From contig NW_027361757.1 in NCBI RefSeq assembly GCF_039654945.1, positions 2,728,001 to 2,792,000 on the forward strand: a stretch of 64,000 bases of DNA. The letters are read 5' to 3'. The stretch comes from Dendrobates tinctorius. Lineage: Eukaryota. The translations under genes were made by a program, and so were the position numbers. The notes below the pieces were generated by a model. That model did no database searches. It was not told the origin of the DNA and saw nothing but the letters and a program-made list of their open reading frames with translations. Numbering within the stretch: position 1 is the first letter of the stretch; each line of letters begins with the position of its first letter. Positions 1 to 64,000 of this stretch are shown here, piece after piece.

Positions 1-247
1 CTCTGCGGCTGGATGATCGGGGGATACCGGGACTGTAGGCCACGGCTTCTCACTTACTGCGCGCTGTCCTCTTCCCGCACAGCACTTCACTTTTTCGCAC
101 TTTTCGGCTGGCTCTGCCCACGATGGTCCACCCCTCTGGTTTCCCGCGAGCGCCAAGCAGCGGGGTAATGGCGGCGATGGCGCCGACAGTCTATGGCACA
201 CAATACAGTCTCTGGCACACAGGACTCGGGGACACCGGGCTCCGTAA

Positions 248-265
248 ATCCTGTTTGTGACGCCA
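248..265 (-). promoter_or_regulatory. Primer-binding site, tRNA-Ser(CGA)-type
   Basis: Minus strand TGGCGTCACAAACAGGAT matches 17/18 to the complement of the vertebrate tRNA-Ser(CGA) 3' end as I recall it (TGGCGTCACGAACAGGAT). Confidence 0.7.
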
Positions 266-268
266 AAA

Positions 269-2173
269 TGGATCGCCTGCCAGGGCAGTGGGGTACTCTG
301 TACCGGGCCGTTCTCTCAGAGGGGAATGTCACAGCAGCGGTGACCCTGTCCATGGCCCTGGGTGCCCATGTAAAAGGGAATTAAGTGATGGAATAAAGTT
401 TATGAGTGAATGATTCGTGACGCCACCTGTGGTGTTCGGCAATGAAGATGTTAAGCCGATGCTGCGGACAGATCCTCTGGGACAGATGTTGGGGTAGCCC
501 TCCACAGGCAGGGCTGTAGTCCCAGGGCAGAGTAGATGAAGAGGGTAGGTGTTGAGGAAGAAGGTGCAGTGTTTGGCACAGAGATGTAGCAGTGCTGGAA
601 AGGTTGCAGGAAGGAGGCAAGGACACAACAGGGTGCAGTTTCTTTACCTTTACTTTGCTTGGCAAATGCAGTCCAGATTACAGATGGCACAGGAGCTGGC
701 TAGCCTGGAAGCAACTTAGGAATCTCTCTAGGCAGATAGGTTGTGTAGTCTCCTTCCTAGCGCTTATCTTTGGGTACTTGCAGTACATTGTTACACTGAA
801 GTTTCACTTGCCTATTCTCTTTAGAACTCCCTCGTATGGCAGACAGCTGTAGCCTTCCTCTTTTGGCTCACCCGTCGCTGCTGTGCTTCTGAGTCTAATG
901 TGGGAATAGAGCATTTACAGGTTCCTATTCCTCCGGTTTCTGTTGTAGGACCATCAGTGTCCATACAGCCTTGGAGACTGGGTTCCAGATCATGTGCTAT
1001 AGCTGGGGAATGAGCCTAAACTCTCTGCTCAATCTCCCAGCTCTTCTCCTTACGTCCACTGTTATGAATGGGAAACCAAGGAGGAAAAAAAGACAACAAG
1101 CTAAGTCTCAGAAAACCAGAGAAGTAACTATGGTAACTATGCAGATTGCAGATCCCTGATCTTAACCGCAACAACTAGCAGCAGTCGTGGAGCGTTCCTA
1201 CGTTGGTCCTAGATGCCTCATCCCAACCGGAGAACTACATAAGCCTAAAGCAGGAAAAGAGGAAAACTAACTGCCCCAGAGTGGACCCCAAAGGAAAGAC
1301 AGCCCCTCACATGTATTGACGGTGGAAAAAGATGAAAATACGAACAATGGCAGGAAAATAGGCTGAGCAAACGATGGGGCTCGGCTAACTAAAAAGGACA
1401 GAAAAGGAAAGACACTGTCTGCAATCTGCCAAAAAAACCTACAAAAATATTGTCCAACACTTCTGATAGCAAAATTAACCCTGAAGTCACTAGACTTCTA
1501 AACCTATATCAGCACTCTGAAATATTCTGAGACAGAGCAAAAAAGAGGCCAATCCAATAAGGAACAAAAAGCAGATCGGCAAATACTGATTAATAGGAGT
1601 GGAATTTCAGCATAGCCCAGCAGGGGCAGGCTGATTACACAAAAAACTGAATTGACTAACAAGCGCAAGTGTGAAAAATAGCAAAAAACAAACTTAACTT
1701 GAGAAGACTGGAAGAGAGCTGAAGTCCAGGACCTGAGAAGCAGACAGAATCACCAGCACCCGGATAGGGCGTCGGCTGTCTTATATCCAGTCTGATAGTC
1801 TAGAGATCCAATCGTTATCTTCCTCATCAGGTGGCTGATCACTACCACTTAAACCAACAGCACTACCTCCTGTCACCACCAGAGGGAGAACGGAAGGGGA
1901 ACTCTCAACTGGTGGAGCAGAAAATGAGTTCATGACAGTCCACACATGTTGCCCTCTTCACACAAACTCCTTCTTTCCCCTTCCCAGCCCCCAGAGAGTA
2001 GCTCTTCCCCCTAGTTTTGGGCTCAGAGCTCCCTCTGCTGGCCTGGAGTGGGAACTGTGCTGTGTGTTGTGATTAACTGCCAGAGAGACCCTTCATTGCT
2101 TCCAGGCATGACATCACACTCCATAGGAGGAAGGGAATGCCACTGTGGCAACCAAACTCCTGGGGGCGCCACA
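269..2173 (-). mobile_element. 5' LTR of an LTR retrotransposon (Gypsy-like); internal region runs off the left edge; interrupted by a nested solo LTR
   Basis: On the minus strand it begins TGTGGCGCC (2173) and ends GGCGATCCA (269). A PBS follows 3 nt later. Confidence 0.7.
1060..1937. mobile_element. Solo LTR nested in the 269-2173 LTR
   Basis: TGTTATGAA...TTCATGACA termini; direct repeat GTCCAC at 1054-1059 and 1938-1943. Confidence 0.8.
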
Positions 2174-2263
2174 CATCCTTAACCCTTTACCCCCAATGGT
2201 GGTTTGTAGGTTAATGACCAGGCCAATTTTTACAATTCTGACCACTGTCCCTTTATGAGGTAA

Positions 2264-3231
2264 CTAGCTGAAGAGCCCAGCATTGCCCGGGCATAGTAAC
2301 TAACTGTGGTTAGTTATAACAAATTATAATGATTATCCTCCATCCTATAGTCCAGTGCCCATATACCCATAATACATATCCTCCATCCCATAGTCCCGTG
2401 CCCATGTACCCATCATATATATCCTCCATCCCATAGTCCCGTGTCCATATACCCATCATACATATCCTCCATCACACAGTCCCATGCCCATATACCCATC
2501 ACACATCCTCCATCCCACAGTTCCGTGCCCATATACCCATAATACATATCTTCCATTCCATAGTCCCGTGCCCATATATCCATCACACATTCTCCATCCC
2601 ATAGTCCAGTGCCTATGTACCCATCACACATCCTCTATCACACAGTCCAGTGCCCATGTACCATCACACATCCTCTATCCCATAGTCCTGTGCCCATATA
2701 CCCATCATACTTATCCTCCATCCCATAGTCCCTTGCCCATATACCCATTATACATATCCTCCATCCCATAGTCCCATGCCCATATACCCATCACACATCC
2801 TCCATCCCATAGTCCCGAGCCGGGTGGTGCTGAGCAGGAACTTCCTGGAGATGTGCTGTTATGTAACCTGGCAGTGTGGCTCTGTGCGGCCACTGATTAT
2901 TTTCTACACTGGTAACAATAGAACCTGTAAGTGATAGAGGAGGGGGTGATTCATTTCTGTCATATGCTCTCTGCTCCTTTCTGGAGAGGACAGACAATGG
3001 CTGGGAGCTTATGTTCCCGGGGATGCCAGATTTCTCCCACCCGGACAATGTCTGCTGAGGTGTTGTGGAGCTGGAAAACTGTTGCTCATAGCAACCAGTC
3101 ATAGCTCAGCTTTCATCTTTTAAACAGCTCTGGTGACCTGAAAGATGCTTATTGATTGGTTGCTATGGGAAACACAGGCAGTGTAATCTGTTGTGGTCAA
3201 GCAGATGTGCCTATGAAATAGATATAGTAGA
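2264..3231 (-). mobile_element. Non-autonomous Helitron carrying a minisatellite
   Basis: Minus strand 5' TCTACTATAT; 3' hairpin CCCGGGCAATGCTGGGC followed by CTAG; inserted between A and T with no TSD. Confidence 0.75.
2337..2818. repeat. 41/43-bp minisatellite (~11 copies)
   Basis: Unit CCTCCATCCCATAGTCCCGTGCCCATATACCCATCACACAT; periods of 43, 43, 41 measured at 2381/2424/2467/2508. Confidence 0.9.
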
Positions 3232-3829
3232 TATTTATTATATCCAACCCTAACTAGCCACAACCCTGACCCTAACTTTAGCCCCAACCCTAATCCTAAC
3301 TTTAGCCCAACTCACTTTAGCCCAACTCTAACCCTAATGGGAAAATAGAAATAAATATATATTTTTTATTTTATTATTTTTCTCTAACTATGGGGGAGAT
3401 AAAGGGGGATTTGATTTACTATTTTTTTTAGTTTCTTACCCCTGGCAGCCAAGATCCCAGAGAAATTCTGATGCTGGGGGGCACTATAACCTTAAAACTC
3501 AGCGCCGTTAAAAAGTGGTGCTGTCGTTTAAGTACCCTTAACTGTCGCTGTTAAAAGGCATATTGGCAATCGATAATGGGTTAAATGTAACTCTCATCTT
3601 TCTCCCCTGCTCGTGCCAGTCACCTGCAGAACATGGGAGAATGATGAGAGCCATGTTCAGCACCCGGCGCTGGGGAACAGCGCTATCTGCAATGCTTCTT
3701 CCCTGGCGCCCGTCCGTGTGGTACTGATGCGGCACATTCATGCCACATGTGTTCCGCAAGTATTACACACATGGACACTGACATCTCCAGCACCAGAAAT
3801 ATCAGGACATGTGAAAGAGGCCTTATAGC

Positions 3830-4744
3830 GGGTTTTATGTTTGGCAGCTGTCACATGCTAAAAGACACTTTCTATTGCAAAAAATAGTTTTTCCATCACC
3901 ACATTTTGAGAGCTATAATTTTTCCACAGAGTCTTGTTTTTTGCAGGACGAGCTGACGTTCTTATAGGTATAATTTTCGGGCACATGACATTTTTTGATC
4001 ACTTTCTGTTCTGATTTTTGGGAGTCAGGATGAGCAAAAAGCAGCAATTCATGAATTTCTTTTGGGTGGGCGTTTATACCATTCCGTGTGTTGGTAAAAT
4101 TGATAAGGCAGTTTTATTCTTTGGGTCAGTACGATTACAGCGATACCTCATTTATATTTTTTTTAGGTTTTGGTGCTTTTATATAATAAATACTATTTTA
4201 TAGAAAAAATAATTGTTTTTGCATCACTTTATTCTGACAGTAATAACTTTTTTATTTTTTTGCTGAGACGCTGTGTGGCAGCTCATTTTCTGTGGAACAA
4301 GATGACGTTTTCAACAGTGCCATGTTTATTTATATCCGTCTTTTTGATCGCGCGTTATTCCACTTTTTGTTCAGCGGTATGATGATAAAGCATTGTTTTT
4401 TGCCTTGTTTTTTAATGATGTTCACTAAACGGGTTAACTAGTGGGACAGTTTTATAGGTCGGATCGTTACAGACGCGGCAATACCAAATATGTGCACTTT
4501 TATTGTTTAGATTTTTTTCATTCAAATATTTATTTAGAGATAGAATAAATATTTATTTTTTTATTATTTTATATTTTTTATATTTTTACAATTATTTAAA
4601 AAAAATTTCTATTTCATTCTTACTTTTACACCTTGTCCCACTATGGGACACTCATTTTGTGCAGGATGATTGCTTATATGGCATGGCATGTGGCCTATGA
4701 CCGCTCCTGGCACTTAGTGCCAGGTGTCAGCTGTGAGAATCAGC
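3830..4744. mobile_element. Internal fragment of the large AT-rich TTAA DNA-transposon family
   Basis: Homologous to 52030-52720 (same strand) and to 39400-40100 (opposite strand). Confidence 0.65.
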
Positions 4745-4820
4745 TAAATAGAAAGAAAAAAACTTGGCACCCAACTTGTATCTTAGTCCGTAAATATTTT
4801 ATTCTGCACTCCGTAAAGAA

Positions 4821-4857
4821 AGAAACGTTTCGGTCCAACACAGACCTTCTTCAGTCT
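4821..4857 (-). ncRNA. Minimal type I hammerhead ribozyme motif in a Penelope-like terminal fragment (~4745-4860)
   Basis: Minus strand AGA-CTGAAGA-AGGTC-TGTGTTG-GACC-GAAA-CG-TT-TCT, with AATAAA downstream. Confidence 0.65.
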
Positions 4858-7065
4858 GACTGCTTGAAGTAGAAGCGAGGATAGAGTTAAAGATGAAAAA
4901 ACTGGTTGAAACTATTCAATTGCCTTCTAATGATAAGGGCAAAAGGTAGGCAGTATATATCTAAATATCAAGCAAGATTAGATGCCTCTACTTTGTTAAG
5001 AGGGAATTTCCAAATGTGGATGAATTGTATAGCTTCAACCCAGTTTGGGAGATGTACTAAATACGTGTTGCAACCATGCAGTAGCTGCTGTGTGCTAGTG
5101 GCAGTGGTGGTCAGTGGGTTCCCCCAATGTAGAACACGGTGTCCACCGCTTGTTAATGCTCAAAAAAGCATGAAAGCTTGGCGATGGTGAGATGGCTTTC
5201 ATGCTTTTTTTGATCAAAAACCATATTACTAAGAACCCTGTGTTATTTAAATGCACTTGCTTTTTACTTATTTAGTTATAGCAGGGTTTTTGTTTGATTT
5301 GCTTCTTGTAGGTTTATTCAATGTTTTATGGCCAAAGTGAACATGTGATTATATGCTGCATGTATACCAACTTCAACTAAGCTGAATTTTTGTGTGTCTT
5401 TTCTTTGTATTTTTTCATTCTGTGCAAGTTGTGGTGTGGCCTTACCCTCTTGAGCTGTAAATCACATTTAAAAGCTTCCTTTGGCTGGTGTCCTTAGGTC
5501 AGGACCTGGTCCTTTTGTCTGCCCTTCTTCACACACTGAGGTGAACTTCGACCCATGGTAACATTTTAATATTAGACAGTGTAGGACCGTCTCAATCAGG
5601 GTCACCTTGGCAATGGTGAGATGGCTTTTGTTCTGCCTTCTTCCAAGTATGACGCTGTGTGGATTCCAGCATATGGCTTAACCTTTCATCCACTCCCAGA
5701 AACAAGACTGTATGGATGCTTAAGTCTACATTTATTGGGATGATGTGGACAACAATGGGAGATGATAACAGATGATATAGTAGAACACAGTAGTAGATGA
5801 GATCAGGGGTTGTTGTAGAAAGTTGTAGATGATATCAGAGATTGTTTTACACAGTTATGGATGATTCAGGTAAAAACTATAAGAAACAGATAATGCAGCA
5901 TGTCAGTACTGGTAGATAATATAAAATACACAAATACTGGCAGGTAATCACAGCAATACAAGGTACTATCACAACAGTAGCATTAATACAGGATGCTGTT
6001 ATATCGGTAGCATGCATTATATAGAAGCTGAGCAATACAACGTACACAGCAGTAAAAGAGAAAGATGTCTAATGGCTGCAAGCTTTGCACTCACTGACCA
6101 AAGGATGCATAATTATCATGCAGTGTAATAGCATTACAGGAGCTGAACATGCATTGCAAACATCATGAGGCATGCATTATAGCCTGCTAATACAGATGCA
6201 TAGCATAGTGTTAGGAACAGCGGAACGCACTAAATAAAAATAAATAAGTGAACTTTTTGTGTGGGAAGTTTTTATGTGCCCATTCATTCCTTAAAATCAA
6301 CTTGTTTATATATTAATAGCAGTTTGATCTTTCATTTTCTTTTCATGACAAATTAAACAGGAGGGTGTTGTCAGCGTGATCATCCATATAACAGGTACAC
6401 CATAAAGTGGTTTGTTGGCTTTTGCTCTTTGATCCAAAAATATTGACTAAGTACCGTGTGTTCTTAATATGTATAGCAATAGTGGAGATCATGTATTCAG
6501 TTAATACTTTTTTGTATATTGTCTACCTATCGTTACATAGAGTAATGGTACACCTGTACATTCATTTATCACTAAGCAGCAACTAGCGCAAAGCAGAAGC
6601 ACTGGCAATTTGAAAGTGGGTGTGCATGACTCAATGGAATTGATCCAATAGTTACTAACAATATTTTAGCTCCAGTAAGCCGATCACACTGGAGGTGAAA
6701 CATCGAGTGGGTTAATAAAAGGTTCATTTTACTGAATATAGTTTGTCACACTCCATATTTACTAATTTAATACTTAAGGTGTGTGAGCTCTTTTTAATTA
6801 TTTTTTGGGGGGACAGCACATATATTGTCTTGTTCTACTTCCAGGTTTCATTCACAGCTTCAGATACAAATATACATATTTATTTTGAAACATCACAATG
6901 TTTGATGGATGTAATACATTTTTATGATGTAAAACTATTTATTTAATCTTTTAATATTACATAAAGTGCGTTTTATTACTGAAACATCTTTCAATATTAC
7001 CAATTACAGACAAAATCCACTTCAGTGTTTCCATGTGTCTTGTCTATATGCCAGTTGGAGCGCCA

Positions 7066-7770
7066 TAGAGTGGTATGTAAAAGTTTGGGCACCCAAGTCA
7101 AAATGACTGTTATTGTGAACAATTAAGCAAGTTGAAGATTAAATGATCTCTTAAAGGCCTGAAGTTAAATATGACACATTTGCTTTGTATTTTAGTAAAA
7201 AAAAAATATATTTTCGTTTTTTACATTTTAAAAATTACAAAAAGGAAAATGGGCACTCATGGAGATTTGTGTGCTCAGATATGTTTGACCAAGGTTTCAG
7301 ATCTTAATTGATATCACCAACCATTCACATTTTATTTACATGTATCCAGATAAATGGCCCACCCTGTAGAACTCTTTGGTCACAATGATCATAGGTATAT
7401 CTGAAGAAAAGAGGGCATAGAATTTCAAGAAAAGAACATGTTGCCTATCATTAAGCATTGGGGTGGATCAATCATGCTTTTGGGCTGTTTTGCAGCCAGT
7501 GTCATGGGGAACATTTCACTGTTAGAGGGAAGAATGGATTCCATGAAATTGCAACAAATTCTTGATGCAAATAATAACAACATCTGTAAAAAAGCTGAAG
7601 CCGAAAACAGGATGGCTTCTTCAAATGGCAATGATCTTAAACACACGTCAAAATCCAGAATAGACTACCACAAATGGTGTAAGCTGAAGGTTTTATAATG
7701 ACCCTTACTGTACCCTCATCCGAACATCATTGAAAATCTGTGGCTAGACCTCAAAATAGCAGTGCACCAA
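7066..7770 (+). mobile_element. Degraded Tc1/mariner element fragment
   Basis: TIR-like AGTGGTATGTAAAAGTTTGGGCACC; remnants KHWGGSIMLLGCF and NIIENLWLDLK. Confidence 0.75.
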
Positions 7771-8831
7771 AACAACAAAGGGAAGCATGAAGGCAAAAAA
7801 ATGTGTCAAAAAATAATGGAAAGTTTATTAATACAAATATTAAAATTGCCATAAAAAGCAGGGAGAAGTATCAAATGGCTATAGCACAGCACCAGGAATA
7901 CAAAATAAACCCTGTAACCCAGGGATACAAATTGGTAAGACGTAAGGTAATAGTTCTCTACAACAATATGACACCAAATGGTATAAACATATAAATATTA
8001 ACTGGTACTGACACAGAGAAAAGACCTATGTATGATCATAGATATTGGTGCTAACAAGCCAAAATTATTATGTAGCCTAGTGGAGACATTGCATAGATTG
8101 GGCTACACATTGCAGAAAATATATGAACGGTAAGATCAACCTGTCTTCATCACTCATAAATAGCATCAACAGGTCCCATAGGAATAGCAGAGCACAAGAG
8201 TAAGTGATAAATATTACCTGGTGCTGGCAAGGACAAACCCCAACATGCATTTAGCGTCGGCTTCTTCAGGGGGCATGTGTAGGGATGCAGAAGGAGGTTC
8301 TTTAAATAGCGGTGATCTCGTAAAGAGATGCAGGGACATCATGTGGTATATCGGCGCTTTCGGTCATGGCACCGAGAACCGGAAGTTGCGGAGTCGGTGT
8401 CCCACATTGCATGTTCCCACCTCTATCAATATGTCAGCTGGAGAGGCAGGAAGTGCAACACTAAGGGACGTGTGTCCGCGGCAACAGTAACCAGGTCCAC
8501 TGGCGCAAATGCACACCTCATAAGGGATGCCGGCGTGCGGAGGAAAGTTTGTTCAGAGCTCAGTGGTTGATACCTTTTAATGGCTAACTGAAAAGATGGT
8601 AACACATTGCAAGCTTTCCCGACTACTCAGGTCTCTTCATCAGGCATTGACTAATACAACGTCTGAAGAATCACATATTTATATACAAGACAGCACAGAA
8701 ATAATGCAGTAGATAGGACAAGTGACATGAAGCAGAACTATCATTATTGGGGAGTGATGGGCAGTTATGCCCATAAATATTGGACCAATTCATAGATAAG
8801 GAGACGGTACAAAGATACACATCTTTCCTGT
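7771..8831 (-). mobile_element. Penelope-like retroelement terminal fragments (two) with decayed hammerhead motifs
   Basis: Minus strand CCCCTGAAGAAGCCGACGCTAAATGCATGTTGGGG (8238-8272) and GCCTGATGAAGAGACC...GAAAGCTTGC (8608-8647); AATAAA near the 3' end (~7824). Confidence 0.5.
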
Positions 8832-9546
8832 TTCAGAGCTCAGAGTCAGACAGAGAAATGAATATGTGAGGAAACAGCATAGACACTCAGATAGGACAGC
8901 CTAAAATAGTTAAATAGTTAACTTCCATTTCCACTGAACAACCACCGATCGGTAAGCCTTTTCAGTTTGGTTGTTGTGTAATGGCCTGTTTACACAGGCA
9001 GACCGCAGTAATTGAAGCACACTTAATGGTCTGTAATAGATCGCTGAATTCATATCGGCTGCCATAGTTCTCAGCAGTGCGAGTTCTGTTAACAAAGGAT
9101 GAGGCACCGCTCAGAATGATGATCTTTTGCGCTGCACAAGAGATCATTTCAACCGTTGAGCAAGTTTTTGCTCCTTCATCGGATGTTTGGCAGCCTATTT
9201 ATGCGGCAAGATAATCCTGAAACATTCCCATTTTTCTTTCAGTGTAAATGTATCTTCAGTCTTATTATAAATGGGTAAAACTGCAAAGTGCTTGTCAAAG
9301 CAAACAACTTTGCATTTTTTTGCTTCTTATTCAAAATCCTCCCCATTCTCAAAAACAGAGAGATTTTTAATTTTATTTGCTATTCACAGAAAAATTGCTT
9401 TTCTTCTCGCCAGGTGACATTTAACCTGTAAGGCCAGGTGGAGCCACTGTAACGGCCAATATTGACTAAAATGTGAATGGCTGTGATAGCGTATTGGTGG
9501 ATCATCAATTTGTTCAGAGGTTATTCATCAATAAAGTTTTTTTTAA

Positions 9547-9995
9547 AGAGGAAGTTATCAGATTTTTGCCAACTAATCTGTGCGTAGCATAACTAGAGAC
9601 AGAGACCCTAATTCTGGCTATGTGTATCTGACTGAGCTGCTTACTCTAGTTTTGATGAAATCACTGTTTTATGAGTAGCAGATTATCACTAGAGAATTAG
9701 TAAACCTGCTGCCATTTAGTCCTCCATATTCGTGATCTCTGTATAACCCCACCCCCACCACTGATTGATAGCTGTGTGCACTGTACATAGGCAGAAAGCT
9801 GTCAATCAGTGGTGTGGGGACGGGGTTATACAGAGCTCTATAGTCAGATAACTGCTAGATCTGCCCCATATTTGACAGTAATTTTAGCAAAATGACAGAA
9901 AGAAGGCCAGTTGTAGACACATTTCTAAAATCAGGGTCTCTACCCCTACATTATGCTGCTCTCAGATGGGGAATCAAAAATCTGGTGACAGATTC
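9547..9995. mobile_element. Degenerate palindromic T2/Kolobok-type MITE
   Basis: TTAA|AGAGGAA start; internal inverted arms (CTCTGTATAACCCC / GGGGTTATACAGAG); GGTGACAGATTC end. Confidence 0.65.
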
Positions 9996-10749
9996 AATTC
10001 TATGCATATAACTAATTTAGACCTTTAAACATGAAACAGTAATGACAGGGAAGTTCCTTTAAGAACTTTAAGGCATTACTTCATGAGAAAAAGTAGAATT
10101 CTTGTTTTTTTACTTAACATGTCAAAGCTACATAATGAGATCTGTGCATCATATCAGTGCCAAAAAATAGAAGGCAACAGATGACCATAAGATTTGAACA
10201 ATGAAAGCAGAATATGTAAGTGAGTCATAATCAGAAGTGTTTTCTGGTAGTACCGCTTAGTAGATGTGACCCTCAATAAAGCTATTACTGTAGTGGCTTC
10301 AGTGATTCCAACTTTTCCTTAACAAGCGGCTGAATCATCATTACACAATGACTGGGCTGCAATTTATTTCTCATACTTGAGATATTAAACACATGATTTT
10401 ACCATGCTGCATGATAGCGGGTCATAAACTGCACAACGCTCCTGTCTCTCTAGCGCGGAGTCTCTGACCTCTATAGATCTTTCACCTTTCTAGAGAAGCA
10501 CAATGTTCTCAGGTACACTGGTTAAAAGCCAAATCTCTTAGATAGCTACAGTATCTAGTGAAAATCAGAAAAACTATTTGAAACTAAAATGTGCCAGCAA
10601 AACTATGTTATAGAACTTCTTCTGTTCACACTCTAATACAATTCAGATGTCTCATTTATTACATTTATATATTTTTGCCCACAATATTGCATATCTGGAC
10701 ACATTCTAGATGTGCCCAGTATAACTAGATATTGAGAATACTATTACTG

Positions 10750-11610
10750 CACATGAGTGAATGTGCCAAAATTCAAGCTCCCCAGATTCGCTCAAATTTG
10801 GCTAGGAAATTCGATTTGCATCAAATTTACTCAATTTAAATCTAATGTGCCTTATAATGTTCCGAGCTATCTCAAGACATCAGAGCAGAATTAAAGGAGG
10901 GTTTAAAAAGAAATTATATTCCCTTTGCTTTGCCATCACCCGTCCCTTTGTGCTACTCCCTGCTCAGCCCGTGGGCAGCCAGCTCCCTCCCGTATGGTTT
11001 TCCATCTTCACAGTGATCTTAGGCGTCTCTGTTGCTCACTAGGCCTCACTGACTAGGCCTCACTGACTAGGCCTCACTGACTAGGCCCCACTGACTAGGC
11101 CCCACTGACTAGGCCTCACTGACTAGGCCCCACTGACTAGGCCCCACTGACTAGGCCTCACTGACTAGGCCCCACTGACTAGGCCCCACTGACTAGGCCT
11201 CACTGACTAGGCCCCACTGACTAGGCCCCACTGACTAGGCCCCACTGACTAGGCCTCACTGACTAGGCCTCACTGACTAGGCCCCACTGACTAGGCCCCA
11301 CTGACTAGGCCTCACTGACTAGGCCTCACACAACATAATGACTAGCCTTGCCTCGCTTATGAAGTGAGGGCCGGAGTTACCAAAGAACACTGTGAAGACG
11401 TAAGACCAAAACAGATGGAGCTAGCTGCGCAGAGGTCTGAGTGTGAGCAATGTGGAGGGACCAGGGTGAGGCGAGTATAATTTTTTTAACCTCTTCCTGG
11501 CCCCAAACCAAATCCAGCAAAATGTTGGTCAGCTGCCACTCAGCTGTAATTCAGCGAATTGAAAAAAAAAAACAATTGGATTCCATAGAAATCAATTCAT
11601 TCATCTCTCC
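10750..11610. mobile_element. Old palindromic hAT-type MITE with a central minisatellite
   Basis: Decayed ATGAGTGAAT / ATTCATTCATCTCT termini; inverted arms CATCTTCACAGTG / CACTGTGAAGACG. Confidence 0.5.
11047..11326. repeat. 14-bp minisatellite, 20 copies, two variants
   Basis: Unit CACTGACTAGGCC[T/C], read unit by unit. Confidence 0.95.
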
Positions 11611-11869
11611 TAATTACTCAATATCAATTCTGTGGCCTGTTCCCGAGTTTGTCAAACAGTACAGATCTCCACATATTTTTTAGTACCATAAGCTATTCAG
11701 AATTTAACAATAGGGTAAATAGGATTAGAAAAATATGGCTGACTTCTATCAGGAACCGAGCCACACTTGTCCACGGAATTTGTCTGCTAGTTCAACTCGG
11801 CTCCATTGAAGTGAATAGATCAGAGCTGTCATACCACAAATCACTCTTAAATATATACATATATATATA

Positions 11870-12764
11870 TCTATAATAATAAATGCCCTAAGCAACTTCC
11901 GGTTGTAACAACTTCCGTCCAGTTGTAACCGGTGATGTCACCGCACACCTCTTTCCATGTTAACCCTCAACACACACACACCTCTCACCTTTCACCATCT
12001 CCACATACGACCCTTTCTCTCACTCCGTCTCTCATACTCACGCCATCATCGCCGCTGATCCACGATCCCCGACATCTTCTTCCGCCGGCGCCATCCTGGA
12101 TGCAGACGTCCTCCACGCCGGCGACATGTTCTTGCGGCGACGCCATTTTGGATCGGCAAAATCCCACGATAGTCAAGATGGCGTCGCCGCAAGAACATGT
12201 CGCCGGTGTGGAGGACGTCGGGATCCAAAATGGCGTCGGCGAAATCTTGCGAGATTTCGCCGACGCCATTTTGGATCCCGACGGCATCCACGTCGGCGAC
12301 ATGTTCCTGCGGTGACGCTATTTTGGATCCGCGAAATCCCGCGATACTCAAGATGGCGTCGCCGCAAGAACATGTCGCCGGCGAGGACGACGTCGGGATC
12401 CAAAATGGCGTCGGCGAAAACTCGCGAGATTTCGCCGACGCCATTTTGGATCCCGACGTCGTCTACGCCGTCGACATGTTCTTCCGGCAACGCCATCTTG
12501 ACTATCACGGGATTTCACGATACTCAAGATGGCGTCGCCGCAAGAACATGTCGCCGGCGTGGACAACGTCTGGATCCAGGATGGCGCCGGCGGAAGAAGA
12601 TGTCGGGGATCGTGGAGCAGCGGCGATAACGGCGTGAGTATGAGAGACGGAGTGAGAGAAGGGGTCGTATGTGGAGTGAAAGAGTGTGTGTGTTGAGGGT
12701 TAACATGGCAAGAGGTGTGATGCTATCGCATCCTCTCGATGCAATAGCATCGGGCCATAATCTA

Positions 12765-12765
<1 letters not shown>
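11870..12765 (+). mobile_element. Young non-autonomous Helitron with a CpG-rich internal palindrome
   Basis: A|TCTATAATAATAAA start; 3' hairpin CGATGC-AATA-GCATCG (12737-12752), then CTAG|T; internal fold-back 11943-12719. Confidence 0.85.
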
Positions 12766-12809
<44 letters not shown>

Positions 12810-12899
12810 TCTGGAAGAAAGCAGCCATGGTTTCTGATCCTATACAAAACCTTCAGAGTTTATGTAGAGGTACAAAAATGTTATATTATTAAGTCCGAA

Positions 12900-12952
12900 A
12901 TGTAAAGCGCTGCGGAATATGTCGGCGCTATAGAAATAAAATGTATTATTAT
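12900..12952 (+). mobile_element. L2-type LINE/SINE 3' tail
   Basis: TGTAAAGCGCTGCGGAATATGTCGGCGCTATAGAAATAAA plus (ATT)n; same tail as 23238-23302. Confidence 0.6.
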
Positions 12953-13711
12953 AAGTCAATGAAATGCAAACTATAGTCCAATAGTCAAGTAATGTGATAT
13001 AGTCAACTGTGACACCAGGTCTAACATGGTGTTATTTATACATTTTGTTTGCACACTTATTATTCATATTAACTAATAACATTTTATTACATATTAATGT
13101 ATTTATGTAGTCCCATAATACAGCCTCTTGCACACTTTTACTAGTGGAAGTGCGAAAGTACTGTCCTCTAGCTAATAGCACAAAGAAATTATGACAGCTG
13201 GGAAGTCAATGAGCTTGCATATATAATAAAAGATTTATATATTGCCTGTGAGATCTTATATGCAGGATTTGTACGTCTGGATGGATGAATGGCTGTTGCA
13301 TTATTCACTAGTGGCCCTTAAAACAGCCATTATGACACAAAAAATAGTGGCAGCTATGTATAGGAATCAAGGACTGGAAAAACAATTATCCATTGCTCTC
13401 AATGAAAAACACATTTCAACAATGTAATTAACATTAGACATCTTCCTGGAAAGACACAGGTGAACTGGTATTAGTGTATTTGGTCTCGTTTATGCCATAC
13501 AGAGGTGTTTTTTTCTTTCTTTTGGATATAAAAGGTTGAAAACTTTTTGCACTCCCCTAATGCAATAACGATGTGAGTAAACTGCCGAGGTAGGCTTTGT
13601 AAGCATTCAACAATATTTGTTTCTTTCGGTTTTGAACAAAGTTAAAAATATGTAAATGCTTATTATATTCTTATTCTTTTAAAACTCAATTGAGAAAATG
13701 TATTGAGTGAC

Positions 13712-14660
13712 TTAGAGAAGTTGTCCCGCAAACAAAGTACATTTTAATCAATAGCTCTGAGAATAAAAATAATTTCAACAATTGAGATGTGGTATGATCA
13801 GACCATGTCCCTGTACAGTCAGACACGGCCATTACACAGTACACAGCAGGGGCACATAAGATTGTCTCAGCACAGGGACATTTTATTGAAGATATCTGAT
13901 TGTGTAACTCATTATTCCAATATCTACTGATTAAAGTGTAGTTTGTTCGCTAGGCATCCCCTTTAACACCTTCACGACCTCTAAAGTATAGATACGTCTA
14001 ACGTCGTGTCCCTGTCTTTGGTGCGGGTTCCGACGCTGAGCTTGCATCTTTCCCCACAGTTAATGTCTGATTTAATCGAGATCCACCAAAGGCTATTAAC
14101 CAGTTAAATGCAGCTGTCCATCACCAACCGTGGCATTTAACACATGTTGGCCAGAAGCGCATCATAAGTCCCACCCATTAGCGCCCCTGTCACGTGATCA
14201 TGGTGTGCCGATAGGTTGTCATGACAGGCGGGGGGACTGTAGAAGAGCCCTGTGATTGTCATTGTGAATCACCTATGAATGTCGGATGAAGCTCTGCTAT
14301 GTGTAGCACAGGCGATCGGATGTTTCCAGCCTCAAGTCTCCTAAGAGGACTATTGAAGTCAATAAAAAGTGAAAAAAAAAGTTTTCAAAAATATAAAAAA
14401 AATGAAAAAAACATGAGTTCAAATTACCCCCTTTTTGCCTCATTGAAAACCATGAAAAAACCAAGACCATGTTTGATATTGCTGTATTCAGAAATGTCCA
14501 ATCCATCAAAATATAAAGGTAATAAATCCAATTGGTAAATGGCGTTATGAGAAAAAAAAAATCGAAAAGCCAGAATTACATTTTTAAGGTTGCAACATTG
14601 CAAAAAAAATGCAATAACGGGTAATCAAAACATTGCATCTATGGTGTGAACAAAAATGTC
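13712..14660. mobile_element. T2-type MITE (13712-13962) abutting a TTAA piggyBac-like fragment (13967-14660) at a shared TTAA
   Basis: Junction ...CATCCCCT|TTAA|CACCTTCACGACC; inverted arms within the MITE. Confidence 0.5.
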
Positions 14661-15177
14661 AGTTGAAGTTGAAATGATCTCTAAAAGTCCTAAAGTTCAA
14701 GATGACACATTTCCTTTGTATTTTAGGCAATATATATATTTTTTTTTCATTTTTTGCACTTTAAAAATGGCAAAAAAGGAAAATGGGCAATGCAAAGGTT
14801 TGGGCATCCTGCATGGTTAGTACCAAAAAGATGGAGTCAGCAAGTCTCTCTTTAGAATGAATATAAAATAATCTCTATTACCACAATAAACATCCACAAT
14901 TAGTAAAATATCTTCCATCAGTAGAAATAGTAATGTTTAAATGACAGGTAGATTTGTAAAGGACTCAGATATAACGAGTCTGGAAGTCAACACTAAACAT
15001 TAGAGTAAAAGAACCTGGGGAATCATGTTCCTGAGGAATAGAACCAAATTAAAATAAGCTAATATGTCTTTAAGAGGCCATAAGTATGATGGTTAGCTCA
15101 GGAATGATCCTTATTCCTTACCCATATGAATCCCAGTGCGACACCAGACTTCCAGCCCCTGCGCGCGTTTCTGCTTG

Positions 15178-16880
15178 AATCTGATTGAAAGCATGCCCAG
15201 AAGGATTGAAGCACTGCTGAAAGCCAAAAATGGTTTCACAAAATACTAACAAAATAACCAAATATAAAATTTAGATTTTTAGAAGCAAAGCATTAACAAT
15301 GCAGTCACATGTTAAGAATCTGTATAACTAATATACTAAATTGTTCCAAATCAAATTTATGTATAAGATAGTCAGATAATCCTTTAATCATCCCACCATG
15401 GGGAAATTCAGAAATGGGGAAATTCATGGGGAATGTCATAGTCAAGATGATTGTCTATAAAATGATGATAGTGTCACATTTGAAGCAGTAGTGGATGGTG
15501 AGATATGGAACCAGAAAGTCAAAAGTTCAGAACACTGTTACCCTTTTGCTCATCAGTGTATTCTCACAGCCCAACACCATGCATTCATCAAGAACATTAG
15601 AATTGGCAGCTCCAACACTGGCACCATGTTCCGTTACAGATGAGAGCAGGCCAGCATTGAGGATGTCAAATATGTGAAAAAGTATGGAGACGCCATTGAG
15701 AACATTATGCTGCTTGTCCCATCATTCTGTATGACCAGTTATAGTCTGCTCTTACACAAAAGGTCTGCCACTGTAGCCATACTGCAAGTAAATCTTCATT
15801 CGATCATAAAAATAATATATTTGATATGCATGCCTGATGCTATTGCATGTCAAGCTTAACAACTCTTTGTCATATTCAGTGTCATTGATTGTTTGGAAGT
15901 GCACGTTCTGAAAAGCTTTTACAAACTTCCATGTGATAGTCAATGAGACCCTTACCACTGTTATGTACCTGGAATTAAATCTTCAGACCCTTAAGGGGGT
16001 TTTACACATAGCGATATCGCTAGCAATATCGCTAAAGCATCAACGATTTGGTGACACAGCAGCGATATCGCTATGTGTGATACTTACCTCTGACCGGCTC
16101 TCCAGCTGTCTGTCATTGATCGCGTAGCTCCATTTCTCATCGGGCGCTTCCTGCTGGGCTTCCTGCTGGCACCAAAGAGCGACACGTGGACGCGGACGGG
16201 AGGATGTCAGGATCGCCGCGTCTGAAAGGTAAGTAACAACCGCTGTATCGCTGCTGCATCGCTGTGAGATCTGCCTGTGTGGCAGCTCCCTAGTGACCAT
16301 TTAGCGATGCACCAGTGATCCTGACCGGGTCGTATCGTTGTCGGGATTGCTGGTGCATTGCTAAATGTAAAGGGGCCTTTACACTTGTGTTGAGGGCCTT
16401 GTATTACTCTTGGCGCGTGATATTGCTTGACTACAAGTAGCCATAGTATGTAATCAGATCCTGAATGATAAAGGCATTGATGTCATTGGTTGGTCTTCAC
16501 ATTTTCCAAGACCTGAATCTAATTGAGAACTAATTGGGAGCATATGTATGAATGCATCTACCATCACCAAGTAGCACCATTGTCCAGGAGCTCACTGATA
16601 CCGTAATCCAAGTCTGACAGAAGATCCTTGATGAGATGATTCCTGGTTTCATCAGGAACACTCAAAGACATTGTCTGGAGTGCATACAGGCATATGGGGT
16701 CACACACTATGAGTGAAAATTATGAGTTGCAGTCATTAGAGTAGATTAGATACTTCAGTGATCTTTGTTTTATTTTGCAATGAATAGTTTTGAATCCAGT
16801 TCTCAATTGGTCAATGATATTGTTTTTCATTGACCATTGATACATCATTTTCTTCTCTTTGGATTACAGAATTTATGTCA
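15178..16880 (+). mobile_element. Decayed Tc1-family transposase remnants, interrupted by a Harbinger MITE
   Basis: LIESMPRRIEALLKAKNGFTKY* at 15181-15249; DLNLIEN-like motif at ~16509. Confidence 0.55.
15994..16378. mobile_element. PIF/Harbinger-type MITE
   Basis: TTA TSD at 15991-15993 and 16379-16381; TIRs AGGGGGTTTTACAC / GTAAAGGGGCCT. Confidence 0.75.
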
Positions 16881-17350
16881 ATAAAGGTTTTGTTAATCAA
16901 AATTCTTTAGCAAGAAGAAAACATAAACTCAACCCAAAATGTGCCTTGTTCTAACAGCTAGCTGTTTGACACATAAGTCTGCTTCATCCTTTCCATCTAT
17001 TTAGTCGATTCATCTGATTGTAAACCATAAACACTTTCTGAACCCGTTATTGGAGAACTAGTGGATAATGTGAAATACAAATATTAGCTCCATGATTTAT
17101 GTTAGAATGATAAAGCATATGGGGACAAGGTTATTGGTCAGAGACCCATAACTCAGCGTTTCCAAACTTTTATTACATTTGACGTTGACCCATAACACTC
17201 CCTTGGCATCGTTTTTTTAATGAATCGTCCTAGTTAGTTTGTACATCACTGCTTCCGCTGACAGTGCTCTGTTGGAAATAAAATACTCCACTTTCCCACT
17301 CAACCACAGTTGTTCTTTCCTTTTTTTTTCTCTCTGGTTGTTTCTCTTAG

Positions 17351-17497
17351 ACTAAATTCAATGGTATGGAAAATGCAAAGGTAAACTCTTCTGGCAACGA
17401 AAAAAAAATGTCCACAATGCTTTCAAAAGCCATAAAACCAAAATCCCTATTAGAGAATGAGGCCATTAATAGCAGCAGTGTCCAAGTGCGGTTTTGG
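17351..17497 (+). other. Candidate plus-strand exon, 147 nt, open in phase 0 (coding or lncRNA)
   Basis: Long polypyrimidine tract plus TTAG acceptor; TGG|GTAAGT donor; 49 open codons. Confidence 0.4.
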
Positions 17498-17519
17498 GTA
17501 AGTAAACCTATTTCCATCT

Positions 17520-17615
17520 TCACATGATTACACATATAACTGGAACGCACCCATGCAAGCTTCCCGAGTGCCCCAATGTGCGTGTATGAGGGAGTAGGAA
17601 AGGTGTGGGTGAATG
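17520..17615 (-). CDS. Candidate terminal coding exon of an unidentified host gene (HSPTPFLLPHTRTLGHSGSLHGCVPVICVIM*)
   Basis: Long pyrimidine tract and ...TTAAACAG acceptor; phase 0 joins the 17894-17964 exon; ends in CaaX-like CVIM; AATAAA on the minus strand at 17169-17174. Confidence 0.4.
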   Translation of the reverse strand, partial: HSPTPFLLPHTRTLGHSGSLHGCVPVICVIM

Positions 17616-17893
17616 CTGTTTAAATGTATGAAAAAAAAACCCATCATATAAAAAAAAAGAGGAGGAAAGGAAGTGAATCAGGGTCGTTTCCATTTTAATT
17701 GTAAAACAGATAAGCACTAAACACTTTGAAAAAGTAAATGACTTGAGAATAATTACTATCTATTACTCGGCATCCCAGGGGTGCAGTTTGAGGAGCCCAG
17801 ATGGCTACAAAAATGGGATTTAGCAGAAAATTGAAGACATTATTCACCGTAACACATTATCAATTACCTTCATATCAATTACAATAACCTTAC

Positions 17894-17964
17894 ATTAGAA
17901 GAGGGGCCAGGAGACTTCCTGTAGCCCCCTAGACTTAATGGTAATTGTGCGCTCCATGCAGGCT
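17894..17964 (-). CDS. Candidate internal exon, 71 nt (PAWSAQLPLSLGGYRKSPGPSSN)
   Basis: Strong acceptor TTCTCCCCTCCCCTATGTCTCCTTTGCAG; donor AAT|GTAAGG; only one frame is open (phase 1 to 0); non-repeat context. Confidence 0.5.
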
Positions 17965-18755
17965 CTGCAAAGGAGACATAGGGGAGGGGAGAATGAAACA
18001 AGTCGAAACATTAAACCCCCTATCACTGCAGTTCTATATTATCATTGTCACTCCCTCTGCTTCTTCTTCATACTCGCCTCACTTAAAGTTTCTTTCCTTT
18101 TCTTTATTTTTAATTATTAAGAAACTATTCATGTCAATGCATCTTACTTGCCGGTATAAAAATAGACAATATTGTTTGGGTCATAAATTAAGATTGTAAT
18201 GGCAAAGAAGGTCAAGTACTGTATATCTTCATTACTGACAGTCGAGGATCTTCTCTTGATTCCTAGTTTCTAGTATACCAAACTTATTTATACTGTTTTT
18301 CGTTTGTAGTCAAGTTTTGACTTGTGTTGCTTTAGGATAGCATTAGAAAGTTAAAGGAAAACTCAGAAAAAATACTACTTTTGTTCAGAATCCGAACTAT
18401 TGATGTTCTCTACAGGTTACTGCACTTCACAATTTTGAAAATTAGTGGAGCTTGTGCAAGCCATCACATCAGTGTTGAGGCGCAGAACAATAAAGATTTT
18501 CCGATCAGTAGTGTCTTGACAACTTAAGCAGTTGCCTGGAGAAAAGAAGACGCTCAACATGCATAGGTAACTAGTTAACGTTCACTGGACAAGTTGGGAG
18601 GGGGAAAGCATTTTGGAGATCCATTACTCATTATAAAAATGTTTAAATGCATTTTTTAATGTGTTGGCCATAGTACAGCCAGAGGCTGTCATGTGTACAA
18701 CCTGGTAGAGAAGAACATAGCTGCATTATTCATGATGTGCTAACCAGGAGCCTTA

Positions 18756-19249
18756 GGGTGGTTTCACATTAGCGCTTTTTAAGCGCACGCACGGCCGGGG
18801 GTAGCTCCGCCCCTGAGCCGGCTCTCTGCCCGGCGTGCCCGCCCCTTGCTTGTAGCGCCGCCTCCTAGCGCACAGCGGCGCCTGCGATCGGAGCACCCTA
18901 TCTTTAGCATAGGGTGCGCAGATCGTGCGCAGGCCGTGCGCTAGTTGCGCTTTGACCTGCACTGCGCACTTTTGACGGTGCGCCGGGCGCGCCAAAATCA
19001 AACTTTTTGGATTTTGGCGCGCACGGCGCACCGTCAAAAGTGCGCAGCGCAGGTCAAAGCGCAACTAGCTCATGGCCTGCGCACGATCTGCGCACCCTAT
19101 GCTAAAGATAGGGTGCGCCGATCGCAGGCGCCGCTGTGCGCTAGGAGGCGGCGCTACAAGCAAGGGGCACGCCGGGCAGAGAGCCGGCTCGGGGGCGGAG
19201 CTACCCCAGGCCGTGCGTGCGCTTAAAAAGCGCTAATGTGAAACCACCC
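18756..19249. mobile_element. Young, near-perfectly palindromic PIF/Harbinger MITE
   Basis: TTA TSD (18753-18755, 19250-19252); TIR GGGTGGTTTCACATTAGCGC; arms complementary to the centre at ~19000. Confidence 0.9.
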
Positions 19250-19455
19250 TTACATCAGCTTTATATCAGATATAAAATATAACCTTTATTGGAACTTATC
19301 TAAAACAAGACACCATACAAAATAAACAACAACCAACTGTGCCACCTACCATAGCCCTGCAAAGGAGCCCTGATATCAAACTACCTGACAGCAGAGGTTG
19401 GCACCCTAAACACAATCGAGATTGGAGCCCCCGCTCCATGACGGCTGAACCCCAA

Positions 19456-19812
19456 GGCTATGTGCCAACGTATGCAGAAAATTTCTGCATGAAAACCGGA
19501 CTCCTTCCCAGAAAATGTGCGTTTTTTTCAGTGAGTTTTTTGCGCAAAAAACACGCGTTTTGATGCGTTTTTTTCCGTGCGTCCCCAGACACATAGAAAA
19601 TAGCTAAAAACGTGGATTTTTCCACAAAATTAATGAGCATGCTGCGTTTTTTACCGCAAAGCATTTTTTCGTGGAAAAAAAATATCAATATGCACAAAAA
19701 GTGCAAAATGCATTAAAATGAAGAGGATGCTTCTTTTAAGCGATTTTTAAGCATTTTTGCCAGTAAAAACGCTTAAAAAACGTGAAAAAAACGCTTACGT
19801 GGGCACACAGCC
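19456..19812. mobile_element. PIF/Harbinger MITE inserted in a Penelope-like fragment (~19253-20146)
   Basis: TIRs GGCTATGTGCCAACGT / ACGTGGGCACACAGCC; CAA/TAA flanks. Confidence 0.75.
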
Positions 19813-20164
19813 TAAATCTCCTATATAACCCTGGACTGGTGCAGCATGCAGTCACTCAATTGACCAGGAAAGAAGCATAAAGAGGTTGCCAAAATAAAGG
19901 TAGATGGGTAGGCAACAATGAAAAATGTGCAACAAAGGTGCTAGTGACACAGACAATAAAGTAGCATGTGCAAAACAAATGAGTACCTGACTCTACTGTT
20001 CCCTGTGACTGTAAGCCTTCCTGTCAGCGGAGGTTGGCACCCTACTGGTCAGTGGAATGGCGGCCCCGCTCCACAACGGCTGTCCCTTGGAATCCCTGAT
20101 ATGATAATTCAAATTGATAACAATAAGTAAATAAAAGGGTACTCAAGTCAGCATCTGACTATTC

Positions 20165-20202
20165 ACCTCCTGATGATCCGGTTAGGAGAAACGCGTTGAG
20201 GT
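20165..20202 (+). ncRNA. Apparently intact minimal type I hammerhead ribozyme
   Basis: ACCTC-CTGATGA-TCC-GGTTA-GGA-GAAA-CGCG-TT-GAGGT: all core nucleotides present, stem I 5 bp, stem II 3 bp, palindromic stem III. Confidence 0.75.
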
Positions 20203-20396
20203 TTTTCTTATCAACTACCAACATTGAGTACCCTTTTATTTACTTACTGTTATCAATTTGAATTGTCATTAACATTTTTCTGCCACATTTGTCAATATTA
20301 CATTGCTGGCATAACCATACCTCCTATGTTATCATATTATTGTGTTGCCCTTGTTAAGGATCATTAGACATATCAGAGTTCCCACCCTACACTGCC

Positions 20397-20855
20397 TGTC
20401 TAGAAATGCACACGTGCATACAGGGTGGTAACGGTCCCACCTACACACACAGCAAATACGCACAATCTTATTGCACCGACAGGCGTGCCAAAGATCCTTT
20501 TATAGGAAGTGCCAATCAGACAGGACTTTGCTCACAGACCAATCCGGAGCCAGCACAGGACCTGAGCAGCTGACGGCCGACTACCAATGAGAGGTCATCA
20601 CCTCACGAGCATGCTTAGTAGCGCAAATCCTGGACAGCCTCAGGAACGACTACTTGCCACTGACTAATGTTAGTTGCCATAGCTGAACCTGGAGAGGCAG
20701 CAGTAACAATGCACACAGCCTGGGTCTGAGCAAGATGTTGAGACCGCTGTCCTTGCTGAGCAGCATCCACCGAGGTCGAGCCTGAATGGGAGACCACAGG
20801 AGAAGATGAAGCTTGGGATCCATTCTGTGCAGAGGGAGAATCCTGGTGCCTAACA
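20397..20855 (-). mobile_element. LTR fragment, same family as 35152-35682
   Basis: Minus strand starts TGTTAGG; long shared blocks with 35350-35682. Confidence 0.6.
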
Positions 20856-21713
20856 CACTTAGTATTAAGGTTCATAAAGCATATTCTTTAGAATTTACCT
20901 TCAATAACTTTTTAGTTTCTGATCACACCATCTTTCGTGGAATATGCTCTAGGCAGAAGTTTCTGTGATAAATCAGGGTTCATCAGCTGAAATTAGGGCA
21001 GTCATGAATTAGTGTGATTGAAGCAATAGATGTGCCATATATTCAGGATTTGTAAGCAGCACATTTCTGGGAACTCTAGAGTAGTTTTCAATTTTCCATT
21101 ACTCTGCTTTCCTCACAGTCTAATTGGTATGTGTAAAATATTGATTCGCTGCATTTATGTTGTATATCAGTGGATACTCAGTATATACATTAGAGAATGA
21201 AAAGGGATTTTTATGTGTTTGTATGAGATCGGAGGCCTCCAAAATAAACATGTTACACATTCCTTACTTGTGTTGATTAGCAAAGGGTCACAAACTTCAA
21301 ACAAAGGGAGAATAGAGGTCTAATCTCATTCAGTACAGAGACACAACTGAAAACTCAGAACAAAAGTTGCATAAACTGTTTTCACTGACTCATCCCCATT
21401 GACCTCATTTCTGCCAGTTTCCTTACTCCCGTCATTTGTGACTTATGAATTAGGCACCAGGAAATCTATTAATTAACCAAAACACTCAGTCTGGAAATGA
21501 ATGCCCTGAACACTATTTAGTAGCTTATATGCAGTCTGTAATTTTCCCAGTGGTTGAGGCCAATTTTCTTTGCAATTGAATTATCATGATGAGCTAAGAA
21601 AATTGTATTGATCCTCTAAATTTTTACTTATAATATGTCTCCTGTTATCTTATTTGTTTTTTTCCCTGAATACTCGAACATATAAATAGTAATTTAGGAG
21701 TCAATAAAAAAAA

Positions 21714-22108
21714 AAGACGACTGAGGGGTGATCTAGTAACCATGTATAAGTATATAAGGGGACAATACAAATATCTCTCCGAGGATCTGTCTATACCAAG
21801 AAAGGTGACGGTCACAAGGGGGCATTCTCTGCGTCTGGAGGAGAAAAGGTTTTTCCACCAACATAGAAGAGGATTCTTTACTGTTAGGGCAGTGAGAATC
21901 TGGAATTCCCTGCCTGAGGAGGTGGTGATGGCGAACTCAGTCGAAGGGTTCAAGAGAGGCCTGGATGTCTTCCTGGAGCGTAACAATATTGTATCTTACA
22001 GTTATTGTTAGGTTCTTTAGAAAGACGTAGATCTGGGGATTTATTCTGATAGAATTTTATAGGCTGAACTGGATGGACTGTCTTTTTTCGGCCTTACTAT
22101 GTTACTAT
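21714..22108 (+). mobile_element. 5'-truncated CR1 LINE (ORF2 C-terminus plus 3' UTR)
   Basis: RRLRGDLVTMYKY...TRGHSLRL...RRGFFTVRAVRIWNSLPEEVV; 3' tail ACTATGTTACTAT. Confidence 0.92.
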
Positions 22109-22336
22109 AAAACCAGCTGAAATGAAAAATATAAATTACATATCAATTTTATTAATAACATTATTATTTATTTTGTAATTCAGATACTAAGAAAGATATG
22201 CTGATGAAAAATGATTTGTTAAAAATGTCCACATTTTTTACAGAATTTTTTAAGCTACTAAATATAGAATTGTAAGTTTTGAATAATTGATAATGCAACT
22301 TGTTATTTAGTGGAATCTAGAATATCATTTCCTTAA

Positions 22337-22951
22337 AGGGAATCTGTCACCCCATTTTTCGAGTATCAGCTGCCAGCACCACCATCAGGGGCTTATCTGC
22401 AGCATTCTGTAACGCTGTAGATAAGCCCCCGCTGTAACCTGAAAGATAAGAAAAATGAGTTAGATTATACTCACGTGGGAGCGGTCCGGTCTTGGTTCGA
22501 TGGGTGTTGCGGTCCAGCGTCTCCCATCTTCTAAGGGTGACATCCTCTTCTTTGCTGCCTGTTGTGGTTCCTGCACAGGCGCACTGCTTTGCCCTGTTGA
22601 GGGCAGAGCAGAATACTGCAGTGCACAGGCGCTGAACCTCTCCCGCACCTGCGCACTGCAGGACTCTGCTCTGTCCTCAACAGGGCAGAGCAGTGCGCCT
22701 GTGCAGGAGCCACAATGGGAAGGAAAGAAGAGGACGTCACCATTAGAAGATGGGAGGCGCCGGACCGGACCGTGACACCCATCGGACCAAAACCGGACCC
22801 AGACCGCCCCTGGGTGAGTATAATCTAACACATTTTTCCTATCTTTCAAGTTACATCTGGGGCTTATCTACAGCATTACAGAATGCTGCAGATAAGCCCC
22901 TGATGGCGGTGCTGGCAGCTGATAATAGAAAAATGGGGTGACAGATACCCT
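22337..22951. mobile_element. Palindromic T2-family (Kolobok-type) MITE
   Basis: TTAA TSD (22333-22336, 22952-22955); TIRs AGGGAATCTGTCACC / GGTGACAGATACCCT; ~300-bp complementary arms. Confidence 0.9.
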
Positions 22952-23117
22952 TTAAAAGATATGACCTATTAACAGAGTGTCTATTAAGGCAAAACAATTT
23001 ATTATAGGTGGTCCTCCACTGGGGACTCCCATTCTATCTATCTCCATCTAACCCCCACCCCCTGAAGATGGCTGGACCGTCATTGTAAATACATCATTGT
23101 AAATACAAACCTGTGCT

Positions 23118-23302
23118 TTGTATCCCCCCCACCTCATTGTAGATTGTAAGCTCCACGAGCAGGGTCGTCTTATTTCGCTTTAATTATTGTATTGTTAACG
23201 TTGTTACTTATGACTGTTGTGTTTGAAACTGTTCAACTGTAAAGCGCTGCGGAATATGTTGGCGCTATATAAATAAAGATTATTATTATTATTATTATTA
23301 TT
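23118..23302 (+). mobile_element. L2-type LINE 3' end
   Basis: TAGATTGTAAGCTC...TGTAAAGCGCTGCGGAATATGTTGGCGCTATATAAATAAAG(ATT)n. Confidence 0.7.
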
Positions 23303-23330
23303 CTATGAGCTAGAACAGAAACGTAATGTG

Positions 23331-26300
23331 TAGGAATGAGTGGACCCGTGGATGTTCGGGTTCGCTGGGTTCGGTTGGCCTTTTTAAAAAGTCCAGTTTG
23401 GGACCCGAATCCATATAAGTCAATGGGGTCCTGAAATTCAGTGCTGTAAAATATCTGTAAAATTGTTGGAGTAAGGGGTAGGGGGCTGCAAAAGGAAAAA
23501 AATGGGAATAAGAGCAGGGAAATTGCCCTGCAAACAAATGTGGATAGGGAAATGACTTGCAAGGGTTCTGTTACCACCACAATCATGGTAAAATAGGAAG
23601 TGAATGAATAACAAAAATTTTAACAATGCCCTTACAGAGACTGATGCTTGCTACTGCCAGTCCAGTTAAAAATTTCATTCACAAAGCATGGGGCACAGTA
23701 CCCCCACAGAAGCTGATAACAAATTTTACCCACAGAGCATGGGTCACAGTACCCCCACAGAAGCAGAAAGACGCTGCTGATGGCAACTGAGTTTCATCAT
23801 CATCTGACATGTGTTTCTGTGGTCCACTGACCGTGTGCACTAACCCTCCCACGTACTCATCCTCCAAAGTAACAAGTGGTTGGGCATCAGTGCACTCAGT
23901 CTCTTCCACGTCTGGGGCAGGAACAGGTGCATGAACCACGGAACCACATACAACGGGATCATCAAAAAGCAGAAAAGACTGCGGCATGACTTGGGGTTCA
24001 GACTGCTTCACTGATTTGCAAAGGGGTGAGGTGGAAGCCGAATGACCATGGTCCTCAGGTGTCTACTGTGCATTTTCTGAATTAACCCAGTGGAGGATAA
24101 CGCGAAGGACCTGGAGTCACTCTCAGCCATCCAATTTATCACATTTTCAACATCTTGTGTCCTCACTATTCAAGCAGCAGTATTCAGACCTACAAAAGGA
24201 CGCATAATGTCTTCTCGTCTGCAAGCACTAGATGAAGGTGTTGTATTTGGGCTCAAAGCAGGCACAGAATGATGACATCCTCTCCCTGCATCAGCTACAC
24301 CATCACCACCACCATCAGCAGCTACTTTATCGCCACCACGGCCATGTCCACATCCCCTATTTGATGTTCTCTTCATTTTTGTAAGTGTTTTTTCTAAATA
24401 CTACTTGCAAAGAGATCTCAGAAGAGTAGATTTATTTATTTGCAACAGCACTATAAAACATTTATTTGGCCTGTAAATGGCAACAAGATGGCTGATGTCA
24501 TTTATTTATTTCCCAGACTACTATAAAACACAACAGTTGAGAAAAATTATTTAATAGGCCTATAAATGGCAATGAGATGGCTGATGCCAATTATTTATTT
24601 GCAATATTACTAGAAAACACACAGCGGTCCTGAAAAATTATTTATATGGCCTAAAAATGACAATAAGATGGCTAATGCCAACTATTTATTTACCAGGCTA
24701 CTATAAAACACACATCAGTTAAAAAAAAATATTTATTTGGCCTAGAAAAGTCAACAAGATGGCTGATGCCAATTACTTATTTGCAACTCTACTAGAAAAC
24801 ACACAGCAGTCCAGAAAAATTATTTTTTGGGCCTAGAAATTGAAATGAGACGGCTGATGCAAATTATGTATTTTCAAAAATACTAAAACAAAACATAGCG
24901 GTCCAAAAAAATTATTTCTTAGGCCTAGAAATGCCATGAGATTGCTGATGCCAATTATTTATTTGCAACATTACTAGAAAACACACACCAGTCCTCCAAA
25001 ACTATTTATTTGGCTTATAAATGGCAATGAGATGGCTGACGCCAATTATTTTCAAAAGTACTATAAAGCCCACACCTGTTTAGATAAGTTATTTTTTTAC
25101 CAAAAAATGGCAATGACACGGCAGATGACATCTTGGGAAACACCCTATGTTCAGGGTGCCATACCCACACAGCAACACAGACTTCCTGGAGAAGTCCGAG
25201 ATTGGGGTCCATGCCCGAACAGTAGGCATTCGATATGAACCCCAAACTTAACTGTTTGGTTTCACCCATCTCTACTAGAAAGCACACACCGGTCCATAAA
25301 AATTATTTATTTGGCCTATAAATGGCAACGAGACAGCTCATGCCAATTATTTGTTTTCAACAGTACTAGAAAACACACAGGAGTCCTGAAAAATTATTTA
25401 TGTGGCCTAGAAATGGGAACGAGATGGCTGATGCCAATTAGTTATTTCAAAGACTACTATAAAACACAATCATTTAGAAAAATTATATATTTGCTCAGAG
25501 ATGGCAACAAGATGGCTGATGCCAATTATTTATTTCCCAGACCTCTGGAAAACACATAGGGGCTTAAATACACAGTACTCCCACAGGCATGGGGGGCAGA
25601 GTTCACAAAGTGGCTTAAAAGCACAGAACTCCCACTTGCAGAGGGTTCAGAGTACACACATCGTTCGGCTAAAAAGCAGAGTACTCTCACAGGTGGAGGG
25701 GCAAACAGCAGTTTAAAGGCACAGTACTCCCACAGGCTAAGGGTGCAGAGTACACACAGTGTCTTAAATGCACAGTACTCTCATAGGCAGGAGGGGTCTG
25801 TGTACACACAGTGGCTTAAATGCACAGTGCTCCCACAGGCTGGGTGGCAGAGTACACACTTCGGCTTAAAGGCACAGTACTCCCACAGGCAGGGGTTGCA
25901 GAGTTCATACAGTGGCTTTTTGGCACAGTACTCCCACAATATGGATTGCAGAGTACACACAGCGGATTTTGGCATAGTACTCTGACAGATATGGATTACA
26001 GAGTACACACAACAACATTTTTGCAGAGTACGCAGTCAGAATCTGTCCCTTATTCTAGCTGCGTCCTATCCCTACACTAAAAAGAGCATAATGGTGATGG
26101 CACTCATGATAAGGCTTTTATACAGGCCGGGTCACATGGTGCATTGGCCAATCTCAGCTATGCCAATACTTGGCATGGCAGTGATTGCTCCGGAAGTGCC
26201 CACAGTCTAGAAGCTTGTTGATTGGCTGTGCTGCAAACTAGTGAGCTCAAACACAAAATCAGACGTACAGTAAAAAGTCCATGTTTGGAGTTCTTCACCA

Positions 26301-26357
26301 GACACTAGGTGTCTGGTATGGACCCAGAACTTTACCATTTGGGCTTTCTCACCCTTA
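23331..26357 (-). mobile_element. Internally deleted old hAT element retaining promoter, tandem repeats and the transposase N-terminus
   Basis: Termini TAGGAATGAG / CTCACCCTTA; ORF pieces MKRTSNRGCGHGRGG and TECTDAQPL resemble the N-terminus at 57136-57827 (MRKCGGRGRG, MECTDAQPL). Confidence 0.65.
24430..26030. repeat. Two tandem arrays inside the hAT remnant: ~88-91 bp unit (24430-25555) and ~51 bp unit (25560-26030)
   Basis: Recurring ATGGCAACAAGATGGCTGATGCCAATT and GCACAGTACTCCCACAGG. Confidence 0.8.
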
Positions 26358-26644
26358 GTTCTGAGCATCTGCAAGTTCTGCTTTGTGACCCCTTGGCCAA
26401 TTATTGCTTGGACAGGTATTCTTTTGGAATGCCTACCATCATACAATATAGTTCCTTTCTAGAGCTACTGCAGAAGAAATTTGAGGATGAACATGACTTT
26501 CCCCAAAAATAACAGTGATCCCCAGGGCAGTATTAAGGTGCAGCCATACGTTGATGCTGGTCATTTGAAGAAAACTCCACCATTTGTGGCAGACTGATGG
26601 CCAGTTGATTATAAAACAAAATATGCTTATGCTTGTTGGCTCAC

Positions 26645-26685
26645 CACGGGTTGGCAGAGTTTCAGTTGTGTGGCCAGCCACCTTG
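26645..26685 (-). other. Possible small upstream exon (KVAGHTTETLPTR), phase-compatible with 17894-17964
   Basis: CATTTCTGCTTAG acceptor; GTG|GTGAGC donor; ends in phase 1. Could be chance. Confidence 0.2.
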
Positions 26686-26760
26686 CTAAGCAGAAATGAG
26701 CATGTGCAACCATTACTGCTATAGACAGTGAATAGAGCAGTGCTTACACATGCTCACAAC

Positions 26761-29700
26761 TAGTGTTGAGCTTTCCGATACCGCAAGTATCGGGTATCGG
26801 CTGATATTTGCCGTATCGGAATTCCGATACCGAGTACCGATACGTTTTTCATATCGGATACCGGAATCGGAAGTCCAAAATGCAATGAGCCACTTTTGTG
26901 GCTCTGATTGGCTGCCGAAATTACGTCATCATGATGCGCTGTCTGTGCGCATCATGATGCGCCGTCAGTTCGGGCCTTTGGGGGGGCTGTGCCGACTGTC
27001 CGGGGGTCTGTACCGGCCTGCCGGTGGTCTGTGCAGGCTCCGGGGGTCTGTGCCGGCCTGCCGGGGGGCTGTGCCGGCCTGCCGGTGGTCTATGCAGGCT
27101 CCGGTGGTCTGTGCCGGCCTGCCGGGGGGCTGAGCCGGCCTGCTGGTGGTCTGTGCAGGCTCCGGGGGTCTGTGCCGGCCTGCCAGGGGGCTGTGCCGGC
27201 CTGCCGGTGGTCTGTGCAGGCTCCGGTGGTCTGTGCCGGCCTGCCGGGGGGCTGTGCCGGCCTGCCGGTGGTCTGTGCAGGCTCCGGGGGTCTGTGCAGG
27301 CATCGTCCGATGGGACTACAAGTCCCATCGGGCGATGCCTGCTACCATGACAGTGATTGACACATTAGCCAATGATGGGACAGTAGCAGTCCCATCATCC
27401 GGCTAATGTGTTGAATGTACAAAAAAAAAAATAAAAAAAAAAAATTACATGCTACATACATGCTACATACATACAACATGCATACTACATATATACTACA
27501 TGTAACATACTACATGCAACATGCATACTACATACATGCTACATACTACATGCATGCTACATACATGCTACATACTACATACATGCTACACACATAATAC
27601 ATATACTACATGCATGCAACATACATACAACATATATACTACATGCATGCAACATGCATACTACATATATACTATATATACTACATGTAACATACATACT
27701 ATATATACTACATGCTACATACATGCAACATACATACTACATACATGCTACATACATAATACATATTTACTACATGCATGCAACATACATACAACATATA
27801 TACTACATGCATGCAACATGCATACTACATATATACTATATATACTACATGTAACATGCATACTACATATATACTACATGCTACATACATACAACATACA
27901 TACTACATACATGCTACATACATACACACTACATGCTACATACATGCAACATACATGCTACATACTACATACATACTACATATATACCACATGCATGCAA
28001 CATGCATACTACATATATACTGCATATATACTACATGCATGCAACATACATATATACTACATACAATACATACATATAGACATACAGTACATATAACATA
28101 GAGTACATACTCACCGTCACTTGTCACTTTGATCCCCGAAGCCATTGTCCCCTTGAGGAATTTCCCACGCAGCAATGGCATAAAGTGAGACTAGGGACTT
28201 TTTTTTTTTAAAGTGGTGGAGGAATACAGTGCGGAAGGATACCTACCTTCCGTCATTGTATTCCTGGAGCTGGTAGAGAACGGTAGCATCAGCTGATGCT
28301 GCTGTTCTCCACGCAAGATGGACGTGGGACCCTCGTGGACTTCTGCGGATCGGGGTAAGTATATTGGTGTTTTTTTATTTTGATATTTATTCCTCAGGCG
28401 ACAATGGCTTCGGGGATCAAAGTGACAAGTGACGGTGAGTATGTACTCTATGTTATATGTACTGTATGTCTATATGTATGTATTGTATGTAGTATATACA
28501 GTATGTATGTTGCATGCATGTAGTATATATGCAGTATATATGTAGTATGCATGTTGCATGCATGTGGTATATATGTAGTATGTATGTAGCATGTATGTAG
28601 TATGTAGCATGTATGTAGTATGTATGTTGCATGTATGTTGCATGTAGTATATATGTAGTATGTATGTTACATGTAGTATATATAGTATATATGTAGTATG
28701 CATGTTGCATGCATGTAGTATATATGTTGTATGTATGTTGCATGCATGTAGTAAATATGTTATATGTATGTTGCATGCATGTAGTATATATGTATTATGT
28801 ATGTAGTATGTATGTAGCATGTATGTACTATGTATGTTGCATGTATGTAGCATGTAGTATATATGTAGTATGTATGTTGCATGCATGTAGTACATATGTT
28901 GTATGTATGTTGCATGCATGTAGTATATATGTAGCATGTATGTAGTATGTAGCATGTAGTATATATGTAGTATGTATGTTACATGTAGTATATATAGTAT
29001 ATATGTAGTATGCATGTTGCATGCATGTAGTATATATGTTGTATGTATGTTGCATGCATGTAGTATATATGTATTATGTATGTAGCATGTATGTAGTATG
29101 TATGTAGCATGTATGTAGTATGTAGCATGTATGTAGTATGCATGTTGCATGTAGTATATATGTAGTATGTATGTTACATGTAGTATATATGTAGTATGCA
29201 TGTTGTATGTATGTAGCATGTAAATTTTTTTTTTTTCTTTTTTTTTTACATTCAACACATTAGCCGGATGATGGGACTACTACTGTCCCATCATTGGCTA
29301 ATGTGTCAATCACTGTCATGGTAGCAGGCATCGCCCGATGGGACTTGTAGTCCCATCGGACGATGCCTGCACAGACCCCCGGAGCCTGCACAGCCCACCG
29401 GCAGGCCGGCACAGACCACCGGAGCCTGCACAGGCCACTGGCAGGCCGGCACAGACCACCGGAACCTGCACAGACCACAGCTCCCCGTCAGGCCGGCACA
29501 GACCCCCGGAGCCTGCACAGACCACCGGCAGGCCGGCACAGCCCCCCGGCAGGCCGGCACAGACCACCGGAGCCTGCACAGACCCCCCGGCAGGCCGGCA
29601 CAGCCCCCCGAAAGGCCCGTACAGACCCCAGAGAGGCTGTACAAGGCAAAAATAGGGTTTTTCTTATTCCGATACCGGAAGTCCCATAGACTTGAATGGG

Positions 29701-29801
29701 ACTTCCGGTATAGGAATCGGCGATACCCGATATTTTTTTTAGATCTGCCGATACCATCCGATCCGATACTTTTAAGTATCGGACGGTATCGCTCAACACT
29801 A
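26761..29801. mobile_element. 3.0-kb non-autonomous hAT element with palindromic minisatellite/microsatellite arms
   Basis: TIRs TAGTGTTGAGC / GCTCAACACTA; perfect 8-bp TSD CTCACAAC (26753-26760, 29802-29809). Confidence 0.92.
27445..29221. repeat. Inverted pair of complex (TACA/CATG)n microsatellites (27445-28095 and 28445-29221)
   Basis: Directly visible. Confidence 0.9.
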
Positions 29802-31944
29802 CTCACAACCATTCAATGAACTCAGGAGCTTTTTAGATCGCTGGTCTTGCAATCCATGGGGGTCTCATCAATTGCATCCCCAGTGATCATATATTTAATA
29901 CCTATCCTGTGGATAAGTTATATATATTGTTTATGGGATATCCCCTATAACTAAGATAGCATCATGACGAATACATATGTCATGGTATTCCATTTTAGTT
30001 TCTTTTGGACCTTTATATTACTGACATGAAATATACCAAACTTCCACAGCAAAACATAAGGCAATGTAGTGGATTCACTTAGATTATCTTAATTTCCCAA
30101 GATTAGAAGAAATTAGCTATTATTTCTTAACACATTTCATCCTGTGAAAATACTGATTTGCGGCCTGATCAGTGAACCATTTTGACAGATCAGCTTGGGA
30201 CTGATTCCCAGATATCTTAATTGAAATGATATTAAATATGAAGGCTCTGAAATAGTCTTTTTGAATGAACATTGACAAATTGTAATCCAATTCTAGTGAC
30301 AGCAGTAGACATAGCAGGCTGAGGTACAAGGAGGTAGCTACAAAGAAAAAACAGATGTGACTTTAACAATAATTACATATAAACGGTCCTTACAAAATCA
30401 GTAGGAATGCCCTGCAGTCTCTTTGACATATGCTCTAATATTGCAGACACCACCTTTCAATTGTTCAGCAGATGTAAAGTATTGTAATAATGGTTAAGTT
30501 AGACAGAAATCCAAAAGAGGCAGAAAACTGCTGTGGGCATTTACTATGCAAAATGGTGGAAATGTCAATCTCACGTTAACCCATTGTCTTCCAGAATACT
30601 TTTATATTTTAAAATTATAAAAAAGTCCAAGAAAATATATACTGACTGCTGAAGCAAGTCTAGTAAGCTGGCAGAACTCTGCAGTAATATGGCCAATGTG
30701 TTGCTTTTCTTATATATGGTACAGGTGGATTGTCATTAGTTTACAGTTGTGGAATTTAGGCTACTTTCAGGCTAGCGTTCAGAGGCGCAGCGCAGGGCCA
30801 CCGCTAAGCTCCACCCCAACCGTGCCTCCTCCGGTCAGCTCCTCCTACGATCGCATGATGCTGCATGCAATCAGCGTACCCTATATTTAGCGCTTGGGTA
30901 CGCTGGCCGTGCGCTGGTATAATTTTGCCGGCGCTTGTGCCCTTAGGCACACAAAAGCGCCTAGCCATTTATTTCCATGTGAAATGACAGGCTACAATAA
31001 AGTCAAAAGTCCAGCCATTCTGATAAGTTACAAAATGGCAAAATGGTACCCAATTAGTCCAGCAACAGAGAAACTATGGCAAAACTAGCTTCCATTAGGC
31101 TTTGTCATTGAACATTACACCATTTTGCAGAAAGAAAAAGTTTTCTGAACCAAGATGAAACAAACACATTATAGTGAAAGGGGTCTACCTGGCTCAAAGA
31201 ACAGAAGTTGTGTATTTCTGTTCCTATTTCTGAACAGAAAAAGCAACGATGAATACTAGTATGAGCCCAGCCTAAATAACAAGCCTGACTTAGGTTAGGA
31301 AATAAGGTCATCCTTTGCGTGGGCATTTTATGTAGAGGCGATGTAATTCTAATTTGCATTCTGGAAGTTATGTATAAAAGTTCTATGTAATAATTCGACA
31401 AAATATCATGATATAATGTCGTTAGTTATCTAAACTGTAGAAACAGGAATTAAATTCTACAGAAAACTATTTTCTCCAGAACATGGATTTTTAAAAGCTT
31501 GTGCAGCAAGAATTCGGCAAAATGGTGACCCGCTGGCAACAATTTTGCTTAACTAAAGAGCTTTGACAAAAAGTTAAAATAAAACAAAAAACACTAATAC
31601 TCACCTCACTGTTCATCTCTCCAGTCATCCCTTCTGCTCGCTGTTCTTATATGATCCTAAATGTCTTTACATACTGTCACTTTGTGCTGAAATATAACGA
31701 TTCTTCATGCTAGCCTAGGACTTCAAGTTACAACCAGAATGTCTCTCCGCATGTGCAATGTAAAGTCTTGACATTGCAACATCATGGTTTTCATGCGCTT
31801 CATAAGAGTGAACATATGATGATGATATGCATAGATGTCCCAGTCAAGGCCAGAAGTCCTTGCCGAGCATGAAGAGATCTTCGTTTTCAGCGGGAAGAGG
31901 AGATGCCAAGGACTGTATGGGAGATAGTGAGCAGGGAAGGTAGC

Positions 31945-32180
31945 TGAAGAACTGAGCAGTGCAGGTGGCTGTAAGGGATAGCAGTGCAAGAAGCTGGAGG
32001 AGGGAGCAGCACAGGTGGCTGGAGAGGTGAGCAGTGCAGGAGGCTGGAGAGGTGAGCAGCGCAGGTGGCTGGAGAGGTGAACAATGCAGGTGGCTGGAGA
32101 GATGAGTAGTGCAGGTGGCTGGAGAGGTGACCATCGCAGGTGGCTGGAGAGGAGAGCAGCGCAGGAGGCTGGAGAGGTGA
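31945..32180. repeat. 25-bp minisatellite (~9 copies)
   Basis: Unit GCAGGTGGCTGGAGAGGTGAGCAGT. Confidence 0.85.
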
Positions 32181-32299
32181 TGCACTTGGCACACTTGACT
32201 GTGCCAAAATTCTGGTGCATTTTGTATCAAAAGTCCGGCTAATTATATTAGTTGAAGAATAGAGGAACAAGGCTTGCAAGCACCACAAAGACTGCTTAT

Positions 32300-34809
32300 C
32301 AGTAGCGTAGCTACTGGGGGCAGAGGGGGTGGTAGCCCACCCCCAATACAGTTACATTCTGCGGCAGAGCAGGGAGAATCGATGTCCCTGCTCTGCCGCC
32401 TGGCAGCTATGGGCCCCTGAGCAGGTGGGGGGCCCGATGCCAGCAGTGGGCCCCCTACCTGTCATCGATCGCAGGTTCAGCTGTATAGGCATCCAGCTGA
32501 TACAGCTGACTGCAGTGATGGGAGAAGGAGTGAGCACTCCTTCTCCCATCATCTCCCTCTCGCTGATAGCGGGTGCGATGGCGTTACTTCCCGGCGCCCG
32601 CTGTCAGGAGATGAGCGGGAGCAGTGAGAAGCGCAGGAGCAAGAGAGGTGAGTGTTGGATTTATTTATGGGGGTGCAGGATACTACAGTCTGCCTATGGG
32701 GGGCTGCCTTATACTACAGTCTGCCTATAAGGGATCGGGAGGCTGCCTTATACTACAGTATGCCTATAGGGGATGGGGGGTTGCCTTATACTACAGTCTG
32801 CCTATAGGGGATGGGCGGGCTGCCTTAGACTACAGTCTGCCTATAGGGGATGGGGGGCTGCCTTAGACTACAGTCTGCTTATAGGGGATGGGGGGCTGCC
32901 TTATACTACAGTCTGCCTATAGGGGATGGGGGATACTGCCTTATACTACAGTCTGCCTACAGGGTGGGGGTGCTGCCTTATACTACAGTCTGCCTATAGG
33001 GTAGGGGTGCTGCCTTATACTACAGTCTGCCTATTGGGGATGGGGGGCTGCCTTATACTACAGTCTGCCTATAGGGGATGGGGGGGCTGCCTTATACTAC
33101 AGTCTGCCTATAGGGGATGGGGGCTGCCTTACACTACAGTCTGCCTATGGGGGGGATGCTGCCTTACATTACAGTCTGCTTATGGGGGGCTGCAATCTAC
33201 TATTGAGTCTGCCTATGGGGGGCTGCAATATTGTCATGGTCCAGTCCGGAGTTTATTTTCTGCTGTCTTCACTCTAGACTGGTCATGCGGGGGTTAATCT
33301 CCTCAGCCTCATTCTGGAGCTAGCTGGGCTATTTCAGTCTGTCACAGCCTGATGACCAATGTTAGTCATAGCTCAAACTTCCAGTTTAGAGCCTCTTACC
33401 CTTGTACCTTGGTGATCCTCCTGCCTTTGACTTGTATCCACGTGTATGACCCGGACTGATCTTTGACCCCGTCTCTTGGTATTCGTCTCTGCCGCTACAT
33501 GGTATTTGATTCCTCGGTTTGCACCCCAACCACGTATTTCGTCTCACGTTTTTGGACCCGTGCTCATGTTTTGGCTTTCTGACCCTTGGCTTGGTATTTT
33601 GACTACATGTATTGCTGCTGCTTCTAGTACGACTGCTCGTGATAGTTTCTGACTCGGTTCGTCTGACCATTCTCTCTCGTTACCTGTGACACCTGTGCAG
33701 TTGCTCAGTGTTGCTACCCGTAGTGTGTAACCTCTCTTCCCTCACCAGCTCCCCCTGGTGGAGGTTTCTGTACATTTATACTGTAGTGTCTGCCTATGGG
33801 GGCTGCATTATACTATATTGAGGACTATCTGGTGTATTATACTATATGGAGGCTATCTAGGGGGCCATCATACAGTGTGGAGATTACAGTGAGGGGGCCA
33901 TCATACAATGTGGAGGTTACAGTGAGGGGTCATCATACAGTGTTGGAGCCATCATTGGGGGATACTAAGGGGTTAGTATGTATACAGTGAGGTGGAATTA
34001 TGATGTGTATAGGGGAGCTGTACAGGGGGGGAGACTCAGGACAATATTAAATGTAAAGTGGGCACTTATTGTTATAGGGGAACTCAGATTACTGTGACTG
34101 TCAAACGGGGCACACAGAGGGCATTATTACATTCTAAAGGACAAAATGTGGGCACTGTTTTCTAGGGCACTTGCACCCAACATTACTATATTATAGCGGG
34201 ATGCTTTAGAATTTAGAGGGCACACAGAACCACACAATGCAGTAGGTGAAGTAATAGGGACACATACAGCAGCAGCGGCTCAGCATTGGGGTATCAGGTG
34301 CAGTAATATGGACACATACAGCAGCAGCGGCTCAGCATTGGGATATCAGGTGCAGTAATAGGGACACATATGGCAGCAGCGGCTCAGCATTGGGGTATCA
34401 GCATCCCATGGTGATGGGACTGGAATATGAGAAGTGAAACGTGTCTTTGTTGTATTCTCTGTAGCCGAGTCCTGGCTGGAGATGTTGTCATTGTCAGTCT
34501 GGGCCAGATGGAAAAGATGTGAAAAGTGAACGATTCCATCAGAAAGAACGTCGGTGGTAAGTCGCCAACTATAACTGTGCAGTAATCATTTACAGTATAT
34601 GTTTTGTAGGACTGGTATTTACCAATGACCATATGACGGTAATATCCACGTTGGTCTTTATATAGAGATTATTTTCAGTAAGAGCGCAGTCATCTCCTAC
34701 ATCCACTATTAATGTAGAGTGCACCACTGAGTTGTAATCAAAGTTACCTGGTTAGGGGCCCACTCAGAAGTTTCGCCCTCCCCGAACCAAAACCCTAGGT
34801 ACGTCTCTG
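32300..34809. mobile_element. Non-autonomous hAT element with minisatellites and a nested LTR-like fragment (33232-33774)
   Basis: TIRs CAGTAGCGTAGCTA / TAGGTACGTCTCTG; perfect 8-bp TSD CTGCTTAT (32292-32299, 34810-34817); ~37-bp array at 32680-33230; 52-bp x3 array at 34245-34400. Confidence 0.85.
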
Positions 34810-35151
34810 CTGCTTATGCTTTGGGAAAACAAATGATGTGACATAAAAATACTCTTCCTGGAATTTTTTCCAAGCCCCAGACATTAGTGAACTGTTAACA
34901 AGCCCTTGTAGACTTTAGATGGAAATCAGTGGCATATGCCTATTAAAATGTGGCCCACTTCACATTTACTCTTAGATATTTATTTTTTCTTTCACATTTT
35001 CTGAATATTTTCTATGCAAGATCCAGTGTTTGTTATTCTGGGCTGCTTTCTTACTGTCGATATGAAGTATCACCCATTATGGCCATATTCACGCGTTCAG
35101 TATTTGGTCAGTATTTTACATCAGTAGCTGTAAGTCAAAACCAGGAGAGGG

Positions 35152-35682
35152 TGTGTCTGTGCCCTGAGTAGAGGATAACCTGCCTCACCAGGAACAACTA
35201 ACATATCCACTCACAGCACACACTCACAAACACAGGCCATTAAAGGCAGAGCCGAAGCCCCAAGCACACACACGACACAAATATGAATGATCCTAGTGCA
35301 CCGCCGGGCGGCCCAGAGGACCTTCTATACATTCCAGTCAGTTAGGACCTTGCTTGTGGGCAAATCTGGATCCGCTGCAGGACCTGAGCAGCTGACGACC
35401 GACCACCAATGAGAGGTCTCCACCTTACGAGCATGCTCAATAGGGCGAATTCTGGACTTAGCCTCAGGAACGACTGCTCACCACTGTCTATGGCCAGTTA
35501 CTATAGCTAGCTGAATCTGGAGAGGCAGCAGTAACACAGCGCACAGCACGAGTCTGGCCAGACACCGAGACCGATGTCTCTACAGAGCATGCTCCACTGC
35601 GGTAGAAGAAATATGGGAGACTGCACGAGAAGAGAAGGCTTGGGATCCATCCTGTGCAGAGGGAGAATCCTGGCACCTAACA
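35152..35682 (-). mobile_element. LTR fragment, same family as 20397-20855
   Basis: Shared blocks; minus-strand TGTTAGG terminus. Confidence 0.6.
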
Positions 35683-35896
35683 CCTCCTTGCATCACTTAC
35701 TGTAAGTATCCCTCACCAGTGATCCTTCTTTATGGCTAAAGATGAGCGAATTTTATTGGGTCCCTGCTTATTCGGCAAGCTATAGCGCTTACCAAATAAG
35801 TTACAGCGGAACCCGTATACATGGAGCGCTCCGGGTGATCATCTGTCCGGTGCCGCAGCTGCATGTGTTGTGGCTGTGTGACAGTCACAGCACATA

Positions 35897-37683
35897 CAGT
35901 GGGTACGGAAAGTATTCAGACCTCTTTAAATGTTTCACTCTTTGTTTCATTGCAGCCATTTGGTAAATTCAAAAAAGGTTCATTTTTTTCTCATTATTGT
36001 ACACTCTGCACCCCATCTTGACTGAAAAAAACAGAAATGTAGAAATTTTTGCAAATTTATTAAAAAAGAAAAACTGAAATATCACATGGTCAGAAGTATT
36101 CAGACCCTTTGCTCAGTATTGAGTAGAAGCACCCTTTTGAGCTAATGCAGCCATGAGTCTTCTTGGGAATGATGCTGGTGCTCAGTGAGCCGCATGTGGA
36201 AAGCATGTGGGTCACCTGGTATGGCGTCAGTGAAAGTCCTAAAGCAGGGAGAGCGCGAATGCACACTACTGCAGGTCATGGTTAGAGAAAGGGAATACCG
36301 AGCATGTGCATAAGGCAAAAGATTCCATGAATGCGCACGCATATAACGGCAAGTTTTTCACACCTGGATTTGGGGATTCCCTGTGATTCTTCCTTGCAGA
36401 TCCTCTCCAGCTCCATCAGGTTAGATGGTGAACATTGGTGGACAACCATTTTCAGGTCTCTCCAGAGATGCTCAATTGGGTTTAGGTCAGGGCTCTGCCT
36501 GGGCCAGTCAAGAATGGTCACAGAGTTGCTCTGAAACCACTCCTTTGTTATTTTAGCTGTGTTCTTAGAGTCATTGTTTTGTTGGAAGGTGAACCTTCGG
36601 CCAAGTCTGAGGTCCAGAGCACTCTGGAAGAGGTTTTCATCCAGAATATCTCTGTAATTGGCCGCATTCATGTTTCCTTCAATAGCAACCAGTTGTCCTG
36701 TTCCTGCAGCTGAAAAACACACCCATAACATGATGCTGCCACCGCCATGTTTAACTGTTGGGATTGTATTGGGTAGGTATTGAGCAGTGCCTGGTTTTCT
36801 CCACACATACCGCTTAGAATTATCATCAAAAAGTTCTATCTTCATCTCATCAGACCAGAGAATCTTTTTTCTCTTAATCTGGGATTCCTTCATGTGTTTT
36901 TTAGCAAACTCTATGTGGGCTTTCATATGTCTGGCACTGAGGAGAGGCTACTATAAAGGCCTGGCTGGTGGAGGGCTGCAGTGATAGTTGACTTTGTGGA
37001 ACTTTCTCCCATCTCCCTACTGCATCTGTGGAGCCCAGCCACAGTGATCTTGGGGTTCTTCTTTACCTCTCTCACTAAGGCTCTTCTCCCACAATTGCTC
37101 AGATTGGCTGGAAGGCCAGGTCTAGGAAGACTTCTGGTGGTCCCAAACTTCTTCCATTTAAGTATAATGGAGACCACTGTGCTCTTAGGAACCTTGAGTA
37201 CTGCAGAAATTCTTTTGTAACCAGATCTGTGCCTTGCCTCAATTTTGTCTCTGAGCTCCTTGGCCAGTTCCTTTGACTTCATGATCTCATTTGGTCTGAC
37301 ATGCACTGTGACCTGTGAGCTCTTATATACTGTAGACAGGTGTGTGCCTTTGCAAATCAAGTCCTATCAGTTTAATTAAACACAGCTGGACTCTAATGAA
37401 GGAGTAGAACCATCTCAAGGAGGATCACAAGGAAATAGAAAGCATGTGACTTAAATATGAGTAGCTGAGCAAAGGGTCTGAATACTTATGACCATGTGAC
37501 ATTTCAGTCTTTCTATTTTAATAAATTTGGAAAAATTTCTACACTTCTGTTTTTTCAGTCAAGATGGGGTGCAGAGTGTATATTAATGAGAAAAAAAATG
37601 AGCTTTTTGGAATTTACCAAATGGCTGCAATGAAACAAAGAGTGAAAAGTTTAAAGGGGTCTTAATACTTTCCATACCCACTG
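35897..37683 (-). mobile_element. Full-length Tc1-like transposon with long TIRs
   Basis: TA|CAGTGGGTACGGAAAGTATT ... AATACTTTCCATACCCACTG|TA; TIRs over 200 bp. Confidence 0.92.
36113..37282 (-). pseudogene. Tc1 (DD34E) transposase pseudogene
   Basis: MKSKELAKELRDKI..., WSDE, VKHGGGSIMLW, FQQNND, SPDLNPIEHLW; frameshift at ~36950 and an insertion at 36176-36347. Confidence 0.92.
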
Positions 37684-40600
37684 TACATGGAGAGCCTGTG
37701 TATTGGGCTCTCCATGGATGTGTTGTGACTATGACACAGCCGCGACACATGCAGATGCGGAGCCGAACAGCTGATCAGATGGCGCACTCCATGTATTAGG
37801 GTTCCCGCTGTAGCTTATTCGATGAGGGCTATAGCTTGCCGAATAAACAGGGACCCGATCAAATTCACTCACCTCTATTTATGACATGGCCATGGTATAA
37901 AGCTCAGTGTCACAATAAATTATATTTCCTGACAACCAGTAAGCTTGTAAGTTTTTGACTGTGGCCCCCGATAGTAGATGTTTTCCAAAGACAACTCAAT
38001 TTAAAGATAAAGTAAAAGTATACATGAGATGGGCACACAACGTCAAACACAAATATAGTAATGTTTACCCTCTTACAACATAGTCACCTAACGTAAAAAT
38101 AGACATTTTACTGCATTCTCATATCACCTCTCTCCCACTTTCCATTTAATAAACATAAGTCCTCTAGTAATTCTCACTCTCGTATAAATTCTGCAGCTGA
38201 CTGAATTAGTTCACTTATTACTACACAAAATATATCCATGGTAGGAATTAAAGATATATACTTCTTCACCGAGTCACCAAGGAAAAGCAGACAAATATCT
38301 AGAATAATGGAAATCTGATTGGAATATATGCTCTAAATAAAATATTACTGATTATAAACTTTGTAATCTCGAGTATTGCAAAAATTCAACAAAATTGTAC
38401 AGACCATCTTTAAGACTGACACAACCGCCTTTGGCTTCATTGTTTGTCATGATGGTTTTTTTTGCTTTAAGGCTTTTGGTGCAAGGATGGTCCTGTGACG
38501 CAAAGAGCACGAAAGGATATGCAACAAACAAGGATTGCATAACAAGGTCTTTGTGACATGGGGTCAGAGAGGAAACAAAGTAGCTATTGTATAGCCGGAC
38601 AACTAAGATCACCTTCAAGAAAATACTATGGGATTTGTGAGTAAAGAAGCATGGAGTATGAACAATGATTAATATGTGTTGTAACTTGATTATAATGCTA
38701 TAATGCTAGTGTTTGTTACATAACTAGCCATGCAGTTGGTTAGTAAAACATACTAATACCAATTACTGATTCCATATTATGCTTCAAAGTAAAATAAGAT
38801 ACAGAAAAGTTTTCATTATTAAGAATTTCAGGCTATTTCCTCCGTGATACAAATTTTTCTTATGCATTTATGATAAAATACCCTGATGTATATTATGTGA
38901 AGATTACAATTTAGAACATTCTAGCTTTTTCTGGTGAGTTAAAGGAAATTCACTGAGAGCACAACCAAATCATAGATGTGTACAGTGGCATAACTTGTAG
39001 CTCGTGGGCCCTTTTGCAGAAGTCCCAACAGTGCTCACATTTATTGCAGGTGTTTAACCACTTTATGACCTTGGACTTATCGATATGTCCAGGTCGTCTT
39101 GGACCTTGAGCGTATGAATACATCAAGGCCGATCGCCACCTGATTTCAACTTATTCTGACAGCTGTCACTCGGCACTCAGTGCCAGGAGCCGTGCCGCAA
39201 CGCTCCCAGGACTTTAACTTCCTAAATACTGAGATCGAAATCGATTGCAGCATTTAGAGAGAAGGCAGAGGGAGGAAGCCCCCTCTGCCTTTGTGATCAA
39301 CCTGCAAAAAGTGAAAATCTCATAGTGGGAAAAAGTAACAAAAGGTCAACAAAAAAAAAGGTAAATCACAAAATAGTAATAATAATAATAATAAAAATAT
39401 TGTACTCATAAATAAATATTTTCATGAAAAAAAAGTATACATATTTGGTATTGCTGCATCTGGAACGTCCCTATCTATAAAACTGTCAAACTAGTTAACC
39501 CCTTTAGTGAACACCGTAAAAAAAAAAAAATGAGGCAAAAATGATGCATTATCATCATACCACCAAACAAAAAGTGGAATAAAACGTGATCAAAAAGACG
39601 AATGTAAATAAAAATGATATCGCTGAAAACATCATCTTGTCCAGCAAAAGCAAGCTGCCATATAGCTCAATGAGAGGGAAAAAAGTTACAGCTATGAAAA
39701 ATTATTATTTTTTCTATGAAACAGGTTTTATTGTGTAAAAGTGTAAAAACATAAAAAAACAATATAAATGGGTTATTGCTGTAAAAGCACTCACCCGAAT
39801 AATAAAGCTGCCTTATCAATTTTACCACATGCGGAACGGCATAAAAAAACATTCCTGAATTACTGGTGTTTGTTTATTCTGCCTTCCAATCATCGGAATA
39901 GAAGGTGATCAAAAAATGACATGTGCCTGAAAATGGTACCAATAAAAACATCAACTTGTCCCACAAAAAGCAAGCTATCACAAGACTCTGTGGGCCAAAA
40001 AATTAAAAAGTTATAGCTTTCAAAATATGGCGATGCAAAAAGTAGTTTTTGCAAAAAAAGGCATCTAGTATTTCTGTAATCACACTGACCCAAAGAATAA
40101 AGTCATCTAATCACTTATACTGCCCAATGAGCAGTGTAAAAAATAAATAAAACCAATTCAACACCAGCTGTTGATTTGTTCATTCTGACTCCCAAAGATT
40201 GCAGTAATGCTCAGTTCACATGTATTCTTTGCTCTACCCTGAACGCTTACATCGGGGTTTTCATGTAAATCTCTGAAATGCGTGATTTAGACGAAACCTC
40301 AGGTGGAAGATTCCCTATAATGAGGCAAATGGTGGCACTGTGGACACTGTCTGACCTTTGATCCAGTGGTGTCCATCTTTTTAGGTGTGCATAAAAGTCA
40401 GCCACAGTTTTGCGTACTTCTGAAAAGAAGAACAATGCTGAACAGAGGCCAGACAGAGTCCATAGTAACTCTGCTGCAGCATTACAGTGAGTGTCTCCTT
40501 CGGGGATTTCATCTAAATCATATAACTCACTGGATAAATGTGATCCCAAACATTATATAGAATGTTCCCAACAAAAGCTTCAAATCAATCTACAAAAAAA

Positions 40601-42314
40601 GCAAATCCCCACTCAGGTCCGTCACCTGCAAATGGATATTTATGAGCTTCCATGTTACTGGTAGCACAAAGACTCGATCTGGGAAAGTGCTCACCCCCAA
40701 AAGAAAGCCAGCTAATTTTGTGCTCCCAAATCCAAATAACCCCTCTCTTCTGAGCACGACTGTGCCTAAACCACAGTTAGCATCCACATGTTTGGCATTT
40801 CTGTAGCAAAGAGAGTTTGCCTAATTTACAGATGCATGTCTCCAGAAGCACAAACTGGGCACAACATACTGGTCATTACAATGGACTGGTCATGACAGCG
40901 TACTAGTCACTGCAACATTCTGGTCACTACAACGGTAGTTTGCAATTTTCACTCAGGAACATCCACTGCTGCTTGTTTCTGGAAAACTCATGGAGTCAAA
41001 ATCACCACTACATCTGTAGGTACGATTTCTAAAATGGGGTCACTTGAGGGGAGATTCTGCTCTTCTTGCACTTAGGGCTCTGTATATGTAGTCTGCAAAC
41101 TATTCTAGGAAAATCTGCGCTCCAAGAAGCAAATAGTGCTCTGTCCCTCCCGAGTCTCACTGTGTGGCTAAGCAGTACTGTGCAGCCGTACAGTTGTGCT
41201 CAAAAGTTTAAATACAACGGCAGAATTTTTGCTTTCTTGGCCTTTTTTCACAGAATATGAATGATAACTAGTGTTGAGCATTCCGATACTGCAAATATCG
41301 GGTATCGGCCGATATTCGCTCTATCGGAATTCTGATACCGAGTACCGATATTTTTTCAATATCGGATACCGGAATCATAATGCAATGAGCCACTGTTGTG
41401 GCTGTGATTGGCTGCTGAAATGATGTCATCATGATGCGCGGTCTGTGCGGGCCTGCCGGGGGTCTGTGTGGGCCTGCCGGGGGTCTGTGCCGGCTGCCGG
41501 GGGGTCTGTGCCGGCTGCCGGCGGTCTGTACGGGCCTGCCGGGGGTCTGTGCCTGCTGCGGGGGTCTGTGCTGGCTGCCGGGGGTCTGTGCCGCCTGCCG
41601 GCGGTCTGTACGGGCCTGCCAGGGGTCTGTGTCGGCTGCCGGGGGGGTCTGTGCTGGCTGCCAGCGGTCTGTACGGGCCTGCCGGGGGTCTGTGTGTGTG
41701 CAGGCATCGTCCGATTGGACTACAAGTCCCATCGGGTGATGCCTGCTACAATGACAGTGATTGACACATTAGCCAATGATGGGACAGTAGTAGTCCCATC
41801 ATCCGGCTAATGTGTTGAATGTAAATAAAAAACAAAAAAAATACATACTACATACATACAACATACATACTACATACTACATGCATACTTCATATATACT
41901 ACATTCATACAACATACATACATACTACATATATTCTACATTCATACAGCATACATACTACATACATACTACATTCATACAGCATACATACATACTACAT
42001 ACATACTACATATATACTACATTCATACAGCATACATACATACTACATATATACATTCATACAGCATACATACATACTACATATATACAACATTCATACA
42101 ACATACATACATACTACATACATACTACATACAGTATATACTACATTCATACAGCATACATACATACTATATATATACTACATTCATACAGCATACATAC
42201 ATACTACATACATACTACATATATACTACATTCATACAGCATACATACATACTACATATATGCTACATATATACATTCATACAGCATACATACATACTAC
42301 ATACATACTACATA

Positions 42315-43213
42315 CACTCACTGGCCACTTTATTAGGTACACCTGTCCAACTGTGTGTTAAGACTTAATTTCTAATCAGCCAATCACATGGCGGCAACTC
42401 AGTGCATTTAGGCATGTAGACATGGTCAAGACAATCTCCTGCAGTTCAAACCGAGCATCAGTATGGGGAAGAAAGGTGATTTGAGTGCCTTTGAACGTGG
42501 CATGATTGTTGGTGCCAGAAGGGCTGGTCTGAGTATTTCAGAAACTGCTGATCTACTGGGATTTTCACGCACAACCATCTCTAGGGTTTACAGAGAATGG
42601 TCCGAAAAAGAAAAAAAATCCAGTGAGCGGCAGTTCTGTGGCCGGAAATGCCTTGTTGATGCCAGAGGTCAGAGGAGAATGGGCATACTGGTTCGAGCTG
42701 ATAGAAAGGCAACAGTGACTCAAATTGCCACCCGTTACAACCAAGGTAGGCAGAAGAGCATCTCTGAACGCACAGTGCGTCGAACTTTGAGGCAGATGGG
42801 CTACAGCAGCAGAAGACCACACTGGGTACCACTCCTCTCAGCTAAGAACAGGCATCTGATGGCTACTTTCAGCAGGATAATGCGCCATGTCATAAAGCTC
42901 GAATCATCTCAGATTGGTTTCTTGAACATGACAATGAGTTCACTGTACTCAAATGGCCTCCTCAGTCACCAGATCTCAATCCAATAGAGCATCTTTGGGA
43001 TGTAGTGGAACGGGAGATTCGCATCAGGGATGTGCAGCCGACAAATCTGCTCCAACTGTGTGATGCCATCATGTCAATATGGTCCAAAATCTCTGAGGAA
43101 TGCTTCCAGCACCTTGTTGAATCTCTGCCACGAAGAATTGAGGCAGTTCTGAAGGCAAAAGGGGGTCCAACCCGTTACTAGCATGGTGTACCTAATAAAG
43201 TGGCCAGTGAGTG
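42315..43213 (+). mobile_element. Internally deleted Tc1-like element (transposase remnant 42463-43181)
   Basis: TA|CACTCACTGGCCACTTTATTAGGTACACC TIRs; MGKKGDLSAFERGMIVGARRAG N-terminus fused out of frame at ~42853 to QQDNAPCH...SPDLNPIEHLW...KAKGGPTRY*. Confidence 0.92.
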
Positions 43214-44700
43214 TATATACTACATTCATACAGCATACATACTACATACATACTACATTCATACAGCATACATACATACTACATACATACTACATATATA
43301 CTACATTCATACAGCATACATACATACTACATATATGCTACATATATACATTCATACAGCATACATACATACTACATATATACAACATTCATACAACATA
43401 CATACTACATATATACTACATTCATACAGCATACATACATACTACATATATACTACATTCATACAGCATACATACATACTACATACATACTACATATATA
43501 CTACATTCATACAGCATACATACATACTACATATATACTACATTCATACAGCATACATACACACTACATACTGTATATACAACATTCATACAACATACAT
43601 ACTACATACATACTACATATATACTACATTCATACAACATACTTACATACTACATACATACTACATATATATAACATTCATACATGCTACATATATACTA
43701 CATTCATACAACATACATGCTACATACATACTACATTCATACAGCATACATACTACATATATACTACATTCATACAGCATACATACATACATACAACATA
43801 CATAAAACATGCTACAGATATACTACATACATACTACATATATACTACATTCATACAGCATACATACATACTACATACATACTACATATACACTACATTC
43901 ATACAGCATACATACATACTACATACATACATACATACAACATACATAAAACACGCTACAGATATACTACATACAATACATTCATACAATACATACATAT
44001 AGACATACAGTGCATATAACATAGAGTACATACTCACCATTACTTGTCACATTGTTCCCCGAAGCCAGTGTCATCTGTGAAAAAAATAAGAAAAAAACAA
44101 ATCACCAAATACTCCCTGTTCCGCAGAAATCCACGAGTGTCCCATGCCGATCTCCTTGGAGAACAGCAGCATCAGCTGATGCAACCGTTCTCTAGGGGCT
44201 GCAGGAATCCAATGACGGGAGATAGGTATCCTTCCGTACTGTATTCCTCCGCCACTGTAAAAAAAAATAGTCCCTAGTCTCACTTTTGGCATTGCTGTGT
44301 GAGAAAGTTCACACGCAGCTTTTGCCATAAAGTGAGACTAGGGACTATTTTTTTTACAGTGGCAGAGGAATACAGTGCGGAAGAATACCTACCTCCCGTC
44401 ATTTGATTCCTGGAGCCCCTAGAGAACGGTCGCATCAGCTGATGCTGCTGTTCTCCACGGGAAATCGGCATGGGACACTCGTGGATTTCTGTGGAACAGG
44501 GAGTATTTGGTGGTTTGTTTTTTTCATATTTTTTTCACAGATGACACTGGCTTTGGGGATCAAAGTGACAAGTAATGGTGAGTATGTCCTCTATGTTATA
44601 TGTACTGTATGTCTATATGTATGTATTGTATGAATGCATGAATGTATTGTATGTAGTATGTATATAGTACGTATGTATGTTATATGAATGTAGTATGTAT

Positions 44701-45675
44701 GGAGACAAAGAAGAACAAGGTGTAGATCCCATATATATAAAATTACAATACTTTATTAGAAAAGATAATACAATATCACAAAAATGACTAGTTACATAAT
44801 GCAGGGGATGGGTAAGCAAAAAGTATATGTCACACCAGGTCTGAATGGATATGTCAAGAGGTGGGGGAGCGGCAACTCCTACATATAGATTACAAAGAAG
44901 TCACATATAGAATGAGACCAGAGTTTATATTAAGAAAACAAATGAGGAGTAAAGTCACAAAAGACAAGTGCCCAAGGCTTAGTGGAGAAAACCTTATGGC
45001 TAAAACAGCCAAATAGAAACAAGTAATCTCCCCATAAATCTTAGAATATGAGTGGCGCCACTCTTACCCATAATGCCTCTATTCAGAATCCCAGGACACG
45101 TAGCCCCAACGCGCGTTTCGCGTTGGCCCCCCGAGGAAGCCAACGCGAAACGTGCATTGGGGCTACGTGTCCTGGGATTCTGAATAGAGGCATTATGGGT
45201 AAGAGTGGCATCACTCATATTCTAAGATTTATGGGGAGATTACTTGTTTCTATTTGGCTGTTTTAGCCATAAGGTTTTCTCCACTAAGCCTTGGGCACTT
45301 GTCTTTTGTGACTTTACTCCTCATTTGTTTTCTTAATATAAACTCTGGTCTCATTCTATATGTGACTTCTTTGTAATCTATATGTAGGAGTTGCCGCTCC
45401 CCCACCTCTTTACATATCCATTCAGACCTGGTGTGACATATACTTTTTGCTTACCCATCCCCTGCAGTATGTAACTAGTCATTTTTGTCATATTGTATTA
45501 TCTTTTCTAATAAAGTATTGTAATTTTATATATATGGGATCTACACCTTGTTCTTCTTTGTCTCCTTATATCTATGGGTGTACCGAATGTTATTTTTGGT
45601 CCTGTTTCGTCCCAGTATATTTGATTCTGGGATTGGGAATATGTCTATATTATGGAGTCTGTTCTAATTTGTTTC
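44701..45675. mobile_element. Fold-back Penelope-like non-coding insertion centred on a hammerhead motif
   Basis: 427-bp inverted arms (44701-45127, 45139-45565) plus a 110-bp tail; 16-bp direct repeat at 44685-44700 and 45676-45691. Confidence 0.75.
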
Positions 45676-46517
45676 TGAATGTAGTATGTATGTAGTATGT
45701 AGTATGCATGTAGTATGTATGTAGTATGTATGTATGCTGTATGAATGTAGTATATATGAAGTATGTATGTATGCTGTATGAATGTAGTATATATGTAGTA
45801 TGTATGTAGTATGTATGTATGTTGTATGAATGTAGTATATATGAAGTATGTATGTAGTATGTAGCATGTATGTTGTATATATGTAGTATGTATGGTTTTT
45901 TTTTTGTTTTTTTTTACATTCAACACATACAGACCGCCGGCACAGACCCCCCGGCAGCCGGCACAGACCCCCGGCAGGCCCGCACAGACCCCCGGCAGCC
46001 GGAACAGACCCCCGGCAGGCCCGTACAGACCCCCGGCAGCCGGCACAGACTCCCGGCAGGCCCGTACAGACCGCCGGCAGCCGGCACAGACCCCCGTTAG
46101 GCCCGTACAGACCCCCGAGAGGCCCGCACAGAGCCCGCCCACACACACAGACACTCACAGTGTCCGCCCACGCACCGCCCACACTCTTCCCCCCTCCCGA
46201 ACTTGATGTACAAGGAAAGAAAGGGTTTTCTTAAATCCGATATTTCTGTCCCATTGACTTGAATGGGACTTCCGGTATCAGAGTTGGTGATATCCGATAC
46301 TTTTTGTGTATCGGGCTGATCCAATCCGATCCGATATTTCTGGATATCGGATGGTATCGCTCAACACTAATGATAACACTAAAACTTTTTCGCCACTCAT
46401 GGTTAGTGGTTGGGTGAAGCCATTTATTGTCAAACTACTGTGTTTTCTCTCTTTAAATCATAATGACAACCCAAAACATCCAAATGAAACTGATCAAAAG
46501 TTTACATACCCCATTTC

Positions 46518-47526
46518 TTAATACCGTGCATTGTCCCTCTAACATCAATGACAGCTTGAAGTCTTCTGTGGTAGCTGTGGATGAGGTTCTTTATTTTCTC
46601 AGATGTAAAGCTGACTACTCTCCTTGGCAAAAAGCCTCCAGTTCCTATAAATTCGTGGGCTGTCTGGCATGAACTGCGCGCTTGAGTTCTCCCCAGAGTG
46701 GCTCAATGACATTGAGGTCAGGAGACTGAGATGGCCACTCCAGAACCTTCACTTTGCTCTGCTGTAGCCAATTACAGGTCGACTTGGCCTTGTGGTTTGG
46801 ATCATTGTCATGTTGGAATGTCCAAGTATGTCCCATGTGCAGCTTCCGGGCTGATGCTTGCAAATTTGCCTGCAGTATTTGCTGATAACATGCTGTATTC
46901 ATCTTTCCTTCAACTTTGACCAAGTTTCTTGTGCCTCACACATCCCCAAAACATCAGCGATCCACCTCCGTGCTTTACAGTAGGAATGTTGTTCCTTTCA
47001 TCATTGGCCTTGACCTCTCTCCAAATGTAACGCTTATGTTGTGGCCAAAAAGTTCAATTTAGGTCTCATCACCTCAAATTACCATGTTCCAGAAGTTTTG
47101 AGGCTTGTCTCTGTGCTGTTTTGTGTATTGTAGGTGAGATACTTTGTGGCATTTGAGCAGTAATGGCTTTCATCTGGCGACTCGACCATGCAGCCAATTT
47201 TTCTTCATGTGCCTCCTTATTGTGCATCTTGAAACAGCCACCCCACTAGTTTTCAGAGAGTCCAGTATTTCAGCTAATGTTATTTGTGGGTTTTACTTTG
47301 CATCCCAAACAATTTTCCTGGCAGTTGTCTACAAAATTTCTGTTGGTCTACTTGATCGTAATTTTATTTTTACAGAGCCCCTGATTTTCGATTTGTTAAT
47401 CACAGTTTGAACGCTTCTGACTGGCATTATCAATTCCTTGGCTATCTTTTTGTATCCCTTTCTTGTTTTACACAGTTCAACTACCTTTTTCTGTAGATCC
47501 ATTGTCAATTCTTTTGCTTTCCTCAT
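46518..47526 (-). pseudogene. Tc1 transposase pseudogene
   Basis: MRKAKELTMDLQKKVV...GYKKIAKEL; WTFQHDNDPNH; EWPSQSPDLNVIEPLW; several disablements. Confidence 0.9.
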
Positions 47527-49964
47527 GACTCACATTCCAGAAATGTCAGTGGCTGGATGAAAGATGCAAGAGTCTGTCTGGATCCCAGAAACTCACTCAG
47601 CTTTTATGCATGCACACTGATTACAAGCAAACAGGTCACAAGTGAGGAGGTTACCTTTAGCAGCCAGGCAAACCCATTTGTGTCAACTTCTGTGCATGTT
47701 ATCATGCCAAAATCACGAGGGTTTGTAAACTTTTGATCAGGGTCATTTGGATGTTTTGGGTTGTCATTATGATTTAAAAAGAGAAAACATAGTAGTTTGA
47801 CAATAAATGGCTTCACTCAACTACTAAGCATGAGTGGAGAAAAAGTTTTGGTGTTATCATTCATATTGTTTGAAAAAAGGTCAAGAAAGTAAAAATTCTG
47901 CCGGGGTATGTAAACTTTTGAGCACAACTGTATATATGGTATTTCTACATTCAGCAGAAATTATGGCAAAAATTTTGGTGCCATTTTTACCATTTTCCTG
48001 TGTGAAAATGTAAAATCTGGGGCTAAAGCAAAATTTTAGTGATAAAAATGTAATAATTTTTTCTTCACCGCACAATGGTATACTCACCCGTGATGTCAAT
48101 GTGATCACTGCACCCTTCTATTAATTCATTGAGAGGGGTTGTTTGTAAAATGGTGCCTCTTATGGGAGTTCTGCTGTTATGGCACCTCAGAGGTTCGCCA
48201 ATGTGACATGGCACCCGCAAACTAGTTCAGCAAAATATGAACTCCAATATGACGTTTCTACCCTTCTGAGCTTTGCACTGTGCCTCAAAAGTAGTATTTG
48301 ACCACATATGGGGTATAGGCAAACTCAGAAGATATTGCACAACATATTTTGGGTTCCATTCCTCCTGTTACCCTTATGAAAATAAAAAAATTGGGGCTAA
48401 AGTAAAATTTTTGTGGGGAAAATGTGTTTTTTTTTATTTCACAGCTCAATGTTATCAATTTCTGTGAAGCACCTGGGTGTTCAAGGTGCTCATCACACAT
48501 CTAGACTAGTTCCCTGATGGGTCTATTTTCCAAAATGGTGTCACTTGTGGGGGGTTTGCACTGTTTAGGTACATCAGGGGGTCTCCAAGTGTGACAAGGC
48601 GTCCACTGATTATTTCAGCAAATTTTGAATTCAAAAAGTTAAATGGCTCTCCTTCCATTCAGAGTCCTGCTGTGCTCCCAAACATTAGTTTTTCCCCACA
48701 TATCAGATATGGGCAGACTCAGGAGACATTTCAAAACAGATTACAGTGTAATTTATCCTGTTACCATTGTGAAAATGCAAAATTTGGGTCTGAAAAACAT
48801 TTTTCATGACTCAATGTCATAAACTTCTGTGAAGCTAATGGGGTATCAAGATGCTCACTACACATCTAGATAAGCTCCCTGAGGGGCTCTAGTTTTCAAA
48901 ATGATTTCACTTGTGTTTGTTTTTCATTGTTTTGGTACATCAGGGGCTCTTCAAACACGACATGGCGTCTGCTAATTATTTTCATATATATTATCAAAAA
49001 GTTAAATGGTGCTCTTTCCCTTCCAAGCTCTACTGTGCACACAAACAATAGTTTTCCCCCACATATGGGGCATTACCATGCTCAGGAGAAATTGCACAAC
49101 AAATTGTATTGTACAGTTTCTGCTGGTACCCTTTTGAAAATACAATATTTGGGGATAAAAAACATTTCTGTGGAAAAATGTGATTTTTTTTATTTTCACA
49201 GCTCAAAGTTATAAACTTTTGTGAAGCGCCTGGGAGTTCAAGGTGCTCAATACACATTTAGATAAGTTCCTTGAGGGGTCTAGTATCCGAGCCCTGCGCA
49301 CATACAGAGGTTTCCCCCCACATATGGGGTATCGATGTGCTCAGGGAAATATTAACTCCTTGTGCTAGGAGTTCACATTTCTGAATCTAAATTGTTTGCA
49401 CTAAAAGAATGCTCCAGAAAGCAGGCTACATATCAGTTTATAAATCCTTTGTGCTAATTGTGTGGTCCAGCCAACAGGCCACATTTTAGCATGGGACAGG
49501 GTCTGGGATAGGGTTTGGTAAAGAATTTCTAGCTTAAACGTTGATCAGTAACAGGTGGATGAGTGACAGGTATAGGTATGGTGGTCTGTGAACCCTGTCA
49601 AATTCATGCAAGACACATGAAGGAGACCCAACTGGGAGTCCAAACATTTCCAAAAATTAGGGACAGATACCACAAAAGTGGAATCAGTTTATTTTGCTTA
49701 TTAATTTATTTTACTCACTTAAATAGCGACATTAATTACATAGTGACATTAATGCTTTACAGACATTATCAATTTCCCCAGAGTAGAAATAGTGTAATGG
49801 GCCTATGACACCCCTTCTACTACAGGCAGTAGAGTCTACACATTTCATAAAATTGTTAGTAACATCAGGAGCAGTAGCAACAGCAGTCACAGAAGCCACG
49901 ACAAAGGTGTGACACACTGCAATAGCACGAGATCAATGCAGTACACTAAAAGCAACACAATCGC

Positions 49965-51420
49965 CTATTCTGCGAATGGGCTGCAAATGTCATTGGAGAT
50001 CCATGACTTGTTCATCTTGATGAAAGTTAGGTTGTCTACACTTTCAGGGGACAGCCGGATGCACTTATCTGTCATGCCACCATCAGCAGAGCTGAAGACA
50101 CATTCTGAGAGAACGCTGGTTGCCGGGCATGATAAAACCTCCAAGGCGTGACAGGTAAGCTCTGGCGAAGAGAAGAAAAAGAACCACTGCAAATAGCGCA
50201 CACTGAACCAGTACAAAAACAATGTTTTATTGATGCAGCAATACAATTAAAAACATAATAAAAACATATGAAGCATCCCACAATATATAACAGTGAAGTA
50301 TGGCATATCACAATTATAGATTATGCTGTAATAACCTGTATATCAACCATGTGGTCCAACCTCACTGCAATAAATCACAACAACCACCCCATAAACCTGC
50401 TCATGGAGACCAAGGGCCCTAATATTGCACAATCACTGCATGAAATAATTCCATGCATGTGTCCCTAAATATTCACTGGTTAGGGCACACAGGCCATAAT
50501 AAGCCAACAGCAATATGGCCAATGCCCACAATCCAATATTCAATTGTACCACACAAAAATTACTCCAGAGCAACCAATAATAAGGTCGCAGTGAAAATAC
50601 AGCTATAACCAAGTGGGTGCTACACCCAGGATCATACCCCACGCGTATTGCCGCAACCCATGCGGCTTCATCATGATGAAGCCGCATGGGTTGCGGTGAT
50701 ACGCGTGGGGTATGATCCTGGGTGTAGCACCCACTTGGTTATAGCTGTATTTTCACTGCGACCTTATTATTGGTTGCTCTGGAGTAATTTTTGTGTGGTA
50801 CAATTGAATATTGGATTGTGGGCATTGGCCATATTGCTGTTGGCTTATTATGGCCTGTGTGCCCTAACCAGTGAATATTTAGGGACACATGCATGGAATT
50901 ATTTCATGCAGTGATTGTGCAATATTAGGGCCCTTGGTCTCCATGAGCAGGTTTATGGGGTGGTTGTTGTGATTTATTGCAGTGAGGTTGGACCACATGG
51001 TTGATATACAGGTTATTACAGCATAATCTATAATTGTGATATGCCATACTTCACTGTTATATATTGTGGGATGCTTCATATGTTTTTATTATGTTTTTAA
51101 TTGTATTGCTGCATCAATAAAACATTGTTTTTGTACTGGTTCAGTGTGCGCTATTTGCAGTGGTTCTTTTTCTTCTCTTCTCATGTTTATTATTCCACTG
51201 TTGCTGCACCTAAACCTTCATTTATATATTTGTGATTGGTACAGTTGGTGCGCCCCATTTTTGTTATAGGTAAGCTCAGGCCACTCTTCCATTTTAGAAG
51301 ACCAAAATGTAAATGGGTCCAAAGTCTTGATGATATTGAGCTTGAGATACTCCTGCACCATCTCTTCCAGTCATTTACTACATCTCAGAATTGTATTCCG
51401 TTCTGCTAGTGCATGGGCAG
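49965..51420 (-). pseudogene. hAT transposase C-terminal dimerisation-domain fragment, split by the 50167-51267 insertion
   Basis: EEWPEL|TCHALEVLSCPATSVLSECVFS...LSPESVDNLTFIKMN. Confidence 0.85.
50167..51267. mobile_element. Fold-back Penelope-like non-coding insertion centred on a hammerhead motif
   Basis: 507-bp spacerless inverted arms (axis 50673|50674) plus an 87-bp tail; TSD AGGTAAGCTC[T/A]GGC at 50153-50166 and 51268-51281. Confidence 0.8.
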
Positions 51421-51799
51421 GTCTAAAAAATGTGTGAATCAACTCATAGATTTTTTTTCCATTACTATTTATTTAACTCACTAATATAGCGCCGTTAATT
51501 ACACAGCCCTTCACATACAATTTCGGTACTGTCCCCATTGGGTTCACAATATAAATTGCCTATCAATATGTCTTTGGAGTGTTGGAGGATACACATGCAG
51601 GGGGAGAACATACAAACGCCTTGCAGATCTTGTCCTTGGTGGAAAGACATGCAGCCGCACACTCCAGTCCCGAGTGCCAGCGGCATTGCCGGGTATTGAG
51701 GCGAGAGACACGCTCGAGTTTCTTGCATTGGACTCAAAAGTGTGACCCCGGCCTTACATGGGGAGTCGAGTAGCATGTCCAGTAACAGAATTTGTCAAA

Positions 51800-52030
51800 A
51801 TGTTGTGCAATTTCTCACTGCAGCAAATCAAACCTCCTTTTCATCTCTCATATCATCCCTGTCTCACAACCCTAAACAGCTATTCAGTACTTTCAATTAT
51901 ATCCTCCATACCCCAGCTCCCCCTCCCTCTCCACTCATCTCAGCTGAATACTTTGTCTCATTCTTCAAGCAGAAGATTGACAACATAAGTAAAAGCTTTT
52001 GCATAAAGTCCCTAAAGCCCTTATTCATAA
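51800..52030 (+). mobile_element. L2-type LINE ORF2 fragment
   Basis: SFSSLISSLSHNPKQLFSTFN...ISAEYFVSFFKQKIDNI. Confidence 0.6.
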
Positions 52031-52717
52031 ATACTCAACTTTCCTTCTCCAAAGCCACAGAGTCATGTGACAGTTTCTTTTTTTCTGGACAAGTAGATGT
52101 TATTATCGGTGCCATTTTTGGGCACATCAAATTTTTCGATCACTTTCTAGTCCAAGTTTTGGGAAGCAGAATGAACAAAAAACAGCAATTCAGAATTTTT
52201 TTATACCGTTCTATGTGTGGTGAAAATGATAAGGTTGCTTTATTCTTTGGGTCAGTGTAACTACAGCGATACCACATTTATACAATGATATGGCTCTTTA
52301 ACATAATAATTATTTCCTAGAAAAAATAATTAATTTGCATCGCTTTATTCTGACGACTATGACTTTTATTTTCGGCTGACGGAGCTGTATGGTGGCTTGT
52401 TTATTGCTGGCCATGATGACATTTTCAGCTGTATCATTTATTTTTACATTTGTCTTTGATCACGTTTTATTTCGTTTTTTATTATTTTTTTCTTGCTATT
52501 CACTGAAGGGGGTAACTAGTTAACAGTTTTATAGGTCGGGTCTTTTCGGACGCGGCAATACCAAATATGTGTACTTTTTTCATTTATTTTTTAAATACAT
52601 AAATCTATTTATTGGATTAGTATTTTTTTATTTGGTAATTTTTTAAAATATTTTTACAATTTTTAATAACTTTTTTTAAAGTTTTTTACATTGTCCCACT
52701 ATGGGACATCATCCTTA

Positions 52718-52900
52718 TGCCGGGGTCACACTTGCGAGAAACTCGCACGAGTCTCGTATCTCAATACCTGGCACTCGGGACCAGAGTGTGCGGCAGCATG
52801 TATTTCTATGCAGCTGAGTGCTCCAGTCCGAGTACTGACGGCAGGGCCGGGTATTAAGAATTGAGACTTGTGCGAGTTTCTCACAAGTGTGATCCCGGCC
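52718..52900. mobile_element. Short PIF/Harbinger MITE
   Basis: TTA TSD; TIRs GCCGGGGTCACAC / GTGTGATCCCGGCC; a partial relative lies at ~51650-51752. Confidence 0.75.
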
Positions 52901-53395
52901 TTACACTGACAGATCACTGATCTGATACTCTGCAATGCTCCTGCTTGCTGCAGGGTATCAGCTCTCACATAGATCTGACACCCGCACCTGATTGCGGTGA
53001 CACTCAGCGCGAGCCAGCATAGTAACGGCGATGTATATATACTTCTCTTTGCATGATTGCAGGTCCAGCAGAGCAGAATATATATGGAACATGTTAGGAA
53101 GGAGTTAACTTCCTAACAAAATAAAACTATATTTCAAAAATTGTGCTAATGTAAAGTAGTCATGTGGGAAATGTTATTTATTAACTATTTTATGTGACAT
53201 AACTCTGGTTTAAAGGCATAAAAATTAAAAGTTTGAAAATTGCTAAATGTTCAACATTTTCAACAAATTTCTGTTTTTTTCACAGATAAACGCAAGTCAT
53301 CTTGAAGAAATGTTCCCACTATCATGAAGTACAATACTGTATGTCACAAAAAACTCAGTCTCAGAATCAGTGGGATCCGTTGAAGGGTTCCATAG

Positions 53396-54422
53396 TGTAA
53401 GGTAGCGCTTATTGTTAGTGTTGCGGATTCACTGCACACAGGAACACTTTCCATTTAAACAGTCTATGTGGTTTATTATACAGCATAAACCATAAAACGC
53501 AACAGTCTTACATCAGACAGGTCAGTGTTCATATTAGGGCTCCGCTCTCTCAGACCTGTGGCCACACAGGCTGTGCCATGTCCAGTAAACAGGCTCTATA
53601 GCCTCAACACAGTTATTTCCACCTGTCCGGGGTTACCTCTTAGGAGCTCCTGCTACAGATGCCGGCTCCATAGTCTGAACCCAGTCTCTTTCAGTATCAC
53701 TCACGTTTGTCAGGGAAGCTGCCGAACTGGGATCACCATCCCAGACAACGCCTTGCTCACTAGGCCACCTAACAGTTTCAGATCCTCAGCTGGGCGGTAG
53801 CTTCCCAATGCAGAGCCGTCACTGACTCTGGAAACATGGCCTCTCTGTGTGCTGTTCAGGACTTCTGCCCCCACTTGGAACCGTCCAACACACAGGCCAC
53901 AGGTCCAAAGCCTCCATGTGCTCTTCAGGGAGGTAGCACACCTTCCAACACATAGGCCTTCCAGGACCTTCCACATGAACCAATCAGGTCCATACACTCT
54001 CCCCCATGTGACCAGACCTCAGGCACATTATATGGTCCATAACCACACCCACCGGTGAGGTATGGATCACGTAGTTATGACCTCACTAATGGTCCTATTT
54101 CACACAGCCACACACACACAGACTTTATCCTGGGCGTTCTGACACACGCCCCTGGGTGGGTTTGTAGGTGACTGGTCCCACCCATCTCCCCAAGTCACCT
54201 GGAAGCTTTCCCAAAACACAATAACAAACCCTCAGCAGTAGATCTGCTGAACAACACACGTTCCGGCTTCCATCACAAGACCACTCATCCTTGTGATACA
54301 TATCGGCCATTCACAACCCTGCCGCTCATCATTTCCCCACCACAATAAAGGAAACGCCTGCATGCATGTCCTGGGAATGCCATACAGCACCCCCTAGCTG
54401 TCACAGGGGTCACTGCATCACA
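53396..54422. mobile_element. Solo LTR (Gypsy-like)
   Basis: TGT...ACA termini; 4-bp TSD ATAG (53392-53395, 54423-54426). Confidence 0.8.
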
Positions 54423-56459
54423 ATAGTTATTACAACATAAACTAACACTGGTCAGAATTGTAACATTTTGACTGGTCATAAAGGTGCAAACATCCTTGGG
54501 GAGTAAAGGGGTTAATAGCAATAGTCTTGCAACTCCTGCACTTATTATGGTTATGTACCTGCATGTGTAACACCCCTTTAAGCTGGTTTATATAGGTAGG
54601 GAGCCTGGTAGTTCCACCTTACTATGATGCAATGCTTCCATCAAAATTTTGCTGGGAGCTCTTTAGGAATTCACGAGGATCTTCCTCTTCTGGCAGTGGG
54701 TTGGCTCAGGAGACTACTCTCCAAGCTTTGTACACACAAGAAATTAGATTAAAACAGCTTAACTGGTTATTTTTGAAGTTTAAATGATGAAAAAAAGTAA
54801 ATGAATGAGCAAGGGACTGCAAATGTTCTTGGGAGCTGTAGTCCGAGGCAATCTAGGAAAAGAAGTAATGATTTCTGCTGATGTGAATCTCTGCTTGTCC
54901 CCTGCTGCACAAGCCTCTGTACACAATACTACCCCTGCAGGGGTTACACATGAAAAATACTGTTGTAAAAATACATATAATCATGTGCTTTATTTTCAAC
55001 TTTATTTATATTTCCTGCTTTACTTTATATTTTACCAACAATAATGATTGTATTTAAAGAGAATCTATCACCTAATGGAAAACCTCATAAAGTGAAAATA
55101 TACCAAAAAAATATTAAATACATAGAAAAACTTGCTGCACTCCACTGTCTCACTATTTGACAGCTGTGTGAGACTTCCTGCTATGGAGCTTGGAGAGTCA
55201 ATAGAGTCAGAGAATATTGGGAGGGTTAAATAAGAAGAGATGAAAAGAGATTCCTGTATATTGTGAACTAGCAGGCAAGGCTTGTGGGGAGAGAGGAGGA
55301 TAGAAGCTGCAACAATAAAGGTAAATCATGTATAAACTTTGTCTTCAGTGTGCTGTAGTTGTCTTTGTTCATGAAGTGAGAAACTCAGATTAAAGAATCT
55401 GTCACATTTGAGCTACATTGCTGAAAAAAGTAATCTTTTATCACTTTGTGTAAATGAGTTCTTCCAGGCTACGAGGTGTACTCTGCTCAGAAGATAATGC
55501 TGCCTACTCACTTCATTATCCTATCTTTCTCCTCCCTCATTGTCCCTGTGATGTCAGGTGGCTGTAAATCCCGCGCCAACGCATTCCAACTATAAGAGTT
55601 CCTATAAGATGCGCACTCAGCAAAAAATAATGATGGTGCTGGCTGGACAGGGGTTGGGATTAGAGTTGAGCGAAACGGGTCGAAAAAATTCAAAAGTCGC
55701 CGACTTTCGCCAAAGTCGGGTTTCATGAAACGAAACTCGACCCTAGGGTGAGGTCGGCCACGAGGTCGGCGACTTTTGCGCCAAAGTCGCATTTCAAAAG
55801 ATGCTTTAGCGCCCTTTTTCAGCCAATCAGGAAGAACGGACACTGTGTTCAGCGTGATGACATAGGCAGTGGTCCCCACCATCTTTGAGAAGGGCATGCA
55901 AGTGATTGGCTTGCTTTGGGGGGCGTCACAGGGGGTATAAAAGGGTATGCACGCCGACCGCCATCTTACTTATGCTGATCTCAGAATAGGGAGAGCTGCT
56001 GCTGCTGCTGCTGATTCTGTAGGGAGAGCGTTAGGAAGGCCAAAAGGAAAAAAAAACAACTTCTGCTGCTAGCGATTTTGCCTGTACAACACACCAGTCA
56101 CTGTGCAGTGCAAGGGGAGGCTATATTTTGGTGGATCAGCTCTGTTGGTTATTAGGCTGCCTTCTAAGGCTACCTGATAGCTGCATTGCTGTGTGCACAC
56201 TGGTGTTAAAACTGCTTTTTTAAAAGCAATCCAAATTTAATTGTTTTGTCCTGGTGAGGTACTGAGCGTGCATTTTTTCACACACCATACAGCGGTGTAC
56301 GCTCCTCACACAGTACCGTGTACCGGCTGTTATCACGGCCAAAGTGAAGCTATCTGTGTGTGACTCTGTAAGGAAAAGCCGAGGAGTTTGTCCGTTCTTA
56401 CAGACCTACACTGTAGAGAGATTCCAATTCTGCCCAATTCTATATACACCTTGTAGTTT

Positions 56460-57075
56460 GTCATACACTAGCCAATTTCTGCCTGTGACATAGCGGTGTA
56501 ATATACACTGGGCCTGACACAATACAACAGTGTCCAGAAGTGTGTAAGGAGCTTCCAGCTCTCCCCTGTCCTATATTGACATTTTTTACACCAGCTAAAT
56601 TCAGCCTGTGATATAGCGGTGTAATATACACTGGGCCTGACACAATGCAAAAGTGTCCAGAAGTGTGTAAGGAGCTTCTAGTTCTCCCCTGTCCTATATT
56701 GACATTTTTTACACCAGCTAAATTCAGCCTGTGATATAGCAGTGTAATATACACTGGGCCTGACACAACACAACAGTGTCCAGAAGTGTGTAAGGAGATT
56801 CAAATTCTCCCCAGGCCTATATACACATTTTTTACACCATCCAAAATTCAGCCTGTGATATAGAGGTGTAATATACACTGGGCCTGAGACAATCCAACAG
56901 TGTCCAGAAGTGTGTAAGGAGATTCAAATTCTCCCCAGGCCTATATACACATTTTTTACACCATCCAAAATTCAGCCTGTGATATAGAGGTGAAATATAC
57001 ACTGGGCCTGAGACAATCCAACAGTGTCCAGAAGTGGGTAAGGAGATTCAAATTCTCCCCGCTACTATATACACC
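56460..57075. repeat. 123-124-bp tandem repeat x5 upstream of the transposase
   Basis: CAGAAGTG recurs at 56535, 56658, 56781, 56905 and 57029. Confidence 0.9.
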
Positions 57076-57135
57076 TTGTACCTTATTTTACAGTACCATA
57101 TAGTTGGTGGAATTTTGGGTACATTTTCCCATAAA

Positions 57136-60100
57136 ATGAGGAAGTGTGGTGGAAGAGGCCGTGGAAGTGGGCGGGGGTTGCCAGCTGGTAATGATGGTGT
57201 TGGTGGTGGTGGTGGATCTGCTGGTAGTGGCAAAAGCAAAATAGCAGCTAATGCAGGAGGTGTTGAGCCTGTGTCATCGTCTGGCTCCACAATGCCTCGA
57301 AGGCTTCCATTTCTGGGAGTAGGTAAACTGCTTTTAAAGCCGGAGCTTCAGGAACAAGTTTTGGCGTACATTGCTGACTCAGCCTCCAGCTCTATCGCCT
57401 CCTCTTCTGAAGTTTTAAAAAATAAAAGCACTGAGTCGTCATTGGAGGCTCCTGGTCATGAACCACACCTTTCCTTGTGTCCTTCACCCCAACCAAAATT
57501 GAAGGATGCGGCAGGCCACACTACAGATTACTCCATGGAGCTGTTTTCACATACATGCCTGGGTTATCAAGTCAAACTGTGAATTACCCAGGCCAAGATG
57601 AATCTGACATGGAGTGCACTGATGCACAGCCACTGCTAGATCATTCTGCTGGTACATTCACTCAGAGCACTACATTGTCCTCGCAGTGTACTGAGCCAGA
57701 TTCAGACACTGATGAAACTCAGGTGCCCCTTCCCGCATACTATACTACCATACACGGTGACACAGAGGAAGGTGCACATGACATTGAAGAGGAGGTGATG
57801 GATGACCCAGTTGTTGACCCAGATTAGCATCCATTGGGGGAAGAGGGTGCCGATAGCTCAGAAGAGGAGGAGCATCCGCAGCAGGCATCGACATCGCAAC
57901 AGCTATTATCTGGCAGGCCCAGAGCAGTTCAAAAACGGGTTACAAAAACCAACAGAGTTGCAGGACAGCTTGGACACACGGTCAAAATAGCACAGCGTCA
58001 AGGCCGCAAAATGTCTTCCATAGTAGGAAGAGTGCAGTGTGGCACTTTTTTGAACAAAATCCTCATGATCAGGCAAAGGTTATCTGTAAGAAGTGCGCAA
58101 AGACCTTTAGCCGAGGGAAAAATCTGAGAAATTTGAATACCAGTTGCATGCTTAGACATTTAACCACCATGCACTTGCAAGCATGGATGGACTACCAAAC
58201 CTCACGTACCACATGTGCAACTGCTCCCAAAGAAGGTAGTCAGCAACGTTACATTGTTTCCCCCACTGTAAGCCCACCGGTTAGCACACCACCAGCAGCA
58301 AATGTTGAGGTGCCGTGGCAAGGCCAAAGCAGTCAGGGAATCACAATGTTATATCAACGAAAGACTGAATCTAGGCCATCAGAAAGAACACCAACTCCAT
58401 CACCATCATCAACCCTCTCTCAGTCCGCCCTGTCCACCGCTAGTTCCACCATATGCAGCTCTCAAATCCAGCTCACCCTACCAGAGACTATGAGTAGGAC
58501 AAGAAAGTACTCATCCTCTCATCCGCGTACACAGGGTTTGAACGCCCACAATGCCAAACTAATCTCGTTAGAGATGATGCCCTATCGGTTGGTTGAAAGT
58601 GCAGCTTTCCAGGAACTCATGGACTACGCAGTACCACGCTATGACCTACCCAGTCGCCACTTCTTTTCTCACAAAGCCATCCCAGCCCTCCACCTTCACG
58701 TGAAAGACCGCATTGTCCATGCACTCAAGCAATCAGTGAGTGGAAAGGTGCACCTCACAACTGATGCATGGTCCAGTAGGCATGGCCAGGGCCGTTACGT
58801 GTCCATCACAGCGCACTGGGTTAATGTGGTGGATGCAGGGTCTACAGGGGACAGCGGTGGTGTGACAGTGCTGCCTAGCCCACTGTATAGGAAAGAGTTA
58901 GCTATAGGCGTTCGACCCTCTTCCAGAAGCGAAAGCTCATCCACAGAGCACAGTCGCACGAGCACTCCATCCGCAGCTGCCAGTGTTGCACACGAGGTGT
59001 CCCCCTATCGATCAACTAGTGGAAAGCGTCAGCAGGCTGTGTTGAAGATGATGTGCTTGGGCAACAGACACACCGCGGAGGTACTGGCCGACTACTTTCA
59101 GTGATAAACTGAGTCATGGCTGGGCAGTCTACAACTTGAGGCAGGCAAGGTAGTTAGTGATAACGGCTGGAATTTTGTGGCAGCCATAGCCCTTTCAAAA
59201 CTCAGACACATACCTTGCTTGGCTCACACCTTGAACCTGGTGGTGCAGTGCTTCCTCAATAATTATCCGGAGTTAACAGGCCTGCTTCATAATGTTTGAA
59301 GACTGTGCTCGCACATCCGCCGGTCGCCGGTACGCTCAAGTCGTATGCAGAAGTTGCAGTGATTGCTCCACCTTCCCAAGCACCGCCTAATTATCGACGT
59401 TGCAACAAGGTTGAACTCAACCCTGCACATGGTTGAGCGGCTGTGCGAACAGAGGCAGGCCATAATGCATTTGTGGGAGGATACACGAGAAGGCACTTTG
59501 AGGGCAGACATGGAGTTGACAGGTGTGCAGTGGTCGAAGCTGAAAGACCTCTGTAAAGTCCTTCAGTGTTTTGAGGAATGCACATGGCAGGTAAGCGCAG
59601 ATGACGCCATCATAAGCATGAGCATCCCACTTATGTGTCTACTCATGCAAACTTTGACACACATTAAGGAGCAGGCATCTGCAGCCGAAGATGATGAGGA
59701 AGAGGAGGAGGGAATCCTTGATGACAGTCAGCCATTGTCTGCTCCGGGACCTCAAATGGACGAGGTGGAGGAAGAGGAGGAGGAGGATGATGATGGGGAT
59801 GATTATTTAGGGGAGGAGGATGCTTCTCGTGGGGCAAGGGAAAATGTTGGCTTGGCAAGGTCTGGTACATGGTTTGTGCGTGACTGGAGGGATGTGGATT
59901 TTTCCAGAAAGTGCTCCTCCACCCAGCACTCGCAGTGCATCATAGACACCGGGAACATTGGCCCACATGTCAGATTATGCCTTGCAGATCCTAAAAAGGG
60001 ACCCCCGCATTGCTAAAATGATGAACGATGATGACTACTGGTTGGCCAGCATCCTGGATCCACGCTATAAAGGCAAATTCCAAAACCTCATGCCACAAGA

Positions 60101-60695
60101 GAACCTTGACCTAACTCTGTTAAACCGGTTGGTTGAGGCATTCCCAGCACACAGCAGCGGTGATGGTTCTCACACGAGCCGTAGGGGCCGGGGGCAACTT
60201 GGAAGAGGTGTTCGTGGTGCACACATCAGAAGTGGCGTTGGAGACAGGGGTTTCATGACCATGTTGTGGACTGATTTTTCAAGTCCCGCTCACACGACTA
60301 GTAATACTGCATCGATTGAAAGTGACAGGAGACAGCAGTTGTCAACTATGGTTACAAACTACTTCTCATCCCATATCGATGTTCTCCCTCACAGGTCATT
60401 CCCATTTGACTATTGGGCCGCTATACTGGACACCTGGCCTGAATTGGCTCAATATGCCTTACAGGAGCTCGCTTGCCCAGCTGCAAGTGTGCTATCGGAA
60501 AGAGTCTTCAGTGCAGCTGGATCAATCCTGGCAGGAAAAAGGACCTGTCTGTCGACCCAAAATGTGGATGATCTAACCTTCATTAAAATAAACCATGCAT
60601 GGGTTTCCAAGGATTTTGACCCACCTTACCCTGATGACACATTGTTGCCAGAAAAATGGCTGGCTTTGGTCCTCCTCTTCCTCAGACTTGACTAA
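57136..60695 (+). pseudogene. hAT (Ac/ZBED-like) transposase pseudogene with BED finger, DDE core and dimerisation domain
   Basis: WHFF..VICKKC..MLRHLTTMH (BED); VHLTTDAW; VVSDNG; IPCLAHTLNLVV; DVATRLNS; LDPRYK; WPELAQYAL..CPAASVLSERVFSAAG. Stops at 57825, 59102, 59105, ~59297 and 59360, plus frameshifts. Confidence 0.95.
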
Positions 60696-61714
60696 TTTCA
60701 CCTTTAGCAACAGCTGAATGTCCCACATCAACATATGCCATTTTGTTAAACTCCCTAACTGGGCTGCCTCCCCCCCATGGCCGGGGTCACCAACTAGTGC
60801 ACGCAACCGTGCGAGTGCCGTTGCCCTGGACAGGTGGGTAGGCCGACTCTTGGGAGCGGGCACTGGCACAGGGTCCCTCATAGTGCAATCAAGTGTCTCT
60901 GACGGTGGGGGTGCACACCCGCCGTCAGACACACCGCTGTACTATGAGGGGCCCAGTGCCAGTACCGACGCCCACGAGTGTGCCCCCCTTGCTTGGGCAG
61001 GGCCCCAGCATTTGCAATGTTTACCTCTCCCTGCTCCTCCGCTGTGTAGTCTGGGCTGTCAAATCCTTCACTGGGACTGCCACTACAAATTTGTTGAACT
61101 GATAGATGATGGTTAAGACGTAGCTATGCCCTGTCCCACTGGCCTGGCTCTAGCTTCAGATGATCAATGGCTTCCATTTCTTATGGACGTTGACTCACAA
61201 TGACATGCAGTGGTGGTTTATCATCAGGCTTCACAGTTTTCCTACTCACAGACGTGTGACATTCCGGTGCACATTTTTAAATGTGCCCTCTCATGCCAAT
61301 CCAATAGAATGGCCTACGGCCTGTGGCTTCTGTCTTTTGCACTCCAAAGTTATGTGACAGATCATGATAGGCAGTGAGCACCATGTTTACATCTCTCCCT
61401 GTGATAAAAATTTGATGGAGATGAGTAACGTTGATGGGATCAACAGTACTGCGATACAGCAACACTTTCTTCACAAAGAAATGTTTTCGCTGTCTCCACA
61501 CACAAATTAATTTAATTAAGTTTTTCCCGTGATTAGTAATTTCTAGATTTCTGCACTCACTAGACTTTATGTCAGTAATTGTATGCATCTCATTTCCTAT
61601 TGCGGAGAGGCTGGACTGTCTTACTGACACAGAAATTTATAAGAAGATTTAAAAATACCACCAAAAGTGTATACTGGTGTACGCTTCAAATACATTTCCT
61701 TTTTTCTACTTTTT

Positions 61715-62265
61715 AGATTGTTGTCTAATCCATACTGAGAACACAGAGATTTGAAATGTTTAAACTATGCTATATACTGTATACCTGCTATCCAGTGATA
61801 ATGTACCCTTTCTAAACTTTGTACAATCTGGTCAAATCCATACTGGGCCTGAGAACGTCTGAGTCTGCCTCCTGCTCTATAGACATAGGTTTTTAATGTG
61901 TAAACTATGCTATAGATACCAGTTATCCGGTGATACGGTACCCTTTCTCACCTGTGTCCAATGACGTCTAATCCATACTGGGCCTGAGACCGTCTGAGTC
62001 TGCCTCCTGATCTATAGACATAGGTTTTTAATGTGTAAACTATGCTATGCATACCAGTTATCCAGTGATACGGTACCCTTTCTCACCTTTGTCCAATCAC
62101 GTCTAATCCATACTGGGCCTGAAACCGTCTGAGCCTGCCTCCTGATATATAAACATAGGTTTTTAATGTGTAAACTATGCTACATATATACGTGTTATCC
62201 GGTGAATCTGTACCCTTTATCAACTTTCTACAATGTTGTAGAATCCATACTGGGCCTGAGAATGG
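61715..62265. repeat. ~135-bp tandem repeat x4-5 downstream of the transposase
   Basis: AATCCATACTGGGCCTGA recurs at ~61835, 61970, 62106 and 62242. Confidence 0.85.
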
Positions 62266-62344
62266 CTGCTGAGCTGTTAAACAAGCTACAGCACCTGTGG
62301 TTTGGACACGTAATTTTTTCATTTTTTCTGGAATGCTGGTTAGG

Positions 62345-62740
62345 CCTAATTCCGGAATTGCGGTTGACCTGCACTTACTGGGAAATCATCGTTCGCGGGG
62401 AATAATTGGAATCCCAGATCCCCTTCATTAACGGTGTTCAGTGGGTTATCTGCACCTGTAAGCGACAAAAGCTGGTCCTTTCAGTGTAGCGCGCATGCAG
62501 CCCCGGACATGTAAGGGCATGATAGACCTGTTAGTGCCAGAGCCTCGCGTATCCCTCTAGTAAGCTTGACACGTACCGCAGGGGCATGCCGGAGTCTCTG
62601 TCATTAACGGAATAAAGCTGAGAAATCGCTAGCACAACTACAAACGGACATACCACACCACACACAGAATCGACAAAGGTTTCAATGTGTGCATCTTTTC
62701 TTTAGGTGGCATGGTTGTGGTTTCCCGGGTGGAGGGACCA
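62345..62740 (-). rRNA. Diverged 18S rRNA-derived fragment (3' major domain); non-functional
   Basis: Minus strand carries recognisable 18S blocks in the correct order: GGGAAACCACAACC, AGCGATTT, GAGACTCCGGCATGC, TAACAGGTCT..ATGCCCTTA.ATGTCCGGGGCTGCA.GCGCGCTACACTGA, AATTATTCCCC, TTCCCAGTAAGTGC.GGTCA. Confidence 0.85.
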
Positions 62741-62790
62741 ATGATTCTGTATGGAGAAATATATGGGCCTCATTACTCTGTATAGCGCAC

Positions 62791-63593
62791 TGTTGTGAGT
62801 TCATTTTCCCCTTCATCACTGAGGTCTGGTGAACTCCCTATTCTGGTAAAGGAAGGTAATAAGCCTGATTATCAGGCACCTGAGCCTAATGATGATGACT
62901 GGCTGAGTGGAGTTACGGACTGGATATAAGGCTGCCGACGCCCTTCTGCCCTGCGGGTGATTTCTCTGTGGACTTCTAGGAAACCAGTCTGATTCCTGCT
63001 CCTCTAAAGCTAAGTTTTCTGCTTTGCCTTTTAGCATTTGTGTTTTGTTTTTGTTTGCCTTGCTTTTCTGGATTCTGCCATTCCCTGCTGGGGTGAGCTG
63101 ATTCTCCTTTTGCCGGTTGCTCTGTCTTCAGAATATTCCTGAGTACTGACATAGTCTTTTTGAAGCCTAGCGTCTTCAGGGCTTTTTTCACTGTCAGTCT
63201 GTTGGCTCTTATTTTCATAGGGTTTTTCACGGATTGCAGACAGCAGCCTTCCTGTCGTTTCCTATCTAGTTAGCTTGGGCCCTGTCTTTGCTCAGTCTAT
63301 CTTTCTGTCTGTGTTGTGTTCTTTCTTCTTGCTTCACCGTCATTATATGTGGGGGGCTGCCTTTTGCTTTGGGGTCTGCTCTGGGGCAGTTTAGATTTCC
63401 CGTTCTGTCTTTAGGCTATTTAATTCTCCGGCTGTGATCGAGGGGTCTAGGGCATCGTAGGAACCCCCCACCGCTACTGCTAGTTGTGTTGATAGGTTCA
63501 GGGGTCTGCAATCCGATAGCTGCCAACCTCTCTGGTTTTCTGGACTTAGCTAGCATTTCTGTTTTTGCATCCTACGGTGACTCAATCATAACA
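62791..63593. mobile_element. Solo LTR related to 1060-1937, in the opposite orientation
   Basis: TGTTGTGAG...ATCATAACA termini; 6-bp TSD GCGCAC (62785-62790, 63594-63599). Confidence 0.8.
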
Positions 63594-64000
63594 GCGCACT
63601 ATGCGGTGGCCATAATACTGTATGGAGGAATATACTGTCCATTTTTGGAGCTATTGGAGAATTTAAAATCGATATCAGTAATGAGATGTAAAAAGTGAAG
63701 TATTGTTCATTGTACTATACCACTATTTCTCTGCCATATCGGAGCATCATGAGTTGTGGTATGTGTTAAAGGGGCGCTCTTTGGCCCAGGGCACACGAAA
63801 ACCTGGAGCCAGCCCTACCACCCCAACAACTTTAGCCAAATAACCCCAAGTTTTCAGTGTGTAAATAGTATTATGAAGTAAATTAAGGTTGACAAGCTTC
63901 AGTTATAAGAATTGATGTTTTTGGCATTCTAATGGGCACTGTTGGTGTGTTTACTGTCCTCCACTCCCTGCCGACTTTGCTTCCCCATTGACTTGCATTG

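Follow-up and report, generated by a model that had tools for sequence, protein, structure and literature searches.

Four families of non-autonomous DNA transposons in Dendrobates tinctorius carry splice-donor motifs that point out of the element, which raises the question of whether these motifs are working parts of the elements, inert relics or products of chance. The window analysed here is a stretch of 64,000 nucleotides (contig NW_027361757.1, positions 2,728,001 to 2,792,000), and all positions given below refer to it. According to the original prediction, palindromic MITEs of four superfamilies converge in this window on outward-facing consensus splice donors that flank a GC-rich core. 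All 11 of the 11 GT(G/A)AGT hexamers on which this was based were found at the expected positions and on the expected strand, each facing away from the centre of its element (Table 1). Assignment to the superfamilies Helitron, Harbinger, T2/Kolobok and hAT is supported by structural hallmarks. Comparison of the families by blastn did not reveal any cross-family similarity, confirming their independence and ruling out common ancestry of the donor-bearing families.

Table 1 Positions of the elements and of their donor-like sites in the window. A slash marks the putative exon–intron border.
Feature	Position	Strand	Details
Non-autonomous Helitron	11870..12765		5′ TC, 3′ CTAG, hairpin 12720-12752; insertion within a (TA)n tract, between A and T
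Helitron inner palindrome	11944..12719		776 nt, arms 88% alike
Helitron left donor-like site, GGC/GTGAGTAT	12036..12041	-	8 contiguous U1 pairs; C at -1; 9-mer PWM 5.05
Helitron right donor-like site	12634..12639	+	mirror copy of the left site; outward
Harbinger-type MITE	15994..16378		385 nt; terminal hairpins, middle non-palindromic
Harbinger left donor, GAG/GTAAGTAT	16082..16087	-	10 contiguous U1 pairs; second-best score of 7,469 GT sites
Harbinger right donor, AAG/GTAAGTAA	16229..16234	+	9 contiguous U1 pairs; best score of 7,469 GT sites
T2/Kolobok-type palindromic MITE	22337..22951		615 nt; TTAA duplication; AGGGA terminus
T2 left donor, CAC/GTGAGTAT	22469..22474	-	outward
T2 right donor, TGG/GTGAGTAT	22814..22819	+	9 contiguous U1 pairs
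Non-autonomous hAT copy 1	26761..29801		3,041 nt; TIR TAGTGTTGAGC; 8-bp duplication CTCACAAC
hAT copy 1 left donor, ACG/GTGAGTAT	28109..28114	-	9 U1 pairs; core/microsatellite border
hAT copy 1 right set	28355..28440	+	GGG/GTAAGTAT (28355), 43-nt intron-like, 37-nt exon-like (28398-28434), ACG/GTGAGTAT (28435)
GAG/GTGAGTGT donor	32648..32653	+	partner at 31599-31604(-)
hAT copy 2	41269..46369		5,101 nt; TIR TAGTGTTGAGC; 8-bp duplication ATGATAAC
hAT copy 2 left donor, ATG/GTGAGTAT	44032..44037	-	outward; exon-like 44038-44074
hAT copy 2 right donor	44578..44583	+	mirror copy of the left donor; exon-like 44541-44577

The terms of the prediction apply unevenly to the four families. If MITE denotes an element shorter than about 800 bp with TIRs and a TSD but no coding capacity, the name fits the T2 and Harbinger elements, but neither the hAT copies, with their greater length, nor the Helitron, which is without TIRs. 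Palindromy was seen in the Helitron, T2 and hAT cores and not in the Harbinger element, where only a 12-nt inverted repeat extends across both sites. Doubling of each site by palindromy therefore holds for the three fold-back families; the two Harbinger donors are independent because the element lacks a palindrome across the sites, and this makes them more remarkable, not less. A GC-rich core is present in the Helitron, Harbinger and T2 elements (GC 0.60-0.61) but not in the hAT copies (0.46-0.475, with the window at 0.426). The donors follow the consensus in the Harbinger and hAT elements and do so moderately in T2, whereas the exon side of the Helitron site is weak.

A Helitron is recognised by a 5′ TC, a 3′ CTRR, a subterminal 3′ hairpin and insertion between A and T, without TIR or TSD. 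The element here starts with TC at 11870, ends with CTAG at 12762-12765 followed by T, and has neither TIR nor TSD. The Harbinger-type MITE is flanked by a TTA target duplication (15991-15993 and 16379-16381), in line with the 3-bp TWA duplication of this superfamily, and its ends, AGGGGGTTTTACA and AGGCCCCTTTACA, share 9 of 13 positions before continuing into TAGCGAT-type sequence. The T2 palindrome (22333-22955, arms 86% alike) includes TTAA duplications at 22333-22336 and 22952-22955, as described for T2 target sites (PMC6004289), and the terminal AGGRR is represented by AGGGA on the left and, in reverse complement, by AGGGT on the right, one position off. T2 is short, non-coding and present in high copy: in a DNA run, its summed contig depth is 190,000-400,000 as compared with 8.8 for unique flank, and the left edge of the element is a breakpoint for 397 contigs. 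Both hAT copies share an identical 11-nt TIR at all ends together with 8-bp duplications. In the interior of copy 1, arrays of 21-nt and 11-nt repeats fold back on either side of a core at approximately 28100-28445; copy 2, with a core palindrome at 43911-44701 (arms 89% alike), hosts a nested Tc1 element (approximately 42316-43212) and a nested 884-nt palindrome (44691-45574). Within the window, no further copies of the families were found beyond the two of hAT.

It could be argued that the donors merely reflect chance and ascertainment, the hexamer being frequent, palindromy doubling any match and only elements with outward pairs having been listed, in which case the motifs would be meaningless. 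The bare hexamer behaves in this way. GTRAGT occurs about once per 1.1 kb with both strands counted, and enrichment was rejected, with 57 occurrences in the window versus 63 ± 8 in shuffles; window-wide, divergent pairs less than 1 kb apart are about as common as convergent ones. The proposed convergence holds for the four families, but the list was selective: an outward donor is missing from approximately half of the window's elements with inverted repeats, no good outward donor was found in the palindromes at 18755-19250, 44691-45574 and 50167-51180 or in the two Tc1 elements of the window, and one of the latter carries a strong inward donor at 37872(-). When scored with a 9-mer splice model (with donor and acceptor matrices written by hand), only the Harbinger sites reach individual significance, the T2, hAT and Helitron sites being non-significant with P values of 0.07-0.9. 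Similarly, a scan for exon-like pairs returned 59 in the window, and those within transposons are not distinct as a class.

Chance accounts less well for the extent of U1 pairing beyond the hexamer. Contiguous U1 pairs number 9-10 at the Harbinger and hAT sites and in the right arm of T2, with the Helitron sites at 8; the flagged sites are far better U1 matches than the remaining GTRAGT sites in the window. Sites with at least 9 contiguous pairs number 10 in the whole window, and 8 of these lie within flagged elements, all facing outward. In tests of the extended motif that were formulated post hoc, with the data already seen, such pairing was found at 5 of 6 independent flagged GTRAGT sites versus 2 of 46 others (conditional Fisher p=4.7e-5), and GGTRAGTAT was found to occur 9 times, 6 of them independent, as opposed to 1.21 ± 1.06 expected (maximum 5) in 400 dinucleotide shuffles, an excess of approximately 5-fold once duplicates are collapsed. 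Comparison with shuffled sequence gives no excess for the bare hexamer and places extended U1 complementarity above chance. Part of the extension has a local source in one family, as the adjoining TATG-type microsatellite may be the source of AT at +7/+8 in the hAT site. The Harbinger donors are the two best in the window, divergent, 142 nt apart and not palindrome-made (arm-shuffle P≤0.003), and not one palindromic element in the window has a mirrored pair facing inward. At the level of sequence, the sites combine a donor consensus with a match to the U1 5′ end, as expected of a functional 5′ splice site. Because extended U1 pairing is concentrated in the elements and GGTRAGTAT is in excess, the outward donor motif is probably a real family feature. 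For T2, approximately 157 DNA contigs from other copies match as far as the inner edge of the hexamer, which suggests that the donor hexamer is probably a feature of this family. We consider chance and ascertainment a somewhat unlikely explanation. An AAGATGG upstream of the donors was dropped as a common element, since its conservation does not extend to hAT copy 2.

If the motif is real, the composition of the interiors bears on what it might do. A CpG-island promoter is taken here as at least 200 bp with GC of at least 0.5 and a CpG observed/expected ratio of at least 0.6. Among the cores compared, only the 592 nt between the Helitron donors answer to this description (GC 0.60, CpG observed/expected 1.58), and by its make-up the Helitron core is the only one to resemble such a promoter. 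It consists of 175-nt units, and within it lie 10 of the 11 AAGATGGCG/YY1-type motifs of the window; ETS-type motifs are found at the 5′ end of the element, outside the core. The 141 nt between the Harbinger donors have a GC of 0.61 and a CpG ratio of 0.99, the only other promoter-like ratio; neither the T2 core (0.58) nor the hAT cores are CpG-island-like. As read from these values, an architecture of promoter, first exon and U1 site would be compatible with two of the four families (Helitron and Harbinger), and the case for it appears weak in T2, with its low ratio, and in hAT, which is not GC-rich. We rate a promoter/U1 module as likelier for the former two than for the latter. Between the Helitron arms, CpG decay exceeds other transitions by only about 2-fold, versus 4-27-fold in the other palindromes, and this slower decay may be a weak hint of absent methylation or a promoter-like state.

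Transcript evidence was available for T2, as read-derived contigs were compared over 18700-24440 only, a range that includes this element and skips the long tandem arrays. RNA-type contigs of two species pass unspliced through the T2 right donor. Among the joints and loose ends listed, from a set larger by 616 joints and 4,033 loose ends, none uses a T2 donor in the right direction, in assembled contigs that cannot show transcript starts. The joints listed for this stretch are DNA-level variants, with no exon-inclusion joints among them, and the best-supported loose ends listed for the RNA run include the T2 outer edge. Because the RNA contigs listed over T2 show no splicing from the donors, a promoter-plus-first-exon role for these elements is unproven.

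Unspliced passage through the T2 donor would also be expected if the interiors were inert relics, that is, host exon–intron junctions or gene 5′ ends that were captured and folded back, with the donors passive and unused. Helitron capture of a promoter together with a splice donor is documented (PMC4778049), and stretches resembling gene structure lie in two further families. Outward of the T2 left donor lies a complete 36-nt intron-like stretch with CTAAC, a pyrimidine tract and a CAG, extending to 22439, whose acceptor scores 12.4 (P=0.005). In three of the four hAT arms, a 37-nt piece lies between an acceptor and a donor. A source for the interiors did not emerge, however: word-based protein searches gave no relatives and no parent gene for the T2 core ORF, no relatives for the Helitron core ORF (short N-terminal pieces being invisible to this search) and no parent gene fragment of the kind expected from HelibatN3-type capture, and an exact-protein look-up gave no match for a Harbinger ORF. 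Capture followed by fold-back predicts inward pairs as often as outward ones, yet 3 of 3 palindromes face outward, a small sample, and the two opposed Harbinger donors could not come from one captured exon. Inert relics strike us as unlikely.

The exon-like arrangement in the hAT arms is open to another interpretation, in which the donors have their effect on host transcripts passing through the element and not on RNA started within it. They might do so as an orientation-independent cassette exon, since the reverse-complemented donor is rich in pyrimidines and, provided an AG lies close by, would yield acceptor, core and donor on both strands; or as an unspliced U1 decoy, suppressing premature polyadenylation or causing nuclear retention. 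The acceptor-like site 37 nt upstream of the donor at 44032 scores 12.9, the strongest among the exon-like pairs of the window, of which this 37-nt unit is the top one. Exon-like units of 119-130 nt are present in both T2 arms (acceptors 9.9-10.1), and one of 134 nt on the minus strand of the Harbinger element (acceptor 9.0). Moreover, 9-10 contiguous U1 pairs exceed those of typical donors and are reminiscent of U1 sites by which polyadenylation is blocked or RNA retained (PMC3826338, PMC9074902). Save for hAT copy 2, the upstream acceptors are individually unremarkable (P 0.013-0.41), and in the acceptor scan the Helitron had no upstream acceptor making an exon-like unit. The cassette model was consequently dropped as an account of all four families. 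Intronic cassettes would also be harmful, their selective advantage is not obvious, and the T2 joints listed lack exon inclusion. Action on read-through transcripts appears to us distinctly unlikely, slightly more so than inert relics.

We favour the view, with a probability of roughly 0.38, that four unrelated families of non-autonomous DNA transposons have inherited these donors and that the donors work in the manner of HelibatN3. Each family would carry a 5′ splice-site motif complementary to U1 snRNA that borders its GC-rich interior on the outside, and fold-back duplication would have produced the mirror pair in three of them. The interior would constitute a promoter plus first-exon-like module, either captured from a gene 5′ end or evolved within the element; from the window alone, convergence is not distinguishable from the capture of gene 5′ ends by each family independently. 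RNA leaving the element, from an internal start or by read-through, would meet a strong U1 site that marks the exon end, leading to splicing to the next acceptor outside the element. Transcription from the cores, binding of U1 and an effect on splicing or silencing are what such a working would predict. At present the evidence falls between a used module and a relic or chance, with motif quality above chance. An extended form, in which unrelated families of the frog lineage independently gained a mobile bidirectional module with a CpG/GC-rich core and hyper-complementary U1 sites that keeps copies transcriptionally open or unmethylated and scatters first exons or U1 landing pads either way, would seem improbable, and more so than any other reading considered here.

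MITEs move by cut-and-paste and do not depend on an RNA of their own. In the U1-polyadenylation-signal axis of divergent promoters, and in U1 telescripting (review, PMC3826338), a strong U1 site just downstream of the start favours productive elongation in that direction, and an outward U1 site beside a GC-rich core would follow the same logic; that axis concerns host promoters, where U1 sites are usually enriched on one side, whereas here they are found on both. Splice donors are at work in other transposable elements, to which the candidates described here can be compared. Maize Ds/dSpm termini carry splice sites, with the donor facing inward and serving to splice the element from exons, and the retroviral major splice donor downstream of the LTR serves the element's own mRNAs.

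The closest precedent is provided by Helitrons acting as exon traps after capture of a promoter together with six codons and a splice donor (PMC4778049). Bat Helitrons including HelibatN3 captured gene promoters, and trapping of downstream exons by HelibatN3 was demonstrated experimentally (PMC4778049, PMC4224331). The Helitron of the window resembles HelibatN3 in being non-autonomous and in having a promoter-type GC-rich segment, a short open stretch and an outward splice donor. In contrast, its module is palindromic, with donors both ways and C at -1, and is known from sequence. The T2 element shares its TTAA site, AGGRR terminus, high copy number and palindromic structure with the Xenopus T2-MITE/Kolobok elements, whose T2-C copies are over-represented upstream of genes; a text search of that paper gave 0 occurrences of "splicing" and "promoter" (PMC6004289). 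In Xenopus tropicalis, the MITEs hAT-N16_XT, Harbinger-N12A_XT and Kolobok-N2_XT have been domesticated as liver enhancers (PMC12676858). Compared by description, these belong to three of the superfamilies present in the window and have internal repeats, some palindromic, and a regulatory interior; they differ in being distal enhancers at nucleosome-free regions, with no splice donors, first exons or CpG cores described (PMC12676858). We found no earlier description of outward donors in MITEs in the literature.

If the donors prove real and are in use, they would furnish the whole genome, in tens of thousands of copies, with first exons or U1 sites that are independent of orientation. This would offer RNA-independent cut-and-paste transposons a route to shape vertebrate transcript starts, polyadenylation and silencing, and the precedent of the Helitron exon trap, with its single orientation, would be widened to four superfamilies. 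If they are relics or due to chance, they represent an ordinary by-product of a transposon-rich genome and a frequent hexamer.

Several other identities were considered for these sequences. A U1 snRNA pseudogene was rejected, as the match covers the first 10 nt only, which is inevitable for a perfect donor complement. An introner, or spliced-out element, was likewise rejected, since on the sense strand it is the downstream arm, and not the upstream end, that bears the donor. Rfam and tRNA scans, asking if the cores are RNA genes or if any hammerhead reaches threshold, returned only an 18S fragment at 62386-62752, and the T2 hairpin pattern had two chance-level matches in viral contigs and none in metagenome contigs. 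Finally, the donor at 32648 had been described as single, but it has a divergent partner, GAG/GTGAGTAT at 31599-31604(-). The 1,043 nt between the two sites have a GC of 0.53 and are CpG-poor, with an observed/expected ratio of 0.38.

The original prediction that palindromic MITEs of four superfamilies carry outward-facing donors (predicted 5′ splice sites, GT(G/A)AGT) around a GC-rich core was partly confirmed. All 11 quoted hexamers were found at the predicted position and strand, and in the transcript sense each consists of GC-rich exon-like sequence followed by GT(G/A)AGT, directed away from the element middle. The four superfamilies hold on the structural hallmarks of each label (TTAA duplication and terminal motif being the T2 criteria used, PMC6004289), and the flagged families show no similarity to each other by blastn. 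The window is repeat-dense and contains no N runs. Our preferred reading, held tentatively (probability about 0.4), is that the motifs are inherited modules of promoter/first-exon type, whose outward U1 sites would act as exon ends. By analogy, the nearest precedent is HelibatN3, a bat Helitron in which the NUBPL promoter was captured together with six codons and a splice donor; it traps downstream exons when mobilised, and drives chimeric transcripts in bats (PMC4778049). The Helitron found here resembles a folded, two-way form of the HelibatN3 design; however, the parent gene is identified for HelibatN3 (NUBPL), whereas none was found for this element. A literature search found no prior description of outward donors in MITEs.

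Transposable elements and other annotated features, in window coordinates
Feature	Position	Length (nt)	Hallmarks
Helitron, non-autonomous	11870-12765		5′ TC, 3′ CTAG then T; subterminal hairpin 12720-12752
Harbinger MITE	15994-16378	385	TTA both sides; terminal hairpins
T2 MITE (Kolobok-type)	22337-22951		TTAA duplications; AGGGA terminus
hAT copy 1, non-autonomous	26761-29801	3,041	11-nt TIRs; perfect 8-bp duplication
Tc1/mariner	35743-37871		Minus-strand Sleeping-Beauty-type HTH and DDE_3 remnants
hAT copy 2, non-autonomous	41269-46369	5,101	11-nt TIRs; perfect 8-bp duplication
Tc1/mariner	42316-43212		Deletion derivative, lying within hAT copy 2; TIR tips outward CCA/GTGAGTG
Autonomous-type hAT remnants	58037-60692		ORFs with BED zinc finger and hAT dimerisation domain
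18S rRNA fragment	62386-62752		Near hAT-remnant ORFs; Rfam score 72.9 bits

The description as palindromic MITEs stands in part. Most of the Helitron, which is inserted after A within a (TA)n tract, is occupied by a 776-nt palindrome (11944-12719, arm identity 88%). The term does not suit the hAT copies, at their tabulated lengths, or the Harbinger middle, which lacks a palindrome; there, inverted repetition at the two donor motifs extends over only 12 nt, and the two donors are thus independent events. The TIRs are identical in both hAT copies, the duplications being CTCACAAC and ATGATAAC, and the interior is a large Foldback-like fold-back, in which a core of 350-550 nt is flanked by 11-nt TACATAC-type arrays and, farther out, by 21-nt GC-rich repeats. 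One Tc1 and one 884-nt palindrome are nested in copy 2. Promoter-type motifs occur in the hAT subterminal regions: in the left one ATTGG (CCAAT-box) adjoins TTACGTCA (CRE-like), and the right one carries paired CCGGAAGT.

The GC-rich core was borne out for the Helitron, Harbinger and T2 elements (GC between donors 0.60, 0.61 and 0.61, respectively) but not for hAT (0.46-0.475 versus 0.426 for the window). The corresponding CpG observed/expected values are 1.58, 0.99 and 0.58, with 0.57-0.79 for hAT and 0.46 for the window; among the cores compared, the Helitron alone qualifies as a CpG island by the usual criteria. Its core also contains 10 of the window's 11 AAGATGGCG (YY1-type) motifs, and two ACTTCCG (ETS-type) motifs are located at the Helitron 5′ end. 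Between palindrome arms, differences of the CpG-to-TpG/CpA type are approximately 2-fold commoner per site than other transitions in the Helitron and 4-27-fold in T2, hAT and one unrelated palindrome, all from small numbers. Such slow CpG decay in the Helitron arms weakly hints at low germline methylation.

Chance plus selection is a somewhat unlikely alternative, and the strength of the original claim did owe much to selection. The bare hexamer is not enriched, with 57 sites on both strands compared with 63±7 in dinucleotide shuffles. When each arm was shuffled and scored with a 9-mer donor matrix (approximate vertebrate frequencies), only the Harbinger halves were individually significant (P≤0.003), with P of 0.08-0.14 for hAT, 0.13-0.26 for T2 and 0.07-0.92 for the Helitron. 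By this matrix, the Harbinger donors, divergent and 142 nt apart, rank first and second of 7,469 GT positions in the window. U1 pairing, counted as contiguous base pairs with the U1 snRNA 5′ end, is a measure set by biology as opposed to derived from the data, and it sets the flagged sites sharply apart; 10 window sites have at least 9 U1 pairs, 8 of them inside flagged elements. Among GTRAGT sites, this level is reached by 5/6 independent flagged sites versus 2/46 others (Fisher p=4.7e-5), a test which, being conditioned on the hexamer, removes the selection behind the prediction. Both this test and that of the extended motif GGTRAGTAT were picked after the sites were known, the latter motif occurring 9 times (6 after merging mirror/copy duplicates) against 1.21±1.06 expected from shuffled sequence (400 shuffles, maximum 5), which is less structured than real DNA. 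At the main hAT donor, the neighbouring TATG-type array may be the source of the AT at +7/+8. The donor motif probably represents a genuine family feature in Harbinger and hAT, and plausibly does so in T2 and the Helitron.

Further inverted-repeat elements had been left out of the original list, namely three palindromes and two Tc1. No good outward donor is present in the palindromes (18755-19250, 44691-45574 and 50167-51180) or in either Tc1. The first palindrome (496 nt, 95% self-complementary, GC 0.64, CpG observed/expected 1.11) matches T2 in abundance in the DNA run; GC-rich, abundant and donor-less, it therefore forms a natural control for the hypothesis. The third is 1 kb long and 99.6% perfect, with CAG/GTAAGC (score 11.65) at 50155, 12 nt outside and facing into it. 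A strong inward donor-like site occurs at 37872(-) in the Tc1 of 35743-37871. The predicted 'single donor' at 32648(+) proved to have a divergent partner, GAG/GTGAGTAT at 31604(-), with 10 U1 pairs. The intervening 1,043 nt have a GC of 0.53, are CpG-poor (observed/expected 0.38) and contain a 25-nt tandem array; a 38-nt array (32696-33188) follows the 31599-32653 unit. Among the top U1-type sites, just two are not in flagged transposons; one of these is CGG/GTGAGTAT at 48082-48087(-) with 9 U1 pairs, which lies outside delimited elements. Rfam identified no hammerhead at gathering score anywhere in the window.

Contigs were compared at an 80% likeness threshold over 18700-24440, which contains T2 and the donor-less control palindrome without long tandem arrays. 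The runs were X1 (DNA-type) and X19 (RNA-type) from the source species and X25 and X26 (RNA-type) from a related species; the RNA label is presumed, and all are assembled contigs, uninformative on transcript starts. Summed depth over T2 is 190,000-400,000 versus 8.8 in unique 21004-21579, and 397 DNA contigs break at the T2 left edge. A further pattern, in which 157 DNA contigs match as far as the left hexamer's inner edge before switching to right-arm-like sequence, indicates that the hexamer is probably common to many T2 copies, the left exon-side bases here being a private change. Protein-word searches, exact-protein look-up and pattern scans of viral and metagenome collections yielded nothing useful on further family copies.

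The joints and loose ends listed over this region gave no support for T2 donor use. The best-supported loose ends in RNA-type runs include the T2 outer edge (22332/22333). The sole listed joint touching a T2 donor position (22474 to 22576) deletes core sequence, and was rejected as a splice in favour of a copy variant. Joints 22359 to 22853/22854, with approximately 21-23 other letters between, occur in the DNA run as well as in RNA-type contigs; they represent a short relative sharing the T2 termini only and lacking the entire core as well as both donors. Contigs cross the T2 right donor unspliced (X19 22730-22873, X25 22648-22824). That the motifs are inert captured relics is an unlikely reading, and their action on read-through host RNA is similarly unlikely. 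For the latter there is a known basis: unspliced strong U1 sites can suppress polyadenylation or retain RNA in the nucleus (PMC3826338, PMC9074902).

Beyond its donor, the T2 left arm contains a complete 36-nt intron-like stretch with CTAAC, pyrimidine tract and CAG (acceptor score 12.4, P=0.005). The right arm no longer has this AG. In 3/4 hAT arms, the donor is preceded at a distance of 37 nt by a strong acceptor-like site, one of these forming the window's top exon-like pair. Upstream acceptors of the other flagged elements are unremarkable, with none in the Helitron, and a general cassette-exon design is thus not supported. In Xenopus, T2-C copies are over-represented in the regions upstream of genes (PMC6004289). 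Each T2 arm (22388-22429, 22859-22900) contains a 16+10+16-nt hairpin with AGATAAG (GATA-type) motifs in its stems; the element has five of these motifs, a plausible source of enhancer activity.
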